A stretch of DNA of 64,000 nt from Candidatus Bathyarchaeota archaeon (GTDB lineage: Archaea; Thermoproteota; Bathyarchaeia; Bathyarchaeales; Bathycorpusculaceae), in the NCBI GenBank assembly GCA_963827165.1, contig CAWGZR010000012.1, forward strand, positions 32,001 through 96,000, written 5' to 3'. How positions within the stretch are numbered: position 1 is the first letter of the stretch; every line of letters starts with the position of its first letter. Below are positions 1 to 64,000 of the stretch, piece after piece. Under the pieces are notes generated by a model. That model ran no database searches and was not told the DNA's origin. It saw nothing but the letters and a program-made list of their open reading frames with translations. The translations under genes were made by a program, and so were the position numbers.

Positions 1-235
1 AACGACTAATCAGAGAGAAGTCCGCATTTCGCCATCACAATAAATTCGCGTTAGATTCTTTTTGCGTCAGACGGTTACTCCATAGGCCGGTAATCTTTCA
101 ATTCATGTGATCTTTCTTTTGCGGTACAATTTTTTTAGGCTTCAAAATACATGTTTGAAACTTTAAAACAAACAAAAGATGATTTATAAAGCCAGCGATC
201 GTAAAGAAAGCAAAAAGGGAGAGAATTAGCCTCGG

Positions 236-1105
236 ATGTTTAGCCAAAAAAGCAAGGCAGTGCTTTTTACAATTCTGGCTGGTGCACTTTGGGGCACCTC
301 TTTTCCAATCATTAAGATTGGCTTGGCGTATACCGACCCGTTTGCTTTCCTATTTTGGCGCTTCCTAGTCTCCTCTGTCGCGTTGGTCGCGGTGATGTTG
401 CTTCTTAGAAAGCTTGAATTCAAAAAGGGAGACGTCAAACTATTGGTTTTCCTGGGCATCGCAAACGGCGCCGGCTACCTCCTACAGTATGTAGGCATGA
501 ATTACACTACGGCGGCGAAGGCCGCGCTTTTCATAAACTTAAGCGCCATGTGGGTTGCGCTTTTAAGCCCTAAACTGCTGGGTGAACGTTTCTCAAAAAT
601 AAAAATTGTCGGTGTCCTCTTCGGGTTGGTCGGCATCGTGTTTGTGAGCACTAACTTGGATTTTCAAAGTTTAATGGGTGGGCAAATAGTCGGCGACTTG
701 ATGCTTGTGGTTTCAGGCGTCGCCTGGGCGGTTTTTATGGTTTACAATAAACGTCTGCTCAACATTTCGACTTCGGCGACATTCCAATCTATGACTTGGG
801 TTCTTGTCTTCACTATGCTTTCGATTTTGCCGTTTTCTTTTTTGGCGGGCTCAAGGTTTTTCGCATTAAGTTTGACTGCTTGGTTGGGGGTTTTTTACAC
901 GGCTATTGTCTGCTGGGTTTTACCGTATTATCTTTGGCTTGAAGGGCTCAAACACCTGTCAGCCTCTACATCCACGGTTCTTCTTCTTTCTGAAATTGTA
1001 ATTGCGGTTGTTTTGTCAATTCTGGTGCTCAAGGAACCAGTTACCATTTTCTCTACGATTGGTGCCTTTTTCATAGTAGTCGCGATCGCGCTTGTTTCGC
1101 GCTGA
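236..1105 (+). CDS. EamA/DMT-family transporter
   Basis: 289 aa, ~10 TM in two repeats, LWGTSF and LLGERFS/VLKEP motifs. Confidence 0.9.
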   Translation: MFSQKSKAVLFTILAGALWGTSFPIIKIGLAYTDPFAFLFWRFLVSSVALVAVMLLLRKLEFKKGDVKLLVFLGIANGAGYLLQYVGMNYTTAAKAALFINLSAMWVALLSPKLLGERFSKIKIVGVLFGLVGIVFVSTNLDFQSLMGGQIVGDLMLVVSGVAWAVFMVYNKRLLNISTSATFQSMTWVLVFTMLSILPFSFLAGSRFFALSLTAWLGVFYTAIVCWVLPYYLWLEGLKHLSASTSTVLLLSEIVIAVVLSILVLKEPVTIFSTIGAFFIVVAIALVSR

Positions 1106-1214
1106 ATTCTCGTTATTTAGCGCTATAAAAGTTGCAAGGTAAGCATGCGTGCGTTCTTTGGCTTAAACTTAAATACATAAAGCATGAAAATATGGCTGGG
1201 GAGAAAACAAAAAA

Positions 1215-2051
1215 ATGGCGAAAAGATTAACAATGATCTTAGTTGCTGTAATGCTTATTGTCGGCTTTGGAATAGGTCTCGTTGCTAGCCCGTTCATTGT
1301 CGCAACGAACAACTCTGGCACTGACACAGTGTGGACAAATATTGAGAAAAGAGGATACATCAACGTGGGGTCAGACCCAAGCTGGCCTCCGTACGAGAAC
1401 TTATCAGATACAGGCCAAATCGTCGGGTTCGAAGTTGACTTGGCAAACGCATGCGCACAACAATTGGGATTGACTATTCATTGGCATGATGTAAGCTTCG
1501 ACGATATAATAACGGAAGTTCAGGATGGACAACTTGACATGGGTGTTAGCGGCTTTTCAGTTACGCCGGACAGACTTAACAGCGTCGCATTCACTATTCC
1601 GCACAGCACAACAGAAGCTCAACTTATCATGCTTTCAAGCGAAGTCAGTAAATTGCACATAACCAACAACACCATAACTTCACTTGCTAGCGTCAAAAGC
1701 CTAAGCTTAACCGTTGGAACACAAGACGGAACAACCGAGCAACAAGAGCTCCAAACCGCTGGAGTATCGATGAATTCATGGGATAGCTTTGCTACTGCGA
1801 TTCAAGATATGGCGAGCGCCAACCCAAGTGTTCAGGCAGTTTACGCTGAGACACCAATAACAACCCAATGGATTGCTCAGTACGCATCGCAAGGTGTTCC
1901 AATCAGTGTTGTTTACGAGCATCCGTACTACCCATGTGCATTCGTAGTTGACAAAAACGCCCAGACCTTCCTTGCAAAATTCGACGGAGCAATAACGACA
2001 ATAATCAGCACAGGACAAATGGACCAGTTAAAAGCCAAATGGAACGCTTAA
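1215..2051 (+). CDS. Polar amino-acid ABC transporter substrate-binding protein
   Basis: N-terminal anchor; PPYE, GFEVDLA, SVTPDR (SBP_bac_3-like); heads permease/ATPase operon. Confidence 0.88.
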   Translation: MAKRLTMILVAVMLIVGFGIGLVASPFIVATNNSGTDTVWTNIEKRGYINVGSDPSWPPYENLSDTGQIVGFEVDLANACAQQLGLTIHWHDVSFDDIITEVQDGQLDMGVSGFSVTPDRLNSVAFTIPHSTTEAQLIMLSSEVSKLHITNNTITSLASVKSLSLTVGTQDGTTEQQELQTAGVSMNSWDSFATAIQDMASANPSVQAVYAETPITTQWIAQYASQGVPISVVYEHPYYPCAFVVDKNAQTFLAKFDGAITTIISTGQMDQLKAKWNA

Positions 2052-2068
2052 GCAAAGCGTGATTAATA

Positions 2069-2719
2069 TTGGACGTTTGGCAATCCCTGATCTATATCTT
2101 AGAGGGACTTCCCCTCACTTTTTCCATTTCTATAATCGCTTTTATTGCGGGTCTAGCAATTGGTTTGCCGCTTGCATTTATAAGAGTATATGAAAAAGAC
2201 CTGAGCTTTGTGGTTGATGCTTACGAGAAGGTTTTTAGAGGAATTCCAGAACTTGTACTCATGCTGCTGTTTTGCTTCGGATTAGGATATTACTTCCCAG
2301 TACCTTTCGCTAACCCATTCTTTACAGCCACCTTCGTTTTAGGCTTAAGAAGCGGTGCTAATCAATCACAGATTTTTAGAGGAGCCATTCGAGGCATTGG
2401 TGACGAACAGATGATTGCTGCACAATCAGGCGGTTTCTCGAAATGGCAATCCATATGGCATGTTATGGTTCCCCAAGTTTTGGCTTATTCGACGCCAGGC
2501 TTAGGGAGCGAGTACGCTTTACTAATCAAGGACTCAGCGTATGCTTGGGTCATTGGTGTTTTAGAGATGATGAAAAGAGCAGAATTACTTTCTGTCCAGA
2601 CCTCTAATCTGGTAGTACCTTTCACATTTACCCTTCTGATTTATGTAGCGATTACTTTCCCCATAGCTCAATGGCTTGACAGATGGGGAAATAGAAGAAG
2701 GAAAAAAATGGGGCTATAG
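2069..2719 (+). CDS. Amino-acid ABC permease
   Basis: FRGIPELV, EAA-like loop, LIKDSA. Confidence 0.88.
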   Translation: MDVWQSLIYILEGLPLTFSISIIAFIAGLAIGLPLAFIRVYEKDLSFVVDAYEKVFRGIPELVLMLLFCFGLGYYFPVPFANPFFTATFVLGLRSGANQSQIFRGAIRGIGDEQMIAAQSGGFSKWQSIWHVMVPQVLAYSTPGLGSEYALLIKDSAYAWVIGVLEMMKRAELLSVQTSNLVVPFTFTLLIYVAITFPIAQWLDRWGNRRRKKMGL

Positions 2720-2722
2720 AAT

Positions 2723-3475
2723 ATGACTGATATTGTAATGGAAGCTAGAGACGTCTGCAAGAAATATGAAAAGCTAGAAGCAGTAAAGCATGTTTCAATG
2801 CAAATTCGCAAAGGAGACATAAAATTAATCTTTGGGCCAAGTGGCTCTGGAAAAAGCACTTTTCTACGTTGTATGGCCATGCTAACGACGCCCGATTCAG
2901 GCGAAATCTACCTTGGGGAACAATGCCTAACCACTCCAGGTGTGGATTTAAATAAAGCACGTGCGAGAATTGGCTTTGTTTTCCAGCATATTTACCTTTT
3001 CAGGCATCTTACCGCTTTGGGGAACGTTGAGTTGTCGCTCAGGCATGTGCTAAAATTGCCAAAAGAAGAAGCTCGAAACCGTGCTTTAGCTGCAATCAAG
3101 GAAGTGAACGTGTTCGATTGCATCAACAAGTATCCTTCTCAAATGTCTGGGGGGCAGCAACAGAGAGTAGGCATTGCACGCGCAATAGCTCGCAATCCAG
3201 ACATTATCCTACTTGATGAGCCGACGTCTGCGTTGGACCCGGAACTGACCGGTGAAGTCATCGACACATTGCGTGACTTAGCTAACGAAGGAACCACCAT
3301 GCTCATCGTTAGTCATGAAATGCCGTTTGCCCGTGAAGTAGCGGAAGAAATGATATTTTATGATCAAGGCACGATTGTAGAGACTGGTACACCTGAAATA
3401 TTCTTCAATCATCCCACGAGTGAACGCGCGCAAAAATTCATGACAAGAATAATCAAGAGGACGATGCGTGAATAG
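2723..3475 (+). CDS. Amino-acid ABC ATPase (GlnQ-like)
   Basis: GPSGSGKS, MSGGQQQRV, LLDEPTSALDPE, VSHEM. Confidence 0.92.
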   Translation: MTDIVMEARDVCKKYEKLEAVKHVSMQIRKGDIKLIFGPSGSGKSTFLRCMAMLTTPDSGEIYLGEQCLTTPGVDLNKARARIGFVFQHIYLFRHLTALGNVELSLRHVLKLPKEEARNRALAAIKEVNVFDCINKYPSQMSGGQQQRVGIARAIARNPDIILLDEPTSALDPELTGEVIDTLRDLANEGTTMLIVSHEMPFAREVAEEMIFYDQGTIVETGTPEIFFNHPTSERAQKFMTRIIKRTMRE

Positions 3476-3479
3476 CTAA

Positions 3480-4157
3480 ATGTTTGATCAATTTGGGTTC
3501 ATTTCGCAATTCTATCCGCAAATCCTGCAAGGTTTCACATTAACCTTAGAGATAACTGCGTTTGGTGTAACTTTTGGCTTATTGTTGGGAACATTGCTGG
3601 CAATAGGCGACATTTATGGAAACAAGGCTGCCCGAAGTGTCATGAGCGTGTATGTAGAACTTTTTAGAGGAAGCCCACTTTTTGTCCAGCTTTTCTTAGC
3701 CGTCTACGGGATACCTGCCATTGTGCATATTCCAATTAACCATTATCTATTGGCGTTTTTGGTTTTCGGGTTGAACAGTGCCGCCTACCAGAAAGGCTAC
3801 ATGAAGGGTGCTATAGAAGCGATTTACGGGGATCAGATGGACGCGGGTCTTTCGACAGGGATGTCAAAAACACAAACTTTATTGCATGTGATTCTTCCAC
3901 AGGCCTATCGAATAGTCATCCCTTCGTGGACTAACGAGTTCTGTTCTTTAACAAAAAGTTCATCCGCGCTTGCATGGGTGGGAATATTTGATTTGACGGC
4001 GGCGGGAGTAGAAATAACGGGAATATATTATGTAGTGCTTCCCGTTTGGATTGTGATAGGCGTCATCTACTTAATTTGGATCTCCGCCATTGCTAAGGTG
4101 TTTGACTACCTTTATGAAAAATGGAAGATTCCTGGCATTGAACTAAATATGCAGTAG
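3480..4157 (+). CDS. Amino-acid ABC permease
   Basis: FRGSPLFVQL, VILPQAYR, LTKSSS. Confidence 0.88.
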   Translation: MFDQFGFISQFYPQILQGFTLTLEITAFGVTFGLLLGTLLAIGDIYGNKAARSVMSVYVELFRGSPLFVQLFLAVYGIPAIVHIPINHYLLAFLVFGLNSAAYQKGYMKGAIEAIYGDQMDAGLSTGMSKTQTLLHVILPQAYRIVIPSWTNEFCSLTKSSSALAWVGIFDLTAAGVEITGIYYVVLPVWIVIGVIYLIWISAIAKVFDYLYEKWKIPGIELNMQ

Positions 4158-4161
4158 GGCC

Positions 4162-4737
4162 TTAGGCTTTCAATTTTCTCATTAGCCACGCCATATTTCT
4201 ACCCAGGTCATCCATGGTTTTCAATGCTTCTTCGTCTTTGTCGATTTCTCCCTTCTTGTTTGCTATGCCGATGTTCCAGTACGAGCTGCCTGGAACAATC
4301 ATCTGATTGATAAGGAAGAAATGGTTGATTGCGTCGAAAGTCGTCATAGCGCCTACGCGTCGGGCAACAGCGACTGCTGCTCCAACCTTGAATCTTAATG
4401 CGTCTGGCGTGGCTCGGCAAACGAATCCCGCTCGGTCAATAAGCGCCTTCATCTCAGGCGACATCATCCCAAAATAAGTTGGCGACCCCAAAATCAGGCC
4501 GTCAGCCGCCAACATCTTTTGAATGTAATCGTTAACTTTGTCAGTGGTGATTGAGCAGCGCTGATTCTTCGTTTCAAAACATGCGCGGCAGGCTGAGCAA
4601 CCTTGGATTTGCTCACCCGCAAGCTGAATCAACTCAGTTTCTATGCCTTCCGCCTCAAGAACACTGAGGACACGTTTCAGAAGCACCCAGGTGTTTCCGT
4701 CTTTCCGCGCGCTCCCATTAAAAGCAACAACTTTCAT
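4162..4737 (-). CDS. Iron-sulfur flavoprotein / NADPH-dependent FMN reductase family
   Basis: GSARKDGNT, CxxCxxC..C, GSPTYFG; ATG at 4737 (MKVVAF). Confidence 0.88.
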   Translation of the reverse strand: MKVVAFNGSARKDGNTWVLLKRVLSVLEAEGIETELIQLAGEQIQGCSACRACFETKNQRCSITTDKVNDYIQKMLAADGLILGSPTYFGMMSPEMKALIDRAGFVCRATPDALRFKVGAAVAVARRVGAMTTFDAINHFFLINQMIVPGSSYWNIGIANKKGEIDKDEEALKTMDDLGRNMAWLMRKLKA

Positions 4738-4825
4738 TTCAGCAAGCCTCAATCCTTACTCATTGAAAATTAAGATAAAAAAGTAGCGGCAAAGAAATCC
4801 CAAGCTTACTTATGCTTTGACAACG

Positions 4826-6154
4826 CTAGTCTAAGTGGTAAGCTTCTTCTCCATGTTGACTCATGTCTAAACCATCTTCTTCCTCTTTGGGGCTGACTCT
4901 GAGCGGCGAGAACCGATCAACTACTTTCAACAGAGCGAAGGTGCCGCAGAACGCGAAGGCAGACACAACCCCTATCGCGAGAAGCTGAACCGCAAGCTGG
5001 TGAACATTGCCATAAATTAAGCCTGAAATTCCAGGGGTAACCGCTGTAGTCGCGAACAAACCAATCGATATTGCACCTATTATTCCGCCGATTCCGTGGC
5101 AAGCGAAGACATCCAGCGAATCATCAATTCTCGATCTTCCAGCCCGCCAGTTAGCCACCAAGTTTGAGATTACTCCAGCAGCCAACCCGATAACTACCGC
5201 AGCCCAAAAACTAACGTACCCTGAAGCCGCCGTAATCGCCGCCAAACCGCAGACCGCTCCGACCGCGATGCCGATTGCCGAAGGCTTTCCTTTGATCAGC
5301 CAATCCATCATCATCCAGCTAACCGCCGCTGCTGCCGCCGCCAAGTTAGTTACAACAACCGCTGAAACCGCGATGCTGTTAGCTGCCAATGCACTTCCGC
5401 CGTTAAACCCAAACCAGCCGAACCACAACAAACCCGCCCCCAAAATCACGTAAGGGATGTTGGTTGGCTTGAACTCTGAACCCATAGGCACGGTTTTGTT
5501 GGTGCCTTTTTGGTCTAAGGATTTAAGCTGGTCTTTCCAGTAAACGCAGCCTTGTCGTCTCCCCAGAACGAGCGCTGCTGCTAGTGCAGACACACCGGCA
5601 GCAATGTGAACAACTATTCCACCTGCGAAGTCCACGGCCCCGAGTGCATGTAGCCAACCGTTTGGATTCCATATCCACATAGCGATTGGCGAATAAATTA
5701 GGGTTGACCACAAAACGACAAAGATTAGAAGCGCCTTAAAACGGATTCTTTCCGCGCATGCCCCGAGAATCAGTGCTGGAGTGATTGCCGCAAATTTAAG
5801 TTGGAACGCGAAGAACAATATTTCGGGAATGGCTGACGCAGACGGGTAGATGCTTGTAAGGGTTATGTTGTTCAATCCGAAAAGTGATAGGTTGCCTATG
5901 ACGCCGCCTACGCTTGGTCCGTAGACGAGGCTGTAACCCCAAAAGAACCAGACGAGGCTTACCACAGCAAAGATTATCATGCACTGTACGAGCGTGGAGA
6001 CAAGGTTTTTTCTTCTGACTAAGCCGCCGTAGAAGAAAGCCAACGCTGGCGTCATCAGCATTACGAGTGCTGTTGACATTAGCACCCATGCTATGTCTGC
6101 TGCTCCCACATTTGTCCCCTCGACAGCGTCCTTATAGCTTATTTGTCCATCCAT
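4826..6154 (-). CDS. amtB: Ammonium transporter (paralog 1)
   Basis: DFAGGIVVH, WFGWFGFNGGS, DDSLDVFACHG, HGEEAY. Confidence 0.96.
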   Translation of the reverse strand: MDGQISYKDAVEGTNVGAADIAWVLMSTALVMLMTPALAFFYGGLVRRKNLVSTLVQCMIIFAVVSLVWFFWGYSLVYGPSVGGVIGNLSLFGLNNITLTSIYPSASAIPEILFFAFQLKFAAITPALILGACAERIRFKALLIFVVLWSTLIYSPIAMWIWNPNGWLHALGAVDFAGGIVVHIAAGVSALAAALVLGRRQGCVYWKDQLKSLDQKGTNKTVPMGSEFKPTNIPYVILGAGLLWFGWFGFNGGSALAANSIAVSAVVVTNLAAAAAAVSWMMMDWLIKGKPSAIGIAVGAVCGLAAITAASGYVSFWAAVVIGLAAGVISNLVANWRAGRSRIDDSLDVFACHGIGGIIGAISIGLFATTAVTPGISGLIYGNVHQLAVQLLAIGVVSAFAFCGTFALLKVVDRFSPLRVSPKEEEDGLDMSQHGEEAYHLD

Positions 6155-6196
6155 TTCGGCGAACTAATATTTAAACTATGCATTCGCATCGATTGC

Positions 6197-6327
6197 AGAC
6201 TTAAATATCGACAAATGTCCAATCAGCATGCTCAATAAAAATGAAAGTCATTAAACAATCAAACAAAAAAAGACTTAACCGCGACAAAATTGTCTAAAAT
6301 AAACCACGCAAACTTGAAAATTGTCAA
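6197..6327. promoter_or_regulatory. amtB1 promoter with repeated GACA-N(2-4)-TGTC palindromes
   Basis: AGACTTAAATATCGACAAATGTC 6197-6219, AGACTTAACCGCGACAAAATTGTC 6271-6294, TTGAAAATTGTCAA 6314-6327; minus-strand TATA-like ATATTTAA 6201-6208. Confidence 0.45.
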
Positions 6328-6388
6328 ATGACCCGAAAAACAACAAATTGCAAAAAACGCAAAAATAAAAAAGCTTGCTAGGCAAAGC

Positions 6389-7690
6389 CTAGTCAAGCTG
6401 GTATGCTTCTTCGCCGTGTTCGCTCATGTCTAAGCCTGCGTCCTCCGCTTCCTCGCTTACTCTCAGCGGCGAAAACACGTTCACCAGCTTAAGCAGCCCG
6501 TAGGAGCCGAAGAACGCAAACGGTACCACTATTCCTATCGCTGCTAACTGGACGAGGAATTGATGCACGTTTCCGAAGATCAAGCCGCTTGCACCATTTA
6601 TGGCAGCTGATGCGAATATTCCTGTTGCGATTGAGCCCCAGATTCCGCCGATGCCGTGGCATGCGAAGACATCCAATGCATCATCTATTCTGGATCTGCC
6701 TGCTCTCCAGTTTGCTACTGAATTAGAGATGATGCCGCCTATCAAGCCGATTATAAGCGCCGAACCTGCACTGACATAGCCCGAGGCAGGCGTAATGACG
6801 ACGAGCCCAACTACTGCGCCCGTAGCCATTCCTATCGCAGTTGGTTTTCCCTTCCTGACCCAGTCAGCCAACATCCAACTTACCGCCGCCGCAGCCGCTG
6901 CCAGATTCGTAGTTACAAGTGCCGAGACAGCCAAGTTGTTTGCGGCTAATGCGCTGCCTGCATTGAAGCCGAACCACCCGAACCACAACAGCGCTGCACC
7001 CAATAGCACGTAGGGGATGTTTGTCGGCTTAAACTCTTCTGCATGATCCTTTTTGTCTAATGCTTTCATGTGACTTTGCCACGGAACAGCGCAGCCTTTT
7101 CTCCTTCCCACGACTAGCGCCGCCGCCAAAGCTGATATGCCCGAGGAAATGTGCACAACTATTCCGCCTGCAAAGTCGATTGCGCCAAGATGATTAATCC
7201 CAAGCCACCCGTTTGGGTTCCATACCCAGCAGGCTATGGGCGCGTAAATCAGGGTTGACCAGAGAACTATGAAGATTAAGAGTGATTTGAAACGGATTCT
7301 TTCTGCGCAGGCGCCCACGATTAAAGCAGGTGTGATGGCTGCGAACTTTAGTTGGAATGCGAAATAAAGCAGTTCGGGGATTTTGGGGGCAAGTTGCGTG
7401 TTAATTGCGTTTATGCTTAAGCCGTTTAAGCCCAGCAAACTCGGGTTGAACCCGATTAAGCCGGTGCTCGAGGTTCCGAAGACGAGCATGTATCCCCAAA
7501 GAGCCCAGACTATGCTTACAACTGCGAATATTATGAAGCACTGGGCGATGGTTGATACGAGGTTCTTTTTTCTAACTAAGCCGCCGTAGAAGAATCCAAG
7601 CGCGGGGGTCATTAGCATGACTAGGGCTGTTGCGGTTATTACCCACGCAATGCTTCCCGGGTCTGTGCCTGTGGTTGCTATGCTTGACAT
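6389..7690 (-). CDS. amtB: Ammonium transporter (paralog 2)
   Basis: Same Amt motifs; clearly paralogous to 4826-6154. Confidence 0.96.
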   Translation of the reverse strand: MSSIATTGTDPGSIAWVITATALVMLMTPALGFFYGGLVRKKNLVSTIAQCFIIFAVVSIVWALWGYMLVFGTSSTGLIGFNPSLLGLNGLSINAINTQLAPKIPELLYFAFQLKFAAITPALIVGACAERIRFKSLLIFIVLWSTLIYAPIACWVWNPNGWLGINHLGAIDFAGGIVVHISSGISALAAALVVGRRKGCAVPWQSHMKALDKKDHAEEFKPTNIPYVLLGAALLWFGWFGFNAGSALAANNLAVSALVTTNLAAAAAAVSWMLADWVRKGKPTAIGMATGAVVGLVVITPASGYVSAGSALIIGLIGGIISNSVANWRAGRSRIDDALDVFACHGIGGIWGSIATGIFASAAINGASGLIFGNVHQFLVQLAAIGIVVPFAFFGSYGLLKLVNVFSPLRVSEEAEDAGLDMSEHGEEAYQLD

Positions 7691-8084
7691 TTCTCACCAA
7701 TCCTTTTTGACAATCGTTTGACTAGCTGAATTTTTACCTCTACAGCTACACAAAGTTATATTTAAAAGCTGTGCATATGAGACGTGTTTCATCAATGAAT
7801 TGGGTGATTGTCGATTTAACATGCTGTTTGCAGCTTGTTCATCCAATTTTTTATCCACACAGCATCCTGCGCTAGAAAATCGTCCAAAAATAACGTCTAA
7901 ACTGGAAGTTTGCAACCCATGGAAAACCAAGCCAAATCCGCTATCTTACCCAAATATACAGATTCAAATAAAAAATGCCCCGCGCAAATGGCCAGCTTCA
8001 AAGTGAAGAAAACCCGTTTTTTCGTCGATGCACAAAACCCTTATTACTTTTCGACCCCTTCTTTGCTGGAAAAGGGCTCGTCAG

Positions 8085-8990
8085 ATGAAATTTGGCACAT
8101 ATACCTTCAAACCTGAAAAAGCAGTAGGTTTTGATTTTCACGTACTCCGCGTCAAAATCGAAACTGGAGCAAAGCAAAAACCGCTACGAGACATGTACAG
8201 CAACGTCGCCGTTTTCGCTGACAACGCCGCAGTCGAAACACATTCCGACTGGGTATCCCAATCGCCCACTGGACAAGCAAAGATTGGAAACAACAACCTC
8301 AACATCTGGTGGAACATCGTTTGCGCCACTCAGCCTCAACATAGAGCCCAGCAGCTCGACTACATCGCCCAAGTAGATCAGCAGTCGCCGGGCATATGGC
8401 TAACCAACCAGTATTTTGCCGACCAAGGATACTGCACCTGCCCAAGATGTCAAGAACTCTGGAAAAAAAGCGGGTTGGGCTGGATGGATTGGCGTCGACG
8501 CGAAGTCACCGATTATATCGCTCAAATCCGCGACCGCGTCAAAAACGAGTTGGTCTTGTGCATACAGCCGGATCCCGTAAACTCTTTGGAGCGTTATGGC
8601 GTGGACTTTGATGATTTCGCCAAATACGCCGACAAATTCTGTGTTGTTATGTTCAGCAAAAACTACGCAACCCCTTGGTACTTTGAAATGTTGACCCGCG
8701 CCTTTAAAAAACTGCTCAAGAAACCCTTCTACGTTGCCCTCTACGTTTATGGTCCAGGCGACAACCCCAAAGACGTCCCAACCACACAGGAGCTGCTTGT
8801 CACAAGCGTACGTTGTGCACGGTCAGGCGCAGAAGGGCTGCTATACTTAACGGAAGGCGCGAGCCAAATCAGAAACTTCCAAAAAGAAGCAGTCGCCCAA
8901 ACCCAACTAATTGAAAAGTTGAGAACTTACGGCGACCAACCCGTACAGGAATACTTGGATCGGGTTGCAAGCTGGAAAAATTTCTTATAG
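8085..8990 (+). CDS. Hypothetical protein, possibly glycoside-hydrolase-like TIM barrel
   Basis: YCTCPRC and WMDWRRREVTDYI segments resemble GH-like DUF families; ATG at 8085. Confidence 0.45.
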   Translation: MKFGTYTFKPEKAVGFDFHVLRVKIETGAKQKPLRDMYSNVAVFADNAAVETHSDWVSQSPTGQAKIGNNNLNIWWNIVCATQPQHRAQQLDYIAQVDQQSPGIWLTNQYFADQGYCTCPRCQELWKKSGLGWMDWRRREVTDYIAQIRDRVKNELVLCIQPDPVNSLERYGVDFDDFAKYADKFCVVMFSKNYATPWYFEMLTRAFKKLLKKPFYVALYVYGPGDNPKDVPTTQELLVTSVRCARSGAEGLLYLTEGASQIRNFQKEAVAQTQLIEKLRTYGDQPVQEYLDRVASWKNFL

Positions 8991-9078
8991 CTTGCAGTTT
9001 TAGACGCTAAGGAATCAGAGTTCAATTAGCCAATCTTGAAAATGCCAAAATGAAACCCAAAAAAATGGCTGGAAAAAT

Positions 9079-9648
9079 CTATTCTTTTGGTTTTTCGTTG
9101 TGGTTTTCTGGTACGAAGACAGCTGCCGCGACTGTTGTTGTCCAGAGGCCGTTTTTGTCGCCTGCTGCTGACTGGGTTATGTTGGCTGTTTTGATGATTA
9201 GTCCTGTGGTCTTGAAGAGTTGTTTGCGTTCGTCCCAGGCGGTTTCAGGGTCAAACTGGATGCCCATGGTTGTTGCAAGCATTGTTGCTGCCAAATCCTC
9301 AGCGTAGTCTCCTGCGGTTTCGTCTGTTTGCCCGTAAGAGTGATGTTCGCTCAAGTAACCGTACTGGTCTTTACCGGAAGGGATGGCAACGCCGATCGAT
9401 GACGCTACGAGCCTGTGCGGTTCGTTGGTTGAGTTGCGTGCGATGACGACAAAGGTTATTTCGCCAGGCTGAATCATTTTCAAGCCTTTCTCGCGCGTCA
9501 ATTGCTCACATCCTGGCGGAACTATGCTGGATACGCTAACGAGGTTGCACATTTGGATGCCCGCGTCTCGTAGGGCTAATTCAAAAGATTGGAGTTGCTC
9601 TTTGTGTTTGCCAACTCCTTTTGTGAAAAAGAAGTATTTTGGTATCAT
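9079..9648 (-). CDS. pdaD: Pyruvoyl-dependent arginine decarboxylase
   Basis: [21 protein letters not shown] (Ser-Ser cleavage site), [17 protein letters not shown]. Confidence 0.9.
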
Positions 9649-9937
9649 TTGGATTCGGAAAGAATGATTACAGTATGTATTTAAAAAGTTTCTTATCCCA
9701 AAGACCACGCCTCACGTCAAGTACACGCAAAGGCTAGGCGTGCGCGAAAACAATTTATTTTTTTCAGCCAGCGCTTACCATTCGCAGTTTGAAATGAAAG
9801 TTTTTGAAATTGGAGACTCTTGCATCTCTCAAATTTTTGGATCACCATCGGGTGACTACCGAGAAATTTACGAAATAGATTCCCGATCAGAAACAGGCAA
9901 CGGTGCAGAAGACAAAAAAAATTTACAAAGGAACCTC

Positions 9938-10954
9938 TTATTTTATGTTGCCAACCCGCATTTTATCGACCTCAGCTTTGCCAGGAACGGCAACCATTAT
10001 GTTCCTACTTAGAGCTATTTTGCCAAAGTTCACTTTTACCTCTGAAGTTTCAGCGTCAGAATAGAACGCTGTGAGTTTAGCTGCCCATTCGATTGCTTTC
10101 TTGGTTTTTGATCCCTGCAAAAGGGTGGTTGGACCCACAATATTTGGAAGTTCGAAAAAGAAGTCGAATGGTGCTTTAAGCTGTGTTAACGTTTTGTTTT
10201 CTGCCTGGTTTCTTCCTACTATTATCTTGTTTTTTCCAAGCCGAAAATGCCTGCCGACCCTGAGCAACTCAATATCGTGCGTTGAAACACGTTTCTTGTT
10301 GGCGAGAAGGTCACGTAGTTTCTTTGAGTATTCCTCGCATGTTAAAAGGCATCCGCCGGCAGGAGATGGGTAACTAGTAATTCCATATTCCTTGGCTAAA
10401 GCAAACTGGGGTTTGCGCGATCTACCCTGAATACTGAGAAGCTTAGCCCGGTTAACAAACCCTTTTCTTTCCGCTGCGGTTTCAGGAAGTAACTTCGCCG
10501 AGAGCGGACGCAAAAGTTTGCCTTTCAACCCTGAGTCTACTTCGATTATTCGTAAGGCGGGGTAATGCTGGGATTTGGGTCTTTCGCCTAGAACTTCCCC
10601 TGTGAAAATGAAGCCTGCGCCGATTTCATTGGCATATTTTTTTGCTTTTCTAATCATGAATATTTTGCAGTCGATGCAGGGATTCATGTTTTTGCCATAG
10701 CCGTACTTTGGGTTGCGAAGCATCCGTAAATAATCTTTATCGACGCGAAGTACCTTGAGAGGAACTTTTAGTTGGTCTGCTGCTTGCTGTGCCTCGCTGG
10801 TTCCGTCCTTCTTCGGGACACAAAACGGGGTTTTAACATTGAATGCAACCACTTCGATCCCTTGTCTGCCGATAAGTTCCACTGCAAGGATGCTGTCTAA
10901 ACCGCCTGAAAGTAAACCTAAAGCCTTAACCTTCGCCGTCATCGCCAATAGCAT
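9938..10954 (-). CDS. ThiI/MnmA-like PP-loop tRNA thiolation protein
   Basis: SGGLDS PP-loop, NPCIDCK, TGEVLGERPKSQ, PAGGCLLT, VGRHFR. Confidence 0.8.
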   Translation of the reverse strand: MLLAMTAKVKALGLLSGGLDSILAVELIGRQGIEVVAFNVKTPFCVPKKDGTSEAQQAADQLKVPLKVLRVDKDYLRMLRNPKYGYGKNMNPCIDCKIFMIRKAKKYANEIGAGFIFTGEVLGERPKSQHYPALRIIEVDSGLKGKLLRPLSAKLLPETAAERKGFVNRAKLLSIQGRSRKPQFALAKEYGITSYPSPAGGCLLTCEEYSKKLRDLLANKKRVSTHDIELLRVGRHFRLGKNKIIVGRNQAENKTLTQLKAPFDFFFELPNIVGPTTLLQGSKTKKAIEWAAKLTAFYSDAETSEVKVNFGKIALSRNIMVAVPGKAEVDKMRVGNIK

Positions 10955-11253
10955 TCTTCAGCCTGAATAATAATATAACGCCGCATTAGATAGGAAACCG
11001 GCGGTCAAACGTCACCGAGTGAAAGAAAGGTTTTTTGATGGCTTTTTCTTCGGAAACTGCTTGGCTTTCTGACTGTTGACGATATTAAATGCATGAGGAT
11101 TTACCTTGTTAAGGCTACTTCACTTGTTTGTGAAGCCTGCTTCGTTCAACAATTCCAAATTGACTTAACTTCTTGGCGAATTTCACCTGTCAAGAAGCCC
11201 TAAATTCGATACAATCTAAACAACCAGTGAGAAAGCGTTTGGAGGAGAAAGAA

Positions 11254-12601
11254 GTGGTCCTTGAACGAAACGAAAAAATAATCGCGTACCAAACTTACGT
11301 GGCCAAAGGTGGAAACACAAGTGCGCCAGCCAGTTACTGGAGCGATTACAAGTGGCAATTGAACAAGTTCCATAAGGTCAATCGAAGCTTTTGAACAGTT
11401 AACCGGCATAAATTTCACAGGAAAACGAACGCGAAAAACTTGAAGAAACAATAAGGAAATTTCCGCTCTGCGTAACCCCGTATTATGCTTCGTTGATAAA
11501 ACAGCAGAATTTCCACTGTGACCCAATATTTAAGCAGGCGTTTCCAGACCCGGCTGAGCTAACAATTTCAAATTGCGACATGAAAGATCCGCTGCATGAA
11601 GACAAAGACAGCCCAGCTAAAGGAATAACACATCGATATCCCGACCGAGTCCTCTTTCTAATCAGCAACAGCTGCGCCATGTACTGTAGGCACTGCACTC
11701 GGAAAAGGAAAGTAGGCGACCCCGAGCAGATGCCTTCAAAACAACAGATAATTCAGGGGATCCGCTATATAGAAGATCACCGGGAAATCCGCGATGTGCT
11801 GCTTTCAGGCGGAGACCCCCTTATGTTGCCTGACGAATATCTAGACTGGATTCTAACTGAGCTAAAAGCATTCCACACGTCGAAGTCGTCAGAATCGGCT
11901 CAAGAATCCCCGTAGTACTGCCCTACAGAATAACCGATGAATTAGTCTACATGCTCAAAAAGCATCATCCGCTTTGGCTCAATACCCAATTCAACCACCC
12001 ACGGGAACTCACCTTGTCCTCCAGAGAAGCCGTAAGAAAACTTGCTGACGCAGGAATCCCACTGGGAAACCAATCCGTGCTACTCGCCGGAGTAAACGAT
12101 TGCCCACAAATCATCAGAGACCTAAACCAAAAACTCGTCCAAAATAGGGTTCGACCCTACTATTTGTTCCAATGCGACCTCTCGGAAGGGCTTAGCCATT
12201 TTCGAACGCCAATTGGCAAGGGCATCGAAATCATGGAATGCCTCGTGGGACACACCAGCGGGTTCGCAGTACCCAGATATGTCGTGGACGCGCCGGGAGG
12301 AGGTGGAAAGATCCCTGTCATGCCAAACTACATCTTATCCCAATCAGCCAATAAAGTGATCCTGAGAAACTACGAAGGCGTCATCACAACTTACACGGAA
12401 CCAGACACGTACACACCTGCTGCATGCGACCAAAACTGCGGCAAATGTGGTATAGAGACAAGATCGTTAACACGCGAGAAGACGGTCGGCATTGGGAAAT
12501 TGCTGCAGGATTCAGGGGAAATATCGTTGATACCGAAGGGAAACGTGCGGATAAAAAGGAGGCTGAAGAAGCAACGTGTGGGAGGTGAATTGGGTGCTTA
12601 G
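11254..12601 (+). pseudogene. kamA: Lysine 2,3-aminomutase (KamA/AblA family), split by three frameshifts (~11370, ~11425, ~11870; errors or decay)
   Basis: [63 protein letters not shown]; GGAGGAG before GTG 11254. Confidence 0.88.
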
Positions 12602-13133
12602 GATAAAGAGTTATTTGAAGTTTAAAATAAGAAACATCTTATCCCAAGACATCAAGGAAGTTTACAAGCTGCTTGTTGCAAACAGGCCCTACGTTGGTTT
12701 AAACTCTCGTTATACCTACTTCCTGCTGGCTAAAGATTTCTCCGACACATGCGTCGTCGCCGAACAAGACAACAAAGTAGTCGGGTTCTCTTCCGGTTAC
12801 GTTCCGAAAGAAAGGCCCGATACTTTCTTTAACTGGGAAGTTGTAGTGCACGAAGATTATCGTGGACACGGCCTTCAAAAACAGATGCTTCTTTTCCAAA
12901 TCGAATCCGCAGGCGCAAAATACTTTGAAGGCACCGTTAATCCCTCGAATGTTGCGTCAAAGAGAAACTATTTTGAATTAGCCCAACTATTGAAAACAGG
13001 TTGCGAAGAAAACATTTTGCTCAGCGCAGAAGACTTCGAAGATGATGGACACGAACCCGAAATTCTGTACCGCGTGGGCCCAATCTCTAAAACCGAAATT
13101 CAAACCTTAGTCTACACCCAGTTGAACACATAA
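12576..13133 (+). CDS. EctA-like (diaminobutyrate acetyltransferase-type) GNAT acetyltransferase
   Basis: [52 protein letters not shown] match the EctA pattern; overlaps kamA end. Confidence 0.72.
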
Positions 13134-13253
13134 AACCAACCCAATCTCTGACTTTTTTTGGGTAGTGGGCAACTTTTTCCATCAACCTCCAGTGAGGCAA
13201 CATTTTTTTCAGAATAATTTAAAAACCCATTCTATGATAAAATAGATAGGTCT

Positions 13254-14387
13254 ATGTCAAGCAATCGAGGACTGGCTTTGGACATCAGTGTCTTTATCCC
13301 AGTTTACAAAGAGTCGAATCAGTTATCGGGAATGATAAAAGAACTTCTTTCCCAAAGCGAAAGCAAAGAAATCTTTGTCATCGTCGATGAGCCAACTCCA
13401 GAGTTTTCCGAAAAAATAAAAGAGTTCCAGGACGAACAAATAAAACTCTTCGTCAATGCGGAACGAAAGGGCAAAGCAAACGCTCTAAACGAGGCTGTTG
13501 GGTTAGCGTCGGGAAAAGTTCTTCTTTTCTTAGACTCTGACGTTCAAGTAACTAGTGACCCTGACTTCTTGAAGAAAATCATAATGGAGATGCAGATGAC
13601 TGATGTGCTTGACATTAAAAAGGAAGTTTCAAAAGGCAAATCCTTCCTTTCAAGAATGGCCTACTACGAGTACTTCACTTTCAACGTTAGCGCCTGGTTA
13701 TCCTCAAGATACATGAACAAATGCCCCTGCGTGAACGGCGCCGCCTTCGCAATCAAAAAAGAAACATTCGAGAAAGTTGGCGGTTTCCACAAAGTCGTTG
13801 CAGAAGACATTGATTTGGCAACACGAGTTTTCCTCCAAGACGGCAGCTTCGCCTACACTAAAGACGTAGAAGTCAAGAACGTCGTCTACAGCGATTGGAG
13901 CCGATGGTTCAAACAGCGACGAAGATGGGCAATCGGACAAGGCCTATGGACTGTGGATTGGTACCAAGATTTAATAAAGAAATTCGTCAAAAAACCCCAG
14001 GTTTTCCTGCCGAGCCTATTCTTCCTGTACCCAACCATAGCAATTTTCTTAGTCAGCGCACTGATGCCAAGCTTCTGGATGTACAATTCCTTGCTGGTTT
14101 TCTCTCTGTTTTTATCCGTGAAATTTAACCTTATGCTACCGGTTTTCCTAGTTTCCCTTGCCACTGCGAGCCTTCTGAAAATTTTAGCTATCATGCTGTT
14201 AGGTTTCGCTTTAACAGCGGTTACCTTCTATGGTTTATCAAGAAAAATCGGGTTTCGAGAAATGAAGCTGCATGAATTGTTTGTTTACTACTTTTTCTAT
14301 TCTAACCTCTATATAGCGATACAGATTATCGGCTTCTTTCAAGTGATTGTCTTGCGGAAAAAGTCTGGACCCGGCTGGAAAGTTTAA
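13254..14387 (+). CDS. GT2 glycosyltransferase with C-terminal TM helices
   Basis: GKANALN, FLDSD, AEDID, QRRRW. Confidence 0.88.
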   Translation: MSSNRGLALDISVFIPVYKESNQLSGMIKELLSQSESKEIFVIVDEPTPEFSEKIKEFQDEQIKLFVNAERKGKANALNEAVGLASGKVLLFLDSDVQVTSDPDFLKKIIMEMQMTDVLDIKKEVSKGKSFLSRMAYYEYFTFNVSAWLSSRYMNKCPCVNGAAFAIKKETFEKVGGFHKVVAEDIDLATRVFLQDGSFAYTKDVEVKNVVYSDWSRWFKQRRRWAIGQGLWTVDWYQDLIKKFVKKPQVFLPSLFFLYPTIAIFLVSALMPSFWMYNSLLVFSLFLSVKFNLMLPVFLVSLATASLLKILAIMLLGFALTAVTFYGLSRKIGFREMKLHELFVYYFFYSNLYIAIQIIGFFQVIVLRKKSGPGWKV

Positions 14388-14413
14388 CATTAGCCGAACA
14401 ATCTTAGCCCGTA

Positions 14414-15316
14414 TTAAGAGTCTAAAAGTTTCCTCAACTTCTCAAAGTTCTCAAACATGACGCAGTGTCCCGCCCCTTTAAAAATCTCCAGTTGCGACCC
14501 AATGATTCTTTTTGCAATCAAATGCGCATTTTCGACTCGGCAAGTTTTGTCCTCAGAACCCTGCCAAACCGACAATTTGCCAGCTGGAATCCTCGAAAAC
14601 GAAACTGACCACGGCTTCATGAAAGCCTGATGTTCCAAAAGCACGGCTTTGACCCCATCGCTTTGGCGGAAAGCTTCGGCCATGGATTGATACATTAGCG
14701 TCATCCAGGCTGGGTCTGAAAAAAACTTCAAGTCGCTTCTGGAGCACGCGTGAAGCATTTCTTTTCCCTGCCTTGACTTCAAAAACGCGGAGATATCTCC
14801 GTTGGCTTTAAGCACTTGGTTGCTCATCCTTTTCATCGCAAAAAGTCCTAGAAACGGGATTTTCATTATGTAACGTGCAAAAGGCATATTGTGTGCGGTC
14901 GAAACATCGAACGGCAAAGACGGCGTACCCGCAGCTACCGCTTTAGTTACCCGCTCGGGGTGGCACGCTAAGTATGCAAGTGCAAAAACACCTCCGCCAG
15001 ACCAGCCTAAAACTCCAAACTGCTTTATCCCCAAATGCGAAACTAAAAAGTTAACGTCAGGATTGAAGTCCTGGAGGTTTGCTCTTGGATAAAATGTTGA
15101 TAAGCCGTAGCCTGGTCTGTCAACGCTGATTATTTGCAGCCCGGCGGAGTTTGCCAGTTCTCTTAGGAGCAGAACTTCTAGGCGGCTGCTGGCCGTTCCG
15201 TGGAAGTAAATAAGTGGTTTGCCTTTTCCCGTTGTGCAGTAGCCAAGTTGGCGCCCGTCGGGCAAAACGATAACTTGTTGTTCCAATTCAAAGCCACCAC
15301 TATTTTCTGCTGTCAT
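14414..15316 (-). CDS. Alpha/beta hydrolase
   Basis: FHG, DRPGYG, GWSGG nucleophile elbow, GAGH; ATG at 15316 overlaps permease stop. Confidence 0.88.
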   Translation of the reverse strand: MTAENSGGFELEQQVIVLPDGRQLGYCTTGKGKPLIYFHGTASSRLEVLLLRELANSAGLQIISVDRPGYGLSTFYPRANLQDFNPDVNFLVSHLGIKQFGVLGWSGGGVFALAYLACHPERVTKAVAAGTPSLPFDVSTAHNMPFARYIMKIPFLGLFAMKRMSNQVLKANGDISAFLKSRQGKEMLHACSRSDLKFFSDPAWMTLMYQSMAEAFRQSDGVKAVLLEHQAFMKPWSVSFSRIPAGKLSVWQGSEDKTCRVENAHLIAKRIIGSQLEIFKGAGHCVMFENFEKLRKLLDS

Positions 15317-16062
15317 GCGTTTGCCTTCTTGAGCACCATGTACGAACCAAAAAAGAATGCTAGGCCGAAGCCCGTAAGAGCTGCGAGTGAAAACCAAGGA
15401 AACGCCTGGTTTAAAGCTGCAGCACGCAGGCACTGGCTTGAATGGGTTAACGGCAGGAAGTAAAGTGCGATTTGGACTCCCTGGGGAACCTGTGACAAGG
15501 AAAAGAAAGTGCCGCACAGAAACGTCATTGGTAGATTTACCAAGTTATTGAACGTACTCATGTGCACATGGTTGTCAAACATTGAGGCAACCATCACTCC
15601 GAAAAGAGAGAAAACGAAGCAGGACAAAAGAAGAGTAAAAACAAAAAGCGGGTTAACCACTAAACTCGGCGAAAGAACAACTCCCAGAATCAATATAGCC
15701 ACAGAGCTGATTAAGCCTCGAACAATGCCTATGAGCGCTTTGCCCACGACTATGGAGTACAAGTTGATGGGCGAAATCAAGAATTCGTCAAAGCTGTGGT
15801 AAAAGAGGCGGTCGATTTGAAGTTTTGAAGCTGCTCCGTTGAAGCTTGATGAAAAAGCCGTAAGCGAAACAATGCCTGGGATGACGAATGCAAGATAGCT
15901 GACGCCGTCTATCGTGACGCCTCTGCCTAAACCGTAGCCGAAAGCCAGCAGGTAAAGGACGGGTTGGATGAGGCTTGTGGCCACCGTTGAGCGCCAGTGA
16001 TGGCCCAGGTTCTTTAGGTCAACCCAGAGAATAGAATAAATATCTTTCAGCGGCTCAAACAT
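15313..16062 (-). CDS. ABC-2 type permease
   Basis: YLAFVIPGI, FLCGTFF, LPLTH; ATG at 16062. Confidence 0.86.
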   Translation of the reverse strand: MFEPLKDIYSILWVDLKNLGHHWRSTVATSLIQPVLYLLAFGYGLGRGVTIDGVSYLAFVIPGIVSLTAFSSSFNGAASKLQIDRLFYHSFDEFLISPINLYSIVVGKALIGIVRGLISSVAILILGVVLSPSLVVNPLFVFTLLLSCFVFSLFGVMVASMFDNHVHMSTFNNLVNLPMTFLCGTFFSLSQVPQGVQIALYFLPLTHSSQCLRAAALNQAFPWFSLAALTGFGLAFFFGSYMVLKKANA

Positions 16063-16921
16063 CTGTGTTGTCAACCCTCTCGCCTGTTTGTTCCAGAAAC
16101 ACATCTTCTAAGTTAGAGTCACGAATGATAGTTCTAACGTTGGCTGGCAACTTCTCAACGTACCTTGTTGCCTCAGTATGGTCACTGAAAAACTGGTAAC
16201 GCGTCTCCCTATTGTCAATCAATAGCTCGACGGCGATGGGCCCCAACTTCCTACGTAACTCGACCGGTGTGCCTAAAGCAATTAGTTTGCCATGATGCAT
16301 GATGCCGACGCGTCCGCAAAGGGCTTCAGCTTCCTCAATGTAATGGGTAGTTAGGAAGATCGTGGTGCCCTCCGCGTTGAGACGGCGAACCAGATCCCAC
16401 AGACGACGCCGAGCCTGAGCATCCAACCCTTCGGTCGGTTCATCAAGAAATAGCACTTTGGGTTCATGAAGCAAGCTGCATACTATCGCTGCTCTTTTTT
16501 TCATTCCGCCTGAAAGAGTATCTACCATCTTGTCGGCGTACTCTTGAAGTTCAACGTATTCAAGCAATTCAGCAATTCGTTTCTTGCGTTCTGAAGCACC
16601 CAAGCGATGGAGGCGAGCATGAAATTCCATGTTTTCACGCACTGTCAAATCCCGATCTAAAGTCAGATGCTGCTGAACAACACCTATCATCCGCTTTACC
16701 TTCGCCGTTTCTTTTACAACGTCGTAACCTCCGATTGATGCGTAACCAGAAGTGGGCTTGGTCAAAGTAGTCAAAACACGGATAGTTGTCGTTTTCCCTG
16801 CTCCGTTGGGTCCTAAAAAACCGAAAATTTCTTTGTAATGCACCTGCAAATTGAGGTCTTTCACGGCTTGCAGAGTCCCATAGTTCTTGTTCAGTTTCTC
16901 TGTCGTTATTGAATTTTCTAT
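16055..16921 (-). CDS. ABC ATPase (DrrA/NodI-like); start uncertain
   Basis: GPNGAGKTT, LSGGM, LDEPT, TTHY; frame stays open and homologous upstream of GTG 16864 to ~16921. Confidence 0.88.
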   Translation of the reverse strand: MENSITTEKLNKNYGTLQAVKDLNLQVHYKEIFGFLGPNGAGKTTTIRVLTTLTKPTSGYASIGGYDVVKETAKVKRMIGVVQQHLTLDRDLTVRENMEFHARLHRLGASERKKRIAELLEYVELQEYADKMVDTLSGGMKKRAAIVCSLLHEPKVLFLDEPTEGLDAQARRRLWDLVRRLNAEGTTIFLTTHYIEEAEALCGRVGIMHHGKLIALGTPVELRRKLGPIAVELLIDNRETRYQFFSDHTEATRYVEKLPANVRTIIRDSNLEDVFLEQTGERVDNTDV

Positions 16922-16965
16922 CGCAAGCCCCCCATTTTGCCTGTTTCGTTTCTTGGGTATTCTCG

Positions 16966-17700
16966 TTAGTCTTTTTTCATTGCTGCAGTTTTGAGTTCTT
17001 TAGGCATTAACTCGATGGCATATCTCAAAGCGGTTCGAGGCATAACCGACTTGTTCTTTAATACATAGTCGAAGACCTCTTTCTGGTGCTTCCTGCTTTC
17101 CTCTTTAAGCAGCCACCCGTACCCCTTTTGCACCATTTCATCCTCGTCAACCAGTAGCATGTCGCAGATTTCTAGCGCATCTTCTATGAAACAGCCTTTT
17201 TTGGCTGGAACAATGAGTGAAACAGCCGAAGCCCGCCTAAGCCAGCGGTTCTTATTTTTAGTCCAAGTTTTTATTTCGCTTAGAATCTGAGGGTACTTCT
17301 GGATTAGATCGCCGATTGTGTGGTTGCAGAAGCCGTCACATTTAGCCCAATTGTTGATGTAATGTTCGATCCATCCTTTGAAAGTGGTCAAGTCGCTAGG
17401 TTCAAGATCTTCTATGTAGTTTGGCAGCCAAAACGCCACCACGAAAGCTTCTTCAGTGTAATCCGAACGGTAAAGCTCTTCACACAACCAAAAAACTGAT
17501 TGTTTATCCAGCGTTTTCACTTGTTTCCAATAAGCTTTAGCTATTTTCCCAACAGTGGGGGTTTTAATTCCGTAGTACTTTACATGTTCCTTGAAGAAAC
17601 GCTGAAAGGTTTTCTGAGTCTGTGGGTCAGCGTTGGCTTTCAAGTCCGACCTTAGCTGAGCAAGGATAGTGTCCATGACTGTTAAAACGTTTCTTGGCAA
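16966..17700 (-). CDS. DNA alkylation repair protein (AlkD-like)
   Basis: YYGIKTP, NNWAKCD, WLRRAS, VQKGYGWLLKE, RTALRYAIE. Confidence 0.86.
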   Translation of the reverse strand: MPRNVLTVMDTILAQLRSDLKANADPQTQKTFQRFFKEHVKYYGIKTPTVGKIAKAYWKQVKTLDKQSVFWLCEELYRSDYTEEAFVVAFWLPNYIEDLEPSDLTTFKGWIEHYINNWAKCDGFCNHTIGDLIQKYPQILSEIKTWTKNKNRWLRRASAVSLIVPAKKGCFIEDALEICDMLLVDEDEMVQKGYGWLLKEESRKHQKEVFDYVLKNKSVMPRTALRYAIELMPKELKTAAMKKD

Positions 17701-17764
17701 TAATAGCTTTTCCCAGTGAACTAATCTAAAATATTCGATAACAAGAGAAGCAAAATTGGAGGAG

Positions 17765-18058
17765 TTAATAATCTTCCATTTGATAGAGGTCTAAATCGAT
17801 GTTGAGGGTTTTCTCTGTTTCGTGCGTCTCTTCTAGGTCGTAGAGGTAATGGGTGGCTTTTTCGAGTCTGCTGGTTCTTTTCGGGGGTATCTTAGACTTT
17901 GCCATCCCAACTTTCATTTTGTTTTTTGGCTTTTGAACTATGCCTGAGCCGCGTATAACCCTGGAGTTGTCGATCATTTTTGGAACAACCTCGATTTTAA
18001 CATCTTCAATTGATAGCGGGTTCTTGCATGCTTCGTCGTGCAAGGGGTGTTTAGTCAA
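17765..18058 (-). CDS. Hypothetical protein ending in an FtsZ-tail-like peptide
   Basis: TTG at 18058 overlaps the RHH gene stop; ends LYDLEETHETEKTLNIDLDLYQMEDY. Confidence 0.5.
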   Translation of the reverse strand: MTKHPLHDEACKNPLSIEDVKIEVVPKMIDNSRVIRGSGIVQKPKNKMKVGMAKSKIPPKRTSRLEKATHYLYDLEETHETEKTLNIDLDLYQMEDY

Positions 18059-18206
18059 CGCCTTTTCGCCTCCAAACCTCGGCACTGATTAAGTCGCGAA
18101 TGGCAACCCTGATGGCTTCGGCACGGTTAGGATAGAACCGTTCTCCGACCAACTGGTCCAAAGCTTTTATATAGGTTTCAGGCAGATACAGAGTGATTAG
18201 TTTCAT
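18051..18206 (-). CDS. Ribbon-helix-helix regulator, CdrS-like (51 aa, not in ORF track)
   Basis: Hand translation MKLITLYLPETYIKALDQLVGERFYPNRAEAIRVAIRDLISAEVWRRKGVD. Confidence 0.8.
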   Translation of the reverse strand: MKLITLYLPETYIKALDQLVGERFYPNRAEAIRVAIRDLISAEVWRRKGVD

Positions 18207-18419
18207 TAGTTTATCTCTCCCAATTTGTGATTAAACAACAGACAGCGGCTTGTAACCTATACATCTATATAATATGCCTTAAATATGCTTATAACATGTT
18301 GGTGCCATAGCATATAAGCGCAAAATTAGCCATGTTGCAGCTTTCTGTCAATTTCTACTCAGGAACCTTTAAGTTTTTATCCTTTATTGAAATATCTAAC
18401 ATGCTGGTGTACATGGTTA

Positions 18420-19715
18420 TTGCAGGTTTTCCTTAGAAGTTTCGGCTGCTCAGCAAACATGGCTGACGGAGAAGTCTTAGCAGGCTGTCTAAAACAAGCC
18501 GACTTCCAACTTGCTACTTCAGAAGTCGAAGCCGACGTAATAATATTCAACAGTTGCGCGGTAAAAGGACCGACGGAAAACCGCATCATAGACGCCATTA
18601 AGCATGCGCCAAAAGGAAAAAAAATAATCATTGCAGGTTGCCTCCCTATGATAAGTTTTGAAAGGCTACTTCGTGAAGTGCACTTTGACGGTGCAGTCGG
18701 TCCCTCAGTTGGCGCCGCAATTGTCGATGTTGTTAATCGCGTTGCTGCTGGTGAGAGAGTGTTTGATTTAGGTGGGTTGGAGGGTAAGCCCAGACTGGAT
18801 CTTCCTAAAATCAGGTCCAACCCCATTGTAAGTGTGGTCCCGATAAATTATGGTTGTTTAGGTTCCTGTGCTTACTGCTGCGTTGTCCATGCAAGGGGGC
18901 ATCTGAGAAGCTACAGTGTCAAAGAAGTTGTTGACCGAGTAAGATGCGACGTTGCAGATGGCGCAACGGAGTTTTGGGTTACTTCGCAGGACACTGCGTG
19001 TTATGGAAGAGATTTTCACAGCAACCTTGCGGAGCTGATTAAGGCGCTCGATGGGTTGGATGGCGATTTTCATCTGCGGGTTGGCATGATGACCCCCAAC
19101 ATGGTGACTGATATGCAAGAGCAGTTAATAGAGGCTTACAAAAGCAAAAAGGTCTTCAAGTTTCTGCATTTACCCGTGCAAAGCGGCGACGACGAAACAT
19201 TGAAGCGAATGCGTAGGTTTTACACGGCAGCAGAATTCAAGACAATTGCCAGTTCTTTTAGGGTCCAGTTTCCCAATCTGACACTTGCGACCGACATAAT
19301 CGTGGGCTTCCCAGGCGAAACTGAGGCGGCTTTTGAGAACACTCTTAAGCTCTTAGAGGCAGTTAAGCCTGATGTTACCAATGTGTCTAAGTTTTTTGCC
19401 AGACCCAAAACCGCAGCGGCGCAAATCAAACATGGCTTGGTTGAACGAGAAGAGATTAAGCGAAGAAGCACCATTGCTGCCGATCTATCGAAGCGGATTT
19501 CTTTGGCGCGAAATGAACGTTGGGTGGGTTGGGCTGGGGATGTGCTGGTTGATGAGAAGGGAAAAGTTGAAGGCTCATTTGTGGGTCGTAACTTTGCTTA
19601 TAAACCAATTGTCATCAAAAGCACAGAAGGTTTGCTCGGCAAGACGGTCAAGGTTAAGGTTGTTGAGGCTTCGACAACTTATTTGAAAGGGGAATTAGCC
19701 GCATCCTGTGGTTGA
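18420..19715 (+). CDS. tRNA methylthiotransferase (MiaB-like, archaeal MtaB/CDKAL1 type)
   Basis: FGCSAN, NSCAVK, GCLGSCAYC radical SAM motif, HLPVQSG, DIIVGFPGET, TRAM C-terminus. Confidence 0.9.
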   Translation: MQVFLRSFGCSANMADGEVLAGCLKQADFQLATSEVEADVIIFNSCAVKGPTENRIIDAIKHAPKGKKIIIAGCLPMISFERLLREVHFDGAVGPSVGAAIVDVVNRVAAGERVFDLGGLEGKPRLDLPKIRSNPIVSVVPINYGCLGSCAYCCVVHARGHLRSYSVKEVVDRVRCDVADGATEFWVTSQDTACYGRDFHSNLAELIKALDGLDGDFHLRVGMMTPNMVTDMQEQLIEAYKSKKVFKFLHLPVQSGDDETLKRMRRFYTAAEFKTIASSFRVQFPNLTLATDIIVGFPGETEAAFENTLKLLEAVKPDVTNVSKFFARPKTAAAQIKHGLVEREEIKRRSTIAADLSKRISLARNERWVGWAGDVLVDEKGKVEGSFVGRNFAYKPIVIKSTEGLLGKTVKVKVVEASTTYLKGELAASCG

Positions 19716-20506
19716 GAGCTAGGAATTTTCCTTTCGAAAGTCCACCTATCCGTCGCATATTTTTCTTTGCATAAGTGATTGGCAAGCTCCAATTCGTAAG
19801 CTGTGAGCTTGGCTGGCTCAAGCTGAATGTTCAAAATCGAGGCAAACCCATTAGCCAACGCATCAGCGACTGATTCTGGTGCAACGGCGTGACCTAACTC
19901 GTTTTCTACGCTTGTGATTTTGCTTTTGGCAATATCCGCGGCTTGTGAGCAACTGAAGTTTTTAAATTTCAGGATCATGAACATTCTTGGCAAATCAACG
20001 CTTTGTAACACAGTGCCATGCTGAAGTACGATTCCTCGAGTGATGGCTTGGCTACTGCCCGAGATTTTCTTGCCGCCCACCGTCATATTGGGACAGTTTT
20101 TCGCGTCCCCGGTGCTAAAATCCGCTGCTACGCCTAGGAGTCCGAGCGCGGCTTGAATTGCTTTGTAGATTTTGTCGTAAACGGTCGTGACGTCTGAAGT
20201 TCCCAGGTCGCTTGTTCTGGCAGTTACGCTGTAAGTAACTTCACCCGCGTAGTCATGGTAAACTGTTCCGCCGCCGCTAATGCGCCTGACAACACCAACT
20301 TCCAATTGCTTACAATTATCAAGGTAAACTTCATCTTCGGGGTTCTGGTTCTTTCCGACGCTGACCGCGGAAGGTTGCCAACGGTAAAAACGCAAAGTGT
20401 TCGGCACTTTATCAGCAATCCGAGCGGTTAAGACCGCTTCGTCGATTGCCATGTTCATGAATGCGTTATTGGTTTGGAGAGGTAATAAGCGCCAAGCATC
20501 CATCAT
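19679..20506 (-). CDS. lplA: Lipoate-protein ligase A family
   Basis: NMAIDEA, RRISGGGTVYHD, KKISGSSQ, LQHGT. Confidence 0.9.
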   Translation of the reverse strand: MMDAWRLLPLQTNNAFMNMAIDEAVLTARIADKVPNTLRFYRWQPSAVSVGKNQNPEDEVYLDNCKQLEVGVVRRISGGGTVYHDYAGEVTYSVTARTSDLGTSDVTTVYDKIYKAIQAALGLLGVAADFSTGDAKNCPNMTVGGKKISGSSQAITRGIVLQHGTVLQSVDLPRMFMILKFKNFSCSQAADIAKSKITSVENELGHAVAPESVADALANGFASILNIQLEPAKLTAYELELANHLCKEKYATDRWTFERKIPSSQPQDAANSPFK

Positions 20507-20645
20507 AATTCAACTCTCCAGATGAAAACTGTCGTTGGCTTAAAACTATTACGAAATAAGCGAAAGGAAAGCAAGCTAACACGTAGGCAGGTAGATAAAG
20601 CCTTAAAACCTGAACTGCATTTCTTAAGGAAAAGAGGCAAAAAAT

Positions 20646-21527
20646 ATGAAGGTTATCTGTGGTCCAGCATCAAAGGCGCTTGCTGAAGCTTTTTCAGCCG
20701 AAACGGGTTTTGGCTGCGTTCCTGTCGCTTTCAAGGTTTTTCCTGACGGTGAATCCTATGTCCGGTTGGAAGGCAGTGTACAGGGTGAAAACGTCGCGAT
20801 TGTTCAGACTACGTCTCCGCCGATGCAGGATGGGAAGCTTTTCCAGTTAGCGTTCATGGCGGACGCGGCAAAACGTGGAGGCGCAAAAAAAGTAACGGCA
20901 GTCGTTCCCTACTTAGCTTATGCTCGTCAGGACAAAACATTTCTCTTAGGCGAAGGCATAAGCATTGAAACCATCGCAAGAATGCTCAGAGCCGCGGGAA
21001 TTGACGAGTTAGTTACCGTTAACATCCATTCCGAACCGGCGCTCGCAAAGTTTCCGTTTCCAGCCAAAACCCTAAGCGCGGTACCGTTGCTTTCAGACTA
21101 TTTCGTGCAGAAGGGCCACAAGGGAGCGTTTGCCCTCTCTCCTGACAAAGGGGCCATGTACATTGCAGAGCAGGCGCAAAAGGTTTTAGGCGGCGGCGTG
21201 GGGCATTTGGATAAACGGCGTGACCGCTATACCGGACAAACAGTGCAGACTGCGGAGTGCTTAAACGTGAAAGGTGAAACAGTAATAATTTTCGATGACA
21301 TTATTAGCACAGGCGGTACCATCGTAGGCGCAGCAAAGATCCTTCGAGAACAAGGCGCTGAACACATTTTCTGCGGTTGCGTACACGGCTTATTAATAGG
21401 CGACGCTGAGAACCGAATTCTTGATGCAGGCGTCGAGGAAATCGTAGGTACCGACAGTGTACCCGGAAGCGTCAGCAAGGTTTCATTGGCGCCGCTTCTA
21501 AGCCAAGAACTTAAGGCGCAAAACTAG
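20646..21527 (+). CDS. prs: Ribose-phosphate pyrophosphokinase
   Basis: FPDGE, PYLAYARQD, SPDKGA, DDIISTGGT. Confidence 0.95.
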   Translation: MKVICGPASKALAEAFSAETGFGCVPVAFKVFPDGESYVRLEGSVQGENVAIVQTTSPPMQDGKLFQLAFMADAAKRGGAKKVTAVVPYLAYARQDKTFLLGEGISIETIARMLRAAGIDELVTVNIHSEPALAKFPFPAKTLSAVPLLSDYFVQKGHKGAFALSPDKGAMYIAEQAQKVLGGGVGHLDKRRDRYTGQTVQTAECLNVKGETVIIFDDIISTGGTIVGAAKILREQGAEHIFCGCVHGLLIGDAENRILDAGVEEIVGTDSVPGSVSKVSLAPLLSQELKAQN

Positions 21528-22600
21528 TGGCGAAACTTTTTTTTCTCCTTTCAGGGGAAAGCGAAACTCTGCCTGCTGCTGAGGTTAAAGCGATACTCGA
21601 AGCGGAAGGTTACGGCTACTCGAGTCCTCAGGTTTTGGATCAGACACTGCGTTTAGAAGCAGAGATTAGTTGTGTCAAAGCGGTGCAAGTGCGGGCTGCT
21701 TTCACGAGACTTTGTGCTCTGGAAGTTTTCATCTCAGCTGCCACAGAAACCACCGCATGCGAAGCTGCATGCAATGCCGATTTTGAAGCCATCCTTAAAC
21801 CTGGCGAAAGTTTCTCGGTACGGATTAACCGAATAAAAAACTACGCGGACCAAGACATCAACACGATGCGTCTGGAGGGAAAGCTTGGCAAAGTAATTCT
21901 TCAACGTGCTCCACAAGCCAAGGTCAATTTGAAGTGCCCGGACAAAACGTTCATCGGCATAGTAACCAACGAAAAAATTGTTTTTGGCTTAAAACTTACT
22001 GAAATCCAAAGCAGGACCTTCTCCGAACGCAGACCACGCAGAAAACCCTTCTTTCACCCATCCGCCATGCCGTCTAAACTCGCCCGCTGCATGGTAAATT
22101 TGGCGCACGGGAAAACGGACTCGCTCCTGCTCGACCCGTTTTGCGGTACAGGAACCTCCCTTATCGAAGCAACCTACATCGGCTGCAAAGCCGTCGGCGT
22201 AGATGCTCAGCGACGCATGATTCTTGGATGCAGAAAAAACCTACGCCACTTCAATATTTCCCCTGATGGCTTAATCTGGGCTGACGCACGCCATTTGCCT
22301 CTTTTCAAGGTTGATTGCGCGGTCACCGACCCGCCATATGGCCGCTCATCAAGCACTTTGAAATCAACGACCAAACAACTGGTTGAGGAGGTTTTAGCTG
22401 CTTCACACGACCTGCTTGGAGCAGGGCAACGGATTTGTATAGCCCTTCCCATAAGGATGAACGAACAAGGAAAAGTAAACCGTATGGCTGAAGATTTAGC
22501 CGACTACATCAACGGTCTTGGATACAAAACGATTGAGTCACATTTGGTCTTCATTCACAGATCACTGACACGAGAAATAATGGTTTATGAAAAAACATAA
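21527..22600 (+). CDS. trm11: tRNA m2G10 methyltransferase (Trm11/TrmG10), chimeric: last 51 aa supplied by the integrated element
   Basis: THUMP region, RRKPFFHP, LDPFCGTG, TDPPYG; att core is residues ICIA (303-306). Confidence 0.9.
   Translation: MAKLFFLLSGESETLPAAEVKAILEAEGYGYSSPQVLDQTLRLEAEISCVKAVQVRAAFTRLCALEVFISAATETTACEAACNADFEAILKPGESFSVRINRIKNYADQDINTMRLEGKLGKVILQRAPQAKVNLKCPDKTFIGIVTNEKIVFGLKLTEIQSRTFSERRPRRKPFFHPSAMPSKLARCMVNLAHGKTDSLLLDPFCGTGTSLIEATYIGCKAVGVDAQRRMILGCRKNLRHFNISPDGLIWADARHLPLFKVDCAVTDPPYGRSSSTLKSTTKQLVEEVLAASHDLLGAGQRICIALPIRMNEQGKVNRMAEDLADYINGLGYKTIESHLVFIHRSLTREIMVYEKT
22433..22443 (+). repeat. attL core ATTTGTATAGC
   Basis: Identical to 48355-48365 in the same codon phase (I-C-I-A); 16 of 19 bases match when extended. 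Confidence 0.85.
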
Positions 22601-22713
22601 ATCATAAGTTAAAACCGACGGTCTTTTCAGGCAGTCGAGAAAATGTTAAATTTTAAATTTTCAGATTTCAAGCAGTTAAGAAACTATCTTTTGAATCTCG
22701 CACGCGCCCTTTG

Positions 22714-22774
22714 AAGGGAACTATACCCGGCTAGGGCAATCCCGCAAGGGTGTCCCTATCTACTTTTTTCCCTT
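22714..22774 (+). other. Nested stem-loop with GCAA tetraloop (possible ncRNA or terminator)
   Basis: AAGGGAA/TTCCCTT outer stem, TAGGG/CCCTA middle stem, CCC-GCAA-GGG inner hairpin, T-tract. Confidence 0.35.
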
Positions 22775-22994
22775 GACAAGCAGCATTTTTATTTTCGCTA
22801 GTGGTCAACTTATGCTGCGGTCAGTAGAAGAGTTATGACTGGCTATTTTCGTCTTTTGTTATGCTTTTTAGATGTGCCCATAGTGACCAATTTTCTCGAT
22901 TTAGGTAAATTCGTCGCCAGCTTTTTTCAAATGGTTAGTGAGGCGCAACATACATAACCAAAACCAACAATTGGGTTTTTGTGTACTGCAATCA

Positions 22995-23026
22995 AGGGGC
23001 CATAGGATTTGAACCTAGACCTCGGG
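22995..23026 (-). pseudogene. tRNA 3'-half-like fragment
   Basis: Minus strand CCCGAGGTC-TAGG-TTCAAAT-CCTA-TGGCCCCT reads as variable loop, T-arm and acceptor 3' strand; no 5' half adjacent. Confidence 0.55.
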
Positions 23027-23255
23027 GCATTATCGCCAGTTCTAACTTATTTCTATTCAGCCACTTTCCCTTTTTTGACTCAAAAAACAACAGGGCGTGT
23101 TTACTAGATAATAGTCATAAAATTTGGGGTTGTAACGCTATGTGGGTTGCTCTACATAGTCACAAGTAAACGCTTGGTTGTAGTTGCGCTTGTACAGTCA
23201 CACACATAGATTAAGGGCTTGTTTTCTTTTTTTCAGTGGAGAAAAACTCGTGAGT

Positions 23256-23689
23256 ATGAATATGGGCGGGGGCACAACGAGCTTAGTTGTTCCTCCCTTT
23301 CTTAAACAAGAATCTTTAATTATGATATTTGTCGCTCTCGGATTAGGAATTGTCGGAATGGCATTTGCAAGAATCCAGAATAAAGGTTCTTTTCAAATGC
23401 ACCAATCGATTATTACGGGAGCAGTTGCATTAAACTTGATTGCGATTTTTGTGGTAATGATTCCTTCGCTTATCTTTTTTTACCTTAGCTCAAGTTTAAC
23501 CGACATTTCATTTTTCTCAACATTACAGCTGATTCACGGCTTAATTGGGCTTCCAACAGTCATTTTTTCGTTAATGTTTGCATTCAATTTCTTACCTATT
23601 CGTACTAAAAATGGATGATAATAACTGCCATTTTATGGTTAACAAGCCTATATTTAGGTGCAGTGGTGTACGCTACCATGCCAAACTAA
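23256..23689 (+). CDS. DUF420/cytochrome-b-like 4-TM protein (frameshift in A-run ~23610)
   Basis: His in TM segments (MHQSII, IHGLIG); adding one A gives ...RTKKWMIITAILWLTSLYLGAVVYATMPN*. Confidence 0.55.
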
Positions 23690-23791
23690 ACCTCCACAAC
23701 AACATTGACTATCAACCGAAATCTCACGTGAACCCCGGTTAAGCGCAGACTTCACAGGACCATAAGCCACAATAAATAAAAAATTAGAAAA

Positions 23792-26700
23792 TTGGTGAAA
23801 GACTTGAGTTTTGCTGCTCTAATTCCCATCTTGATAATGGAAGGATTGATGGCTCTCTTCGCCGCATGGGCTGTCAAGAAGGGCTCGAAAATCAAGGCTC
23901 CAAGGGAAGCTTGGATGCTGCTCTTCCTCCTTTCAATGATGGCTGAGATGGCTATTAGTATCGTAATTTACCTCTACTTTCCCGGAGCACTCTCCGAAAA
24001 TCTATTGTTAAACATGTTTGTGATGATGGTCACAGTCTTCGCTTTTGCTATCTTGTATGTATTTGATGAACCCAAGACCATGGATGAAACTATATCCGGC
24101 ATTGTGCAGGTAAGATCCGTAATAATCGCGTTGATCGTCGCCTTGGTCCTCTTGTCTGAGGTATTCATGGCCTGGACCCTTGCACTCCTCGGGGGAACTG
24201 CAGCCACGGCTGGAAGCCTCCAAGAAATTTTCATTACAATAACTAACTCTTCAAGTTCTTACTTGTTCATCTTCATGAACTCGGCCGAAATGGCAATAAC
24301 ACTTTTTTTCATCAGAAAAAGACTGCCGAAGGAACTTAGCTGGCTCATTGCGTCTCAAGTTATCATAATGATCCTTTCTCCGACCGCGATTATCAACTCC
24401 GCTTGGGCGAGCCTCTCCCTGGCTGCCGGCAGCGCCATCATGACTTTTCTATTCATATACATCTTCAAGTTCCTGTATGGTAGCAAGACCTTGAGCAAAG
24501 GTATCCTGAACTATCTGCTCTTTCTTATGTTGGCCTATGCCATGATGATGGCAGGTCAGTTTATCTGGCTTCTTAACGGCGATGCCGCAGTTTTTGTGTT
24601 ATCCATAATAGTTGAGATGGTTGTGTACTTCGGAATAGTATTAGACGAGAAGAAGCTTATTTCTTCGAAGTTGGTAAACTGGCAAGCGATGCCGTATTGG
24701 GTCTTTGGCTTCCTCTTGCTTGTATTTGTGGTTGAGTTCTTTATGAGTGGGGTCATGGCCATCGAGGTGTACGGCCAGGGCTTTTTCAATGGAATAATAT
24801 CTGCTTCAACGACGTGGCCCCTTACACGAATATTGAGCGCGGGCTTTTACGTAGGAACGATGACTGTCTTCACGGCTTGGCTCATCAAAAAAGGCTCTGA
24901 GATCAAGACCTTAATTGACGCTGGCATTGTGCTCTTCCTCCTCTCGATGATTGCTACGACATTCATCAGTACAGTCGTCTACCTCTACGTTCAAGCGTCA
25001 TTTACACTCCTTGATCTGGTGGCCATTAACCTGGCGGTAGCAGGCATCACAACAGCTGCCATTCTTTTTGCAATACGCAAGGGAAACGATAGTCTCCTAC
25101 AGCTTAAGGTGAGCAACATCAGGCTCATTTTGTTTGTGTCAATCGTTGCCTTGGTTATCATTTCTGAGGTGTTTATGGGCTGGACCTTTGCGCTGCTTGG
25201 CGGTACAGTATCGATTTCTAGCGGTCTCCAATGGGTCTATTCAGCTCTTATACACGCTACGAGCTCTTTTTGGTTCATCTTCATGATGTCCGCCGAAATG
25301 GGAATAACACTTTTCCTAATAAGAGGCAGGCTGCCAAAGCCAGCCGTCTTGATTATGGCATCTCAAACCATAATAATGATTCTATCTCCCACAGCGATTG
25401 GCAACTCTCTTTGGACCAGCATCTCCCTGATTGCGGGCAGCTCCGTCATGATTTTTCTTTTCATTTACGTCTTTGAATTCCTTTATAAGAATCGGACCAT
25501 CAGCTCAGGCATACTGAACTATCTTCTCTTTCTCATGCTGGCCTACGCGTTGATGATGGCGGGCCAGTTCATCTGGCTTCTCACGGGAGACGCCACAGTC
25601 TTCGTACTCTCTATAATAGCTGAAATGATAGTGTACTTCGGAATCGTATTGGACGAAAGAAGACTTGTTTCATCCAAACCCGCAAGTTGGCAAGCAAAAC
25701 CGTATTGGATCTTCGGTTTCCTGGGGCTCCTTTTCGTGGCGGAGTTCTTCATGGGCGGAGTCTTGGACATCCAAGTGTATGGCACAGGCTTTTTCAATAT
25801 GATGATGTTTGCCCCCACTGCAGGGTCATTCATGAATGTTATAAGTGCGGGCTTTTTCAATTTCATAATGTTCTTCACCAGAATCACCATGTCTCCGTGG
25901 TACCTGATAATGATGGGCATAGAGATGGGCGCGCTTGTAGCCTTTAGAATCAAGTATGTACGGGAGATTGAAACTAAGGTAAGGCTCATGCTTTTGATTC
26001 TCGCTTACGCCGTATACAGTATACTCCTGCCCGTCTTCCTAATTCCCGCCCAACTTCTCGGCAAAATCCCCTGGCTAGGCTGGAGTATGGGCATAGGAAG
26101 CTCAGGCGCTATAGCTCCCGCAGTTTTAATTGCGTTGCTCGGCGCATTTCTGATCAGTGGCATTCTTTCCTTTCTTTTCGGTAGCAGGCAACTATGCTCT
26201 GTAACGTGCATGGCTCCCCTCATGTACCAAGGGACAACTATAGATGCCATGAACTCATGCAGTGGAACTTCCAAGCTTGCATGCAAGCTGCACACAAACA
26301 AAATATCATCCGCCTATAAGGTCGTCGTATCGGCGGTGTGGATCTCGCTTCTGGCTGCAGCTTTACTATCCTACTTGGCGTCTGTAGGAATTTCAGGAAT
26401 CTCTGTCTTCGGCATGGATCCAGCCTTCTTCCTGTTCATGTTTTACTTCGGCTTTCTCTGGTACGTTATTTGGATGATGATCCCCTTTGTCGGCACGTAC
26501 GGCTGCGTCTCAACTGGCATGTGTGGCTGGGGAGCTTTCAACCAGCTCATCTCCCGAGCTGGGTTGTTTAGGCTAAAGGTGAAGGACAAGGCGCTTTGCC
26601 GCAGCTGTACGACAAAGGACTGCTCGAAGGGCTGTCCCCTAGGTCTCACAGGTCAGCCGGCGGCGTTCGCTGCGAAGGGCGAGTTCAGAAACTACAAATG

Positions 26701-28003
26701 CATCGGCGACGGGAACTGCGTTTCGGCCTGCCCACACAGAAATATATCCTTCTACGATGTAAGACATTGGTTAAGGGAGCACGCACGTAAACCCATGACC
26801 ACAGGCTCAATCAGCTTTTTGAAGCTCTTATCAAGGAACATTAGAAGACGACCCTTCAGGAACATGGCAACAATACTATGTTTTGCCTTCATTGCAGCCA
26901 GCATACTATCCGCGGGATACCTAATCAGCGGAACCACCAACAGCCTTAACGTTGGAATATCACGAATGGGTGCTGACATAATGGTAGTTCCAGCAAATTC
27001 TTCCGCTGCAGGAGAATCTTTGCTCCTAAATGGACAGCCAACAACATTCTTCTTTAACAACAACCCAGTCCCAGAAATAATGAGAGACCCTGGAGTGGCC
27101 GCCGTCTCCCCCCAATTATACATTGCAACCCTCGGAGCCTCCTGCTGCTCTTACCCCATTCAATTAATAGGATTCAATTCCAGTCAAGACTTCACTATTA
27201 CGCCTTGGTTACAAACAAAACTTGTCGGAACCTTGAAGCAAAATGAAATCATTGTTGGAAGCGCCATTATAGGGAATGTAGGTTCCCAACTCGAATTTTA
27301 TGGCCAAAATTTCACCATTGCAGGAAAGCTGTCGCCCACAGGAATGGGGTTAGACGAGACGGTCTTCATGCGTATGCAAGATGCCTACGCTATGGCCGCT
27401 GAATCAAACACAACAGCGGTAGAACCTCTCAATATTCAATCTGGGCAGATCTCGGCAGTTTTAGTACGTGTGGCACCCGGTAACAGTATAGCAGGAGTGG
27501 CAGCTGTTCTCGGATCTACTATTTCAGGAGTTCAAGTTATTCAGTCGAGCGGGCTGGTAAACACCGTGGCGAACCAAATATCCGCCACTACCCAACTTCT
27601 GTATTTTGCTGCGGCTTCGGTCACTTTGGTTTCTCTTCCGCTGATTGCTCTTGTTTCTTCAATGGTGATTAACGAGCGAAAGAGAGAGATAGGTATTCTC
27701 AGGGCAACGGGTGCCACCAAACGATTCATTCTTAAACTTTTCTTCTCGGAAGCGATTGCTCTCGCCCTAATCGGCGGAATACTGGGTGTTTTTTCCTCTT
27801 TCATCATGATTTACAGCTTTCAGCATTTTATAGCACTTCAACTTCAAATACCCTTTCTCTGGCCGTCTATTGGTCAAACTCTTGCCGAAGCCGGATTGGT
27901 CCTGGTTCTTGTAGTCGGTGCCGGAGCCGCTGCATCTCTATATCCAGCGATAAAAAACAGTCGGTTAGAACCGTACAACGCGATAAGGAGCGGAGAATCT
28001 TGA
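23792..28003 (+). CDS. Multi-TM polyferredoxin (NapH/FoxG/FtrD-like) with tandem-duplicated membrane domain, fused to a MacB/FtsX ABC permease
   Basis: Repeat offset 336 aa; CSVTC, CRSCTTKDCSKGCP, CIGDGNCVSACP; MGADIMVVP, GASCC, ERKREIGILRATGA, YPAIKNSRLEP. Confidence 0.75.
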   Translation: MVKDLSFAALIPILIMEGLMALFAAWAVKKGSKIKAPREAWMLLFLLSMMAEMAISIVIYLYFPGALSENLLLNMFVMMVTVFAFAILYVFDEPKTMDETISGIVQVRSVIIALIVALVLLSEVFMAWTLALLGGTAATAGSLQEIFITITNSSSSYLFIFMNSAEMAITLFFIRKRLPKELSWLIASQVIIMILSPTAIINSAWASLSLAAGSAIMTFLFIYIFKFLYGSKTLSKGILNYLLFLMLAYAMMMAGQFIWLLNGDAAVFVLSIIVEMVVYFGIVLDEKKLISSKLVNWQAMPYWVFGFLLLVFVVEFFMSGVMAIEVYGQGFFNGIISASTTWPLTRILSAGFYVGTMTVFTAWLIKKGSEIKTLIDAGIVLFLLSMIATTFISTVVYLYVQASFTLLDLVAINLAVAGITTAAILFAIRKGNDSLLQLKVSNIRLILFVSIVALVIISEVFMGWTFALLGGTVSISSGLQWVYSALIHATSSFWFIFMMSAEMGITLFLIRGRLPKPAVLIMASQTIIMILSPTAIGNSLWTSISLIAGSSVMIFLFIYVFEFLYKNRTISSGILNYLLFLMLAYALMMAGQFIWLLTGDATVFVLSIIAEMIVYFGIVLDERRLVSSKPASWQAKPYWIFGFLGLLFVAEFFMGGVLDIQVYGTGFFNMMMFAPTAGSFMNVISAGFFNFIMFFTRITMSPWYLIMMGIEMGALVAFRIKYVREIETKVRLMLLILAYAVYSILLPVFLIPAQLLGKIPWLGWSMGIGSSGAIAPAVLIALLGAFLISGILSFLFGSRQLCSVTCMAPLMYQGTTIDAMNSCSGTSKLACKLHTNKISSAYKVVVSAVWISLLAAALLSYLASVGISGISVFGMDPAFFLFMFYFGFLWYVIWMMIPFVGTYGCVSTGMCGWGAFNQLISRAGLFRLKVKDKALCRSCTTKDCSKGCPLGLTGQPAAFAAKGEFRNYKCIGDGNCVSACPHRNISFYDVRHWLREHARKPMTTGSISFLKLLSRNIRRRPFRNMATILCFAFIAASILSAGYLISGTTNSLNVGISRMGADIMVVPANSSAAGESLLLNGQPTTFFFNNNPVPEIMRDPGVAAVSPQLYIATLGASCCSYPIQLIGFNSSQDFTITPWLQTKLVGTLKQNEIIVGSAIIGNVGSQLEFYGQNFTIAGKLSPTGMGLDETVFMRMQDAYAMAAESNTTAVEPLNIQSGQISAVLVRVAPGNSIAGVAAVLGSTISGVQVIQSSGLVNTVANQISATTQLLYFAAASVTLVSLPLIALVSSMVINERKREIGILRATGATKRFILKLFFSEAIALALIGGILGVFSSFIMIYSFQHFIALQLQIPFLWPSIGQTLAEAGLVLVLVVGAGAAASLYPAIKNSRLEPYNAIRSGES

Positions 28004-28743
28004 TTGTCGTCTCTGAACTTTCAAAAGCTTACAGGAAAGATATTGAGCCAGTTGAAACCAAAAGCTCTGACGGCAGCTCTTACATGCGCACCGTCGACTA
28101 TTTTAGAGCGGTTCAGAATGCCACTTTTTCTGTTTCAAAAGGAGAGTTTGTATTAATTTTAGGCCGCTCTGGAAGCGGAAAAAGTACATTGCTCAGCATG
28201 TTGGGAGGCCTCACCGCTCCCACCGAGGGTGTCGTCAGGTTGAATGACAAAAATCTATGGTCTATGTCTGATGAAGCTTTGTCTCATCTTCGAGCAGAAT
28301 ACATAGGTTTTGTTTTTCAGTTCTCAGGCTTGTTACCGACATTAAATGTTTTGGAAAACGTGATGTTGCCTTCCCTATTCGTTAAAGCGAAAGAAGACCC
28401 AATAAAGCGCGCTCGTAAACTCCTTTTAGATGTTGGACTTGATTCGAAGATCCAGTCGTTTCCTTCTGAGCTTTCTGGGGGCGAGCTCAAAAGGGCTGCA
28501 ATAGCTAGAGCTTTGATCAATGATCCTTTGCTCATCTTGGCGGATGAGCCGACGGGGGATTTGGACGTGGACACTGAAAGGGAAATTATGGAGCTTTTCA
28601 AAGAGATTAATCGGCAGGGAAAAACTATTCTTATGGTTACTCACAACCCGGAACTTTCAAGTTACAGCAGCAGAGTTATTAGAATGGAAAAGGGAAAAAT
28701 AAGTGAGCCACTATTCCATCTGTCCTCAGAAGAAACTGTGTGA
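28000..28743 (+). CDS. LolD/MacB-type ABC ATPase
   Basis: GRSGSGKS, GFVFQF, LSGGE, ADEPTGDLD, VTH. Confidence 0.92.
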   Translation: MIVVSELSKAYRKDIEPVETKSSDGSSYMRTVDYFRAVQNATFSVSKGEFVLILGRSGSGKSTLLSMLGGLTAPTEGVVRLNDKNLWSMSDEALSHLRAEYIGFVFQFSGLLPTLNVLENVMLPSLFVKAKEDPIKRARKLLLDVGLDSKIQSFPSELSGGELKRAAIARALINDPLLILADEPTGDLDVDTEREIMELFKEINRQGKTILMVTHNPELSSYSSRVIRMEKGKISEPLFHLSSEETV

Positions 28744-29037
28744 TATTCGGCCCTTGATGACTTAACATGTTGGTTTATCCCTAAATTGTTTGTTGAAGTA
28801 TGTTTGGGAACGTGCTAGCTCGAAAAGAGTTACGATCGCCTTATTCAGCTTGAATTTTTTTGAGCCTTTTTATTTGCGTGCAACACTGAAAAATGCGGTA
28901 AATATGCAAAGGAAACTTTTGGATATTGTAAATGAAAAACAAATATCGCTGTTGTGAAGACTGGGAACTGAAAACAGTATCTACAGTTACGTGTGCGTAT
29001 TTCTTGGTGCGTTAAAGGTATGTTTAGTTCATCCTTT

Positions 29038-29247
29038 TTATCGCGGGGTCTTTGACGGCTTAGCAAAGTAAACAGCAATTATGCCCAAAATGAATGCGAC
29101 CGCGCCGAGAACTATTAACCCCGATTCGTTAGGCTTATACATCATCAACCAACTCATTAGGGTTTGGGCGCCTAGCCCAATGCCAATGATGATTCCACCT
29201 GCCAACGAAAGGATGCATCCAACATATATTAACCATAATTTTGTCAT
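29038..29247 (-). CDS. Small 2-TM membrane protein
   Basis: 69 aa, ATG start, two hydrophobic helices, basic tail. Confidence 0.55.
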   Translation of the reverse strand: MTKLWLIYVGCILSLAGGIIIGIGLGAQTLMSWLMMYKPNESGLIVLGAVAFILGIIAVYFAKPSKTPR

Positions 29248-29419
29248 AATTAGCTCACAAAATTATCTTTTGGGGCTGTCTAGTACATAAGGTTTGCCAA
29301 ATCCGCGTGCAGGCTTGTCCCGAAATTACTAATGTTTGTTTTGAGAAGAGGGTCTCACAAGCTTCACAAGAAGCCTTGCACGTTGTAAATGTAACATCAC
29401 TTTTATAAATTCTAAGTGT

Positions 29420-29932
29420 CTATCCTGGCAAAACGGTTACGAATCCGCCCATATATCCAATCTGACCAGGTTGACCATCGCTGCCAGTCATCATCGCCCA
29501 ACCACCCGCATCCGTGTCGCATGGAAAAGTGCACCACCAACGGTAAACACCTGCCGTTGCCTCGTTAAACTGGAAATTAGACACCGTCGGAACCCCAGTT
29601 TCGTTGCTTGGCAGAACCACAAAGTTCACCCCCAAGGTTGGGCTAGTAAAGCTATGCTCTCCGTCGTCATAGTTTATAACCGTTAAATTGACTTCTTGAT
29701 CTGTATAAACGGTGAAGTTGCATGGAGTAAAAGCGTCGTGCATTAAGCCGTCGGGACCGAGTTTCACGTCACCTTGAACTACCAACGTTATATCTGCTGT
29801 TTTTGGTGTACTGGAAGCTGTGGCTGTTGCAGGTTTTATATCGTAGCCAATTATCAACCCGAGCACAACGGCAGCCATGACTACGACAACGAAAGCAAGC
29901 CAAACTATTTTCGACAAATCACCATTGCTCAA
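29420..29932 (-). CDS. Membrane-anchored cupredoxin-domain protein
   Basis: N-terminal TM, VNLTVINYDDGEHSF, GVYRWWCTFPC...WAM, MGGFVTV. Confidence 0.75.
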   Translation of the reverse strand: MSNGDLSKIVWLAFVVVVMAAVVLGLIIGYDIKPATATASSTPKTADITLVVQGDVKLGPDGLMHDAFTPCNFTVYTDQEVNLTVINYDDGEHSFTSPTLGVNFVVLPSNETGVPTVSNFQFNEATAGVYRWWCTFPCDTDAGGWAMMTGSDGQPGQIGYMGGFVTVLPG

Positions 29933-30450
29933 GGGTAATCATCATAAAAGTTGTTTAGCGTTTATCTAAAAAGATTGTGGTTTTTACCATCTTTATTCTT
30001 CTTTTTAGCGTACTGCATTGTCCAAATATTACGTGTTAATGACGTTAGCTATGATGAAAAAGGACGTTGATTTCGACAAAGAATTCAGAAAGGATCTCAT
30101 TGATAAAATCAATTCTTCTCTTATTAAACTAACAGCTTTTATAGGGTGAAGTATCAACCAGCAACCAGGTAACAGTGATTTCTGAGGACGGATAGCTCGA
30201 TGGGGACAATCCAGAATGTCTATTTATCGATACAGACTCTTGGGTTCCGAAACGGTTTCTTGAATCTCTTTATCGATCTCTTCCAAAATATTTATCAGCT
30301 TATTAGTTAAGTCGTTGCATCTTTGAGGTTTCCTTTTCTGAAACTGGGCAAACATTACCTTAAGCGCATAAATTTGTTGTAATTAGCTTTTTGGCTGCTA
30401 TCGCCATCAATCAGCAAGAGCAGGGATTTTTTTCTTAACTCTATTTGCAT

Positions 30451-30879
30451 TCAAGCCTTGCCTTCCCCCACTTGTCTTTGTTTGATAACTTCTATCATTT
30501 TTGGCAAAAACTCGATAAACTGCTCTTTCTCCGCATAAATCGATTTTTCAACTACCTCAATCAAGTTGTTAACTAAGATTCTACAGGCTCGTGTAACAGC
30601 CTGTAACTTGTATTCAGTGACCACATGAGTAAACGTGCTCCAGGCTTCTGCTTTCCCAGAATCGAAGAGAAAAATAACATTGCCCTTGATTTCGCCATGA
30701 ACGCTTTTCGATGTATCCGGTTTCCACAGAACAATCAAGCTTATGCCTAACTGATCGAGGCAATCCTGCATCTGCTTCTGAACTAAAGCAAATTGAGCTT
30801 TGGTCTTTCTTATGTTGACGCCTTTAATAGCGGAGTTTGAGAACGTATCTCGACCCTGAACTTCAACCATAACTTTCAA
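30451..30879 (-). CDS. Hypothetical element protein
   Basis: Overlaps upstream ORF (ATGA-type junction); HGEI and TFTHVVTEY resemble a degenerate zincin motif. Confidence 0.55.
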   Translation of the reverse strand: MKVMVEVQGRDTFSNSAIKGVNIRKTKAQFALVQKQMQDCLDQLGISLIVLWKPDTSKSVHGEIKGNVIFLFDSGKAEAWSTFTHVVTEYKLQAVTRACRILVNNLIEVVEKSIYAEKEQFIEFLPKMIEVIKQRQVGEGKA

Positions 30880-31166
30880 GGTGCCTCCTTATCGTCATGG
30901 CTATGTATGTCAGTGAAGGATGGTTGAAAAGACGCGTTTGTGAAGGTTCGCTTTAGTGCCTGGTAGCAATTCTCACAGCGTCTAAGTATGTCTTTTTGAG
31001 GCGTCATGATTTGCTTTGTGACTGCTAAAGCTCCGCAATCTTCGCATTTTTCGCCGCTTGGAAGCTCTTTAACGTAAAATATAGGCTTTTGCTTATTTGC
31101 TTCGTTTTCGTTACTGTTTCTTTTGATTGCCTTCGCCGAATATAAGCGAATTGCCGCTGTTTTCAT
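30876..31166 (-). CDS. Small Zn-finger protein
   Basis: CEDC...CENC; overlaps replicase 3' end. Confidence 0.55.
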   Translation of the reverse strand: MKTAAIRLYSAKAIKRNSNENEANKQKPIFYVKELPSGEKCEDCGALAVTKQIMTPQKDILRRCENCYQALKRTFTNASFQPSFTDIHSHDDKEAP

Positions 31167-34100
31167 TCTTCTCTGAAACTACGGGGTTTACTGGCTCTTG
31201 CTTTTCTGGTTTGCCGTTTGTGCCGTCTTTGCCGACCTCAGAAAAGGAATCCCTGCCCTCCGCTTGCTCAGTTCTTTCCGTTTCATGGGGTGGGTGTTCT
31301 TTTTTAGCGTCGGCAAGGCAGGCAAGAGCGGCAAAACCGTTAGTTACCTTATGTGCTTCCACCAGTTTTGCCGTTTGATAGTATCCTCGATTGACTTTTA
31401 CCAAGCCTTCAGTTTGAAGAATAGCCATGAGAGGGCGGAGCTGGTTTTTCTCTGTCAGCTCAAATTTGGCTTTGATTTGCTCTTGTGTTGTGCCGCCGGA
31501 GAGCAAGATGAACTTTAGGATTTCAATTAACTTTTCAGTCTCTATGGGTTCCTTTGTCAACTGCCCTTGAATTCTCCGCAGCAGCAATTCTACATCTTCA
31601 AGCGTTAGCCGCTCCATGTGTTCGGTTTGCGCTAGGGCGTTTAGACCTGCTCGGCTGTACTCCTCTTCTAAGGTTTCGCAAACGAGCGCAACGTGGTCTT
31701 TTGTTACGATTAGCTGGGTGAAGTCTTCTGTTGACAGCGTGAGGTAAGCCATTGAGACGCTTAGGCGTGCCAGCTTCCATTTCATGTCCGCGGAGATTAT
31801 AGGGATTTTGTCATAGTGGAACTTGTTCATTAACTCTGTTGCTTTTTCAAGTAGGTATGCCTGAGCATCTGGCGTCCATGTGATTTGAGTCTTGGCGATC
31901 CATGCCCATTTGAGCGCTTCAGCCAGCAACTCCAGTTCTGGTTCATGTTTAGCGTCGGTTGCTTTGTTGATTTGCTCAGGCGTTACATCCCGTTGGTCTG
32001 CAAAAACCGCTAAGTCGCGTCTTGCGATTGATGTCTTGTCTTCTACCGTTGCGAGCGCCTGGATCGGGTAGAGAAATTCTTTCAGCGGCTTTGTAGTGTA
32101 TTTGTCGGTTTCTCTGTCGACGGCGTTGAAGATTTTGATTTGGCGTGTACGTGCGTATGCATTGCCTTTTCCTGCTTTGATTATGGTGACTTCTCCGCTG
32201 CGTTCTGCCTCTGCAGTGACGGCCCATTGTGATGCGGAGAGTTTGTGGCAGCCGTCCATTGCTAAGATTTTGCGGTCCATCAGCGGCAAGAAGCCCCATT
32301 CGATGAACCAGCCGCCGCTTTCTCCCTGCACAGCCGCGCCTACTAAGCCAACAATGCTTGCGGTTTCTGCGCTGACATACATTCCAGCCTTCAGCAAGCC
32401 CTGGATTAATTTCTTGACGGTTTCGCTCTTCCCGACTGTTGAGTCTCCTATGACGTCAACTATGCCCCAGCCATGCTGGACTTCGCCGAAGAGACTAACG
32501 TATGTTGGCGTGAACGAGCACAGGAGGACGGCTTTGGCTATGTTGCGTCTACCGACTATGTGGGTGTAGAGTTCGCAGTTGTCCAGTATCCAGTTTAGAC
32601 GTTCTTTTGGTGTTTTGCTTTCAAGTTTTGCCTTTAAGTGACTGAGTTTGTTGAGATCAAATTGTTCTATCTTTTCTGGGAAGCTGATTTCATAGGCTAA
32701 TAATGTTGTTTTTTGTGTGCGGGGGTGAGGTAGTGGTAGGCCTGTGACGGCTATGAGTCTCGCTGGGCTGGAAATCTAAGGGTTTGTCGGTAGCGATGTA
32801 CATGTCCAGATACTTGTATTCGTGGCCTTTGTCGTCTACGAGTTTGGTTCCCTGCTTCACGAGGGTTGAAACGGGTGGTCTGACCCGGACCAAGATAGAC
32901 TGTGCGGTATCTCTTGATGCCGATTGAAAGCACTTTCCCCTTGAACATTCTTTTGAGGCGGTTCAGTTTTGTCTCATCTTGAATGCCCACAAGTGCCAAG
33001 TTTACGGGGTTGTCGATTTTCAGAATTTGGTTTTCTGTTTCGGGTTCTTGGTTGTCCTCTTTTGTTATGGCTTCTATTTCTGAGGGTATCATGTAGCTGG
33101 TGCTTGTGCTGCTTACTACGGCTTCGACTGAGACGGGGCTGCCTGATAATTCGGGGTTCTCGATGTCGTTGATGTGGCTAAGCAGGATCGGCTTTTCGAG
33201 TTGGCAGTCGGGTAAGCAGTAGCCATATTCCTTGATTGATTGGCAAGTTGCTGTTTTCTCTGGGTCTACGCTTTCAACTTGGTCGCTGCAGACATCATAG
33301 TCAAAGTCGCTTTGCGACCTGAAAAGATCAATGACTTCTTGGTCTGAGTAGCCAAGTCTTTTGTATTCTCCTGCTATTGCAAGCCGCATTAGGTGTCCGT
33401 TGCCGTTGATCAGTTGCTGCTTTAGGGCTTCTACGATGCAGGGTCTGGGTTGCTTGAGGTGCCTCAACCTGGCCTGAGTTAGCGCTGGCTTTGCTGATTT
33501 TTCTTTCTTGTATAAGCCAACGTTTTCCAATGCTTCGTAGAACAGGGTTTCAGCGTTATCGACGATTGTTATTACGTTGTCGTTTTCTCAAGGCTGTATC
33601 CTTCGCTTGGCGCTATGACCATTAGTTGGCCGTGGCTTAGCAGTTCCATTCCTGTCTTGCTTGGTTTGGCGCCTTTTGCTGGTGATCTTGAGAAGTAGAT
33701 TAGGTGGTTGCCGCCTGACCTTGTTTTCTCTCGGTAAGTTGTTTGCATTTGTTTAGAGCTTGCAGGGTTTTCTGTTTGATGTCCTCACTTAAGTTTGGGT
33801 CTTTGATGTCTCGGTCAATGCCGGTGAGGTAAACTGTTTTTCCGTCAACCGTCAGCTTTGTTCCGCAGACTAAACCAAACATTGTATATCTTTCAAAGTG
33901 TAATTCGTTAAATTCTTGTTCTGATTGAGGTCGATCTTGCCATTGCTTCCACGTTTCTACCGCTGGCCGCTTCTCATACTCTTTTTTCTTGTCGTTCCAT
34001 GAGAGAATGAAGGGGATGACTGAAACGCCTTTTTGATGCCATATTTCAGCGGCTTGGAGCAACATCGTATTTTCAGACATCATTGTCACCCTTCTCAATA

Positions 34101-34347
34101 GTTTTGGCGAAAATTGGTCGCATGCTTCGCTGCGGGCTATCTGGTTGATTCTTCCCTTGGTACATCGCCCTGCCCAACTTGAGCAATCCCAACAGCGGTT
34201 TATGGTCTCTCCATTGATGGCTTGACTAAGTAAATTAGCGGCAAGTGCTGTGCATTCTTCAATCGTGTCAGCATAGCCTACAAGCAGAGGTCTATCGTCT
34301 TCTTGTATTTCAAAAGTCGATGTTTCGTTATAGCTTTGGACAGCCAT
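31111..34347 (-). CDS. Replicase: Prim-Pol + PriL-CTD-like Cys domain + MCM-like AAA+ helicase + wHTH; one gene with four frameshifts (~33750, ~33585, ~32893, ~32760); alternative start ATG 34083
   Basis: GIDRD, TRSGGNHLIY, VIAPS; PCI..GHLMRL..TCQSIKEYGYCLPDC; GDSTVGKS at 32448-32425, ILAMDG, SIARRD. Confidence 0.75.
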
Positions 34348-34410
34348 ATCGAGGTAACACTCCTATCTGACCAGTCCTTAGTAAACCTGTTGTGAAGGAG
34401 CAAAATCTTC

Positions 34411-34590
34411 TCAAACGTTTGCCTCCAGACCTCTTTCAAAAACTGGATGTATAGTTATTTTGCCATTAACTTCTAGTGCAATTGCAATTATTTTTTTACC
34501 AGCTTCTCGCTCGGCATTGTCTAACCAACTTTTTGGTAAGGTTATGCCTTTGGAGGCACCGACTGTCGTTAATTTTCGTATTATGGGCAT
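34411..34590 (-). CDS. AbrB/MazE/SpoVT-family DNA-binding protein (59 aa, not in ORF track)
   Basis: Hand translation MPIIRKLTTVGASKGITLPKSWLDNAEREAGKKIIAIALEVNGKITIHPVFERGLEANV. Confidence 0.75.
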   Translation of the reverse strand: MPIIRKLTTVGASKGITLPKSWLDNAEREAGKKIIAIALEVNGKITIHPVFERGLEANV

Positions 34591-34673
34591 TTTTTGTCAC
34601 ATCTTTTCTTTTGATATAATATTACAAAATCCTTATAAGCATTGTTTGGCATAGTACGACTGGTAATGTCATA

Positions 34674-35460
34674 TTGTCAAGGACAAAAACTTCAATTAAA
34701 CCCGAAACAAAAATAATGAAGGCGTTTGTCACAAATACAGAACTAAAACAGTATAAGATGCCTAAAGAAACTGGTCTCAGTTATCGAACAGTTCTAAGAA
34801 CCCTTAAACCCTTGGAAAGTCAAGGCTTCATTAAATTAGTCAGGGTTGAGCCTTCGAAAAAAGGGGGAAAAGAAAGCAAGATTTACGCTTTAACATTAAA
34901 AGGGGTCCTAACTTGCCTAAGCTCATTTTCGCCCGTATTCCCCAGCGATTTTGAAGCGAACGGAATAATTTCATTCCTCGATTGAAAAAGTAAACGAAGT
35001 CATTAAAATCAAAATTAAACCATACAACTTGAAAGATATTACCAACTTCTTAAAAATCTCAGGCACTGACTTAGACTTTCCGATTTTTAAGGAAATAGAT
35101 TGGCTTGAGGCACGTTTTGGCATAGATATTTTTCGAGCATTTATAACTGCCGCAAGAGAAGCTACAGCCAAAGATAAATTGCCTAATGTGGACAGTGTGA
35201 GGAAGATTATGATAAATCATGAAGGTAAGAGTCCTGAGGAAGCTGAAGTAACAATAAAAGAATTCTTAAACATGCAAACCGCATTTTTGCGTGATACTTT
35301 TACTGAGGCTTTCGCTTTCCAGCTTTCATACTTACACAGCAAGGGCGATTTTCACAATGAAAATCTGCATCGCATTTTCGCTAAAGTGGCAACTGAAATT
35401 GAGCAAAGAAATCAAAGCTCCATTGCTCCATTAAGGCATCTGGTTGAAACTCTGAAGTAG
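34674..35460 (+). CDS. Winged-helix regulator, probably one gene with a frameshift at ~34975
   Basis: TGLSYRTVLRTLKPLESQGFI, KIYALTLKG; the +1 frame runs from ~34975 into ORF 35029-35460. Confidence 0.65.
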
Positions 35461-35550
35461 GCGCATGTTACTTCATATTTCCTTTCTGATTAACTTGAAA
35501 AAAGATAGTGCACAAGGGTCAGCGAAGCCAGCAGAAAACGGAGCAAGGTT

Positions 35551-36252
35551 CTATCGCTTATTTAATTCCATAATATCACCATTAACTTCGATGAAATAGA
35601 AGAGAACCGAGCTTACCAAATTGCCATAGCGTTTGAGCCATTCTTGAGGGACTCGTTTGTCATTTCCAAATACAAGAAATTGAATTTGCGCCTTTGTTTT
35701 TTCAAGCATCCAAACGTGTTCAGCAATGTTTGAGAATTTTGCAGGCGGCAGTTTCTCCCCTTTTACCATAGTGAGGTATTTTGCGTCACCGACTATAGCA
35801 TAATCGTCAGATACAAGATCAAACATTTTTCCCCAATTCTCTTTCTTTCTATGTCTAAGAGGCGTGGCAAAATAGTCACTCATTACTTTCTGCGCTATTA
35901 ACTCAAAAGCTATTCCTGGTGAAGCCAAGACCGTGCTATTTGGAGTGAATGAATTTTCTTTGTTTTGATAATTTTCAAGTTTATCGAGTTGTGTTGAAGT
36001 ATTTTGTTTAGTAAAAGTGACCGCGGTATCTTCCAAGTTAACTTGGGTTACTCGCCAACCGCAAGCTAACCAGCCGTCTTCAGCTTGCACGTGAGTTTTA
36101 TCGTTTGACCACCAAGCTCTATATGCTCTAGCGGATCCTGGAAGGGGAAAACCGAGTATATCCTCGAGGGCTCGGAATCTAATTTTTACCGATTCTTTTC
36201 CTGATGTAACCAGGTATTGATAAAGAGGCGCGTATTTCTTCATATTCAGCAC
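35551..36252 (-). CDS. DUF7662-like N-terminal domain + PD-(D/E)XK nuclease
   Basis: KYAPLYQYL..ILGFPLPGSA..AWWSN; FELIA..FDLVS..IVGDAKY. Confidence 0.6.
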   Translation of the reverse strand: MLNMKKYAPLYQYLVTSGKESVKIRFRALEDILGFPLPGSARAYRAWWSNDKTHVQAEDGWLACGWRVTQVNLEDTAVTFTKQNTSTQLDKLENYQNKENSFTPNSTVLASPGIAFELIAQKVMSDYFATPLRHRKKENWGKMFDLVSDDYAIVGDAKYLTMVKGEKLPPAKFSNIAEHVWMLEKTKAQIQFLVFGNDKRVPQEWLKRYGNLVSSVLFYFIEVNGDIMELNKR

Positions 36253-36468
36253 TCCCTTTGTCGCAATTATTGGTCGCGTTCGAACTAATAAATAATACCT
36301 TTTTTAAATAATAAAGGTATGACAGTTTTGATTAAATGATTGTGACTGTAAGTGAGAGCTTATTAGCTAAAGAGACCAAATATAGTCTTTTGACTTTAGA
36401 GAGGGTTAGTTACGGCTAAACAGTTAAACTTAGACTTAAAGGCAACAAAAACATCTAACGGAGCCAAT

Positions 36469-37992
36469 TTGGGTTTTGAGGCTAAGTTGTGGATGACTGC
36501 CGACAAGCTGCGTAATAACATGGACGCTGCAGAATACAAACATGTTGTTTTAGGCCTAATTTTTCTCAAGTATATTTCTGATGCCTTTACAGAGGTTTAT
36601 AATGATTTGAAGAATGATAAACTCGCTGATCCTGAGGATGTCGATGAGTATAGGGCTCGGAATGCTTTTTGGGTTCCGGCTAAAGCGCGTTGGGATTTTT
36701 TGCAAAAGAACGCCAAACAGCCAACCATTGGAATAACAATGGATGATGCGATGGATGCTATCGAACGGGAAAACCCCAGCTTGAAGGGTGTTTTGCCCAA
36801 GAACTATGCCCGTGAAAGTCTGGACAAGCAGAGACTTGGAGAGCTAATCGATTTAATCGGCACCATAGGCTTAGGCGATAGGGAAAGCCGGAGCAAAGAC
36901 ATCCTCGGCAGGGTTTACGAGTATTTTCTGGGTCAATTTGCTGATGCTGAAGGCAAGAAAGGCGGCCAATTCTACACTCCCAAAAGCATCGTTCAACTTC
37001 TCGTGGCCATGATTGAACCTTTCAAGGGCAGAGTCTTTGACCCATGCTGTGGCAGCGGCGGCATGTTCATACAAAGCGAAAAATTCGTAGCCGCCCACCA
37101 AGGACGCTTAGACGACATACACATCTTTGGGCAAGAATCCAACCAAACAACCTGGCGCCTCTGCAAAATGAACCTCGCCATAAGAGGCATAGAATCAAAA
37201 GAAGTAAGATGGAACAACGAAGGCAGCTTCCTAAACGACCTCCACAAAGACCTAAAAGCAGACTATCTATTGGCTAATCCGCCGTTTAATGATTCTGACT
37301 GGAAAGGCGAAATGCTAAGAGAAGACAATCGCTGGAAATACGGCACACCCCCCGCAGGAAACGCAAACTTTGCATGGGTACAACACTTCATACACCATTT
37401 AGCACCTCATGGCATAGCGGGTTTTGTGCTTGCAAACGGCTCAATGAGCAGCAACACGTCAAACGAAGGAGAAATACGCAAAAACATGATCGAAGCCGAT
37501 TTAGTGGATTGCATGGTAGCCCTGCCCTCCCAACTATTCTACAACACAATGATACCAGCATGCCTATGGTTTGTTGCAAGAGATAAGCAAAATAATAAAT
37601 TCCGAGACCGCAGAGGCGAAGTGCTGTTTATTGACGTTCGAAAGCTTGGAGTAATGGCTGACAGAAGGCATAGAGAACTAACACCAGAAGACATCAAGAA
37701 GATTTCCGATGTTTACCATGCGTGGAGAGGAGAACGGGTAGATGGACAAGCAGTAGAATACCGAGATATTGCTGGATTCTGCAAAGTCGCAAGACTTGAG
37801 ACCATTAGGAAACAAGGACACATACTAACACCTGGACGTTATGTTGGCACTGAAGCGCAAGAGGAAAATCATGAAGAATTTAACAAGAAAATGAAGCAGT
37901 TTATCGCTGAACTTTCAGAGCAAATAGAAGAAAGCAAGAAGCTTGATGAAGAAATAATGAATAGTTTGGAAAGTATCGGATATGGCGCCTGA
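36469..37992 (+). CDS. hsdM: Type I R-M methyltransferase
   Basis: [19 protein letters not shown]; homologous frame extends up to ACG at 36412. Confidence 0.95.
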
Positions 37993-39332
37993 GGACAAAG
38001 TACTTTTCAAACAAACTGAGATAGGAATGATTCCTGAAGATTGGAGAGTAGTTAGCACGAATGAAGTAGTCGCCTCAGAGAAAAATTCTTTAAAAACTGG
38101 GCCATTCGGAACCCAGCTGAAGAAATCCTTTCTTGTTGCAAAAGGCTTTAAAGTGTACGGACAAGAAAATGTTTTTCGAAATGATTTTTCTTTCGGGGAT
38201 AGATTTATACCAAAAGAAAGATTTGAGCTCTTGAAATCCTGTGAGCTGAAGCCCGGCGATATAGTTATATCCAGAATGGGAACCGTCGGCCTATCAGCTA
38301 TTGTACCTGGCAATATTCAGCAAGGAATAATGGATTTCCATCTTTTGAGGCTAAGACCTAATCGCTCAAAATTTGACGCTGAGTTTCTCCTTTACGCTAT
38401 TCGTTCCGAAGTAATCCAGAATCAGATAAACTCGCTTTCTGTCGGGACTATTATGGATGGATTGAGTTCCAAAGTGATTGGAATGCTAATGTTCCCAATG
38501 CCTTCGCTCCCAGAACAAAAAGCCATTTCGAAAATCTTAAGAAACTTTGATTCGAAAATTAAAGTCAACTCAAAAATGAACCAAAATCTGGAGTCCATCG
38601 GGCGGGCCATTTTTAGTCGTTGGTTTGTTAATTTTGAGTTTCCTAACCAAGAAGGTAAGCCCTATAAATCATCAGGCGGAGAAATGGCGGAATCAGAAAT
38701 AGGTTTAATTCCAAAAGACTGGAAAATTCTCCAAAATATTTCTGAGGCTTGCGAGTTGATAAATTATGGTTACACTCAAAGTGCCAGTAATGAGAACGTT
38801 GGTCCTCATTTTCTAAGAGTGATGGACATAAACAAAGCGGATTGGGTTAATTGGGGTACTGTTCCATTTTGTAAGATTTGTGAAAAAGACAAACCGAAAT
38901 ATTTGCTCAAAATGAAAGATATCGTTATAGCCAGAATGGCTGACCCTGGTAAGATTGCGATTTTTGAGTCAGATTTAGAAGCTATTTTTGCGTCGTACTT
39001 AATTAGAATACGTTTGAAAAACCCACATTATGGGTATTATTTTTACCATTCTTATGAAGTCGCCGTATTATCAAAATTTCATAGAAGGGGCTACTACTGG
39101 CTCAGTTCAAAAAAATCTAAATGCTAAATCGTTAACATCAAACTTACCGGTAATTATACCTAACAAGGAAGTAACTATTTTGTTTGACTCTATCATAGAG
39201 AATTTACGAGCTAAAATAAACTGCAACTTGGCAGAATCTACTACTTTAGCCAAGGTTAGAGATAGCTTGTTACCAAAACTCATGTCTGGAAAAATTAGAG
39301 TTCCTATCGATAACAAAGTGGAGTCGTCTTAA
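37982..39332 (+). CDS. hsdS: Type I R-M specificity subunit (frameshift ~39049)
   Basis: Two TRD repeats (EIGMIPEDW / EIGLIPKDW), LPEQKAI, C-terminal [15 protein letters not shown] in the second frame. Confidence 0.9.
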
Positions 39333-42300
39333 TGTCTTCGGTTATTACTGAGTCGCAAGTTGAAGAATCCTGTCTTGACTTATTTAGAAATCTTGGGTAC
39401 AGCGTGATTTCTGGTCCTGATATTTCTGAGGGCGGAATAGCTGAAGAACGTAAGTACTGCGAGGTTGTGCTTGTTGGCAAGGTTAAGGATGCTTTGAGGC
39501 GAATTAACAAATCCATTCCTGAAACCGCTATCGATGAGGCTGTTAAGAAGGTTTTAAGAACTGAGAGTCAGGAACCGGTGGCTAACAATCAGCTTTTCCA
39601 TAAGTTAGTAACCGATGGAGTTGATGTTCAGTACAAGCGAGAAGACGGCAGTATCAAAGATTCCAAAGTTTGGCTTTTTGACTTTAAAGACTTAAGTAAT
39701 AATGAGTTTTTGGCTGTTAACCAGTTTACGATTATCGAGGAGCGCAATAACCGGCGACCTGACATTATCTTATTCGTTAATGGGTTGCCGCTGGTTTTGA
39801 TTGAATTGAAGAATCCGGCAGACGAGGAAGCTACTATTTCTTCTGCCTTTAAGCAGTTTGGAACTTACCAGAAAGAGATTCCGTCAATTTTCCGCTACAA
39901 CGAAGTCTTAGTCATCAGCGATGGAACCTATGCGAAAGCTGGAACCATGACTGCAAAAGAAGAACGCTTTTCACCCTGGAAAACAATCAATGCCCAAAAA
40001 ACACCAAAAACCCAGCCACAAATCGAAGTCCTAACAAAGGGAATGCTTAACAAATCAACGCTCATGGATTTAATCGCGCACTTTGTTGTTTATGAAGCTG
40101 AAAAAGACAAGAAAGAAGGCACCGTCAAACTTTCTAAGAAAATCGCTCAGTACCAACAATACAACGCAGTCCAAAAAGCCCTAACATCAACGGTGAATGC
40201 TACAAAAAAAGATCGAAAAGCTGGCATTGTTTGGCATACGCAGGGTTCAGGAAAAAGCTTAACGATGGTTTTCTATACTGGGAAATTGGTTTTGAACCCT
40301 GCCCTTGAAAACCCAACGGTAATTGTGTTAAATGATAGAAATGACTTAGACGACCAGCTTTATGGAACTTTTAGTAGATGTCATGCTCTTTTGAGGCAGG
40401 AGCCACGGCAGGCAACAAGCAGGGAAGAGCTAAAAGAGCTTTTGCAAGTCTCATCAGGCGGCATAATTTTCACAACTATCCAAAAGTTTTTCCCAGAAGA
40501 CCAAGAAACAAAATATCCCCTACTATCCGAAAGGAAAAACATAATAATTATAGCCGATGAGGCGCACCGAAGCCAATACGGTTTTGGACTTAAGGTGCCA
40601 AAGAACGTTGATTCTGAAGCTCTAAAGTATGGTTATGCTAAATATCTTCGGGATGCTTTGCCCAATGCAACTTTTATTGCTTTTACGGGAACTCCGATTG
40701 AAAAGGCAGATAGAAGCACACCTGCAGTTTTTGGAAAAATAATAGATACTTACGACATTAACCAGGCTGTTGAAGATGGCTCCACGGTTAGAATCTATTA
40801 TGAGAGCCGACTTGCCAAAATCGAGCTTAAACCAGAAGAAAGACCATACATTGACCAGGAGTTTGAGGAAGTTACCGAGGGCGAAGAGTCAGCGGGCAAA
40901 GAATACCTCAAGAGCAAATGGAGCCGACTTGAAAGGCTCGTTGGCAGCCAGGAACGCATCAAACGGGTAGCCAAAGACATTGTGGATCACTGGGAGAAAC
41001 GTGTTAGCGTTCTTGATGGCAAAGGCATGATTGTTTGCATGAGCCGTCGCATCTGCGTGGACCTGCATAATGAAATAATTAAGCTCAAACCTGAATGGTA
41101 TAATCCAGATGATGACAAAGGGTACCTCAAGGTTGTGATGACTGGGTCAGCTGCGGATGGACCAGATTGGCAAGAACACATTCGCAATAAGCAGCGCAGG
41201 CATGACCTTGGGGAACGCATGAAAGACCCCTCCGATCCCTTCAAAATAGCCATAGTCCGTGACATGTGGCTAACCGGCTTTGATGCGCCAAGCCTCCACA
41301 CAATGTATCTTGACAAGCCTATGAAAGAAGCCAACTTAATGCAGGCCATCGCACGGGTTAACCGAGTCTTCAAGGACAAAAAAGGTGGTTTAATCGTTGA
41401 CTACATCGGATTAGCAAACGACCTAAGAAAAGCCCTTGCAGAATACACAGAGGACGACAGAAGACTAACCGGCATTCCGCAAGAAATGGCAATAGCCAAA
41501 ATGCAAGAAAAATACGAAGTTGTAAAGGCACTTCTTCACGGCTTTAACTTTCAAAAATTCTTCGCAGCCCCAGCAAACGAAAGAATGACCATCATGCTAG
41601 AAGCAATGGATCACATATTAAAACAGGAAAACGGCAAAGAACGCTACCTCAAAGAAGTCAACGCCTTGCTCTGGGCTTTCGCTCTCTCGGTTCCAGATGA
41701 TCAGGCTTTGAAAATTAGAGATGATGTGGGCTTTTTCCAAGCTGTGAAAGCAGCCATAATCAAGAACACTGAGACTAAATCAAGCCAAGAGCAAGACGTA
41801 GATACAGCAATAAAGCAGATCATTTCAAAAGCCATCATTAGCGACCGAGTAATCGATGTCTTCGCTGCCGCTGGACTCAAGAAACCAGATGTCTCCATCC
41901 TTTCAGAGGAGTTCTTGGAAAAAGTTAAGGAAATGCCGCAAAAGAATCTCGCCTTTGAAACCCTAAAACGTCTCCTAAATGATGAGATTAGGTTTAGGCA
42001 GAAGAAGAATCTGATTCAGGCCCGCTCGTTTGAGGCGCTGTTGGATAAGGCGATTAAGGCTTATACTAACAAAAGTGTTGAGACAGCTCAGGTTATAGAG
42101 GAGCTAATTGAGCTTGCAAGGAAAATGCGGGAAGAACAAAAAAGAAACACCGAGCTAAATTTGAGCGAAGAAGAAATCGCTTTTTACGATGCTTTAGCCG
42201 ACAACGAAAGTGCAAAACAGGTTCTTGGCGATAAAACGCTGCAGGTTATGGCACGAGAGCTTGTGGATATGGTTAGAAAGAACGTTACGATCGATTGGAC

Positions 42301-42454
42301 GCTGCGAGACAACGTTCAAGCAAAACTGCGAATCATGGTTAAACATATACTCAAAAAATACGGTTACCCACCAGATAAGCAGGAAAAAGCAACCATAACA
42401 GTTCTCGACCAAGCAAAGCTGTTATGCAAAGATTGGGCGGAACCACAAAACTAA
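39332..42454 (+). CDS. hsdR: Type I R-M restriction subunit
   Basis: [44 protein letters not shown]. Confidence 0.96.
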
Positions 42455-42546
42455 ACAAGTTATAATGGGGATGCAATAAGAATTGAAAGCCTCTAAAACA
42501 ATTGAGACAGCCGACTTTTGACTTGCTGCTTCAAGTGTGAAAAACC

Positions 42547-43221
42547 TTACTTGTCTACCCTGTTTAGAAAATAAATTTCTTTTATTTCTGTCCTATAGAG
42601 TTCTTCTTTATATCCTGTAATTTTTCGCATAACATTATCTTTTACTTGTCTGCATTTTACCGTAGCTGACTTGCTACCACTTATTATGTAGGTACTGGGA
42701 TTATGACTTTGAATTCTTGTAACAATTTTTGCCGCTTCCTTTGCTACATTACTATAGTTTTGTATGTAACTATTTGTTACTTCAATATTTTCAAAGAGAT
42801 GTTTAATCTCTAACGTTATCTGATCAATTGTTAAGCCCTTATCAAGAATGTTTGCAATGTATTTGCCAAAAAGCCCATTCTGAACAAATTGGGCAATATG
42901 CAAACCTTCAGCAGCATATTTTTTGACTATCCTATCTCTTAAGTGGTCACATTGGGGCTTATTTTTTTCAACTCTTCTTAGTGTTAAGCCCATTTGGAAA
43001 AGGATGTGAAGTCTTTCGTCATCAACATAATTTCGAAAAAGACCCCATTCTGATGAATTTCTTTGCTCCTTTGCAACCTCAATTGTTTCAGGATTTTGAA
43101 CAAAAGCAATTTTTCTATCTTTGAACTTGCGAGCTAGTAACTTGACTTTCTCTTCAGTCCACCCAAGTGCTCCCTCGGTTGCTCCTTTGGCAGCGCTTTC
43201 AAGAGGATCTTTAGACGCCAT
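42547..43221 (-). CDS. Hypothetical protein
   Basis: 224-aa AT-rich ORF, start overlaps upstream 81-aa ORF. Confidence 0.65.
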   Translation of the reverse strand: MASKDPLESAAKGATEGALGWTEEKVKLLARKFKDRKIAFVQNPETIEVAKEQRNSSEWGLFRNYVDDERLHILFQMGLTLRRVEKNKPQCDHLRDRIVKKYAAEGLHIAQFVQNGLFGKYIANILDKGLTIDQITLEIKHLFENIEVTNSYIQNYSNVAKEAAKIVTRIQSHNPSTYIISGSKSATVKCRQVKDNVMRKITGYKEELYRTEIKEIYFLNRVDK

Positions 43222-43456
43222 CTCCGTACTCTTCCAAGTATGAGGAGATGCTCAGGGGATTATCATCTAATATTAGCGTACTTCCCGGCAGTATTGCCAT
43301 ACTCTCTATTTTTATCGGTTCACCTATGTACTTGTCGAGAACTTGTTCACCATTCTTATTCAGAACATATGTTCCATCTGAACCAAAACCAAGTTCTTCC
43401 AGTAACAAAATTTTGCAATTTACCGGCATGTCTTTCAGAGACATTATTTCAGTCAA
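43211..43456 (-). CDS. Small acidic hypothetical protein
   Basis: 81 aa, coupled to 42547-43221. Confidence 0.6.
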   Translation of the reverse strand: MTEIMSLKDMPVNCKILLLEELGFGSDGTYVLNKNGEQVLDKYIGEPIKIESMAILPGSTLILDDNPLSISSYLEEYGDGV

Positions 43457-43833
43457 TTTTTATCACTCTCTAGTAATGTATTAATTAATTCTTTTTTAAA
43501 TTATCCTATTATGACTATATAGGTTATGAATTCTGTCTCCAGTATAACCCATTTTAGTATTTGTCGTTATCGCTTTATTAGTATTTAACCGTAGTGGCTT
43601 TTTTTGACATATGGTTTCATAAAAAGTCACAGAGTGTCCCTACCTAACATAACGTTAAGGATTGTATAACCATTAAATCTATCGGAACAATGAGTTTCTG
43701 GGTAATTGCTCGACATGAATACAAATCGGCTTTGTATCTCTTATCTACTCCTGTGAATTTATCTTTGTGTGATTGTCAGAATACTATCACAGTGAATATA
43801 AAATAGTCTAACATCATTGACTATATCTTTATG

Positions 43834-44334
43834 TTATAAGGAAATGATTTGCGTTTTGTGCGGATACTTAGAATCGGCTGTTAAGTATTGCATGGAAACC
43901 GTTAATCGACTCCTGCTTAGGCTGCTTCTTATTCCATTGTTAATTTTAGTATCGCCCTTTCCCTTGCTTGCGTGTCCAAACCTAGTCACCTTCCATGATG
44001 GGGTTATCCCCTGGGTAATCCCCCGGATAATCTGGGGGTTACTGGTCAGAATATAGAAGGGCATCTTCGTCTGTGAAGTGTAGAGTTCAGCTATGAAGTT
44101 CAGTAGCCGTTTGCCTATCCCTATGCCCTGATAATCTGGTAAGACTACTAATCGACTAACCCTATAGTATCTTGATTTCATGCGGATATGTGCTACAGCG
44201 ATGAATGCAATGGGCTTATTTTGATATACTGCGGTATAACATCGGATACCTGCTCCGAGCTTGCCGTTTAGATAATGATATTGCCGAAATATCTTCCAAA
44301 GCTGAGCGCCGCACCGATGGATTTGGAGTTCCAC
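43834..44334 (-). CDS. GNAT acetyltransferase, -1-frame continuation of the upstream ABC ATPase
   Basis: FRQYHYL, SRLVVLPDYQGIGIG. Confidence 0.8.
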   Translation of the reverse strand: MELQIHRCGAQLWKIFRQYHYLNGKLGAGIRCYTAVYQNKPIAFIAVAHIRMKSRYYRVSRLVVLPDYQGIGIGKRLLNFIAELYTSQTKMPFYILTSNPQIIRGITQGITPSWKVTRFGHASKGKGDTKINNGIRSSLSRSRLTVSMQYLTADSKYPHKTQIISL

Positions 44335-44948
44335 GGGCGGCCTAACCCTTTTTTTCGATCAAACTCCATCGTGTCAGTGCAAAAGACCCAATCGGGATCT
44401 AGCCAATCTACGACATCATAATGGCACGTAACGGCTATGAACCTCTTTTTAGAGCGTCGAACAGCCTTGCTGATTGCAAAGGCGCTAACTTTAGCAATTT
44501 CCCGATCGACAACGCTTGTGAACTCATCAAAAACAATCAACGGCTTATCCAAGCAAAGGGCGCGGGCTATATCAACCCGCATCTTTTCGCCTTGACTCAA
44601 GCAATCATAGCTTTTTAGCCAATCAGGCGGGGAAGCAAAGCCCACACTGCAAAGCATCCGGGTGATCTCTGACGTTTCCAGAGCTTCTGGGAAATCATCT
44701 AGAACACATTTGTTTTTGTAATCAAATTCCTTAACATAAGCGTCTGGGAAAAGCTGTTTTGCTATGCTTGTTTTGCCTGAGCCGCTTCGGCCAACGATAA
44801 CGCCGACCTGCCAATCATCCGCATCTATGGGTAATGAGCCTTTGAAATGCTTCTCTAACTTAACATCAGATAGCGTGTAGCTGCCAACCACACTTTGAGC
44901 ACGAAAGCTATCAGCTTGATCCCAACGCTTTACAATGTCAAAATCCGT
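44268..44948 (-). CDS. Soluble ABC-family ATPase; start uncertain
   Basis: GRSGSGKT, LSQGEKMR, FDEFTSVVDR, TCHYD; frame open upstream (TDFDIVKRW...FRAQSV). Confidence 0.82.
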   Translation of the reverse strand, partial: TDFDIVKRWDQADSFRAQSVVGSYTLSDVKLEKHFKGSLPIDADDWQVGVIVGRSGSGKTSIAKQLFPDAYVKEFDYKNKCVLDDFPEALETSEITRMLCSVGFASPPDWLKSYDCLSQGEKMRVDIARALCLDKPLIVFDEFTSVVDREIAKVSAFAISKAVRRSKKRFIAVTCHYDVVDWLDPDWVFCTDTMEFDRKKGLGRPWNSKSIGAALSFGRYFGNIII

Positions 44949-45499
44949 AGCTTATACCCCTCCAGCTTGAGCTTATCAAAGATGCTTTTCTGATCGGCTT
45001 CATCTTGGCATTCAACAATGATTTCGTAGGTTGAAGGAATAGTTGCTGAAAAGTTATCTTCATCCGACTCCTCGGGCAGTTTCTCGCCTAAAGACTCCAA
45101 TAGTGCTTTTAGATCGTCTTTTTCGCCCATCTGAAGCAACCGTACGTACTCAGCGGTGTCTAATTCTTTATTGTGTTTGCCTTTCAGCTTGTTGAGGATT
45201 TGGCGCAGCATTCGCCGGTCAACGTCAGTAACGGGCAGACGTAGAACGGGCGCAAAGAATTCTCCATGCTGCTTGCAAACTACAGCCCTTTGCTCCCCGT
45301 CGGCGTAGACGCCGTCTTTGTTAGCTATAATCGGATATGCCCATCCGTACTTCTGCAGGCTATGCCAGACCTGCTGTTGCTGCTTAAGTGTCATGCGATT
45401 TGGATTATCTTGGTCTGTTGTTAGAAGACGAATATCCTCTACCAGTTGAAGGTAGGCTTCCGGTACTTTGATCGTAGTTTTATTTTCCATAAACTCCAC
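44930..45499 (-). CDS. ParB/Srx-like N-terminal domain protein
   Basis: NPNRM, SLQKYGWAYPII, DGEQR; C-terminal YEIIVEC.DE.DQ domain. Confidence 0.75.
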   Translation of the reverse strand: MEFMENKTTIKVPEAYLQLVEDIRLLTTDQDNPNRMTLKQQQQVWHSLQKYGWAYPIIANKDGVYADGEQRAVVCKQHGEFFAPVLRLPVTDVDRRMLRQILNKLKGKHNKELDTAEYVRLLQMGEKDDLKALLESLGEKLPEESDEDNFSATIPSTYEIIVECQDEADQKSIFDKLKLEGYKLRILTL

Positions 45500-45935
45500 T
45501 TCCCGTTAAAACCTTGGCCAATTCTTCATTGAAAGGTTCATTCTTAGCAAGTTCGTTTTCAATTTCAGCTGCTCTTTTAGAGGCATCTTGCTTCTCCTTA
45601 ACTGTTTCAAGCCCTAGTAAAGTCACAAGCCGATCCGTTATGTCCACCATTCTTGAGAGGAAAATTGGCTTCTGGGCTTCGTTTGCTGTTTGAAAATGAA
45701 GGCTGGCGGTGCGATAGAGATAGTCATAACGGTTTACGAGTATAAGCCGAGCTTTATCCAGGTCAAAGAGCTGGGTTAAGACAGGTTGCCAAGTCTCGCG
45801 GGTTTCCGCGTCATAGTAGATATTTCTATCTGACGTTTGGAATTTTTCGCTCAGCAGCTTCACAATCTCACAGAGGGAGAAGCCTTTAGCTTCGAGCTTT
45901 AGAAATTCCAGGCGTCTTTCAACGACTTCACTCAA
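45480..45935 (-). CDS. HTH protein resembling a terminase small subunit
   Basis: RRLEFLKLEAKGFSLCEIV..TSDRNIYYD, helical body ending LLGL; directly upstream of the ParB-like gene. Confidence 0.45.
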   Translation of the reverse strand: MSEVVERRLEFLKLEAKGFSLCEIVKLLSEKFQTSDRNIYYDAETRETWQPVLTQLFDLDKARLILVNRYDYLYRTASLHFQTANEAQKPIFLSRMVDITDRLVTLLGLETVKEKQDASKRAAEIENELAKNEPFNEELAKVLTGSGVYGK

Positions 45936-46723
45936 GCAAAATCCTCCAAAATTGAAACCCGGATTTCAAAATCGCTATAGTTTGTGGTTCGCCTCAGCAT
46001 ATCGCCTTCCAGCTTTACTTCTCGGCGATGCTGCTCTGTTAGGAAGCAGTAGGGTTTCTCAAAGGTTGGAAGGTGGTATTTTCTGCAGATTTTGAAGTAG
46101 GCTTCCACTATCTCGAAAATGTCGCTGTCGGGGAAACACTCTTGAAAAGCTTTGATGTTTGGGGCACGGTTCCAGTTATAGGTTAAGTGCCAGTAGAGAC
46201 GCAGACAGATCTTCTCGTATTCGGTAGCTTGCTTTTGCAAGACATCCACTTTATCATAAATCACTTTCATTTGCAAAAGTGCCTGAACGAAGGTCCTTCT
46301 TTTAGGGTTTTCGCGTGCTTTAGCTATGTTAATTTGGTAAGGTTCTTCGGGTTCTTCGTCCCATTCCTGCCCAAGCATTTTTGCCTCTTCTTGTGACTGA
46401 GGGTACTTCTCAAGCAGGTATTTTCGGGTTTTAGCGTATGTTACCATGATTTCCCATTCGGCACCAGACATTAACGAAAGGTCGTTGCCATCTTCGTCTA
46501 AGACTTCAGGCCACAACTGCTTTAGAGTAAAATTGTTGGGATCTATGCCCTCTTTCTTAAGCTTCTCAAGGACCTCAGCTGATAATGAAGCACTTAATGG
46601 CTTCTGCTCATTTTGGGAATGTTCTCTTATCTTTTCCTTGAAATCTTCAAACATGTTTTCTCTCTTACTTTGGATTTTTCCTGTTGCCAGCATTCCTTTC
46701 CTTTTGCTTTGCTCTTTGCTCAC
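45932..46723 (-). CDS. Hypothetical protein
   Basis: 263-aa ORF with overlapping junction to downstream gene. Confidence 0.6.
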   Translation of the reverse strand: MSKEQSKRKGMLATGKIQSKRENMFEDFKEKIREHSQNEQKPLSASLSAEVLEKLKKEGIDPNNFTLKQLWPEVLDEDGNDLSLMSGAEWEIMVTYAKTRKYLLEKYPQSQEEAKMLGQEWDEEPEEPYQINIAKARENPKRRTFVQALLQMKVIYDKVDVLQKQATEYEKICLRLYWHLTYNWNRAPNIKAFQECFPDSDIFEIVEAYFKICRKYHLPTFEKPYCFLTEQHRREVKLEGDMLRRTTNYSDFEIRVSILEDFA

Positions 46724-46943
46724 GTTTTACAATTCGCCAATATTTGCGGATCTCAGGTGAATGCTTGAATGCTTTCACAGTGTCCATGACAGAGGATTTT
46801 GAGCTTGTAGCTTATGAATAGCATATAAAATTTTTTAAAATAATCTTCTTGACGAACTAAGTATTAATCAAAAAGTTAAATTCAGAATATTCCGTTTAAG
46901 CGCCATTACCTAAAAGAAAAAGAACTCTAAAAAATTTTAGGGT

Positions 46944-48323
46944 CTACAATCTAAGTAGATATTTGTCCTCGCTTAATGTTTGCAACAAGCTCCATCCATC
47001 ACCAAGCTTCTTCATTAGCTCGGTTTCTCCTTTTGCAACTGTGTACTTTTTCTGTTGAGGTATAGGCCTATTGTGTTCACTTGTTGGTTTAGATTGCGGT
47101 TTAACTTCTTCTCCCGACTCTTGTTCGTGTTGATCATTATCGTCTTTAAAGCGTCTGAACTCAGTGATTGCTTCCTCAGGGTCTTTTGATCGCTGTAAGG
47201 CATCTTCTAATTTCTTAAGTTGGTCTACTCCGTAACCGTTAAGTTTAGCAAAGTCCAGCAGCATTTGACTTCTAAGCTTCTTCTCATCCAATACTCGAGC
47301 ACCTTCATGCAAAAACTCAAGGTCAGGAAGAGCCTGTTTATACTTTGCACGAAGTTGTTCAATTAGTGGCTTCGAATAAGGTGCTTCTTCACCGCTAACT
47401 TTTCTGCCTTTAATTTTCTTAATCCAGTTGTTAGAACAGCCAGCGTTTTCTAAAGCAGTTTGAACAATCCTTCGCCCATCATGGAAAGTAAAATCAACAT
47501 TTGCTCTTTGCTCAAGCATTGTTGCTTTCTTGGCGATAATGCGGTAACTCAAAGGCTCTCCGATATTGCGTTTAACTGATAAGAATACGTAGTCGTCATT
47601 TGTCCACTTATGATTAAATGTGGTTTCCATCCATCGCCTGTATTCAATTAGTACTTTTTTTGCTTCAGGTGTTAGGAAGGTTTCTTGTTTTACTCCTCGA
47701 TACTTTCCTTTGCCATGACCTTTAATCATGTCAGAGGGCAAAGATATGTGGGGAATCTCTTGCGTTTGCCAATCCGCTTCAAAGTGTGAGAAACGAAGTT
47801 TTGAGATTGACTCTATCGCTATCGCCGAGGTTGTTCCTAACATAACTAATGCTTGGTCTCTGGGGTTTCGACATGCTTTGAACAGTGCTAAACGATTTTC
47901 TTTAGATGGCACAGTTTGGCTTTCATTTTGTATATAAGGCATTGACCGCCCAGCTTGAGCTTGTAGCTGCTTATAGTTAGTTCTGAAGAATCCTCTCACA
48001 CATTGAGCCACATGCCACTTGCGTCCTTCTGGAAAATTGACTTTTGCGTTAGATAGACTGTCGAGTAGCTTCTCTGCGTCTAAGCTGTTAGAATCCTTTT
48101 TCAAATCTAGGAGGCCATTAGGGTCTAAGTGTGACCACGTGCAGAAGTGATAGAGCGACATGGCTACATTGCCTTGTCTATTATTGAGTTTTCCGAGATA
48201 GTTCATCACGCATTCATAGTTTTTTGCCCAACCGTCGATGATCGTGTTTTCCGTGTAACCATACTTTAAATTCTTCTGCTTGTCTTTTATTATACTCATG
48301 ACCTCGCCACTCTCAAGCAACAC
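46944..48323 (-). CDS. Tyrosine recombinase/integrase with atypical catalytic boxes
   Basis: RDQALV, FHDGRR, EAPYSKP (Tyr); 5' end ~30 bp from attR. Confidence 0.85.
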   Translation of the reverse strand: MLLESGEVMSIIKDKQKNLKYGYTENTIIDGWAKNYECVMNYLGKLNNRQGNVAMSLYHFCTWSHLDPNGLLDLKKDSNSLDAEKLLDSLSNAKVNFPEGRKWHVAQCVRGFFRTNYKQLQAQAGRSMPYIQNESQTVPSKENRLALFKACRNPRDQALVMLGTTSAIAIESISKLRFSHFEADWQTQEIPHISLPSDMIKGHGKGKYRGVKQETFLTPEAKKVLIEYRRWMETTFNHKWTNDDYVFLSVKRNIGEPLSYRIIAKKATMLEQRANVDFTFHDGRRIVQTALENAGCSNNWIKKIKGRKVSGEEAPYSKPLIEQLRAKYKQALPDLEFLHEGARVLDEKKLRSQMLLDFAKLNGYGVDQLKKLEDALQRSKDPEEAITEFRRFKDDNDQHEQESGEEVKPQSKPTSEHNRPIPQQKKYTVAKGETELMKKLGDGWSLLQTLSEDKYLLRL

Positions 48324-48354
48324 CTTGTATAGCTTTACCTATATTAATGATACT

Positions 48355-48365
48355 ATTTGTATAGC
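48355..48365 (+). repeat. attR core ATTTGTATAGC
   Basis: Matches 22433-22443; a second TTGTATAGCTT lies at 48325-48335. Confidence 0.85.
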
Positions 48366-48498
48366 TTCTCCCAAAACATTAAACATCAAAGCGTTAGGCG
48401 CATCGTCTGGGTACAAGCACGTGGAATCTCACTTCGCCCACGTACATCGAACCCTAACGAGGGAAATTGCAGTGTTTGAAAAGGTGCAAAACAAATGA
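48355..48498 (+). pseudogene. trm11: Displaced native 3' end of trm11
   Basis: ICIASPKTLNIKALGASSGYKHVESHFAHVHRTLTREIAVFEKVQNK*; TGA overlaps rnz ATG. Confidence 0.85.
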
Positions 48499-49418
48499 GT
48501 ATCCGCGTGGTTTTCCTAGGAACAAGCGGCAGCGTGCCAACTCTTAAGCGGAGTTTACCCAGCGTAGTCATCGTTTGCCCACGGCAAATGTGGATGTTTG
48601 ATTGCGGCGAAAATACGCAGCGGCAAATGATGCAAGCAAAAGTAAGCTTCCACAAAAAACTAAATGTTTTCCTTACACACCTCCACGGAGACCATGTACT
48701 TGGATTGCCCGGAATTTTGCAGACGATGGCGCTGATGGACCGCAAAGAACCTGTCCAGATTTACGGTCCGCCAGGCATCAAGAATTTTTTAGTTTGCACT
48801 AAAGAAACGCTTAATTTCGGTTTAACTTTCCCCGTAGAAATCAACGAAATCCTTTCTGAAGGCACCATTCTCAATGAGGAAGAGTACAGCCTGATAGCAG
48901 CAAAATCAAATCACGCCGTTGAAAGTTATGCTTACGCTTTTGTAGAGAAGCCACGGCCAGGAAAATTCTATCCCAAAAAAGCGCAAGCACTTGGAATTCC
49001 TTTGGGCGAATTATGGTCTAAACTTCAAAACGGCGAAGAGATTACATTGGCTGATGGCAGATGGATTAAGCCAAACGATGTGATGGGTCCCCATAGACCT
49101 GGAAGGAAAATCGTTTACACAGGCGACACAAGACCATTTGACGTCTTTGCCAAATTCGCTGCAAACGCTGACTTAGTGATTCATGAAAGCACTTTTGACG
49201 ACGCGTTAGCTGAAAAAGCCCAGTTGGATGGGCATTCAACCCCGAGCCAAGCTGCGGCAGAGACTAAAGCGGCTGGGGCTAAGCAGTTGGTTTTGACACA
49301 TATCAGCGCACGATACCCTGACGCCACGTTGCTGCTTGAGCAAGCGAAAAAAGTCTTTGCAAATACGCTGGTGGCTGAGGATTTCATGAAGCTTGATTTG
49401 CCGCTTAAATCAAGCTAA
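48495..49418 (+). CDS. rnz: Ribonuclease Z
   Basis: FLGTSGSVP, DCGE, THLHGDH, exosite, YTGDT, HEST, HST, THISARY. Confidence 0.96.
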   Translation: MSIRVVFLGTSGSVPTLKRSLPSVVIVCPRQMWMFDCGENTQRQMMQAKVSFHKKLNVFLTHLHGDHVLGLPGILQTMALMDRKEPVQIYGPPGIKNFLVCTKETLNFGLTFPVEINEILSEGTILNEEEYSLIAAKSNHAVESYAYAFVEKPRPGKFYPKKAQALGIPLGELWSKLQNGEEITLADGRWIKPNDVMGPHRPGRKIVYTGDTRPFDVFAKFAANADLVIHESTFDDALAEKAQLDGHSTPSQAAAETKAAGAKQLVLTHISARYPDATLLLEQAKKVFANTLVAEDFMKLDLPLKSS

Positions 49419-50197
49419 GCGAGAAGCTGTTTGAGTTTGTGGAGGGTTTCATTAACGTCGGTTACGGATTCGATCATTACAGTTTTGTCATAGCCAGTTT
49501 TGTTTATGGTTTGTTTGAACCACTCGTAGTCGATTTTGCCTTTTCCTACGCCCTTATGCTGGTCGTCTGAGCCGTCGTTGTCGCTTGCGTGTATGTGAAC
49601 GATTTTGTCGGCTAGCAGGTTGAAGAAGGGTTCTATTTGGTCTTCCAGGTAGGCGTGCCCCAGATCTAATGTGATGCCTAAGGGAAGGTTGGTTTCACGG
49701 TAAAACCGCATGAACTCTTCGGGTTTATGCATCAGAAACCAGTATTTACCTGGCAAATTTTCCAATGCGATATTTAAGCCGTATTCTTCCGCTGCCTCGT
49801 AGAGTTTTTTGATGCTTTCGACGTTTTGTTTCCATTCGGCGCCTGGGTAAAATTGGCTGATGCCTGTTTTCGCGCCAGGATGGAAAACCCACACTTTGGC
49901 ATCCAATTCGTTTGCGTAAGCCATCGATTGTTTGAGGCGCTTTAGTGAGGCATCTAAAATGCTTTTGGATGGGGAAGCAATATTGATGTCGGCGAAGGGC
50001 GCGTGCAAAGTAAATTCCAAGTTGAGGCTTTTTGCTGTCTCTTTGAGGGCGGCTACCCTTTTCTTGCTGAGCTCATGGATGCCATCATCCACGATTTCGA
50101 TGTACCGTGTTTCCATGGTGTTTAAGCGTTTAACCATACGGTTGAAAGGTTCGCCTAAGCAAAAAAGCATTGAAACGCCAACTTTAGCCTTTGACAT
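49415..50197 (-). CDS. Sugar-phosphate isomerase/epimerase (AP endonuclease 2 TIM barrel) family
   Basis: LHAPFADIN, FHPG, LENL, LDLGHA, HIHASDN..DQH. Confidence 0.85.
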   Translation of the reverse strand: MSKAKVGVSMLFCLGEPFNRMVKRLNTMETRYIEIVDDGIHELSKKRVAALKETAKSLNLEFTLHAPFADINIASPSKSILDASLKRLKQSMAYANELDAKVWVFHPGAKTGISQFYPGAEWKQNVESIKKLYEAAEEYGLNIALENLPGKYWFLMHKPEEFMRFYRETNLPLGITLDLGHAYLEDQIEPFFNLLADKIVHIHASDNDGSDDQHKGVGKGKIDYEWFKQTINKTGYDKTVMIESVTDVNETLHKLKQLLA

Positions 50198-50286
50198 AAC
50201 GTTTTACCTCAAATGTTAACTGGGTAATTGCTGTTAAGAGTTGGAATGACTTAAAAACTTAGTCTACGAGGTCGGTTAAAAAGGTT

Positions 50287-50805
50287 CTAAGGGAACAGTT
50301 TTCTACCACATTGCTGCCTTTGGATGAAGGCGGCTGTTCGAGTGGTTTTGCACTGCATGTCCCTAACACGCAGAGCTATTTCTGCGAATTCTCTTATGGT
50401 TGAGTGTTGGAAATCATATGATGGGGTTCCGTAACGTAAGCCTGAGCACATTGTGTCACCATAAATGTAGAATCGTAAGCCGCGATAATCGTAGGCTGCT
50501 TGTTTTTCTTCGCCATATTTGGGTTCTGTCATCACTTTGAAGGGCCAAATCTTGCATGCTTCGGGCTTCATATTTTGTAGGTCACAATAGTAGTTGTTAA
50601 CGTCGTTGCAGAGAAAGGCACATGAGCCGTCGCCGAAGCGTTTAATGAAGAAGCGGTTTAAATCTGAACTGGTTGTTTCCACTCCGAAAGTTTTCGTAAG
50701 TCGTAGCCACTCGGGAAAGCTTAAGACTACACTGTAGAGTTTGCAGCAGTAGCCGCATGCTTTGCACTGCCAGTCAGCTATTTTCTGCCATGGAACGAAC
50801 TGCAT
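50287..50805 (-). CDS. YkgJ-family Cys-cluster protein
   Basis: CKACGYCC, CAFL, C..KPEACKIWPF. Confidence 0.82.
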   Translation of the reverse strand: MQFVPWQKIADWQCKACGYCCKLYSVVLSFPEWLRLTKTFGVETTSSDLNRFFIKRFGDGSCAFLCNDVNNYYCDLQNMKPEACKIWPFKVMTEPKYGEEKQAAYDYRGLRFYIYGDTMCSGLRYGTPSYDFQHSTIREFAEIALRVRDMQCKTTRTAAFIQRQQCGRKLFP

Positions 50806-50889
50806 TTCTCAGGGTACACTCACAAAACCGACAAGAATAGGGTGGCTAAAAATGTTTTTCCAACAAGAAATGAGGTTTCCCAAAAAAAT

Positions 50890-51375
50890 TTAGGGTTTTC
50901 GGTAAAGGTAGATGGTGTGTGAAGGGTAGCCGAGCTGAGGGTTTTCGCAGAAGTTCTCAACTTTTTCGGGGTGCCAACCGATGATTTCGTAGTCGTGGGA
51001 TACGACTCGTGCACCTTTTTTGAGGTCGCTGTCAAGTTTGGGCCTAATTTTCTCGTTTGCGCTTGTCGTAAGGTACAGGTAGACTACGTCGGCTTCCGTG
51101 AGGTTAACGTTGAACATGTCGCTATTCACTATGGTTACCCTGTTTTCGAGGCCGTTTTCGTGGATTGACCCCATTGCTTTCTTTGCTAAATCCTCGCGAA
51201 GTTCAATGCCGACGCCGCGGGCGCCGAAGGTTTTTGCTGCCATGATTACGGTTCTGCCATCTCCTGAACCCATGTCAAAAAGTACTTCGCCTGCTTTCAA
51301 ATCAGCGAGCTTGAGCATGTATTCAACCACGGTGCTTGGACTTGGAACAAAGGGTGCGATAAACATACAATTCAC
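50890..51375 (-). CDS. Class I SAM-dependent methyltransferase
   Basis: APFVPSP, DMGSGDGR, RVVSHDY. Confidence 0.88.
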   Translation of the reverse strand: MNCMFIAPFVPSPSTVVEYMLKLADLKAGEVLFDMGSGDGRTVIMAAKTFGARGVGIELREDLAKKAMGSIHENGLENRVTIVNSDMFNVNLTEADVVYLYLTTSANEKIRPKLDSDLKKGARVVSHDYEIIGWHPEKVENFCENPQLGYPSHTIYLYRKP

Positions 51376-51393
51376 CTGTTTAACAAGTTGCTC

Positions 51394-51720
51394 CTATGCC
51401 ACATAGCCATCTTTTTTCGGGAGAGGTCTTCTTGCTTCGCCGCATTTTACGCAACTTTGGGCGCATAGGTCGAGGTATTTTTCTTCGTCCGCTGAGTCGA
51501 CTGCTTTGGATGCTTTGAGACATAGTTCACTTGGCTCGCTACAGCCTTCTTCTTTGCATAGGGTTGAAATGTAACGGCAAACTTCTTTCACGTCTTGAGG
51601 CTCCAAGATTGCTCTGTTGGTGCGTACAAGCAGGCAAAGCTCCCTTGCCATGACACAGGTCTTCACGTATTTGATTCGTTCAAGAACTTCGTTGCGTAAA
51701 TTCCTTCGGCTTATTTCCAC
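51394..51720 (-). CDS. Cys-rich hypothetical protein
   Basis: 108 aa with repeated Cys in a helical pattern. Confidence 0.6.
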   Translation of the reverse strand: MEISRRNLRNEVLERIKYVKTCVMARELCLLVRTNRAILEPQDVKEVCRYISTLCKEEGCSEPSELCLKASKAVDSADEEKYLDLCAQSCVKCGEARRPLPKKDGYVA

Positions 51721-51940
51721 GCTTCATATTCACCTACTGGTATAGTGAGCAATTAAGAAAAATTAAGAGGTTCTATGCTTAAAAAGTTAATGTTATTGAA
51801 GAGTTTCGATTTAAAACAGATAAGCCAACAGAATTCATAGAGGCAGAAAGCAAATTCAACCGTATTTTTTTTCCAAGTGAACTCTTATGTTCAACTGAAA
51901 AGAAATTTTCACCAAACAAGGGTGAAACAGCTTGTCCCTT

Positions 51941-54853
51941 TCAAAAGCGCTTGCTCAGTGACTTGCGTTCGGCTTCCATAACTAACTCGTAAAATTTGTC
52001 TGAAAGCTTCGGCTCTTTAGAGAGGACATCGGCTATGTCTGCTATGTAGACACGTCTGGCGCTTAACGCGACTGCAGCCGCCTTGCCGTATTTTTCAATC
52101 AGTTCCGCCGTATGTTTCGCGTGAAGCTGCAGTTTTTCCTCGTCTTTGGTCAAGTGTGACTTTTTTTCAATCAGCGGCAAAGCTTTCTCTTCTTCAACTT
52201 TCAGCAGTCCCAGCGCATAGGAGCCACATCTCGGGCACTTAGGTTTATCCGGTAAGTCTTTTATCTGAATAGTTTCAACGTAATCCCAGCAATTTGTGCA
52301 AATGAAGTTGCCTGTTTCGTTTAACAACCGGGCTTTAGCTGCTGCGATTAGCACGGCACGCATTTTCTCAGGTGGGATAAGGTCAGTTTTCATGCTTACT
52401 CTTTCGATTCCGACCCGAGCGACGGGAGTTGCGATGCCACCTGTTTCAACGACTTGGAATCCAACTTCGCCGTTGCGGATTCGACCAAGAGTGTTTACCA
52501 AGCCATCCGCGTCAAGGTCGTTGCTGAAGACCTCTTTTAATCCTTCCTCGTAAATTGGTGTGCCTTCAAAACTCGAAATCAATTTTTGGATACTGACGTT
52601 GCTGAAGTCAGCCCACTTCTTCAATGCGCCGAAACGCCTCGCCACTTGAATAACACGTCGCTTAAATAGACCCGTTTTAACAGTCGAACGGGTCAAAGTA
52701 GCTTTGATTGTTTCGTTGCTCATGGATTTGAATTCTTCAAAGATTTCAACTAGCCGTTCGGCGCTCATACTGCCCATTGTTTGGACAAAGATGCGGTAAG
52801 GATCATGTTGAACTATTATGCCCCTTCCTAGCTTGTCAGACAGCACTTCACCCAGAAATTGCGCCATTGCACGGTTAATTAGTGATCCAAAGTTAGAGTG
52901 GATAATGATGAATTCTCCCCAATCTTCAACAACAATTCGGTTCGGTGTGGGAACTGCTAAGCCAGAATTCACCTGTTCAGTAGTCTCCGCTAAAGCACGT
53001 GAAATTGTCTCTTGCGTGGCAGGGTAACGTTCACAGAGCAAAGAGCTTATTTCTTCAGTTGAGCGCCCTGCACGTATTTTTTCTTCTACGAACGCACGGA
53101 TTTCAGCCAATTCCTGTGCTACCTCGTAAGGTACCGGTATTTCTTCGCCTATCCAACTGGGGATTGAACCTGTCGGATCATTAACTGGACGAACATACAC
53201 TTTGTCTTCTGTGCCATGCATTATTTGCCATGGGCTGCCTCTTATGATGAACTTTGTTCCAGGCTTGCCATATTCGGCCATGAACGCTTCATCCAAAACG
53301 CCGATTGAGGAATCTGTTGATTCGTCAATGACGAGGAACTGTTTCTCCTCAGGAATCATCGACAAGTTATCGAAATAGTACTCGAACAGAGCCTTGGACC
53401 GTTGAGGTTTGAGGGCAACTTGGTCTTCAAAGCTGACCCATGCTAAACGTGGGAAACGCTCATGCATGTACTTGAAGGCTTTGCTGACATCTTCTATGGT
53501 CAAGTTCTTGAACGGTGCAGCTTTACGCGCCAGCTCTAAAACTTCGCTAAATTCAAGGCGCCTGGTTTTGAGCATCAATCCAGCTATCTGGTGAACCAAA
53601 ACGTCATAGGGTTTGTCAGGGATTTCAACGGGCTCTAGCGTTTCGATGAGGGCTCTGCGGGCGATGACCAGTGCTTCAAGCGTGTCGTCAGAATCCATGC
53701 CTATGATTAAGCCTTCCGCAACATCACCGTAAGTGTGTCCTGCTCGGCCAACTCGTTGAATCAGTCTTGTCACTTGCCTAGGACTCATGTATTGGATAAC
53801 AAGGTCTATTCGCCCAATGTCAATCCCTAGTTCGAGGCTGCTTGTAGCTATCAAACCTTTCAGTTCACCCCGCTTAAAGCCCTGCTCGGCGGCAATTCTT
53901 GAAAGCTTAGCTAACGATCCATGATGGATTGAAATTGGAAAATCGATGTCCCAAACTTTGAAGCGGGAAGCTAAAACCTCCGAGATCGAACGAGTGTTGG
54001 TGAAAAGTAGCACGGATTTGCGTTTGTTCATTTGATCGCGGATAATGCGTAATCGTGCTGCTACTTCGGGATGAGTATAGATTTTGGCGGCGAACCTCAC
54101 ATCTTCTTCGGTTGGTTTAGGATAAATGACCTGCAGCTTGACCATTTTGGCGACGGGAACACGGATGATTTCGACAGGACGATTATTGCCCACGAGGAAC
54201 CTCGCGACTTCTTCCGGACTGCCGATGGTGGCTGACAAACCGATCATTTGAAAGTCTTTCCCGATCAGGTTCCTTACCCTCTCCAGCGCCAGTGACAGTT
54301 GGCTTCCCCGTTTGCTGTCTGCTAGCTCATGGACTTCGTCTATGATTACCCACCGTAGGCTCTGCAGATGCTGACGCAGGACCCAGCCTGAGAGGATGGC
54401 TTGCAGGGTTTCAGGTGTAGTAATGAGAAGGTCAGGAGGGCTTCGGGATTGGCGCATTCTCTCTTTGGTTTCGGTGTCTCCGTGACGCACTGCAAGCTTG
54501 ATGTCTAGGCTGTTACACCACCATTGAAGACGATCCAGAATGTCCCTATTGAGAGCTCTAAGCGGGGTGATATAGAGGACTTTTATTCCTGGAGTTTTAG
54601 GTTCCCGAAGAAGACTGCTCAGAACAGGCAGGAAGGCGGCTTCTGTTTTCCCAGTGGCGGTGGGTGAAATTAACAGGACGTTTTTGCCCTCAAGTATCCG
54701 CGGGATCGTCTTTTCTTGAGGCTCAGTCGGTTTAGAGAATCCTCTTTGTTCAACAAGCCTTCGAACTGGCTTCACAAGCAAATCAAAAGCGTTTTCAGAA
54801 GCTGCCTGCAATAAGTTGCTACCCCGAATTGGTAAGATAATCGGAGCGCCCAC
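51941..54853 (-). CDS. lhr: Lhr-family SF2 helicase; start possibly ~54811
   Basis: PTATGKT, DEVHE, LSATIG, HHGSL, SSLELGIDIG, QRVGRAGH; C-terminal CxxC..CPRC. Confidence 0.93.
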   Translation of the reverse strand: MGAPIILPIRGSNLLQAASENAFDLLVKPVRRLVEQRGFSKPTEPQEKTIPRILEGKNVLLISPTATGKTEAAFLPVLSSLLREPKTPGIKVLYITPLRALNRDILDRLQWWCNSLDIKLAVRHGDTETKERMRQSRSPPDLLITTPETLQAILSGWVLRQHLQSLRWVIIDEVHELADSKRGSQLSLALERVRNLIGKDFQMIGLSATIGSPEEVARFLVGNNRPVEIIRVPVAKMVKLQVIYPKPTEEDVRFAAKIYTHPEVAARLRIIRDQMNKRKSVLLFTNTRSISEVLASRFKVWDIDFPISIHHGSLAKLSRIAAEQGFKRGELKGLIATSSLELGIDIGRIDLVIQYMSPRQVTRLIQRVGRAGHTYGDVAEGLIIGMDSDDTLEALVIARRALIETLEPVEIPDKPYDVLVHQIAGLMLKTRRLEFSEVLELARKAAPFKNLTIEDVSKAFKYMHERFPRLAWVSFEDQVALKPQRSKALFEYYFDNLSMIPEEKQFLVIDESTDSSIGVLDEAFMAEYGKPGTKFIIRGSPWQIMHGTEDKVYVRPVNDPTGSIPSWIGEEIPVPYEVAQELAEIRAFVEEKIRAGRSTEEISSLLCERYPATQETISRALAETTEQVNSGLAVPTPNRIVVEDWGEFIIIHSNFGSLINRAMAQFLGEVLSDKLGRGIIVQHDPYRIFVQTMGSMSAERLVEIFEEFKSMSNETIKATLTRSTVKTGLFKRRVIQVARRFGALKKWADFSNVSIQKLISSFEGTPIYEEGLKEVFSNDLDADGLVNTLGRIRNGEVGFQVVETGGIATPVARVGIERVSMKTDLIPPEKMRAVLIAAAKARLLNETGNFICTNCWDYVETIQIKDLPDKPKCPRCGSYALGLLKVEEEKALPLIEKKSHLTKDEEKLQLHAKHTAELIEKYGKAAAVALSARRVYIADIADVLSKEPKLSDKFYELVMEAERKSLSKRF

Positions 54854-54893
54854 TATTTAAAAAACGTTGTACCCGTCAACATTTCGCCCCTGA

Positions 54894-54928
54894 AAAACCC
54901 GGATTCCCGCCAAGAGTATCCGGGTTTT
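54894..54928. terminator. Perfect 11-bp inverted repeat
   Basis: AAAACCCGGAT-N13-ATCCGGGTTTT between the eL22-like gene and lhr. Confidence 0.45.
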
Positions 54929-54980
54929 GCTGAAAGCTGGACTCGATTTCACAAAGACTTACAGGACTGAGTTCTCATGT

Positions 54981-55301
54981 TTACCAGCCATGTTTGATTG
55001 TTGAGGCTGTTTGGGGATGTTTGTTTTTCTTTTCTTCTTTTTTGTGATTGAACCTTCTGATTTTGACAGCGTTGCCATCCACAGCTGCCCAATGGCTGCT
55101 GTTTAGTTTCTTGCTGTTAACGAACTTGGTTACCATTCGCTGCAATTCCATGGTCGAAACTTCCGCCCCATCTAATTGTAAACCGTCGGAGATTATAACG
55201 CTCTTTAATTTGAAGTGCTTCTGCAAAAAATTGGCTAGGCTATCTTTCTCATCATCCAAGTCAGGCATTTCAACTCTTACAGGGTTATGGCTCTTTGACA
55301 T
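54981..55301 (-). CDS. Possible eL22 (L22e)-like protein
   Basis: LANFLQKHFK and ELQRMVTKFVNSKKL..VKIRRF align by eye with eL22 core segments. Confidence 0.45.
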   Translation of the reverse strand: MSKSHNPVRVEMPDLDDEKDSLANFLQKHFKLKSVIISDGLQLDGAEVSTMELQRMVTKFVNSKKLNSSHWAAVDGNAVKIRRFNHKKEEKKNKHPQTASTIKHGW

Positions 55302-55378
55302 GAATCTTCGCCATCCTATTTGTATGGCGCTAGGTCAACCTATTAAAGCCTACCTAAATACCGCGCAAAAGGCATCCT

Positions 55379-56845
55379 TTGGTATCAAGAAATAAGAAAT
55401 TGGAGGCAGTCACCGCCAACTTTAACTTCGAACACATGCAAATTAAGGTAAACAGGAACGTGGCATTTCAATTGAAGAAAACCAAGATTGTCTGCACAGT
55501 TGGCCCCGCAAGTTTTCCAAAACATATCATCGAAAAAATGTTTCACGCCGGCATGAACGGCGCTAGAATAAACACTGCCTACGGAACCCTTGAGCAATAC
55601 CAATCTACAATTGGGACAGTTCGTGAAGTTGCCGACATCGCGATAATGGTTGACATCAAGGGACCTGAAATCAGGATCAGAGCATCAAAACCGAAAATTC
55701 TCTGTAGAGGTGACACATTGGAAGTCGGCTTCGACGGCGAAGAGGTCGCCTTCAACCATGATTTGTACGATGAGATGGCGGTTAGCGACTTGGTTTTGAT
55801 TGACAACGGCAAAATCAGAGCACACGTAGTTGAAAAATCCGGCCGCAGACTTTACCTGAAAATCGTTAATGGAGGTACAATAGAAGATGGGAAAGGAGTC
55901 AACATACCAAATAAGCGCCTCTCCGTTCCGACTTTGTGCGAACGAGACCTTGAAATCCTAAAGCTGTGCAAGAAACTTGATGTTGAATACGTCGCTCTGT
56001 CCTTCACGAGGGACGCCAGAGACGTTGAAAACCTGTTACATGCGCATAGGTTTGAAGGTGGCGTCATCGCGAAGATTGAAAATTCTGAAGGTGTTCAGAA
56101 CATTGAGGAGATTTTAGGTGTCGCCAGCGGGGTAATGGTTGCCAGAGGCGACTTGGGTATTGAAATTGAACCTGAAAAGGTTCCGCTTGTTCAAAAATCA
56201 CTAATCAAAACGTGTAACCAAAAGGGGAAGGTGGTGGTTACGGCTACGGAGATGCTTGAATCGATGATTCATCAGCCCTGCCCCACAAGGGCTGAAGTAA
56301 GCGATGTAGCCAATGCTATCTTAGATGGTTCCGACTCTGTTATGCTTTCAGGGGAAACAGCTGTAGGCGCGTATCCTGTAGAGGCCGTTAAAATGATGGC
56401 GCGTATAGCTAACGAAACCGAAAAAGTAGTCAAAAGTAACGTGGAAGAAACCGCTTTCATCAATATTTCTGATACTATTAGCAAAGCAATTCAGCGGATA
56501 TGCCAAAGCATGCCGGTGCACAAAGTCGTGACCTTAACAAGGTCAGGATACACGGCGCGGATGATTTCTCGCTTTAGGATAAGCCAGCCGGTGATTGCGG
56601 TTACGCCGGATTTGAAGGTTAAGAGGCAATTGGAACTAGTTTTTGGCATTGAACCCGTTCTAATAAATTATCTTGAAGAGAAAGACAGGGTTACACATGT
56701 TGCGAATCAACTTTGCTCTATGGGTCTTGTGAATGAGAAAGAAACCGTTCTGTTTACTTCGGGCGTTAGGACAACAATGAAGCATTCGAGCAACTCGATA
56801 GAAATTCACAAAATTGAGGAGCTAAGACAGTTCGCATCCACATAA
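55379..56845 (+). CDS. pyk: Pyruvate kinase
   Basis: KTKIVCTVGPAS, DIKGPEIR, IAKIEN, MVARGDLG, PTRAEVSDVANA, MLSGETA. Confidence 0.96.
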   Translation: MVSRNKKLEAVTANFNFEHMQIKVNRNVAFQLKKTKIVCTVGPASFPKHIIEKMFHAGMNGARINTAYGTLEQYQSTIGTVREVADIAIMVDIKGPEIRIRASKPKILCRGDTLEVGFDGEEVAFNHDLYDEMAVSDLVLIDNGKIRAHVVEKSGRRLYLKIVNGGTIEDGKGVNIPNKRLSVPTLCERDLEILKLCKKLDVEYVALSFTRDARDVENLLHAHRFEGGVIAKIENSEGVQNIEEILGVASGVMVARGDLGIEIEPEKVPLVQKSLIKTCNQKGKVVVTATEMLESMIHQPCPTRAEVSDVANAILDGSDSVMLSGETAVGAYPVEAVKMMARIANETEKVVKSNVEETAFINISDTISKAIQRICQSMPVHKVVTLTRSGYTARMISRFRISQPVIAVTPDLKVKRQLELVFGIEPVLINYLEEKDRVTHVANQLCSMGLVNEKETVLFTSGVRTTMKHSSNSIEIHKIEELRQFAST

Positions 56846-57040
56846 AGAGCCGTCAGTCGGTAGCTCTGGTTTATGGCGTCTGAGCTTAATTGTTGGCCTC
56901 GGCGGAGTGGGTTTTACCGGGGTTTAGACAGAAATATGTTTAAATGTGACATTGAAAGGTGAAATATCAATCCGAAAACTATGGAAAGTTTTTTATTCCA
57001 TAATGATAAAGCATGGAAGCGGTATTACGGAGGAAAAAGA

Positions 57041-57211
57041 ATGGCTAAATGTCCAAAATGCGGAACCGAAGTTGCAAAAGCAAAAAAAACATGGAAAATG
57101 GCTGGTCGCCCAGATAAGGCTGGAAAACGTATGCAACTCGAAATCGGACTTTACGAATGCCCCAAATGCGGCAAAGTATTCCGCGAGGTTTTAAGCAAAA
57201 AGAAAATCTAA
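57041..57211 (+). CDS. Cren7-like chromatin protein with Zn-ribbon cysteines (56 aa)
   Basis: MAKCPKC..KTWKMAGRP..IGLYECPKCGKVFR; GGAGG upstream. Confidence 0.7.
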   Translation: MAKCPKCGTEVAKAKKTWKMAGRPDKAGKRMQLEIGLYECPKCGKVFREVLSKKKI

Positions 57212-57214
57212 ATT

Positions 57215-57262
57215 TGCAACCAACATAAGTTGCATTTCTCGTCCTCTTTTATTTTTCTTTCT
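57215..57262 (+). terminator. Hairpin plus T-rich tract after the Cren7-like gene
   Basis: TGCAAC-N8-GTTGCA followed by oligo-T runs. Confidence 0.4.
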
Positions 57263-57323
57263 CGTCAAGGTAACTTTAAAACTTAGAAACCCTTATTCAT
57301 GGAAATCACCCTGAGGCAAAAGC

Positions 57324-57980
57324 GTGAGTTCTCTTAGGCGATTATGGAAAAACGAGTACTTCAAAACAGTTGTTGCCATTTTGGCGGTTGTCGCGATTGT
57401 TTTCGGGTTGCTTGTTGGCTTGCAGGCATTTCTTCACACTTCATACCCGGTGTTAACGGTTGAGAGCGGTAGTATGAGCATCCCCTACGATGGCGCGGAC
57501 AGTTTTGCCCTGAGCTTAGAGCACCCGTTCGGTCGAACACTAAGCATAGGTGATATAATCTTCGTGCAGGGTGTCAACCCGAAGGATTTGAACGCCAACT
57601 ACCCAAATAGTGACATTATAGTTTTCCACGATCCAGATGACTCAAGCATATTGATTGTGCACCGCATAATAAGCGTCGAAAATGTCGACGGCACTCTATA
57701 CTTCCAAACTAAAGGCGACGGAAACGGAAACTTATGGCCCCAAACGCCGACATCAGCTTTAGATCCGTGGGACAGTAACAACCCGCCGGGAGTTCCCGCA
57801 AGCGATGTGGTCGGCAAAGTGGTTATGCGTATTCCATGGTTGGGTTGGGTAACGCTTTTCATGAAGAATGACCCATGGGGCCTGCCAGTTGTTATCACCA
57901 TCATTATGCTGCTTGTAATCGTTGAGTTCATTGTGCCGGAGCTTTGCAAGAAAAGACCAGAACAACAGAAACTGACTTAG
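57324..57980 (+). CDS. Signal peptidase I (S26, Sec11-type)
   Basis: VESGSM, IVHRI, TKGDGN, GKVVMRIPWLG. Confidence 0.9.
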   Translation: MSSLRRLWKNEYFKTVVAILAVVAIVFGLLVGLQAFLHTSYPVLTVESGSMSIPYDGADSFALSLEHPFGRTLSIGDIIFVQGVNPKDLNANYPNSDIIVFHDPDDSSILIVHRIISVENVDGTLYFQTKGDGNGNLWPQTPTSALDPWDSNNPPGVPASDVVGKVVMRIPWLGWVTLFMKNDPWGLPVVITIIMLLVIVEFIVPELCKKRPEQQKLT

Positions 57981-58060
57981 CAGCAGGCACAGATGTCTTT
58001 ATAAAGTAAGTTTTTGATATGAGGATATTTAAGGGCGGTTAATGCAAAGGGGGAGACTGA

Positions 58061-58621
58061 TTGCCGAAGGTTAAAGCTACTATAAGCGTTGAAAACGTTG
58101 TCGCTTCTGCAACGCTGAACCAAAAAGTTGATTTGAACGCCGTCGTTAAAGGTTATCCAGGCGTCGAATATCGTCCTGAACAATTTCCAGGTTTAGTTTT
58201 CAGGTTGAAACGGCCCAAAACCGCGACTTTAATTTTTAGTTCGGGAAAAATGGTTTGCACGGGCGCTAAGTCAGAGAAAGAAGCAAAACGAGCCGTCATG
58301 AAAGTAGTAAAGGAACTGAAAAAAGGCGGCATCATAATTATCAGCAAGCCCGAACTTAAAATCCAAAACATTGTGGCTTCAGGCGGACTTGGCGGTATGA
58401 TTGACTTGGAAAAAGCCGCTTACACTCTGGGTCACGCTATGTATGAACCTGAGCAGTTTCCCGGCTTAATTTATAGGATGCAGGAGCCGAAAGTGGTAAT
58501 TCTGTTATTCGCGAGCGGAAAACTCGTCTGCACAGGAGCCAAACAGGAACAAGATGTTTATGTTGCGGTAGAAAAATTGCATACGCTACTTGAAGAAACT
58601 AGCCTAATATTCTACGAATGA
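58061..58621 (+). CDS. tbp: TATA-box binding protein
   Basis: Two repeats of NVVAS..Y.PEQFPGL..LF.SGK.VCTGAK. Confidence 0.98.
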   Translation: MPKVKATISVENVVASATLNQKVDLNAVVKGYPGVEYRPEQFPGLVFRLKRPKTATLIFSSGKMVCTGAKSEKEAKRAVMKVVKELKKGGIIIISKPELKIQNIVASGGLGGMIDLEKAAYTLGHAMYEPEQFPGLIYRMQEPKVVILLFASGKLVCTGAKQEQDVYVAVEKLHTLLEETSLIFYE

Positions 58622-58632
58622 GACTGGTTTTC

Positions 58633-59262
58633 TTACTGTTTTTTTACTTGTTTGAGGATTGTCTTTAGGTTTTCGCGGTCCATCCCACCCGAATCGTATA
58701 ACGCATTTGCTATTTCGCTGATTTTCAGCATGGGATGCAGTTTGATTCCGCTTTTTTCAAGCTGGCTGGCTCCGCCTTCTTCTCTGTCAAGGAACACGAT
58801 CGCGTCCGTGACTACACCGCCTTCGGCTCTGACGGTTTCAGCGGCCTTTTTTAGAGTTAAACCTGTCGTGATTAAGTCGTCAATTAGTAGCACTTTGTCT
58901 CCTGACGCTAAGATTCCTTCTACTCGCCGTTTTCTTCCGCGAGGCCGCGTTCCTCTGTGCACGTAAAGGAATGGTTTCTCGAGGTTGTACGCAACTTGCG
59001 ACGCAAAAATTATCCCAGTTAGGGGTACACCAGCAATTCTGTCGAAATTTTTGGCGCCGATTTCGGTTTGGATGTATTGGGCGTAGAATTCGCAGATTTT
59101 TCTGTAGGCATCGGGGAAACTCGGTACAATGCGTAAATCCACGTAGTACGGGCTTGCTTTTCCGCTTGGGAGTTTGAAAACTCCAAATTTCACGGCGTCG
59201 ATTTTGAAAAGTATATTAGCCATTTTTTCCTTTTTATCCTCAACAGCTTGGTCAACCTTCAT
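58633..59262 (-). CDS. pyrE: Orotate phosphoribosyltransferase
   Basis: FKLPSGKASPYYVDLR, IDDLITTG, LDRE. Confidence 0.9.
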   Translation of the reverse strand: MKVDQAVEDKKEKMANILFKIDAVKFGVFKLPSGKASPYYVDLRIVPSFPDAYRKICEFYAQYIQTEIGAKNFDRIAGVPLTGIIFASQVAYNLEKPFLYVHRGTRPRGRKRRVEGILASGDKVLLIDDLITTGLTLKKAAETVRAEGGVVTDAIVFLDREEGGASQLEKSGIKLHPMLKISEIANALYDSGGMDRENLKTILKQVKKQ

Positions 59263-59266
59263 TTTT

Positions 59267-59971
59267 TCACTTCCTTTTTGACACTTGATAAATTTTGTTT
59301 TGTTCAGGAATCAAGCATGCTGTTCGGGGCATCTCCCTCTTCAATAGTTCGGCGAATTCTGTCTGGCTTGCAGTCGATCCTGTATGATAGGGAACGGCAA
59401 CTTGAGGCTTGATAAGCCATGCGATTTCGAAGCCTGTCTGCGGCGTAGAGCCTGGAGCTATCCCAACAGTGCAAAAAACCACGTCAAATTTTTCTTTTTG
59501 ACCCATAAGTGCCATTTCAGGAAAAGGCAAACTGTCTGCTGTATGGTAAATTTTCACGCCGTCTTCACTGGTTATGATATAAGTCAATGGCGATTGAGCG
59601 GGGTGGTTGCTTTTTTCTGCTTTGACAGTGACTTCGCCGATTTTTGTTTCTTCCCCTGGTTTGGTTTCTTGTAGTTTACCGATGGGTATAACGTGTTGGA
59701 GTTTTTTTGTGGACGCGGGGTCGGCGATGATGATGCAGCTTGTTTCTTTTTGGATTTCCGCTATTAGTCTTGGGTCGAGGTGGTCGTAATGCTCGTGGGT
59801 TATGAGGATTGCGTCCACGTTTTGAAGCTTTTTGGATTTGACGTCAACTGGGTCTATGGCAAGCGTTTTAGTAGGTGTTTTCAGAAGTATCCCCGCGTAT
59901 TGGTTAAACCAAACGAAAAGGACAGTGTTTTTTTCGGGTATTTTCTGAATTGCCATAACTTGATTCCTCAA
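59267..59971 (-). CDS. MBL-fold metallo-hydrolase
   Basis: IDP, THEHYDH, IYHTADS, VPYH. Confidence 0.85.
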   Translation of the reverse strand: MRNQVMAIQKIPEKNTVLFVWFNQYAGILLKTPTKTLAIDPVDVKSKKLQNVDAILITHEHYDHLDPRLIAEIQKETSCIIIADPASTKKLQHVIPIGKLQETKPGEETKIGEVTVKAEKSNHPAQSPLTYIITSEDGVKIYHTADSLPFPEMALMGQKEKFDVVFCTVGIAPGSTPQTGFEIAWLIKPQVAVPYHTGSTASQTEFAELLKREMPRTACLIPEQNKIYQVSKRK

Positions 59972-60114
59972 GAGGACTATGTAACCAGCATTTTAAAGAA
60001 GTTGCGCTTAATCCAAACGCACAGGAAAAAAATGGATTAATAACCTTGAACGAGTCTGTTCAACGTTTAGTTTTGGGAATAAAGGTTATTTAGGTAATAC
60101 CGGCTAAACATAAA

Positions 60115-60759
60115 TTGGGAGAACAAAGTGTGGGATCACTGAAAAGTTTAGCTCAAGGCTTTCTAGCCGGAACAGGCGTAATCTGGAGCTTCAACATAGC
60201 ATCCCTCTTCAAAAACGGCGACGCATGGCTGGCCTCCCTATACCTGATGATCTTAACGATTCCAGTTTCAACCCTACTTTATCTTAAGTTGAAAAACAAA
60301 AAACCCAACGCCCAGGTAGACCGCAGACATAAATGGCGAAGCCTATTGTTTTCAGTTCAGGGAGCAGCTTTAGCCTTCTGGGCATTCGACATATTAACGA
60401 CTTTTTATGCCATCAATGTTACGGGTCTGGCAGTGGAGTTGAACCCGCTCGGTTGGCCGCTTGGAATTATGGGCGCTCTGGTCTACTATGTTCCAACCGT
60501 GGTTTTCTCGTATGTTTTACTATTCAAGATCAAGGAGAGCTTCGCATTTTACTGTGCGGTGCCTTTGACTTTAGTGACCGTTGGTATGGGCATGTTGAGC
60601 TTGACTGCTGGTGCGCAAAACTTCCAAGTATTTGTTGACACCGCTGCATTAGCAACTGGCGTACGTTTTGGGCTGTTAGCGGCGATCTGCACTGTTTGCT
60701 TGGCTGTCCCATTCGCGTTAAAAAGAACAATAACCCAATCTAATCCGCTTTTGCCCTGA
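60115..60759 (+). CDS. Membrane hypothetical protein
   Basis: Multiple TMs, DILTT...ELNPL motif. Confidence 0.6.
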   Translation: MGEQSVGSLKSLAQGFLAGTGVIWSFNIASLFKNGDAWLASLYLMILTIPVSTLLYLKLKNKKPNAQVDRRHKWRSLLFSVQGAALAFWAFDILTTFYAINVTGLAVELNPLGWPLGIMGALVYYVPTVVFSYVLLFKIKESFAFYCAVPLTLVTVGMGMLSLTAGAQNFQVFVDTAALATGVRFGLLAAICTVCLAVPFALKRTITQSNPLLP

Positions 60760-61078
60760 CTCTCAAAACGCGTTTTTTGAGTTTTGACTGGGAGTTGCAA
60801 AATAGCTAATTATTGCCTCGTGGGTTCAAGAAGCGATTGCCAATAATCATTAAACTCATGGTAATTAGAGCTCCTAAACAAATCAAGGCTGATCGAGCGA
60901 GCAGTAAACTTGCCGGTTTCAGCAAACGATCATATTTCAATGCTTCTGAACTGTAAGCAAGAAAAACACTTACTTCGGCCCTTGAAGCCGCTCAGTCTCG
61001 CGGGCTGTAGCCAGTTGTCTCAACTTTACTTGTACTTCGAAAGAAAGTTTGTGGAAAATAGCGAAGACACCCGTGTCC

Positions 61079-61463
61079 AAAACGCTTCGATTACAGAACC
61101 CTTCTTCGAGAAGAAAGCCCATCCGACGGCCAATCAGCCGAAAGTTACTCAGAAAAAAGCTGCGACAAACACGGGCAACGGTATTTGCCTCTCCTGCAAG
61201 CGGAAATTCACCGTGTCATCGTCTAAACTCGACGAAGTCGAAGGGGCATGGAAATATCTGGCCTTTGCCCTTATTGCAACAATTCGTCAGTAATTTCCGG
61301 TGCTGGCCCTTCGGAAAATGATCTGTGGGAGAAGTATTTTGAGGGCAACAATCAAGCTGAAAAACTTCCCTTCTGCGAATTCAGAATTGGCTTAACATCA
61401 AAGATTCTTTACTTTTCAATTGGTACATGTTTCTGTAGGACGCTAACTTTTGATGAGATGTAA
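61079..61463 (+). other. Possible frameshifted Zn-ribbon protein
   Basis: CLSC in one frame and CPYC in the next frame across ~61248. Confidence 0.3.
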
Positions 61464-62386
61464 GGCAAGAGTTTGACAACCGCTATGTATGCTACTGTTG
61501 CATAGATTATTCCCGCGACAACATCCGTGAAGTAGTGTTCTCCAAGGTATACTGCGCTGAACCAGGTGCCGACAGGGATTGCTAGGACAGGAAGAGCTTT
61601 CCATCTCCAGATTTTGAATGCGAATAGGAACACAAGCCATGGAATGGCTGAATGCATGCTGGGGAAGGCGGCGTAGTTGTTTGGGCTAAGGAAGTCAAAC
61701 AGGGTTTTGTAAACCGGGAAGCCTAAGCTGGGGTCAACTGATCCAGTTAAAACTCGTATTACTTGGGGTCCAGTGTAAGACGGGTTAAAGAGATGGCTGA
61801 ACTGAATCCACGGTGGGGCAACGGGGTAAAACAGAAAAGTTATCAAAGCCGAGTACGTTAGTACACCGAAAGCCACGGTGTATTTCCAGTAGTTTTTGGG
61901 GCTTTTCCTCCAGACAATATACGCGAATATAGTTGGCACAAAGAAATATATCGAATAGAAGAAAGCTCCCATGTAATCTAAAATTGGCAACCTAAAGTTT
62001 TGTTGAAGGATAATGCTGGGAACTTGGCCAAACAGGTGCGTATCCACAAAGTCCGGTCCGCTGTGGAGATTACTTGACGAAACGGTGCCGACAAAACTGT
62101 ACATGACCTCGTATGAAAGAAACACCGTAATGAAAGGAAGCCAATCTTTCAACGCGCGGTAAGTCTGTTTGTTGTAAGCGGCTATGAAAACGATGCCTAA
62201 AACCAGAAATTCGGGTCCAGGAATAATTTTGTATTCTAGACAAAAAATGGTTATTGCAACTATGTAAATTGTCAAGAAAACCAACGAAAAGAAACGTGAA
62301 GAATGATAATCGAAGGTTACGTTAGCCTTCAATTTATCAAGCTTTGAATTTTTCAGATTAACTTCTTCAGTTTCTTCTTCCACCAT
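61409..62386 (-). CDS. PAP2 / Aur1 (IPC synthase)-like membrane protein
   Basis: YPVAPPW, AAFPSMH, VYLGEHYFTD. Confidence 0.88.
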   Translation of the reverse strand: MVEEETEEVNLKNSKLDKLKANVTFDYHSSRFFSLVFLTIYIVAITIFCLEYKIIPGPEFLVLGIVFIAAYNKQTYRALKDWLPFITVFLSYEVMYSFVGTVSSSNLHSGPDFVDTHLFGQVPSIILQQNFRLPILDYMGAFFYSIYFFVPTIFAYIVWRKSPKNYWKYTVAFGVLTYSALITFLFYPVAPPWIQFSHLFNPSYTGPQVIRVLTGSVDPSLGFPVYKTLFDFLSPNNYAAFPSMHSAIPWLVFLFAFKIWRWKALPVLAIPVGTWFSAVYLGEHYFTDVVAGIIYATVAYIAVVKLLPYISSKVSVLQKHVPIEK

Positions 62387-62558
62387 TACCTAACCAGACC
62401 CGCGCTAACAGCCTTCCTTTTAGTTCCATGCTTACATTTGCTTTTTAAATGCTTTTCCCCAATTTACCCCTAGATCGAAATAGAGGACACCCGAGCGCAT
62501 GGTGTTTTCTCCTTCGAAATTATTTAAAAACCTCCGCAAAGTCTTTGGCCTACCACTT

Positions 62559-63189
62559 TTAGGCTGGCATGTAAAAGTTTGAGCCGCCGTAGTAAGCCAC
62601 ATTTCTTGCCGTCACTGCGTGGGAGCCTTGGCAAAGTTTGCCGATGTTTGCCATAAGCTGGTAAGATGCTTTCAACGCTAGGTTCAAGTCGTTATTTGTC
62701 AAGAATTTTGCTTCTATGTTAAGCGTTGTTCCCTGAATGTTTGCAGCTATTTGAATTCCGCCGTCTTCAGTAATCCACTTCAAAGTTAAGCCGCGATTGT
62801 TTTCCGAAATGCCTAGCCAACGCAGCAAACCGAACCATTTGCCCCTAAGTGAAAGAATAAGCTGCTGTGTCATGAGGTCGGAAGGCAGAAAGGTCTGAAT
62901 AAGGGGCGTCGCGGGCTCTTCAATGTGTGTTTGGGTAAGTTTCAGCTTGGTTATTTTTGGTGAAACCCGGTAGCCTTCATGTTCTTTTTTGACTATTCCT
63001 TCCTGTTCCAATCTAGGCAAGGATGCGCGAAAGCGTTTCGGGATGCAGGCCTGTTCTGCGTTTTAACCCATCAAACGTAAATATGGTCAAGTCCTCGTTT
63101 TCTATAAGTGCTAAAACGTCTGCATCGCGTTCGCTAAGGTTATAATCGTCGGGAAGGCTCTGCCAATCAACATTCAGGACAGGTATCAT
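62559..63189 (-). CDS. wHTH-domain protein (frameshift ~63020)
   Basis: MIPVLNVDW..FTFDGLKRRTGLHPETLSRIL continues into PRLEQEGIV in another frame. Confidence 0.6.
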
Positions 63190-63437
63190 TGTTGCTATGG
63201 ATTGCCCAAACGTTTCTTTTGAACATTACCCTAATTAATAGAGGAAAACCATGAAACGCGCGCCAAAATCGGCTCCTTTCATTTTTCAAAGGGACTGTTG
63301 TGCAGTCGGATTGGCGTTTTCTTTGGTTTTCACTATGTTGTTTCGAGACGATTTAACTATATAGTCTATAGTAATTATATTGGGAATCGATATAACAACA
63401 GAATCTACATTGTCGATTGTAATTATGAGGAATAAAA

Positions 63438-64000
63438 ATGAAAACTACATACATGATAGCCATCGCAGTAGTTGTCATCGTTATAATAATAGGCAGCGTA
63501 TTCGCTTACACATACTTATCTAAACCAGGAACATCCACCCCCACTCCAAGTCCAGCTCCAACCGCAACAACAAGTCCATCGGCAACCCCAACTTCTTCAC
63601 CAACCTCAAAGCCAACAGGCTCCCCAACAGCAACGCCCACTTCGGGCCCAACTGCGACCCCAACTGGCGCGCCTACTCCGACTCCGTCACCTTCGCCGAT
63701 ACCCGCAGCGACGTTAAACGGGGGCGGAGGTACACTTGTCGCCCCGCTAATGTCCGTTTGGCAAGGCGCCTATGGATCAGCCTATCCACAAATAACAGTT
63801 AACTACAACGCAGAAGGAAGCGGCGCAGGAATTACTGATTTTAAGAATCAAGTGGTTAATTTCGGTGAATCAGATGCACCAATGACTGCAGCCCAATACG
63901 CTGCGTTACCGACAAACAACGTTGCTTTAACAGTACCTATATCAGCCAGCGCAGTCGTACCAGCATATAATCTAAAGCTCCTCAACGGTACAGTTTGTCA
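63438..64000 (+). CDS. pstS: Phosphate ABC substrate-binding protein (partial, runs off window) with Pro/Thr/Ser linker
   Basis: TM anchor, P/T/S linker, LNGGGGTLVAPL, VNYNAEGSGAG, FGESDAPM. Confidence 0.85.
   Translation, partial: MKTTYMIAIAVVVIVIIIGSVFAYTYLSKPGTSTPTPSPAPTATTSPSATPTSSPTSKPTGSPTATPTSGPTATPTGAPTPTPSPSPIPAATLNGGGGTLVAPLMSVWQGAYGSAYPQITVNYNAEGSGAGITDFKNQVVNFGESDAPMTAAQYAALPTNNVALTVPISASAVVPAYNLKLLNGTVC

Follow-up and report, generated by a model that had tools for sequence, protein, structure and literature searches.

A probable plasmid-like integrative element with a surrogate 3' end for trm11 in an archaeon of the Bathyarchaeia

The 64,000-nt stretch of DNA analysed here (the window), from a soil archaeon of the Bathyarchaeia, very probably carries a plasmid-like integrative element that has its own tyrosine recombinase, has inserted in the 3' part of trm11 together with a surrogate end for that gene, and belongs to a kind that decays to a permanent tail. 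In the proposed mechanism, recombination would occur in the short core ATTTGTAT, inside the 11-bp repeat ATTTGTATAGC, and this core would be kept conserved by the host because it encodes the residues I-C-I-A of methyltransferase strand β5. Behind its attP the element would carry, in frame, a diverged copy of the remainder of the gene (αE-β6-β7 plus an 11-residue insert), so that after integration element DNA would supply the end of Trm11, leaving the native 43-aa tail stranded before rnz. Members of the family would pass from one species to another, inserting repeatedly at the trm11 site, sometimes stacked; decay would come next, with the loss of the integrase and the native tail leaving the element-derived tail as the permanent C-terminus of Trm11. 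The role of the surrogate tail is most likely to keep a tRNA m2G10 methyltransferase working rather than to serve as a regulatory device, which would make insertion cheap for the host.

The trm11 locus and its attachment cores

The interrupted gene was assigned to Trm11, the archaeal tRNA m2G10/m2,2G10 methyltransferase, by sequence and fold comparison, and methylation of G10 is predicted. THUMP (PF02926) and methyltransferase (PF01170) domains were recognised with Pfam, and the D-P-P-Y motif was invariant across Trm11 alignments. The host protein matched Thermococcus kodakarensis Trm11 (5E71) with an E value of 4.8e-29, against 1e-10 for Trm14, and the top fold matches were the Trm11 structures of A. 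fulgidus and T. kodakarensis (6ZXW and 5E71, TM 0.76-0.85), with a TM of 0.52 for Trm14. The score against the Trm11 family model TIGR01177 was 247.8 bits, under its cut-off of 316.55. The host-encoded part was 64-83% identical to Trm11 from same-genus genomes, and the downstream gene was identified as RNase Z (TIGR02651, 351.9 bits; cut-off 292.95).

The earlier note had described an 11-bp core flanking 25.9 kb, and a search of the whole window found exact copies of ATTTGTATAGC at just the two ends of the element, 25,922 bp apart (Table 1). The chance expectation for such matches was 0.02, and two or more were found in 0 of 100 shuffles; with one mismatch allowed, the sole additional match lay at 55318, outside the element, against 1.24 expected by chance. 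The trm11 reading frame (21527-22600, 357 aa) crosses attL and ends in RICIA followed by LPIRMNEQGKVNRMAEDLADYINGLGYKTIESHLVFIHRSLTREIMVYEKT and a stop codon, whereas the frame at 48355-48498 reads ICIA followed by SPKTLNIKALGASSGYKHVESHFAHVHRTLTREIAVFEKVQNK and a TGA that overlaps the ATG of rnz (ATGA, 48495-48498). The attL span 22129-22484 was bridged with 0 differences by a contig from a run of another study. When the interior of the element was compared by blastn with the loci of 10 relatives, no match was found anywhere. The core form ATTTGTAT followed by A, T or C and then GC was present in 21 of the 24 trm11 genes examined, including those of empty-site relatives.

Table 1. Coordinates of the trm11 locus, the integrative element and its genes in the window
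Feature	Position	Strand	Remarks
Host-encoded trm11 part	21527..22443	+	THUMP domain and the larger part of the methyltransferase domain, as far as R-I-C-I-A of β5
attL core ATTTGTATAGC	22433..22443	+	Codons I-C-I and first two bases of Ala
Integrative element body	22444..48354	.	DNA similarity of relatives stops at the surrogate-tail stop codon (left) and resumes at 48354-48356 (right)
Element-borne surrogate Trm11 tail	22444..22600	+	51 aa and stop; translation in text
Cargo: FtsX-type permease-like protein (1403 aa) and ABC ATPase	23792..28743	+	PF02687 1.3e-17; PF00005 6.8e-31
Replication module (next three rows)	31111..34347	-	All matches under curated cut-offs
MCM-like helicase	31111-32397	-	PF00493 4.6e-5; phrog_18685 2.5e-18
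PriL-like protein	32751-33530	-	NF002589 PriL 7.6e-10
Primase/polymerase-like protein	33700-34347	-	phrog_19930 1.1e-5
Cargo: type I restriction-modification hsdM, hsdS, hsdR	36469..42454	+	PF02384 3e-109; PF01420 1.6e-16; PF11867/PF18766/PF04313
GNAT, ABC-like ATPase, ParB-like protein, two unknowns	43834..46723	-	Integrase-proximal, common to related elements
Predicted tyrosine-recombinase integrase	46944..48299	-	Conserved ATG at 48299; listed ORF extends to GTG at 48323
Spacer between integrase and attR	48300..48354	.	Holds ACCTATATTAA some 10 nt ahead of the core, with a related copy upstream
attR core ATTTGTATAGC	48355..48365	+	Similarity of relatives (native tail, rnz) starts here
Displaced native Trm11 tail	48366..48498	+	43 aa, frame still open
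rnz (RNase Z)	48495..49418	+	Follows trm11 in the native arrangement; distance now 25.9 kb

Integrase and cargo of the element

The integrase gene lies 55 bp from attR. Its product scored 26.4 bits against PF00589, just under the cut-off of 27.1, and matched the phrog_216 integrase with an E value of 1.5e-11, whereas its best curated match, archaeal XerA (E 2.4e-8), was far under the cut-off. Among 27 integrase homologues, H281-x-x-R284 and Y316 were invariant, a Lys-rich hairpin was present, and conservation of W300 and R155 was 90% or higher. No residue could be assigned with confidence as the canonical first catalytic arginine. Recombinase activity is predicted. The spacer is conserved across 6 integrase-bearing elements, aligned by eye, and is a candidate recombinase-binding or promoter region. 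Archaeal integrase genes of the pNOB8 type remain intact after integration, while those of the SSV type are split; the gene described here is whole and adjoins one att site, and is likened to the pNOB8 type by gene arrangement alone.

Integrase matches were obtained in 53 of 120 genomes of the genus (E <= 1e-5). Copies 68-80% identical were found in G093, G066, G128, G076, G107 and G046, each about 30-55 nt from a core, a native tail and rnz, and the integrase-bearing relatives with both ends on one contig gave element spans of about 9, 25, 30 and 31 kb. The same arrangement was seen on all 6 metagenome contigs whose integrases were 68-97% identical, and in two of these the integrase was 95-97% identical while the adjoining rnz was 82-84% identical, which implies that integrase-bearing elements have recently been transferred between species. 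A viral contig collection yielded no relative of the integrase.

Beyond the putative replication module, the element carries the restriction-modification and permease genes as cargo, the permease/ABC ATPase pair not being common to the four related elements compared. Counterparts of the integrase-proximal genes, 51-85% identical, were found beside the integrases of G076, G128 or G093, and the ParB-like protein matched phrog_620 (4e-11). No capsid, terminase or other structural or packaging family was detected among the 18 element ORFs searched against PHROGs or in the Pfam search; nothing in the scanned ORFs marked the element as a prophage or virus.

The element is a mosaic that has only a few integrase-proximal genes in common with its relatives, and successive insertions could have built it up as a composite. 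The 25.9 kb would then be an island of several hot-spot insertions in which the integrase-proximal part alone is mobile, and the long tail may derive from an older, decayed element. Accretion does occur at this site, as stacked long tails were found in 6 of the 32 inspected long-tail loci (G128, G046, G110, G124, G108 and G096, the last with three); related elements have just the integrase and 5-6 neighbouring genes in common with that of the window, and the G+C content varies from 0.36 to 0.51 across the element. However, there is no internal copy of the core at one mismatch or fewer, no tail-like sequence in the contig of the window besides those at both ends, and the surrogate tail is nearest to the tails of the integrase-bearing relatives G093 (76%) and G128 (74%). 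A composite origin was considered unlikely.

The two tails and their fate in relatives

The surrogate is a longer replacement for the last third of the Trm11 catalytic domain and contributes what remains of β5, then a loop, the 12-residue helix αE and strands β6 and β7. The two tails had been described as alike in protein and recoded in DNA, and over the shared block of 25 codons protein identity was 64% and DNA identity 59%, with saturated synonymous sites. The surrogate additionally carries a conserved 11-residue insert, and its helix αE is longer. The AlphaFold model of the long form had a mean pLDDT of 88.8 (helix 320-331, strands 333-344 and 347-356), that of a short form (from G003) reached 90.0, and the fold was completed in both; both forms are probably active. 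The start point fell right after R-I-C-I-A of β5 in 12 of 12 aligned long-tail genes. The claim that the element-borne tail, which begins LPI, had been long selected was borne out by a mean pN/pS of 0.35 over 66 pairs of long tails, which points to purifying selection; this value is twice that of native tails (0.18).

The displaced segment is, as proposed, the native Trm11 tail: it shared 76-85% identity with the working tails of the 12 relatives that have an empty site, and among 34 constrained columns it deviated at two (S replacing L/I, H replacing Y/F). These relatives also provided the empty trm11-rnz site that the earlier note had suggested looking for, a 348-349-aa Trm11 directly abutting or overlapping rnz in 12 of the 20 same-genus loci first examined. 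Orthologous integrases occupy the same site in 6 other genomes, and the reading of an integrative element inside a protein gene was upheld. Outside the family but within the order, all 15 genomes that could be classified carried the short type. By alignment length, the 113 genomes with a match among the 120 searched in the genus comprised 35 long, 69 short and 9 unclassifiable (104 classifiable), and the long tail was confirmed in 32 of 32 inspected genomes of the long type. Element-free relatives with the LPI tail, which would have told against the claim, did not turn up: 0.22-31 kb of foreign DNA separated the long tail from rnz in each of the 30 long-tail loci (6 with and 24 without an integrase) where rnz could be placed.

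The native tail was open in all seven integrase-bearing loci (the window and 6 others), with 0-2 deviations at the 34 constrained columns. In the 24 loci without an integrase, with inserts of 0.22-12.8 kb, it was open in 7, truncated in 2, interrupted by a stop or frameshift in 7 and undetectable in 8, hence broken or lost in 15, where the long tail persists as the sole tail. This persistence and the purifying selection are indirect signs that the chimeric enzyme works. The losses suggest that the replacement is often one-way, and for roughly one related species in three the element-derived end appears, from the genomes compared, to be the working end of trm11 now. Some of the frameshifts in the displaced tails of relatives may be metagenome assembly errors; rnz itself appears split in G010, G112, G094 and G096.

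The earlier note had gone further and proposed that integration and excision toggle between two Trm11 isoforms. As a regulated switch, this would mean that frequent excision and re-integration alternate short and long forms differing in activity, substrate range or stability, and that the alternation itself is selected. The open displaced tails indicate that excision would restore a normal trm11, and the long tail, with its conserved insert, longer helix and purifying selection, could serve as a distinct isoform; a recent integration, however, predicts an intact displaced tail equally well. No attP circle or restored attB was seen: of the loose ends and joints listed for the assembled contigs of 4 runs, in which rare variants are dropped, none lay at the core, and the close integrase homologues found, including those on 6 of 6 metagenome contigs, were all in the integrated state. 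Moreover, in the integrase-less loci with a broken or lost native tail the long tail works alone and a switch is impossible. The toggle was not supported in the form claimed and a selected switch is quite improbable; a reversible toggle in the window is possible. The comK prophage of Listeria offers a known case of active lysogeny, in which a prophage sits in a host gene and is excised under a defined signal to restore it. The trm11 element likewise lies inside a host gene whose product excision would alter; unlike the comK prophage, which interrupts its gene, it leaves trm11 open in both states.

Probable exchange point and relation to known elements

In the comparisons made here, the long tail tracks elements and not hosts. 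On a host tree of 24 genomes, 8 changes between long and short tails were needed, and branches with strong support made no fewer than 5 of these unavoidable. The tails of the host sisters G019 and G076 were just 54% identical, whereas G000 and G128 showed a pS of 0.34 in the tail against 0.73 in the remaining gene, and long tails were present on proteins merely 59-62% identical overall to the Trm11 of G003. In G019 and G076, position 9 of the core is A in attL and T in attR, T being the base of their empty-site relatives; this difference places the putative crossover interval within ATTTGTAT and suggests recombination rather than duplication.

That the repeat is instead a target-site duplication left by a transposon or casposon is extremely improbable: the direct repeat is short (11 bp) and thaumarchaeal casposons integrate at the 3' ends of protein-coding genes (excerpts of PMC6563490), but neither Cas1 nor a transposase family was found in 23 element ORFs scanned, the recombinase gene adjoins attR with orthologues likewise placed in 6 other genomes, the insertion residue is the same in all 12 aligned long-tail genes, the position-9 difference is as expected for attP x attB, and a duplication would leave the diverged tail, in frame with the gene, unaccounted for.

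The probable mechanism, site-specific integration that brings along a surrogate 3' end, is that of e14 at icd, with a surrogate far more diverged and a replacement that is often permanent. In Escherichia coli, the cryptic prophage e14 (and phage 21) has its attachment site inside icd and brings a replacement 3' end in frame; the native piece for the C-terminus, icdC, lies stranded at the far junction, and excision of e14, which is documented, rejoins both (excerpts of PMC13626634, citing Hill et al. 1989). Most differences between the e14-borne and native ends are synonymous, alongside two conservative substitutions (PMC13626634, same excerpts). Common to this system and the trm11 element are a core within the coding sequence of a housekeeping gene, a substitute 3' end in frame and a displaced native fragment at the other junction. 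The trm11 element differs in the divergence of its surrogate (64% identical over the best 25 codons, with the 11-residue insert and saturated synonymous sites), in its archaeal host, in that the surrogate is the only tail in many species, and in being known here in the integrated state alone.

Among archaeal elements surveyed in 2019, att sites were short (median 17 bp), protein genes were the target in 14 of 68, and the ends were defined by comparison with empty sites, as excerpted from PMC6563490; the trm11 element resembles these in all three respects and differs in its host lineage, the Bathyarchaeia. Within those excerpts, trm11 is not among the targets named. In NitEve-E2 the reading frame is restored by element-derived sequence, with 8 nt including the stop codon replaced (PMC6563490, in excerpt), whereas the trm11 element swaps 43 codons, spanning three secondary-structure elements, for 51.

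Anatomy of the insertion and the native gene order

The 11-bp core ATTTGTATAGC was found as exact copies only at the two ends of the element (attL and attR) within the 64-kb window, with 0.02 copies expected by chance, and two or more matches occurred in none of 100 shuffles. When one mismatch was allowed, the sole additional site lay at 55318, outside the region (1.24 expected). A 357-aa ORF crosses the first core and ends in a 51-aa tail, while the reading frame across the second core leads to a 43-aa tail, the TGA of which overlaps the ATG of the next gene, an RNase Z (rnz) scoring over the curated cut-off. The repeated core, the two tails and the overlap with rnz had been described in the earlier note, and the analysis confirmed each of them; the observation holds, and the note had read the anatomy correctly. 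The product of the interrupted gene exhibits THUMP and class I methyltransferase domains and is nearest by sequence to Thermococcus kodakarensis Trm11 (5E71; E 4.8e-29, versus 1e-10 for Trm14) and by fold to the Trm11 proteins of Archaeoglobus fulgidus and T. kodakarensis (TM 0.76-0.85), with a TIGR01177 score of 247.8 bits, under the curated cut-off of 316.55. The features are collected in the table below.

Features of the trm11 element (window coordinates)
Feature	Position	Strand	Remarks
trm11 ORF with 51-aa tail	21527-22600		crosses attL core
attL core	22433		11 bp
1403-aa protein (C-terminal FtsX-type permease domain, 4Fe-4S dicluster motif) and overlapping ABC ATPase gene	23792-28743		attL end of element
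Type I restriction-modification system (hsdM, hsdS, hsdR)	36469-42454		complete; cargo
Overlapping ABC-like ATPase ORF (207 aa) and GNAT ORF (166 aa)	43834-44891		
Tyrosine-recombinase-like ORF (integrase, 451 aa)	conserved ATG 48299	minus	55 bp from attR; last gene of element
Spacer with ACCTATATTAA motif	48300-48354		
attR core	48355		11 bp
Displaced 43-aa tail	48366-48498		native end of trm11

Trm11 was present in all 41 related genomes searched. An empty trm11-rnz site was sought among them and found in 12 of the 20 loci first examined, where a Trm11 of 348-349 aa lies directly 5' of rnz and carries a tail 76-85% identical to the fragment stranded in the window. The similarity of the relatives' DNA to the window restarts where the attR core begins, at 48354-48356. 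The short form was also assigned, by alignment length, in all 15 classifiable genomes of other families in the order, and T. kodakarensis Trm11 is likewise of the short type across the tail region. Taken together, the short forms of the empty-site relatives, of the other families and of T. kodakarensis show that the displaced fragment is the native end of trm11 and that trm11-rnz is the ancestral order.

Integrase, probable exchange at the core and element content

Among 27 homologues of the integrase, the H-x-x-R motif and the tyrosine were invariant, and conservation of one tryptophan and one arginine was at least 90%; the canonical first arginine could be given no confident position. Integrase matches were obtained in 53 of 120 genus genomes (E <= 1e-5). 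A copy 68-80% identical directly adjoins the core, native tail and rnz in six of them (G093, G066, G128, G076, G107 and G046). Four of these hold both element ends on a single contig, giving spans of about 9 kb (G107), 25 kb (G093), 30 kb (G076) and 31 kb (G128), each with a long-form Trm11. Five more distant integrases (loci L037-L041, 35-57% identical) were taken as having other targets, since neither a trm11 tail nor rnz was present within 1.5 kb. The same arrangement was found in all six metagenome contigs with close integrases. In two metagenome contigs the integrase was 95-97% identical to that of the window and the adjoining rnz 82-84%, a difference that indicates recent transfer between species. 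Runs containing the window stretch came from soil, freshwater sediment and peat metagenomes. A second integrase-like stretch in the window's own genome (G000:C10:210707-211360) is degraded, with 27% identity and three stop codons.

The core conformed to ATTTGTAT[A/T/C]GC in 21 of the 24 trm11 genes examined. In G019 and G076, position 9 of the core is A in attL and T in attR, and the empty-site relatives of these genomes (G003, G004 and G016) have T. This points to an attP x attB exchange within ATTTGTAT; target-site duplication, which does not predict such a difference between the two ends, is disfavoured. A ACCTATATTAA motif located about 10 nt before the core is common to six integrase-bearing elements, occurring in the window's spacer and at the same position in L031-L035, and a related copy lies another 15-20 nt or so upstream, reading CCTTGTATAGC in the window, where it is core-like. 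The ACCTATATTAA motif is kept in G019 and G130, from which the integrase has gone. The motif and its upstream copy (ACCTATATT motifs) may be recombinase-binding or promoter sites.

Other element genes encode an MCM-like helicase, a PriL-like protein, a primase-like protein, a ParB-like protein and small winged-helix proteins. Profile searches turned up no virion genes, and by its content this looks like an integrated plasmid-like element rather than a provirus. When 23 element proteins were compared by tblastn with four related elements and six remnant inserts, only integrase-proximal genes and one small ORF were common, and no shared backbone could be defined beyond the integrase, att site and tail. 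The FtsX/ABC pair has no counterpart in the related elements compared. The overlapping ATPase and GNAT ORFs jointly match phrog_11143 end to end, which could reflect a frameshift within a single gene or two genes conserved as a pair; their counterparts, 65-85% identical, adjoin the G076 and G128 integrases.

Structure, inheritance and persistence of the element-borne tail

In all 12 aligned proteins, the long tail starts directly after R-I-C-I-A. In the AlphaFold model of the window Trm11 (pLDDT 88.8), β5 spans 302-311, the helix after it 320-331 and the next two strands 333-344 and 347-356; in that of the short-form Trm11 of the empty-site relative G003 (pLDDT 90.0), the helix has 7 residues and the strands span 322-330 and 338-345. 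By comparison of the two models, the swap replaces half of β5 together with αE, β6 and β7, the insert extending the loop and helix. Over 66 pairs of long tails, mean pN was 0.242 and pS 0.699 (ratio 0.35); the ratio for native tails was 0.18. The window's two tails, compared over 25 codons, showed 64% protein identity and 59% DNA identity, with synonymous sites saturated, which bears out the earlier description of them as alike in protein and heavily recoded in DNA; their divergence is old.

Inheritance was evaluated on a host tree of Prs, the N-terminal part of Trm11 and Rnz from 24 genomes (12 long, 12 short). On these rows, which were picked for trait or integrase and are therefore not a random sample, the tail trait needed eight changes, at least five of them forced by strongly supported branches, and shuffled labels gave equally few changes in 284 of 500 trials, so that the trait is not clustered on the host tree. 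The tails of the host sisters G019 and G076 were only 54% identical, and between G000 (the window's genome) and G128 pS was 0.34 in the tail and 0.73 in the remainder of trm11. Long tails were also found on proteins just 59-62% identical overall to G003 Trm11, and the family includes a further two genera with long-type alignment lengths (G339, G417, G321 and G366). The long tail thus tracks elements rather than hosts. A tail-only protein search (E <= 1e-3) returned 100 matches among 120 candidates, nearly all of them, by the listed lengths, Trm11 proteins of about 357 aa from close relatives, and no donor lineage with a vertically inherited long tail was found among these matches.

Trm11 was matched in 113 of 120 genus genomes, of which 35 were long, 69 short and 9 unclassifiable, as counted by hand from alignment lengths. 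The long tail was uninterrupted in all 32 long-class genomes inspected (all but G041, G053 and G081). Twenty-four loci carry 0.22-12.8 kb between the long tail and rnz, with no integrase relative at E <= 1e-3 and with cargo unrelated to that of the window. The displaced native tail was open in all seven integrase-bearing loci, with none 5'-truncated, disrupted by a stop or frameshift, or undetectable, and these open tails had 0-2 deviations at 34 constrained columns. In the 24 integrase-less loci it was open in seven, open but 5'-truncated in two, interrupted by a stop or frameshift in seven (part of the frameshifts may be assembly errors) and undetectable in eight. Two or three serial long tails were found in 6 of 32 loci (G128, G046, G110, G124, G108 and G096), which shows that new elements integrate into the core retained in the resident long-tail gene.

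Several minor observations concern the same loci. In four occupied integrase-less loci, L025 (G010), L073 (G112), L074 (G094) and L082 (G096), rnz aligns as two or three pieces in different frames, reflecting either assembly indel error or rnz decay after separation from trm11. Near-identical prs-trm11(long)-insert-rnz regions on two G015 contigs (L026 and L027; C23:4171-5244 and C21:248728-249801) may be a duplication or bin redundancy. Decayed long-tail copies lie far from trm11 in L028 (G012:C13; 9924-10154 and 13095-13174) and L029 (G002:C4; 9934-10118), with a core or one-mismatch core in front, in genomes whose own trm11 is short-tailed; these copies may have been left by elements that inserted, or were rearranged, elsewhere. 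In L024 (G011) the 12.6-kb insert lacks an integrase and includes a 476-aa ORF (14720-16150) along with several small genes, none of them related to the element of the window.

Excision, significance and known systems

The attL junction is not a mis-assembly, since one contig of an independent run spans it with zero differences. In assembled contigs of four public runs aligned to window positions 12000-31999 (the attL half), neither attB nor attP forms were seen, and no joint, nor any loose end among those listed, fell at 22433-22443. A contig break at 22425/22453 in one of these runs, possibly the one from which the window derives, was rejected as a sign of excision because the 29 bases there are common to the attL of related strains, and it was read as strain branching. 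No integrase relatives were found in the viral contig collection, and no free form among the close integrase relatives in metagenome contigs, where six of six were integrated. The window's displaced tail retains an open frame deviating at two constrained positions, and excision of this element is possible. The proposal of the earlier note that integration and excision toggle between two Trm11 isoforms found no support in the assembled contigs and is conceivable but improbable for the window, and no observation requires it; in 15 loci such a toggle would be impossible because the native tail there is disrupted or absent.

Insertion of a mobile element into a gene, with a substitute end supplied by the element, is already known, and the substitute is mostly a near copy. 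Here it differs in three ways: it is a variant, distinct in structure, of part of a conserved tRNA-modification enzyme's catalytic domain; it travels between species with its element; and many species of a single genus now have it as the sole, predicted working, end of trm11, in some cases following repeated stacking. This provides a clear natural case of a housekeeping protein permanently remodelled by mobile elements. Bathyarchaeia are, to our knowledge, uncultured and nearly without genetic tools; a defined, predicted integrase with its core site and target is now available for them, as are two natural Trm11 variants for probing the contribution of αE-β6-β7 to the enzyme. It is also conceivable, albeit improbable in our judgement, that αE-β6-β7 exists as two anciently separated, interchangeable cassettes, chromosomal and element-borne, that differ in function. 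If so, the cassette might, for example, alter how stable the enzyme is, which tRNAs it accepts or whether G10 is mono- or dimethylated, host tRNA modification would be reprogrammed on integration, and the cassette would be a selectable benefit to the element, which would help explain its retention as the sole tail after element decay.

Mechanistically this belongs to a known class, in which site-specific integration brings a surrogate 3' end that restores the target gene. The closest analogue is e14 at icd in Escherichia coli, where the gene runs into the prophage, the C-terminal fragment icdC is left cut off at the opposite end and excision reunites the two (PMC13626634). The two icd ends are described there as having few, mostly synonymous differences (PMC13626634), whereas the trm11 surrogate is a distinct structural variant. 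Fourteen of 68 thaumarchaeal integrated elements sit in 3'-distal parts of protein genes, one of them replacing 8 nt including the stop codon, and trm11 is not named among the targets in the passages of that survey consulted (PMC6563490). Full-text searches on Trm11 integration sites and on integrated mobile elements of Bathyarchaeia yielded no paper describing integration into trm11. What is new is the target gene and host lineage, how far the surrogate departs from the native end, as a distinct structural variant and no near copy, and the comparative evidence that Trm11 of many species now ends permanently in element-derived sequence. Among the papers matching for Trm11, the one on microbial mobile elements mentions a ParB-Trm11-like fusion on an Asgard element and no target site (PMC11529989).

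Follow-up and report, generated by a model that had tools for sequence, protein, structure and literature searches.

A single open reading frame of 1403 amino acid residues (positions 23792–28003, plus strand), located in the 64,000-nucleotide stretch of Candidatus Bathyarchaeota DNA analysed here (the window), raises the question of what a membrane iron–sulfur protein and an ABC permease could accomplish in one polypeptide, and whether the genes around it form a mobile metal-handling module. The locus is chromosomal, comes from a soil Bathyarchaeia-type archaeon, and carries a copy of an oxidase-associated membrane polyferredoxin that is fused in frame to an ordinary archaeal MacB-type ABC permease. 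By analogy with bacterial systems, we tentatively suggest that the polyferredoxin is a CcoG-like copper-handling factor of oxidase and cupredoxin biogenesis, joined here to an ABC transporter; this seems possible, somewhat short of probable.

Architecture of the fused protein

The frame consists of two tandem Met/Glu-rich orphan membrane domains, followed by a NapH-type polyferredoxin and a complete MacB/FtsX-type permease (Table 1). The first-pass annotation of the window had described the 1403-aa ORF in much the same way, as a multi-TM region joined to NapH-type Cys clusters with two ferredoxin motifs and to an FtsX/MacB permease with an extracytoplasmic ASCC motif, the whole being flanked by a LolD-type ATPase and an anchored cupredoxin; all of these assignments were confirmed by the profile matches, the motif position and the fold model given below.

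Table 1 Features of the fused reading frame and its flanking genes in the window
Feature	Position	Strand	Basis or remark
DUF420/CtaM-like small membrane protein gene, frameshifted	23184–23689	+	Precedes the fused ORF
Orphan Met/Glu-rich multi-helix membrane domain, repeat 1	23792–24802	+	ORF residues 1–337; direct repeat, no Pfam family
Orphan domain, repeat 2 and further helices	24803–26047	+	Residues 338–752; alignments, AlphaFold2 model
NapH-type membrane polyferredoxin module	26048–26755	+	Residues 753–988; NCBIfam NapH, Pfam Fer4_10
Two membrane-proximal Cys motifs of the polyferredoxin module	26195–26209 and 26501–26524	+	
2×[4Fe-4S] ferredoxin domain of the polyferredoxin module	26597–26734	+	
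Fusion junction (…WLREHARKP/MTTGS…)	26777–26797	+	C-termini of relatives compared with the window; same in L001
MacB/FtsX-type (type VII ABC) permease half	26792–28003	+	Residues 1001–1403; Pfam FtsX, NCBIfam MacB
ABC ATPase of the LolD/MacB/FtsE clade, cognate	28000–28743	+	Pfam ABC_tran, E 6.8e-31
69-aa two-helix membrane protein	29038–29247	−	Kept with the fused block; no family among Pfam/NCBIfam profile matches
Membrane-anchored cupredoxin	29420–29932	−	Pfam Cupredoxin_1, E 2e-5, 25 bits against a cut-off of 27

The first ≈ 700 residues represent a tandem duplication with a period of 1008 nt (73% nucleotide identity over 300 nt), the two repeats sharing 55% amino acid identity. No family was assigned to this region by a Pfam search of the window ORF, and the orphan domain is represented by only 172 clusters among 1.84 billion proteins. 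Its AlphaFold2 model (pLDDT 82.9, pTM 0.86) predicts about 13 helices, the count per domain being about 10–13, and gave no fold match in the PDB (best E 0.54, TM ≤ 0.15). Residues 1–750 contain 6.3% Met, one His and no Cys, and Met and Glu are the only conserved polar or soft side chains of the domain. In the alignment of homologues, E459, M462, F495, E502, M503, Q525, M529, M553 and Y577 are invariant; M588, M589, E611, M612, E651 and M654 are kept in at least 90% of sequences, and M707, M708, E711 and M712 are invariant in the set of 64 homologues.

The adjoining module was recognized by the NCBIfam NapH model, positions 57–277 of 286 being aligned to residues 753–988 (E 3.2e-9) with a score of 36 bits, far under the equivalog cut-off of 234; the same model is matched by 48 of the 64 family members. 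The Pfam Fer4_10 4Fe-4S dicluster domain covers residues 930–981 (E 1.3e-5), and both Fer4_10 and Fer4_7 are matched by all 64 homologues. The first ferredoxin motif is CRSCTTKDCSKGCP (residues 936–949), and in the second, CIGDGNCVSACP (residues 970–981), Asp replaces the usual second Cys of the motif. The Cys motifs CSVTC (802–806) and C-x5-C (905–911) are invariant or nearly so among the homologues. Fer4_18 is matched weakly by 26 of the 64 members (best E 9.5e-4), while Fer4_5 was not among the best 25 of 28 families, the one member in which it scored, and weakly, being the distant P0275 (E 0.009). A PDB profile search with the module returned ferredoxin domains only, and its protein-atlas neighbours outside the family's own clusters are bacterial Fer4_5 polyferredoxins (score 0.88), which serves as a lead only. 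The Fe–S domain is cytoplasmic, because the permease N-terminus that directly continues it lies in the cytoplasm.

In the permease half, a single N-terminal helix is followed by a large extracytoplasmic domain and by the FtsX helical domain (Pfam FtsX at residues 1272–1391, E 1.3e-17; NCBIfam MacB, E 1.1e-7). MacB_PCD (PF12704) is precomputed for protein P0001, which shares the fusion (see below), and for most permease homologues, and was absent from the scan of the window ORF at E ≤ 0.01. The ASCC motif occupies residues 1116–1119, with its Cys-Cys pair encoded at 27143–27148, between TM1 and the FtsX helices; the pair is invariant in 14 of 14 aligned homologues, and the fused permease reads GASCC at this point. 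A total of 297 permease homologues were found at E ≤ 0.001. Stand-alone proteins of 378–421 aa make up 119 of the best 120, and a stand-alone protein of 402 aa is 96% identical to the permease half. The Cys-Cys pair is a hallmark of this large stand-alone family, methanogens included. The start of the ATPase gene overlaps the permease stop; its product matches LolD (TIGR02211, E 9.6e-66, 221 bits against a cut-off of 308), FtsE (4.4e-56) and MacB (5.8e-52), in each case below the equivalog cut-off.

Reality, rarity and history of the fusion

At the junction, the polyferredoxin lacks its usual C-terminal tail of 8–16 residues and its stop codon, the stand-alone relatives at L002, L004, L005, L006 and L038 ending in …RHWLRERFRN… before the stop, and the ancestral ATG of the permease is kept in frame at 26795. 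In a second Bathyarchaeota genome (locus L001), a 1403-aa ORF that is 85.7% identical aligns without gaps and has the same junction, the nucleotide divergence over the block being 12.6%; the ATPase and the 69-aa protein, which there directly follows it, are 90% and 84% identical in amino acids, respectively. P0001, 100% identical over the shared part, reads through the junction as well. The dN/dS values against L001 for the four segments of the ORF are 0.28 (repeat 1 of the orphan domain), 0.14, 0.19 and 0.16. Since L001 has an ORF of the same length with the same junction, purifying selection acts throughout and P0001 reads through, the fusion is real and not an artefact, and all segments are under purifying selection. 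The first-pass annotation had claimed the fusion with the reservation that a stop could have been missed before 26794; the frame is open through the junction in both L001 and P0001. The in-frame ATG (MTTGS) that it had considered as the possible start of a separate gene is the retained permease start, but no stop precedes it and the frame is continuous.

The fusion is present in 1 of 80 related loci, the others carrying stand-alone polyferredoxins of 660–1005 aa. The only genes that recur together are the fused ORF, the ATPase and the 69-aa gene, again in 1 of 80 loci, and the earlier view of five genes as one conserved module was not upheld. The neighbours of the block are wholly different in the window and in L001, and the MAG of L001 also contains an oxidase-linked polyferredoxin copy, L028; in the tree, the two fused copies were not resolved as a clade (bootstrap 25–62). 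Rarity of this kind, together with the abundance of stand-alone permeases, the intact N-terminus and ATG of the fused one, the second copy in the MAG of L001 and the exchanged neighbours, would suit an accidental read-through fusion, in which a rearrangement brought a duplicated polyferredoxin gene, shortened by its last codons, to a position 15 nt ahead of where an unrelated ABC exporter operon starts, the halves remaining uncoupled, keeping independent jobs, and the permease perhaps still being translated from its own ATG. We consider this origin rather unlikely, given that 1403 codons have stayed open in two genomes so diverged, with dN/dS of 0.14–0.28 for the polyferredoxin, that the topology is compatible, a cytoplasmic Fe–S domain leading into a cytoplasmic permease N-terminus, and that the permease happens to bear GASCC, a motif also present in the proteins that usually adjoin the polyferredoxin family. 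Because the fusion is so rare, a 96%-identical stand-alone permease exists and the permease ATG is retained, the halves may function, or even be produced, independently.

Flanking small membrane protein and cupredoxin

The gene preceding the fused ORF had been annotated as a DUF420-like protein with four transmembrane helices. Three helices are encoded by the ORF at 23184–23618, and the fourth lies in another frame (23609–23689) after an A5 run at 23607–23611; Pfam DUF420 was not recognized in the window copy at a threshold as loose as E ≤ 5. Homologues occur at L004, L009, L028 and L030. The one at L004, which resembles the window copy with E 6e-22, gave a DUF420 match of E 4.5e-6 and 27.4 bits against a cut-off of 30.5. 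The match is confined to this homologue; the window copy itself is without one and is frameshifted before helix 4.

The AlphaFold2 model of the cupredoxin (pLDDT 84) has an N-terminal helix at residues 5–30, and Foldseek matched it with the Cupredoxin_1 structure 4hcf (E 1.2e-6), nitrosocyanin, and the CuA domains of N2O reductase and oxidase subunit II. His92, Cys133, Cys137 and Met146 (C-x3-C…M) are conserved. A CuA-type cupredoxin (His, Cys-x3-Cys, His, Met) was considered and rejected: the fold agrees, but the second His is missing, its place in the CuA site being taken by a D-T-D-x-G-G-W insert in this Bathyarchaeia subfamily. The Nitrososphaerales cupredoxins located beside the polyferredoxin retain C-x3-C-x2-H-x2-M. 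The orthologue of the window cupredoxin at L006 (83% amino acid identity) adjoins NikR/ZnuABC genes and an oxidase cluster.

Gene neighbourhoods of the relatives and possible function

COX1 was found within 5 kb of the polyferredoxin in 12 of the 80 loci, together with COX2, COX4 and UbiA/heme O synthase (6 loci), and type-1 cupredoxins are present in all six Bathyarchaeia loci among these 12. Homologues of the DUF420-like gene and of the cupredoxin of the window likewise sit at oxidase loci. In 47 of the 80 loci, the polyferredoxin adjoins membrane proteins that are non-homologous but share an invariant GA(S)CC motif, and CxxxC cupredoxins often follow them; such cupredoxins lie no more than 1.2 kb from the polyferredoxin in 10 loci. 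One partner family, c1b, occupies this position in 17 loci, and each of its 18 ORFs carries GASCC[LI]S or a closely similar motif; the other, c2, occupies it in 30 loci and carries GACC[ST] in 29 of 30 ORFs. No homology between c1b and c2 was detectable by hhalign (probability 0.2), and none of 640 background ORFs from these loci has the motif. A dithiol partner is not a general feature, because no CC-motif neighbour was found at the 12 oxidase-linked loci; a further 20 of the 80 loci show neither oxidase nor CC partner in the DNA fetched, many of them ending at a contig edge. Because the Cys-Cys pair of the permease characterizes a large family of stand-alone proteins, some of them from methanogens, it may be unconnected with the polyferredoxin. 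Oxidase, c1b and c2 genes are all missing from the window, and since the DUF420-like gene is frameshifted in addition, the window copy could be a relic. The earlier remark that no oxidase subunit is visible is therefore true of the window but missed the main clue, the oxidase genes beside the relatives; these genes and the CxxxC cupredoxins make its copper or metalloprotein theme plausible.

In the copper-handling reading that we tentatively favour, a cytoplasmic reductant would load the [4Fe-4S] clusters, by analogy with the bacterial cupric reductase CcoG, and Cu(II) would be reduced to Cu(I) by the Cys motifs of the polyferredoxin. Cu(I) could then move through or along the membrane via the Met/Glu-lined orphan domain and be accepted on the outer face by the vicinal dithiol of a partner protein, from which extracytoplasmic copper centres, i.e., cupredoxins and CuA/CuB of the heme-copper oxidase, would be loaded. 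In most relatives, the putative dithiol partner is a separate adjoining membrane protein; in the fused lineage, this role would be taken over by the extracytoplasmic domain of the MacB-type permease, with its Cys-Cys pair, and the ATPase may add ATP-driven mechanotransmission.

The same neighbourhoods could also be read as respiratory, the polyferredoxin being a NapH-like membrane dehydrogenase that oxidizes quinol or ferredoxin and passes electrons to extracytoplasmic cupredoxins and then to the heme-copper oxidase, or takes them from there, with the orphan domain as a quinone-binding or ion-translocating part. Indeed, no named model other than NapH, the ferredoxin subunit of a quinol dehydrogenase, gave a full-length match, the family has oxidase structural genes and type-1 blue copper proteins as neighbours, and the AlphaFold2 model predicts, with confidence, a large helical bundle for the orphan domain. 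This is nevertheless unlikely: with one His and no Cys in residues 1–750, no obvious transmembrane redox cofactor is available for outward electrons, the 47 loci that pair the polyferredoxin with CC-motif proteins have no oxidase within their flanks, and the NapH score lies far under the equivalog cut-off. A transmembrane thiol-reductant system of the CcdA/DsbD-with-TlpA kind, in which the Fe–S module would keep the Cys pairs of the partner or permease (CC) and of the cupredoxin (CxxxC) reduced and able to accept metal, is very unlikely; it would account for the invariant vicinal Cys in three non-homologous partners, the CxxxC cupredoxins beside CC partners, and the coexistence of cytoplasmic Fe–S clusters with membrane-face Cys motifs, but the orphan membrane domain has no Cys for a disulfide relay, and the scan of conserved neighbourhoods turned up no protein with a thioredoxin fold.

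Chromosomal setting of the block

Immediately downstream, at about 30.4–48.3 kb, is an integrated element that carries an integrase, type I R-M genes and an MCM-like gene; at 22996–23030 there is a fragment similar to a tRNA 3′ half. No direct repeats of at least 13 nt link the module flanks to the integrase end, except for one chance match inside the ATPase gene; no att-like site enclosing the module was found, and no tRNA gene or Rfam family was detected in the window. The GC content of the ORF (0.46–0.49) is like that of the host flanks, against 0.39–0.44 in the element. In L001, the same 5.5-kb block is bordered by Nramp/DtxR genes on one side and deoxyhypusine synthase/Ahb-like genes on the other, and a scan of 13 flanking ORFs, covering 8–10 kb to each side, showed no mobility genes. 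The block had been called mobile and cargo of the element, which the missing bracketing repeats and its chromosomal, non-mobile context in L001 contradict. That it is a mobile FtrABCD-like module for redox-coupled Fe/Cu uptake is accordingly highly improbable, its mobility part being largely refuted, in spite of the adjacent element, the tRNA-like fragment and a pairing of cupredoxin with membrane polyferredoxin that recalls FtrB/FtrD, and no FTR1-type permease (REXXE), P19 (FtrA) protein or cytochrome b was found among the window ORFs scanned (one set of 12 and one of 51).

Comparison with known systems

By description, FtrABCD and FoxG of the Sulfolobales fox cluster resemble the locus in bringing together a cupredoxin, a membrane polyferredoxin and a permease-like membrane part. 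FtrD is a polyferredoxin, and FoxG adjoins oxidase subunits. The composition of FtrABCD includes the cupredoxin FtrB (PMC11966278); the proposed analogy fails for the window, where the FTR1 permease and the P19 protein are missing.

The permease half shares with the type VII systems MacB, LolCDE and FtsEX the single N-terminal helix, the large extracytoplasmic domain, the FtsX three-helix bundle and the overlapping gene for a LolD-type ATPase. Unlike these, it belongs to an uncharacterised archaeal subfamily with the invariant extracytoplasmic Cys-Cys pair, and no type VII permease with an N-terminal Fe–S or membrane redox domain was found in the literature searched.

As for NapH (NapGH), to which the NosH and NosR C-terminal modules are related, no other named model aligns across the module, and in both the elements run from helices through a Cys motif, more helices and a second Cys motif to 2×[4Fe-4S]. 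The Cys motifs of the NapH type have the CX3CP form, whereas those of the window protein are C-x3-C-x2-P and C-x5-C, and a large extra N-terminal domain is present; NapG, nitrate reductase and N2O reductase were not found near the window module.

CcoG is described as a membrane protein encoded in an oxidase cluster that has two [4Fe-4S] clusters and two Cu sites and reduces Cu(II), CopZ of A. fulgidus being named there as the only archaeal cupric reductase known in 2020 (PMC7558416). So far as this description goes, the bacterial CcoG/FixG (and YccM), a cupric reductase that serves cbb3-oxidase biogenesis, and the archaeal family appear to share membership of the NapH superfamily and the membrane-face Cys motifs, and they have in common two cytoplasmic [4Fe-4S] clusters and a position beside heme-copper oxidase genes. 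The window protein was rejected as CcoG proper: Pfam/NCBIfam profile searches, homologues included, gave no match to a CcoG-specific model or to the Ig-like FixG_C domain, and the context is COX1/COX2/UbiA rather than ccoNOQP-GHIS. Unlike CcoG, the archaeal family has one or two many-helix, Met/Glu-rich domains of ≈ 335 aa and is linked to A-type-like COX1/COX2 clusters, not to ccoNOQP, and the window protein is, in addition, fused to an ABC permease; the locus points to an undescribed archaeal family of copper- or electron-handling proteins.

Architecture of the 1403-aa protein

The 1403-aa ORF described in the first-pass annotation was found in the sequence with all of its reported parts, namely the multi-membrane-span region, the NapH-type Cys and ferredoxin motifs, and the permease. 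Its N-terminal part is a tandem duplication with a period of 1008 nt (73% nucleotide identity over 300 nt), the two copies being 55% identical at the amino-acid level. The duplicated unit is an orphan domain, rich in Met and Glu, for which no Pfam family was found even at E ≤ 5. Of 1.84 billion representative clusters searched with its profile, only 172 matched at E ≤ 1e-3; some of these are stand-alone proteins of ~300 aa and others ~650–720-aa fusions to the Fe-S module. No informative Pfam domain was detected in 33 distant members, and the protein atlas returned the families' own unnamed archaeal clusters and bacterial Fer4_5 proteins (0.88), and nothing else. Glu and Met dominate the conserved positions of the domain, and residues 1–750 contain 6.3% Met, one His, and no Cys. 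In the AlphaFold2 model of residues 338–1000, built from 64 homologues (pLDDT 82.9, pTM 0.86), ~13 helices precede the Fe-S module. A Foldseek search of the PDB with this 663-aa model gave nothing at E ≤ 0.001 (best E 0.54, TM ≤ 0.15), and matches of the polyferredoxin sequence profile to the PDB were confined to the ferredoxin domains.

Positions 57–277 of the 286 in the NCBIfam NapH model align to the following module (E 3.2e-9), which scores 36 bits where the cut-off is 234; NapH is matched by 48 of the 64 homologues. The module carries two conserved Cys motifs, located at the membrane face, and a 2×[4Fe-4S] domain, which must be cytoplasmic in the fused protein because ~30 residues further on the chain enters the first helix of the permease from the inside. 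The extracytoplasmic domain of the permease contains an ASCC motif, whose Cys-Cys pair is invariant in all 14 aligned homologues.

Features of the fused ORF and of the nearby integrated element (nucleotide positions in the window unless residues are indicated)
Feature	Position	Strand	Remark
Fused ORF	23792-28003	+	open frame, 1403 aa
Orphan domain copy 1	residues 1-337	+	tandem duplication
Orphan domain copy 2	residues 338-~700	+	tandem duplication
NapH-type module	residues 753-988	+	NCBIfam NapH alignment
MacB/FtsX-type permease, complete	residues 1001-1403	+	family match
MCM-like P-loop protein	31111-32397	-	element gene
HsdM	36469-37992		type I restriction-modification system, complete with HsdS and HsdR
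HsdS	37982-39127		type I restriction-modification system
HsdR	39332-42454		type I restriction-modification system
Tyrosine-recombinase-like gene	46944-48323	-	integrase of the element

Reality and rarity of the fusion

In the five relatives whose 3′ ends were read, the polyferredoxin gene stops 8–16 codons past …RHWLRE, and most homologues from the protein collection measure 983–1005 aa. At the junction in the window, this usual tail and its stop are missing, and five in-frame codons lead to the permease's own ATG. An ORF of precisely the same length, 1403 aa, occurs at locus L001 of a second Bathyarchaeota MAG; it aligns without gaps at 85.7% identity and has the same junction. The homologous protein P0001 (1215 aa, from another assembly) is 100% identical over the shared part and reads through the junction; its end diverges in a way resembling a frameshift. 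The polyferredoxin::permease fusion is therefore real, and the fused ORF of the first-pass annotation is not an artefact. Since the permease retains its own ATG, it may also be translated separately. The tree of 15 copies from the Bathyarchaeia group was too poorly resolved to tell if the two fused copies form a sister pair; that they share an identical junction speaks for the fusion having arisen once.

The fused arrangement is rare. A scan of genome contigs revealed 101 encoding loci, 80 of which were kept, and their 6804 ORFs were searched with the window proteins. Only L001 yielded matches to the permease and to a 69-aa membrane protein from the window, and only L006 to the window cupredoxin, whereas the ATPase gave one strong match (L001) against weaker generic ABC matches in 12 other loci. 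The DUF420-like protein was matched in L004, L009, L028, and L030. At the nucleotide level, the window and L001 are similar only over 23765-28773 and 29015-29310, and in the other 79 loci the polyferredoxin is stand-alone. Two repeats of the orphan domain are present in the closest Bathyarchaeia and one elsewhere; a separate adjacent orphan-domain gene (290–467 aa), the split-gene counterpart of the Bathyarchaeia tandem repeat, occurs in ten of the loci whose polyferredoxin has one repeat (L019, L020, L022, L023, L024, L027, L041, L049, L061, and L074). The permease family is abundant as stand-alone proteins of ~400 aa (297 matches at E ≤ 0.001, one of them, of 402 aa, 96% identical), and the named matches include methanogens (Methanoregula, Methanomicrobiales, Methanomassiliicoccales). 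In the stand-alone homologues P0041–P0160, the Cys-Cys pair is invariant and extracytoplasmic, with Pro two residues later. The fusion points to this abundant, unstudied archaeal permease subfamily.

Neighbouring genes and genomic setting

The gene next after the fused ORF encodes a LolD-type ATPase, and its start overlaps the permease stop; it is followed by the gene for the 69-aa protein on the opposite strand (no Pfam family at E ≤ 5) and by that for an anchored cupredoxin. The upstream gene for a small membrane protein, DUF420-like only via its homologue in L004, contains a frameshift at five consecutive A, which puts the fourth helix in another frame. In the long-read MAG relatives L006, L028, and L038, the polyferredoxin is broken into two or three ORFs, which makes indel errors plausible in this type of data, and such an error may be behind the A5 frameshift. 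In the 580-nt gap between the DUF420-like gene and a THUMP methyltransferase gene, a fragment at 22996-23030 (-) resembles a tRNA T-arm and 3′ acceptor strand without the matching 5′ half; it was not called by ARAGORN or Rfam, and it may have been left behind by a past integration or rearrangement.

The window is archaeal chromosome, with genes for TBP, pyruvoyl-dependent arginine decarboxylase, Lhr helicase, and tRNase Z in addition to the THUMP methyltransferase. Two tandem ammonium transporter (Amt) genes lie at 4826-7690 (-), beside an NADPH-dependent FMN reductase and an amino-acid ABC uptake operon. Lysine 2,3-aminomutase is seemingly encoded in two ORFs at 11493-12601 (radical-SAM part, 11493-11915; LAM_C part, 11951-12601) followed by a GNAT acetyltransferase, giving an ablA/ablB-like pair; the split could reflect an indel error or a genuine disruption of the gene. 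Among public sequences, the fused gene has its closest relatives in MAGs from soil and peat that carry the label Bathyarchaeota or Bathyarchaeia, and the orphan-domain polyferredoxin family extends to Nitrososphaerales-labelled MAGs, Conexivisphaerales, and Thermoplasmata. According to the main text of PMC10321748, in which the word polyferredoxin is absent, one soil Bathyarchaeia genus encodes cytochrome c oxidases, unlike the rest of the class.

An integrated-element-like stretch of lower GC content (0.39–0.44) and strong AT skew occupies 30451-48323; in addition to the genes listed in the table, it holds several ORFs without family and a DUF7662 protein. Nothing ties the module to this element. 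Repeats of the att type were found bracketing neither the module nor the element, no tRNA gene was found in the window, and the GC content of the fused ORF matches the host flanks. The L001 copy is flanked by Nramp, DtxR-type, VTT, and Pvc16_N genes on one side and by genes for deoxyhypusine synthase, two radical-SAM/SPASM, and two AhbA/B-like proteins on the other, none of them a mobility gene, and the earlier proposal that the module is mobile cargo is not supported. Note that the radical-SAM/SPASM and AhbA/B-like (siroheme decarboxylase HTH) genes near the fused block of L001 suggest alternative heme biosynthesis; the Nramp transporter with a DtxR-type repressor is likewise close by. These L001 genes fall within 15593-22706 and 5546-7316.

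Gene neighbourhoods in relatives

No oxidase, c1b, or c2 gene (the latter two encoding membrane-protein families with a vicinal Cys pair) was found in the window in any frame, in agreement with the initial observation that no oxidase subunit is visible. The window's "module" is mosaic in nature, and its informative context, the oxidase clusters, is seen only in relatives. Within 5 kb of the polyferredoxin, COX1 is present in 12 of the 80 loci, COX2 in 11, and COX4-like in 11; UbiA (heme O synthase type) is present in 6. The Bathyarchaeia oxidase clusters also carry type-1 cupredoxins and a DUF420-like gene, which in L004 directly precedes the polyferredoxin, as in the window; in L006, an orthologue of the window cupredoxin (83% amino-acid identity) is located beyond the oxidase cluster, beside NikR and ZnuABC-type genes.

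The c1b gene adjoins the polyferredoxin in 17 loci (Nitrososphaerales-labelled MAGs, one Conexivisphaerales, one Bathyarchaeia, and two Thermoplasmata), and all 18 of its ORFs carry GASCC[LI]S or a near variant. In 30 Thermoplasmata loci, c2 is always located ≤100 nt upstream of the polyferredoxin, and 29 of the 30 ORFs contain GACC[ST], the exception being a 129-aa ORF 9 nt from a contig end. No homology between c1b and c2 was detected by hhalign, the c1b profile had no PDB match at E ≤ 10, and comparison of both with Pfam at E ≤ 5 gave no family, including MerT, MerC, and MerF; the GASCC motif may resemble that of mercury transporters. The motif G[AGS][AST]?CC[ASTLIV] was present in none of 640 other ORFs of ≥150 aa from the same loci (any CC in 24 of 640); it was defined after the data had been seen, and the independent events are three families, not 49 genes. 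In ten loci, c1b is followed by an anchored cupredoxin (fused to c1b in L016) of the subfamily closest, after iteration, to the window cupredoxin; nine of the ten carry C-x3-C-x2-H-x2-M, and that of L047 lacks the second Cys. The oxidase and CC-partner classes do not overlap, the 12 oxidase loci having no CC neighbour, and 20 loci, many ending at a contig edge, have neither in the DNA examined. Complex prediction for the L019 polyferredoxin with the adjacent c1b protein gave no answer (score 0.00 in two runs), an outcome that weighs neither way on binding.

Proposed function

By genomic context, the polyferredoxin family is linked with copper enzymes and with membrane proteins that carry a vicinal dithiol. 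By analogy, the best-fitting precedent for the polyferredoxin half would be CcoG, a NapH-superfamily protein encoded in oxidase clusters, which has two [4Fe-4S] clusters that serve to reduce Cu(II) at a pair of Cu sites, as described in a 2020 review that names A. fulgidus CopZ as the only archaeal cupric reductase (PMC7558416). We tentatively propose, as a quite possible scheme, that Cu(II) would be reduced at the Cys motifs, that Cu(I) would then travel along the Met/Glu domain and be handed to a Cys-Cys acceptor, and that it would finally be inserted into the centres of cupredoxins or oxidases; for the window protein, the permease's extracytoplasmic domain would act as the acceptor, driven by ATP.

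Accidental fusion without functional coupling, which concerns the coupling of the halves and not the roles of each, is unlikely, though of appreciable weight; between the window and L001, dN/dS is 0.28 for repeat 1, 0.14 for repeat 2, 0.19 for the NapH module, and 0.16 for the permease. A NapH-like respiratory electron module would account for the family alignment, but this reading suffers from the absence of redox ligands across the membrane and appears rather unlikely. A thiol-reductant relay is very improbable, and the mobile Ftr-like uptake module of the first-pass annotation is hardly credible. No paper joining FtrABCD, polyferredoxin, and cupredoxin was found, and the term FoxG was absent from both papers that matched.

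The copper-transfer scheme could be widened to the whole family, which would then be the core of an undescribed archaeal transmembrane copper/redox system, the NapH-like module driving the Met/Glu domain and passing substrate to a vicinal-dithiol acceptor, with three unrelated acceptors recruited independently and the permease domain serving as the acceptor here; this broader reading is doubtful and is offered with considerable reserve. The polyferredoxin family is a concrete candidate for a role in the metallation of archaeal heme-copper oxidases and of the many extracytoplasmic cupredoxins of archaea: it is narrow (the 172 clusters), has a confidently predicted fold without a PDB match, and adjoins oxidases, cupredoxins, and dithiol proteins.

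Comparison with known systems

In the main texts searched (supplementary tables could hold them), no description was found of the orphan domain rich in Met and Glu, of its association with dithiol partners, of its archaeal oxidase linkage, or of its fusion to a MacB-type permease; nor did any of the papers listed deal with an archaeal polyferredoxin linked to oxidases or with one fused to MacB. The parts themselves belong to known superfamilies, namely NapH-type polyferredoxins, type VII ABC permeases with a LolD-type ATPase, and cupredoxins, and no part reaches an equivalog cut-off. The fused form suggests a functional link between an oxidase-associated factor and a MacB-type mechanotransmission transporter, and on the doubtful broader reading given above, the 1403-aa protein would be the first type VII ABC transporter with a redox module built into its own chain.

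Follow-up and report, generated by a model that had tools for sequence, protein, structure and literature searches.

The locus described here lies in a window of 64,000 nucleotides, the whole stretch of DNA that was analysed, from the genome of a Candidatus Bathyarchaeota archaeon. The minus strand of this window carries, at 30876..34089, a replicase gene, about 1,071 codons long where relatives keep it intact, that is here divided among six reading-frame pieces. Taking all the evidence together, the locus is probably the replicase gene of an integrated element, present as a disrupted copy, and sequence comparisons support its identity as an AEP-MCM fusion replicase. The intact product is predicted to be one chain of ~1,070 residues, with a Prim-Pol domain, a four-cysteine PriL-like domain, a collar with an MCM-like AAA+ core, a winged helix and a zinc ribbon.

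Five stop-free segments of the minus strand (34362-33703, 33784-33575, 33587-32754, 32962-32693 and 32775-31114) are collinear, in tblastn comparisons, with intact proteins of 1,040-1,082 aa (P0151 and P0155-P0160). Each window piece aligned collinearly with the intact P0151 (1070 aa) at 70-95% identity, indicating that the joins between the pieces are not due to chance. An intact orthologue, L004 (1071 aa), shares 91.9% DNA identity with the window, and there is no in-frame stop when the window is read in the L004 frame. A metagenome scan for a closer intact relative gave at best 93-95% amino acid identity, no nearer than L004. All the motifs named in a preliminary description of this DNA were located on the minus strand of the window, and the single-chain form that it proposed was borne out, since intact homologues were sought and found (P0151 and L004, for example) and fused proteins of this size exist in many assemblies, so that homologues are not consistently split. 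The bounds given there, 31111..34347, were corrected: the replicase starts at a GTG at 34089 (VTMMSEN) and extends to 30876, and 34347-34090 corresponds to a separate upstream gene. As annotated, this copy appears as four to six seemingly unrelated short ORFs.

The small upstream gene (34090..34347, minus strand) encodes a zinc ribbon (CWDC...C..EAC) and is separate from the replicase in L004, where it forms an 84-aa ORF (2070..2324) with a TGA that overlaps the GTG of the replicase. In the window, an extra base at 34094 puts it in frame with the replicase, and the contigs of relatives have one base fewer at this position. No family was found for the small gene in Pfam or PHROG; weak copies of its zinc motif are present on contigs C11, C9 and C3 of the genome.

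The indels of the window copy were defined by DNA alignment to L004, which gave the full list of -1 at 33751, +2 at 33591, +1 at 32893, +1 at 32757, -4 at 31129, -1 at 31113 and +1 at 34094, as well as a 6-nt insertion at 34311 that keeps the frame. On the minus strand, break 1 (33751) is one missing base (AAA-CAA vs AAACCAG), and relatives have an additional C behind 33748. Break 2 (33590..33591) consists of two extra bases (CCTTGAG vs CC--GAG), both absent at 33590 in the contigs of runs X1, X3 and X7. Breaks 3 (32893; TATCTTGG vs TATC-TGG) and 4 (32757; GAGACTCAT vs GAGG-TCAT) are one extra base each, both outside homopolymers. At break 5 (31113..31129), four bases and one base are missing, leaving 16 nt vs 21 in the intact relative, and the contigs of relatives have five single letters inserted at 31112-31131; this break severs the C-terminal zinc-ribbon tail from the replicase. 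The break sites of the window are precisely where indels distinguish it from the contigs of relatives. The frame breaks noticed in the preliminary description are real differences from relatives, but their number (four) and size (single bases) did not hold, since five are internal and one is a 2-nt insertion. As written, the window gene cannot yield the replicase, given five internal indels and a sixth that fuses the upstream gene to it.

The Prim-Pol (AEP) catalytic domain occupies 33605..34089 of the minus strand and is split by break 1. DxD and sGGxH motifs define AEPs, and the window contains GIDRD (33808-33822), TRSGGNH (33704-33724) and VIAPS (33605-33619). In the family alignment D92 is invariant and D94 is conserved at 90% or more. 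The intact L004 protein matched Pfam PF09250 with 29.0 bits (cut-off 22.8; E 1.7e-06), and ten of the 28 family members scored above the cut-off. The 70-aa piece of the window taken alone matched Prim-Pol under the cut-off (E 0.034, 15.1 bits), because the domain is split. The Prim-Pol assignment made earlier from the motifs DRD, TRSGGNH and VIAPS is therefore supported both by these motifs and by the intact orthologue, and primase/polymerase activity is predicted for this domain.

Downstream of it, a helical domain resembling the C-terminal domain of PriL is found at 33204..33455 (minus strand), with four conserved cysteines and a His/Arg pair read on the window as RPC (33429-33446), GHLMRL (33381-33398), ATC (33237-33251) and YCLPDC (33204-33221). 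Alignment by hhalign of the family Cys domain with 11 cellular PriL sequences gave a probability of 94.8% (E 5e-08, 81 columns), and C50, H65, R68, G79, D94, C115 and C124 pair with invariant PriL residues. C50, C115 and C124 correspond to PriL C199, C272 and C281, and C128 (vs C288) lies just beyond the aligned stretch. Among 28 sequences, C50 and C124 are invariant and C115 and C128 are conserved at 90% or more. Pfam gave only a below-threshold match to the domain in one of the 28 members (E 0.0069), and a single-sequence search of the PDB with it returned matches at chance level, the best being interaptin (E 0.11). The predicted structure of the domain had PriX as top Foldseek match, followed by PriL Fe-S, RepB', NrS-1 and pRN1 helper domains, none of them at E <=0.001. 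The suggestion of a PriL-like Fe-S domain is thus sustained by the hhalign result, with three ligand cysteines and the His/Arg residues aligned, and the four cysteines may hold a putative 4Fe-4S cluster, zinc being the alternative.

The resemblance to cellular PriL extends to the Cys spacing, which is 64/8/3 as compared with 72/8/6 in the host-type protein. The replicase domain differs from cellular PriL in being shorter than the PriL-CTD and in being fused in cis to Prim-Pol and helicase, whereas PriL is a separate subunit. Sister proteins have at the same position either a Cys-less PriCT_1 (P0002, P0025, P0052) or a CHC2-like zinc ribbon (P0006, P0111), and the four-Cys domain also precedes D5_N/Pox_D5 SF3 helicases (P0163, P0176). 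Kazlauskas et al. 2018 (PMC5862659) demonstrated a relationship among PriCT-1/2, the PriL Fe-S domain and PriX, which follow AEP domains in replicases of mobile genetic elements; some of these replicases bear MCM-family helicases and a C-terminal WH. A compact, cis-fused four-cysteine domain of the PriL type might lend itself well to studying what the Fe-S domain of primases does, a matter still under dispute.

The helicase module begins with a BcMCM-type N-terminal domain (LLSHIN...RTVY / VRVRPP...FQPS / RLIAVTG...; 32596..33185, minus strand) that is cut by breaks 3 and 4, two sites which a paralogue on contig C13 and many database proteins pass in a single frame. The MCM-like AAA+ core follows at 31900..32595 (minus strand), recognised by Pfam MCM, PDB matches and hhalign, with Walker A GDSTVGKS (32425-32448), Walker B LAMDGCHKL (32239-32265; Asp-Gly without Glu), AEAERSG (32194-32214), sensor-1 IFNAVD (32116-32133) and arginine finger SIARRD (32014-32031). 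Pfam MCM matched the window with 45.4 bits against a cut-off of 23.3 (E 6.9e-12), and all 32 PDB sequence matches of the AAA+ core are MCM proteins (best E 4.5e-08), in agreement with the MCM-like motor proposed earlier. A winged helix-turn-helix lies at 31387..31539 (minus strand); it matches TFIIE_alpha under the Pfam cut-off (E 0.00049, residues 413-463 of the last long piece), which is in line with the wHTH reported before. The TFIIE_alpha match also occurs in nine of the 28 family members, and relatives show ScpB-type matches. The C-terminal zinc-ribbon tail (30876..31112, minus strand; CEDC 31032-31046, CENC 30966-30977) is now in a separate 96-aa ORF (30876-31166). Residues 989-1029 of P0151 match this region in a different frame, and the tail is also found in the C13 paralogue.

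Homology of the AAA+ core to MCM does not make the cellular MCM its nearest relative, and in this respect the grouping suggested earlier was modified: the closest characterised relative is BcMCM, the product of BC1863 of Bacillus cereus prophage phBC6A51, which is the best phage record. The family profile (3-464) aligned with BcMCM by hhalign over 448 columns including collar and AAA+ (E 4.3e-47), and blastp gave 25% identity over 673 columns (E 9e-27). In BcMCM, too, a single chain leads from an AEP at the N terminus through a PriL/PriCT-like helical region to the same helicase module, so that this architecture is of an already known kind. It differs from the replicase in having a DNA_primase_S (PriS-like) primase whereas the replicase has Prim-Pol PF09250, in the weakness of its PriL/PriCT signal (E 0.0014 and 0.005), in its canonical IDE Walker B as opposed to Asp-Gly, and in its residence on a bacterial phage with only ~25% identity to the archaeal protein. 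BcMCM is reported to be hexameric and to act as a 3'-5' helicase, a primase and a DNA polymerase (PMC3273815, PMC2715239).

The host encodes its own 678-aa MCM elsewhere in the genome, and the family profile aligned with it over 234 columns (E 1e-15), profile positions 204-452 matching host MCM 280-529 only. In alignments that include MCM6 and the host protein, the replicase shares with cellular MCM (PF00493) the stretches Walker A, S.ETAS.VGL.GAA.Q, AEAE.., IKAG, ARTR...N and SIARxD, but the AAA+ core alone aligns, the N-terminal domain being left unaligned by hhalign, and the Walker B Glu of cellular MCM is replaced by Gly. Proteins of the pRN1 ORF904 type are similar in the succession of Prim-Pol, helix-bundle helper domain and helicase, but their motor is SF3 and that of the replicase is an MCM-like AAA+. 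PolpTN2 (PMC3973330) and the monomeric primase of N. equitans (PMC10250227) unite a catalytic part with a PriL-like one in a single polypeptide and, unlike the replicase, are without a helicase.

A search for representatives of the family returned 1,756 proteins with E values no higher than 0.001. Fusion is frequent among them: of 104 helicase-core representatives, 51 have at least 380 residues upstream of the core. The 55 long representatives comprise 13 with Prim-Pol, one with AEP-TOTE, 25 of the DnaG type and 16 with nothing recognised, a pattern suggestive of free exchange of primase modules (Prim-Pol, AEP-TOTE and DnaG-type) on one helicase chassis. AEP-MCM fusion replicases are known from the Bacillus prophage and from bacterial plasmids, and the literature searched on archaeal integrated elements has primpol-SF3 proteins and stand-alone MCMs. 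Our literature search, limited by supplements that could hold cases (e.g. Table S1/Fig. 6 of PMC5862659), found no archaeal or Bathyarchaeial replicase of the Prim-Pol-PriL-like-MCM-like kind. The AEP-MCM fusion is therefore a known kind of protein, of which the archaeal variant appears to be undescribed.

The absence of the Walker B Glu, pointed out in the preliminary description as atypical, is a property of the clade. The tally covered the best 150 representatives, 15 of which do not cover the site; the 135 that could be scored have DG (90), DE (38), DA (3), EE (3) or DK (1), and the DE forms are mostly distant and DnaG-fused. Since Asp-Gly is present in 90 of 135 representatives, it is a clade trait rather than a result of decay. 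K116, N217 and R252, the residues of Walker A, sensor-1 and the arginine finger, are conserved at 99-100% in both Walker B subgroups, and E189 is 99% conserved in the Asp-Gly group only. As the archaeal clade has Asp-Gly throughout, hydrolysis must either be slow or depend on some other residue, for which the clade-specific conserved Glu of AEAERSG is a candidate. No Walker-B Asp-Gly MCM clade was described in the literature that we searched, outside of which supplements and subscription journals could hold cases. An Asp-Gly motor that keeps all the other catalytic residues bears on how strictly MCM-class helicases need the Walker-B Glu.

The genome is that of a peat archaeon, and the replicase is carried there by an integrated mobile element of ~25.8 kb. 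This island (22470..48330) is absent from two genomes of the same genus (G004 and G003), which join window position ~22462 straight to ~48325-48343. At one end of the island there is a tyrosine integrase (46944-48323, minus strand; Pfam E 7e-06, just under the cut-off; PHROG integrase E 1.5e-11), and an intact type I restriction-modification system, hsdMSR, is located at 36469-42454. Other cargo includes an FtsX/Fer4 giant protein, an ABC ATPase, a cupredoxin, an AbrB/MazE-like gene, wHTH genes and a ParB-like gene. Analysis of the island revealed no flanking att direct repeats (the longest word common to both ends is 11 nt), no repeat family spanning the ends, no tRNA, no Rfam match and no useful tandem repeat. 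The resident island thus retains a restriction-modification system and an integrase beside a broken replicase.

As to the origin of the breaks, we lean slightly towards real inactivating mutations in a resident island over consensus errors of the assembly. A search of sequencing runs for the source DNA of the window found none that held it (best share of words 0.18), and those compared supplied contigs of relatives, which are therefore silent on indels in the window's own reads. In the genome background, a frame switch was detected in 4 of 139 orthologue pairs (3 loci), a frequency per base ~85x lower than in the replicase. The switches are concentrated in few genes, KamA having two, as expected of dead genes, and inspection by eye of the sites across the genome revealed no common motif or homopolymer. 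The Pfam matches of the other genes in the window are full-length. Low coverage of the entire island was ruled out as a cause, since the adjacent long island genes are intact. Evidence against decay includes the single frame in which nine of ten other contigs have the orthologue; the only other broken copy found, L008, has breaks at sites unlike those of the window, and it was rejected as proof of recurrent natural pseudogenisation given that its contig is full of split genes.

Less probable, yet a serious competitor, is the explanation that the gene is intact in the organism and that the breaks are consensus errors arising where reads of replicase-module copies with 90-99% identity piled up. 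The substitutions are those of a selected gene: dN/dS relative to L004 is 0.12 for the whole gene and 0.048 for the AAA+ core, there are no stops, and polarised changes number 13 synonymous and 7 non-synonymous on the window branch vs 40 and 15 on the branch of the intact L004 (Fisher p 0.57). Relaxed selection is thus not visible on the window branch despite seven frame-affecting indels, which stand against only ~20 polarised substitutions. Each indel lies within a few bases of a substitution relative to L004, and all are confined to a block (30835-34259) common to other elements of peat metagenomes at 90-99% identity, where a mixture of reads could spoil a long-read consensus. In runs X1 and X2, contigs with 98-99% identity to the window are, among the matches listed, gapped over the break regions, as would fit strains almost identical to this one having the frame intact. 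Fourteen contigs make up the genome, in which host genes also show background frame switches; L008, from another long-contig MAG, is broken elsewhere on a generally error-ridden contig, and other assemblies hold short P0151-cluster members with out-of-frame tails. Against assembly error stand the indel density of ~85x the genome background, the intact state of the long island neighbours (1403, 1040, 507 and 459 aa), the +1, +2 and -4 events outside homopolymers, and the intact P0189 on a 315,903-bp contig, which shows that long contigs do not always break the gene. In annotation, long-contig MAGs may break this replicase gene artificially.

It is very improbable that the pieces are natural separate genes giving primase, linker and helicase as several polypeptides: many representatives are helicase-only (38 of 104, with just 120-299 residues upstream of the motor) and no primase occurs inside the C13 paralogue (879 aa) or within ~8 kb of it, but the breaks fall inside conserved domains (between DxD and sGGxH in Prim-Pol, and in the helicase N-terminal domain), the pieces overlap out of frame without starts of their own at the joins, and orthologues of 90% identity are single ORFs. 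Equally slight is the chance that ribosomal frameshifting or transcriptional slippage bridges the breaks, for although the first four shifts total +3, returning the helicase end to the starting frame, and break 2 adjoins GAGAAAAC, the five sites differ in size and direction, share no slippery motif, are missing in nine of ten related contigs and are different from those of L008.

A mechanism for the intact replicase can be proposed on the model of BcMCM, pRN1 ORF904 and PriSL. Finding the origin of the element would fall to the winged helix and the zinc modules, and the AAA+ part would assemble as a hexameric 3'-5' helicase, its Asp-Gly motor hydrolysing ATP via another residue, or slowly. The tethered Prim-Pol would then prime the unwound strand, helped by the PriL-like domain, which may hold the initiating nucleotide. 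With helicase and primase in one chain, a single gene product would supply both functions of a primosome. We regard it as possible, if rather doubtful, that the archaeal BcMCM-like branch forms a family of its own, so far undescribed, of self-contained primosomes whose single chain has a Prim-Pol, a true 4Fe-4S PriL-type initiation domain and a hexameric motor that lacks the Walker-B Glu and uses a relocated residue, the candidates being the clade-specific Glu mentioned above or the His/Gln in D-G-x-H/Q-K. If true, this would represent a new catalytic arrangement in the MCM clade, and a natural single polypeptide with PriS-like and PriL-like functions plus a helicase. These data indicate that a one-gene primosome is widespread in Bathyarchaeia and certain neighbouring archaea.

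Translation of the minus strand between 31,000 and 34,500 gave five long pieces without stops, which alternate in frame (34362-33703, 33784-33575, 33587-32754, 32962-32693 and 32775-31114), and every motif listed in the preliminary description was found in its place. The intact protein P0151 (1,070 aa) is collinear with every piece at 70-95% identity and then enters a 96-aa ORF (30876-31166) in yet another frame, while a paralogue on contig C13 of the same genome, an 879-aa single ORF, spans the third and fourth breaks without interruption. Since these two proteins and an intact DNA orthologue (L004; ORF 2321..5536, 1071 aa, from a MAG titled Candidatus Bathyarchaeia) read across the joins, the pieces are connected by genuine homology and not by chance. 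With the Cys-rich stretch as query we recovered 27 proteins, among them P0151 (cluster of 30) and a further eight of 984-1,139 aa; P0151 and L004 are the single-frame homologues that the preliminary description had called for. L004 shows 91.9% DNA identity to the window (287 substitutions in 3,532 columns), and relative to it the window has eight indel events: +6 at 34311, +1 at 34094, -1 at 33751, +2 at 33591, +1 at 32893, +1 at 32757, -4 at 31129 and -1 at 31113. By this alignment, the replicase gene starts with a GTG at 34089 (VTMMSEN), ends at 30876 and is interrupted by five breaks of its frame. The proposal of one hidden, joined gene was thus confirmed, with its boundaries corrected and one break more than described.

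The segment upstream, 34347-34090 on the minus strand, corresponds in L004 to a small separate gene (2070-2324) for an 84-aa zinc-ribbon protein, whose TGA overlaps the replicase GTG; the +1 at 34094 puts it in frame with the replicase in the window. This gene is conserved, is translationally coupled to the replicase through the GTGA overlap in L004, and matched no family in Pfam or PHROG. In the same genome, contigs C11, C9 and C3 carry weak copies of its Cys motif.

For the primase part, Pfam gave a Prim-Pol match below threshold with the 70-aa piece alone, and PF09250 scored above the cut-off in the L004 orthologue and in 10 of 28 family members, the DxD aspartates being invariant or almost so. 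In the Cys domain that follows, C50, C124, R48, R68, E74 and F89 are invariant among 28 sequences, and C115, C128, H65 and others are at least 90% conserved. As a single sequence this domain found no match in Pfam or the PDB. The structure predicted for it contains a core of five helices modelled with confidence (pLDDT >90 at residues ~45-125); Foldseek returned nothing at E 0.001 or better, the weak top rows being PriX (E 0.49, probability 0.92) and the 4Fe-4S domain of human PriL. When the family alignment was compared, profile to profile, with 11 cellular PriL from this genome and relatives, the two aligned over 81 columns (probability 94.8%, E 5e-08), so that the resemblance to the PriL Fe-S domain proposed earlier is borne out at the sequence level. 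C50, H65, R68, G79, D94, C115 and C124 align with the PriL-invariant C199, H215, R218, G229, D244, C272 and C281, and the fourth cysteine falls just beyond the end of the PriL alignment; the cysteine spacing is 64/8/3, compared with 72/8/6 in PriL. The domain would therefore be expected, by homology, to hold a metal. It also stands before D5-type SF3 helicases (P0163, P0176), indicating that it moves together with the primase.

The motor was correctly described as MCM-like: Pfam matched MCM on the last piece above the cut-off (E 6.9e-12), together with a weak TFIIE_alpha winged helix, and all 32 matches of the helicase in a PDB sequence search were MCMs (best E 4.5e-08). After the winged helix comes a C-terminal CxxC...CxxC tail. 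The best phage record was BC1863 of Bacillus cereus prophage phBC6A51 (BcMCM), to which hhalign aligned a 67-sequence family profile over 448 columns covering collar and AAA+ (E 4.3e-47), whereas the host's own MCM aligned over 234 columns of the AAA+ alone (E 1e-15); blastp gave the same picture. BcMCM acts as a hexamer, with 3'-5' helicase as well as primase and polymerase activity, and its Walker-B D711A mutant retains reduced ATPase while unwinding persists (PMC3273815).

The Walker B of the window reads LAMDGCHKL. Among the 150 best representatives, 135 cover this site, with Asp-Gly in 90, Asp-Glu in 38, DA in 3, EE in 3 and DK in 1, and the atypical motif noted before is thus common to much of the family. 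Asp-Gly persists to ~35% identity; Asp-Glu marks distant forms, mostly DnaG-type primase fusions, plus BcMCM. Both groups keep the Walker A Lys, the sensor-1 Asn and the arginine finger at 99-100% conservation. With Asp-Gly present across the clade and the other catalytic residues kept, the absence of the glutamate is a family trait under selection and not damage. The Glu of the AEAERSG motif is 99% conserved in the Asp-Gly group and missing from the Asp-Glu group, whereas cellular MCM has both this type of Glu and that of Walker B. In the Asp-Gly motors, the catalytic residue may thus have been relocated.

The 554-aa piece, searched against 1.84 billion representatives, matched 1,756 proteins with E <=0.001, of which 144 reached E <=1e-30; many are 900-1,100 aa long, with the helicase beginning near residue 440. 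Of the 104 representatives covering the motor, 51 have 380 or more residues upstream of it, 4 have 300-379, 38 have 120-299 and 11 have <120; the homologues are therefore not consistently separate genes, in agreement with the single chain suggested earlier. The 55 long forms carry Prim-Pol (13), AEP-TOTE (1), DnaG-type modules (25) or nothing recognised at E <=1e-05 (16). Distant relatives in the range P0091-P0150 are fused to bacterial-type DnaG modules (CHC2 zinc ribbon and Toprim) and keep the Walker B Asp-Glu, P0139 having in addition intein-like Hint and LAGLIDADG domains. Microbacterium phage 'DNA primase/helicase' genes match the helicase too. Several members of the 90% cluster of P0151 (P0182-P0188, P0191) are internal fragments of 122-588 aa from contigs of 1-7 kb, and several end in tails no longer alignable to P0151, which suggests that the gene is often called piecemeal in other public assemblies too.

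Two same-genus genomes connect ~22,462 straight to ~48,325-48,343, and the 25.8-kb stretch that they lack (22470-48330) is therefore an island. Besides the replicase, it encodes a tyrosine integrase (46944-48323; Pfam/PHROG) and, at 23792-28003, an FtsX-like protein of 1403 aa in which 4Fe-4S dicluster motifs occur. Also present are a cupredoxin, an ABC ATPase, a type I restriction-modification system in intact form, DUF7662, and ParB-like, AbrB/MazE-like and wHTH genes. Searches for att repeats, tRNAs and RNA families were negative. The block 30835-34259 is 90-99% identical to peat and soil metagenome contigs that diverge on either side, and is thus a mosaic module; the flanks of L004 match contig C3 of the window's genome at 71-82%. 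Twelve of 20 related genome loci are titled Bathyarchae- or Bathycorpusculum, the others being labelled uncultured archaeon (2), Nitrososphaerales, Nitrosarchaeum, Thermoproteota, Nanoarchaeia and two bacterial-labelled MAG contigs. A second related element lies in the same genome (G000:C13:48000-63695; L002/L072). Its helicase-only paralogue, 56% identical, has a zinc finger in place of the primase, with a weak integrase match immediately downstream and no primase gene nearby; fragments of its hsdM remain in separate ORFs (N6_Mtase positions 2-120 and 262-310).

The copy of the replicase gene in the window is disrupted, and we lean slightly towards real decay as the cause. A consensus error in an intact gene is somewhat less probable, though a serious contender: compared with L004, dN/dS is 0.12 and in-frame stops are absent, polarised changes (13 synonymous to 7 non-synonymous on the window branch, 40:15 on the intact branch) do not differ (p 0.57), and every indel adjoins a substitution within the block common to other elements. 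Nine of ten other contigs are single-frame, contigs 98-99% identical from other samples show gaps across the break regions, and the sole other broken copy (L008, 15.4 kb of a 215-kb MAG contig) lies among split genes. An error would, however, have to account for an indel density ~85x the genome background (a frame switch in 4 of 139 orthologue pairs, at 3 loci), for undamaged long island genes nearby, for several insertions away from homopolymers, for frame switches concentrated in certain genes and for the fragmented hsdM of the sister element. Other readings of the breaks are very improbable. No sequencing run with source reads of the window was found among those searched.

Elsewhere in the window, coding is clean and Pfam matches are full-length, except for the lysine 2,3-aminomutase KamA (radical SAM and LAM_C; 11230-12577, plus strand), whose reading frame switches twice, near 11421 and near 11870. 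Its orthologues are intact (458-477 aa) in four same-genus relatives, and a GNAT acetyltransferase gene (12576-13133) follows. Against relatives' proteins, frame-switch signatures were also seen in further genes of the same genome, on C5 (~321.9-322.9, ~318.4 and ~963.9 kb), C3 (~171.7 and ~219.9 kb), C2 (~39.8 kb), C4 (~180.9 kb), C11 (~16.4 kb) and C9 (~173.6 kb), with no long homopolymer at these sites. L008 has many overlapping same-strand ORF fragments, such as a ~590-aa gene in four pieces (22-1812), and looks like a generally indel-ridden assembly; its replicase is broken at other sites than the window's. The cellular PriL of a same-genus relative lies in two adjoining pieces (G004:C33:102635-103193; profile positions 6-137 and 132-213), so that genome may have frame breaks too.

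Kazlauskas et al. 2018 describe, for bacterial mobile elements, the order AEP, PriCT or zinc-binding domain, helicase (including the MCM family) and WH, and demonstrate that PriCT and PriX are related to the Fe-S domain of PriL (PMC5862659); Krupovic et al. 2019 report thaumarchaeal elements with primpol-SF3 fusions and stand-alone MCMs (PMC6563490). A full-text literature search returned no account of these archaeal replicases or of the Asp-Gly in their Walker B, and in public records they appear as 'hypothetical protein' or 'bifunctional DNA primase/polymerase'. These data support the interpretation of a single-chain primase-helicase with an MCM-like motor and an atypical Walker B: the AEP-MCM fusion replicase is already known as a kind, and its archaeal variant appears to be new.
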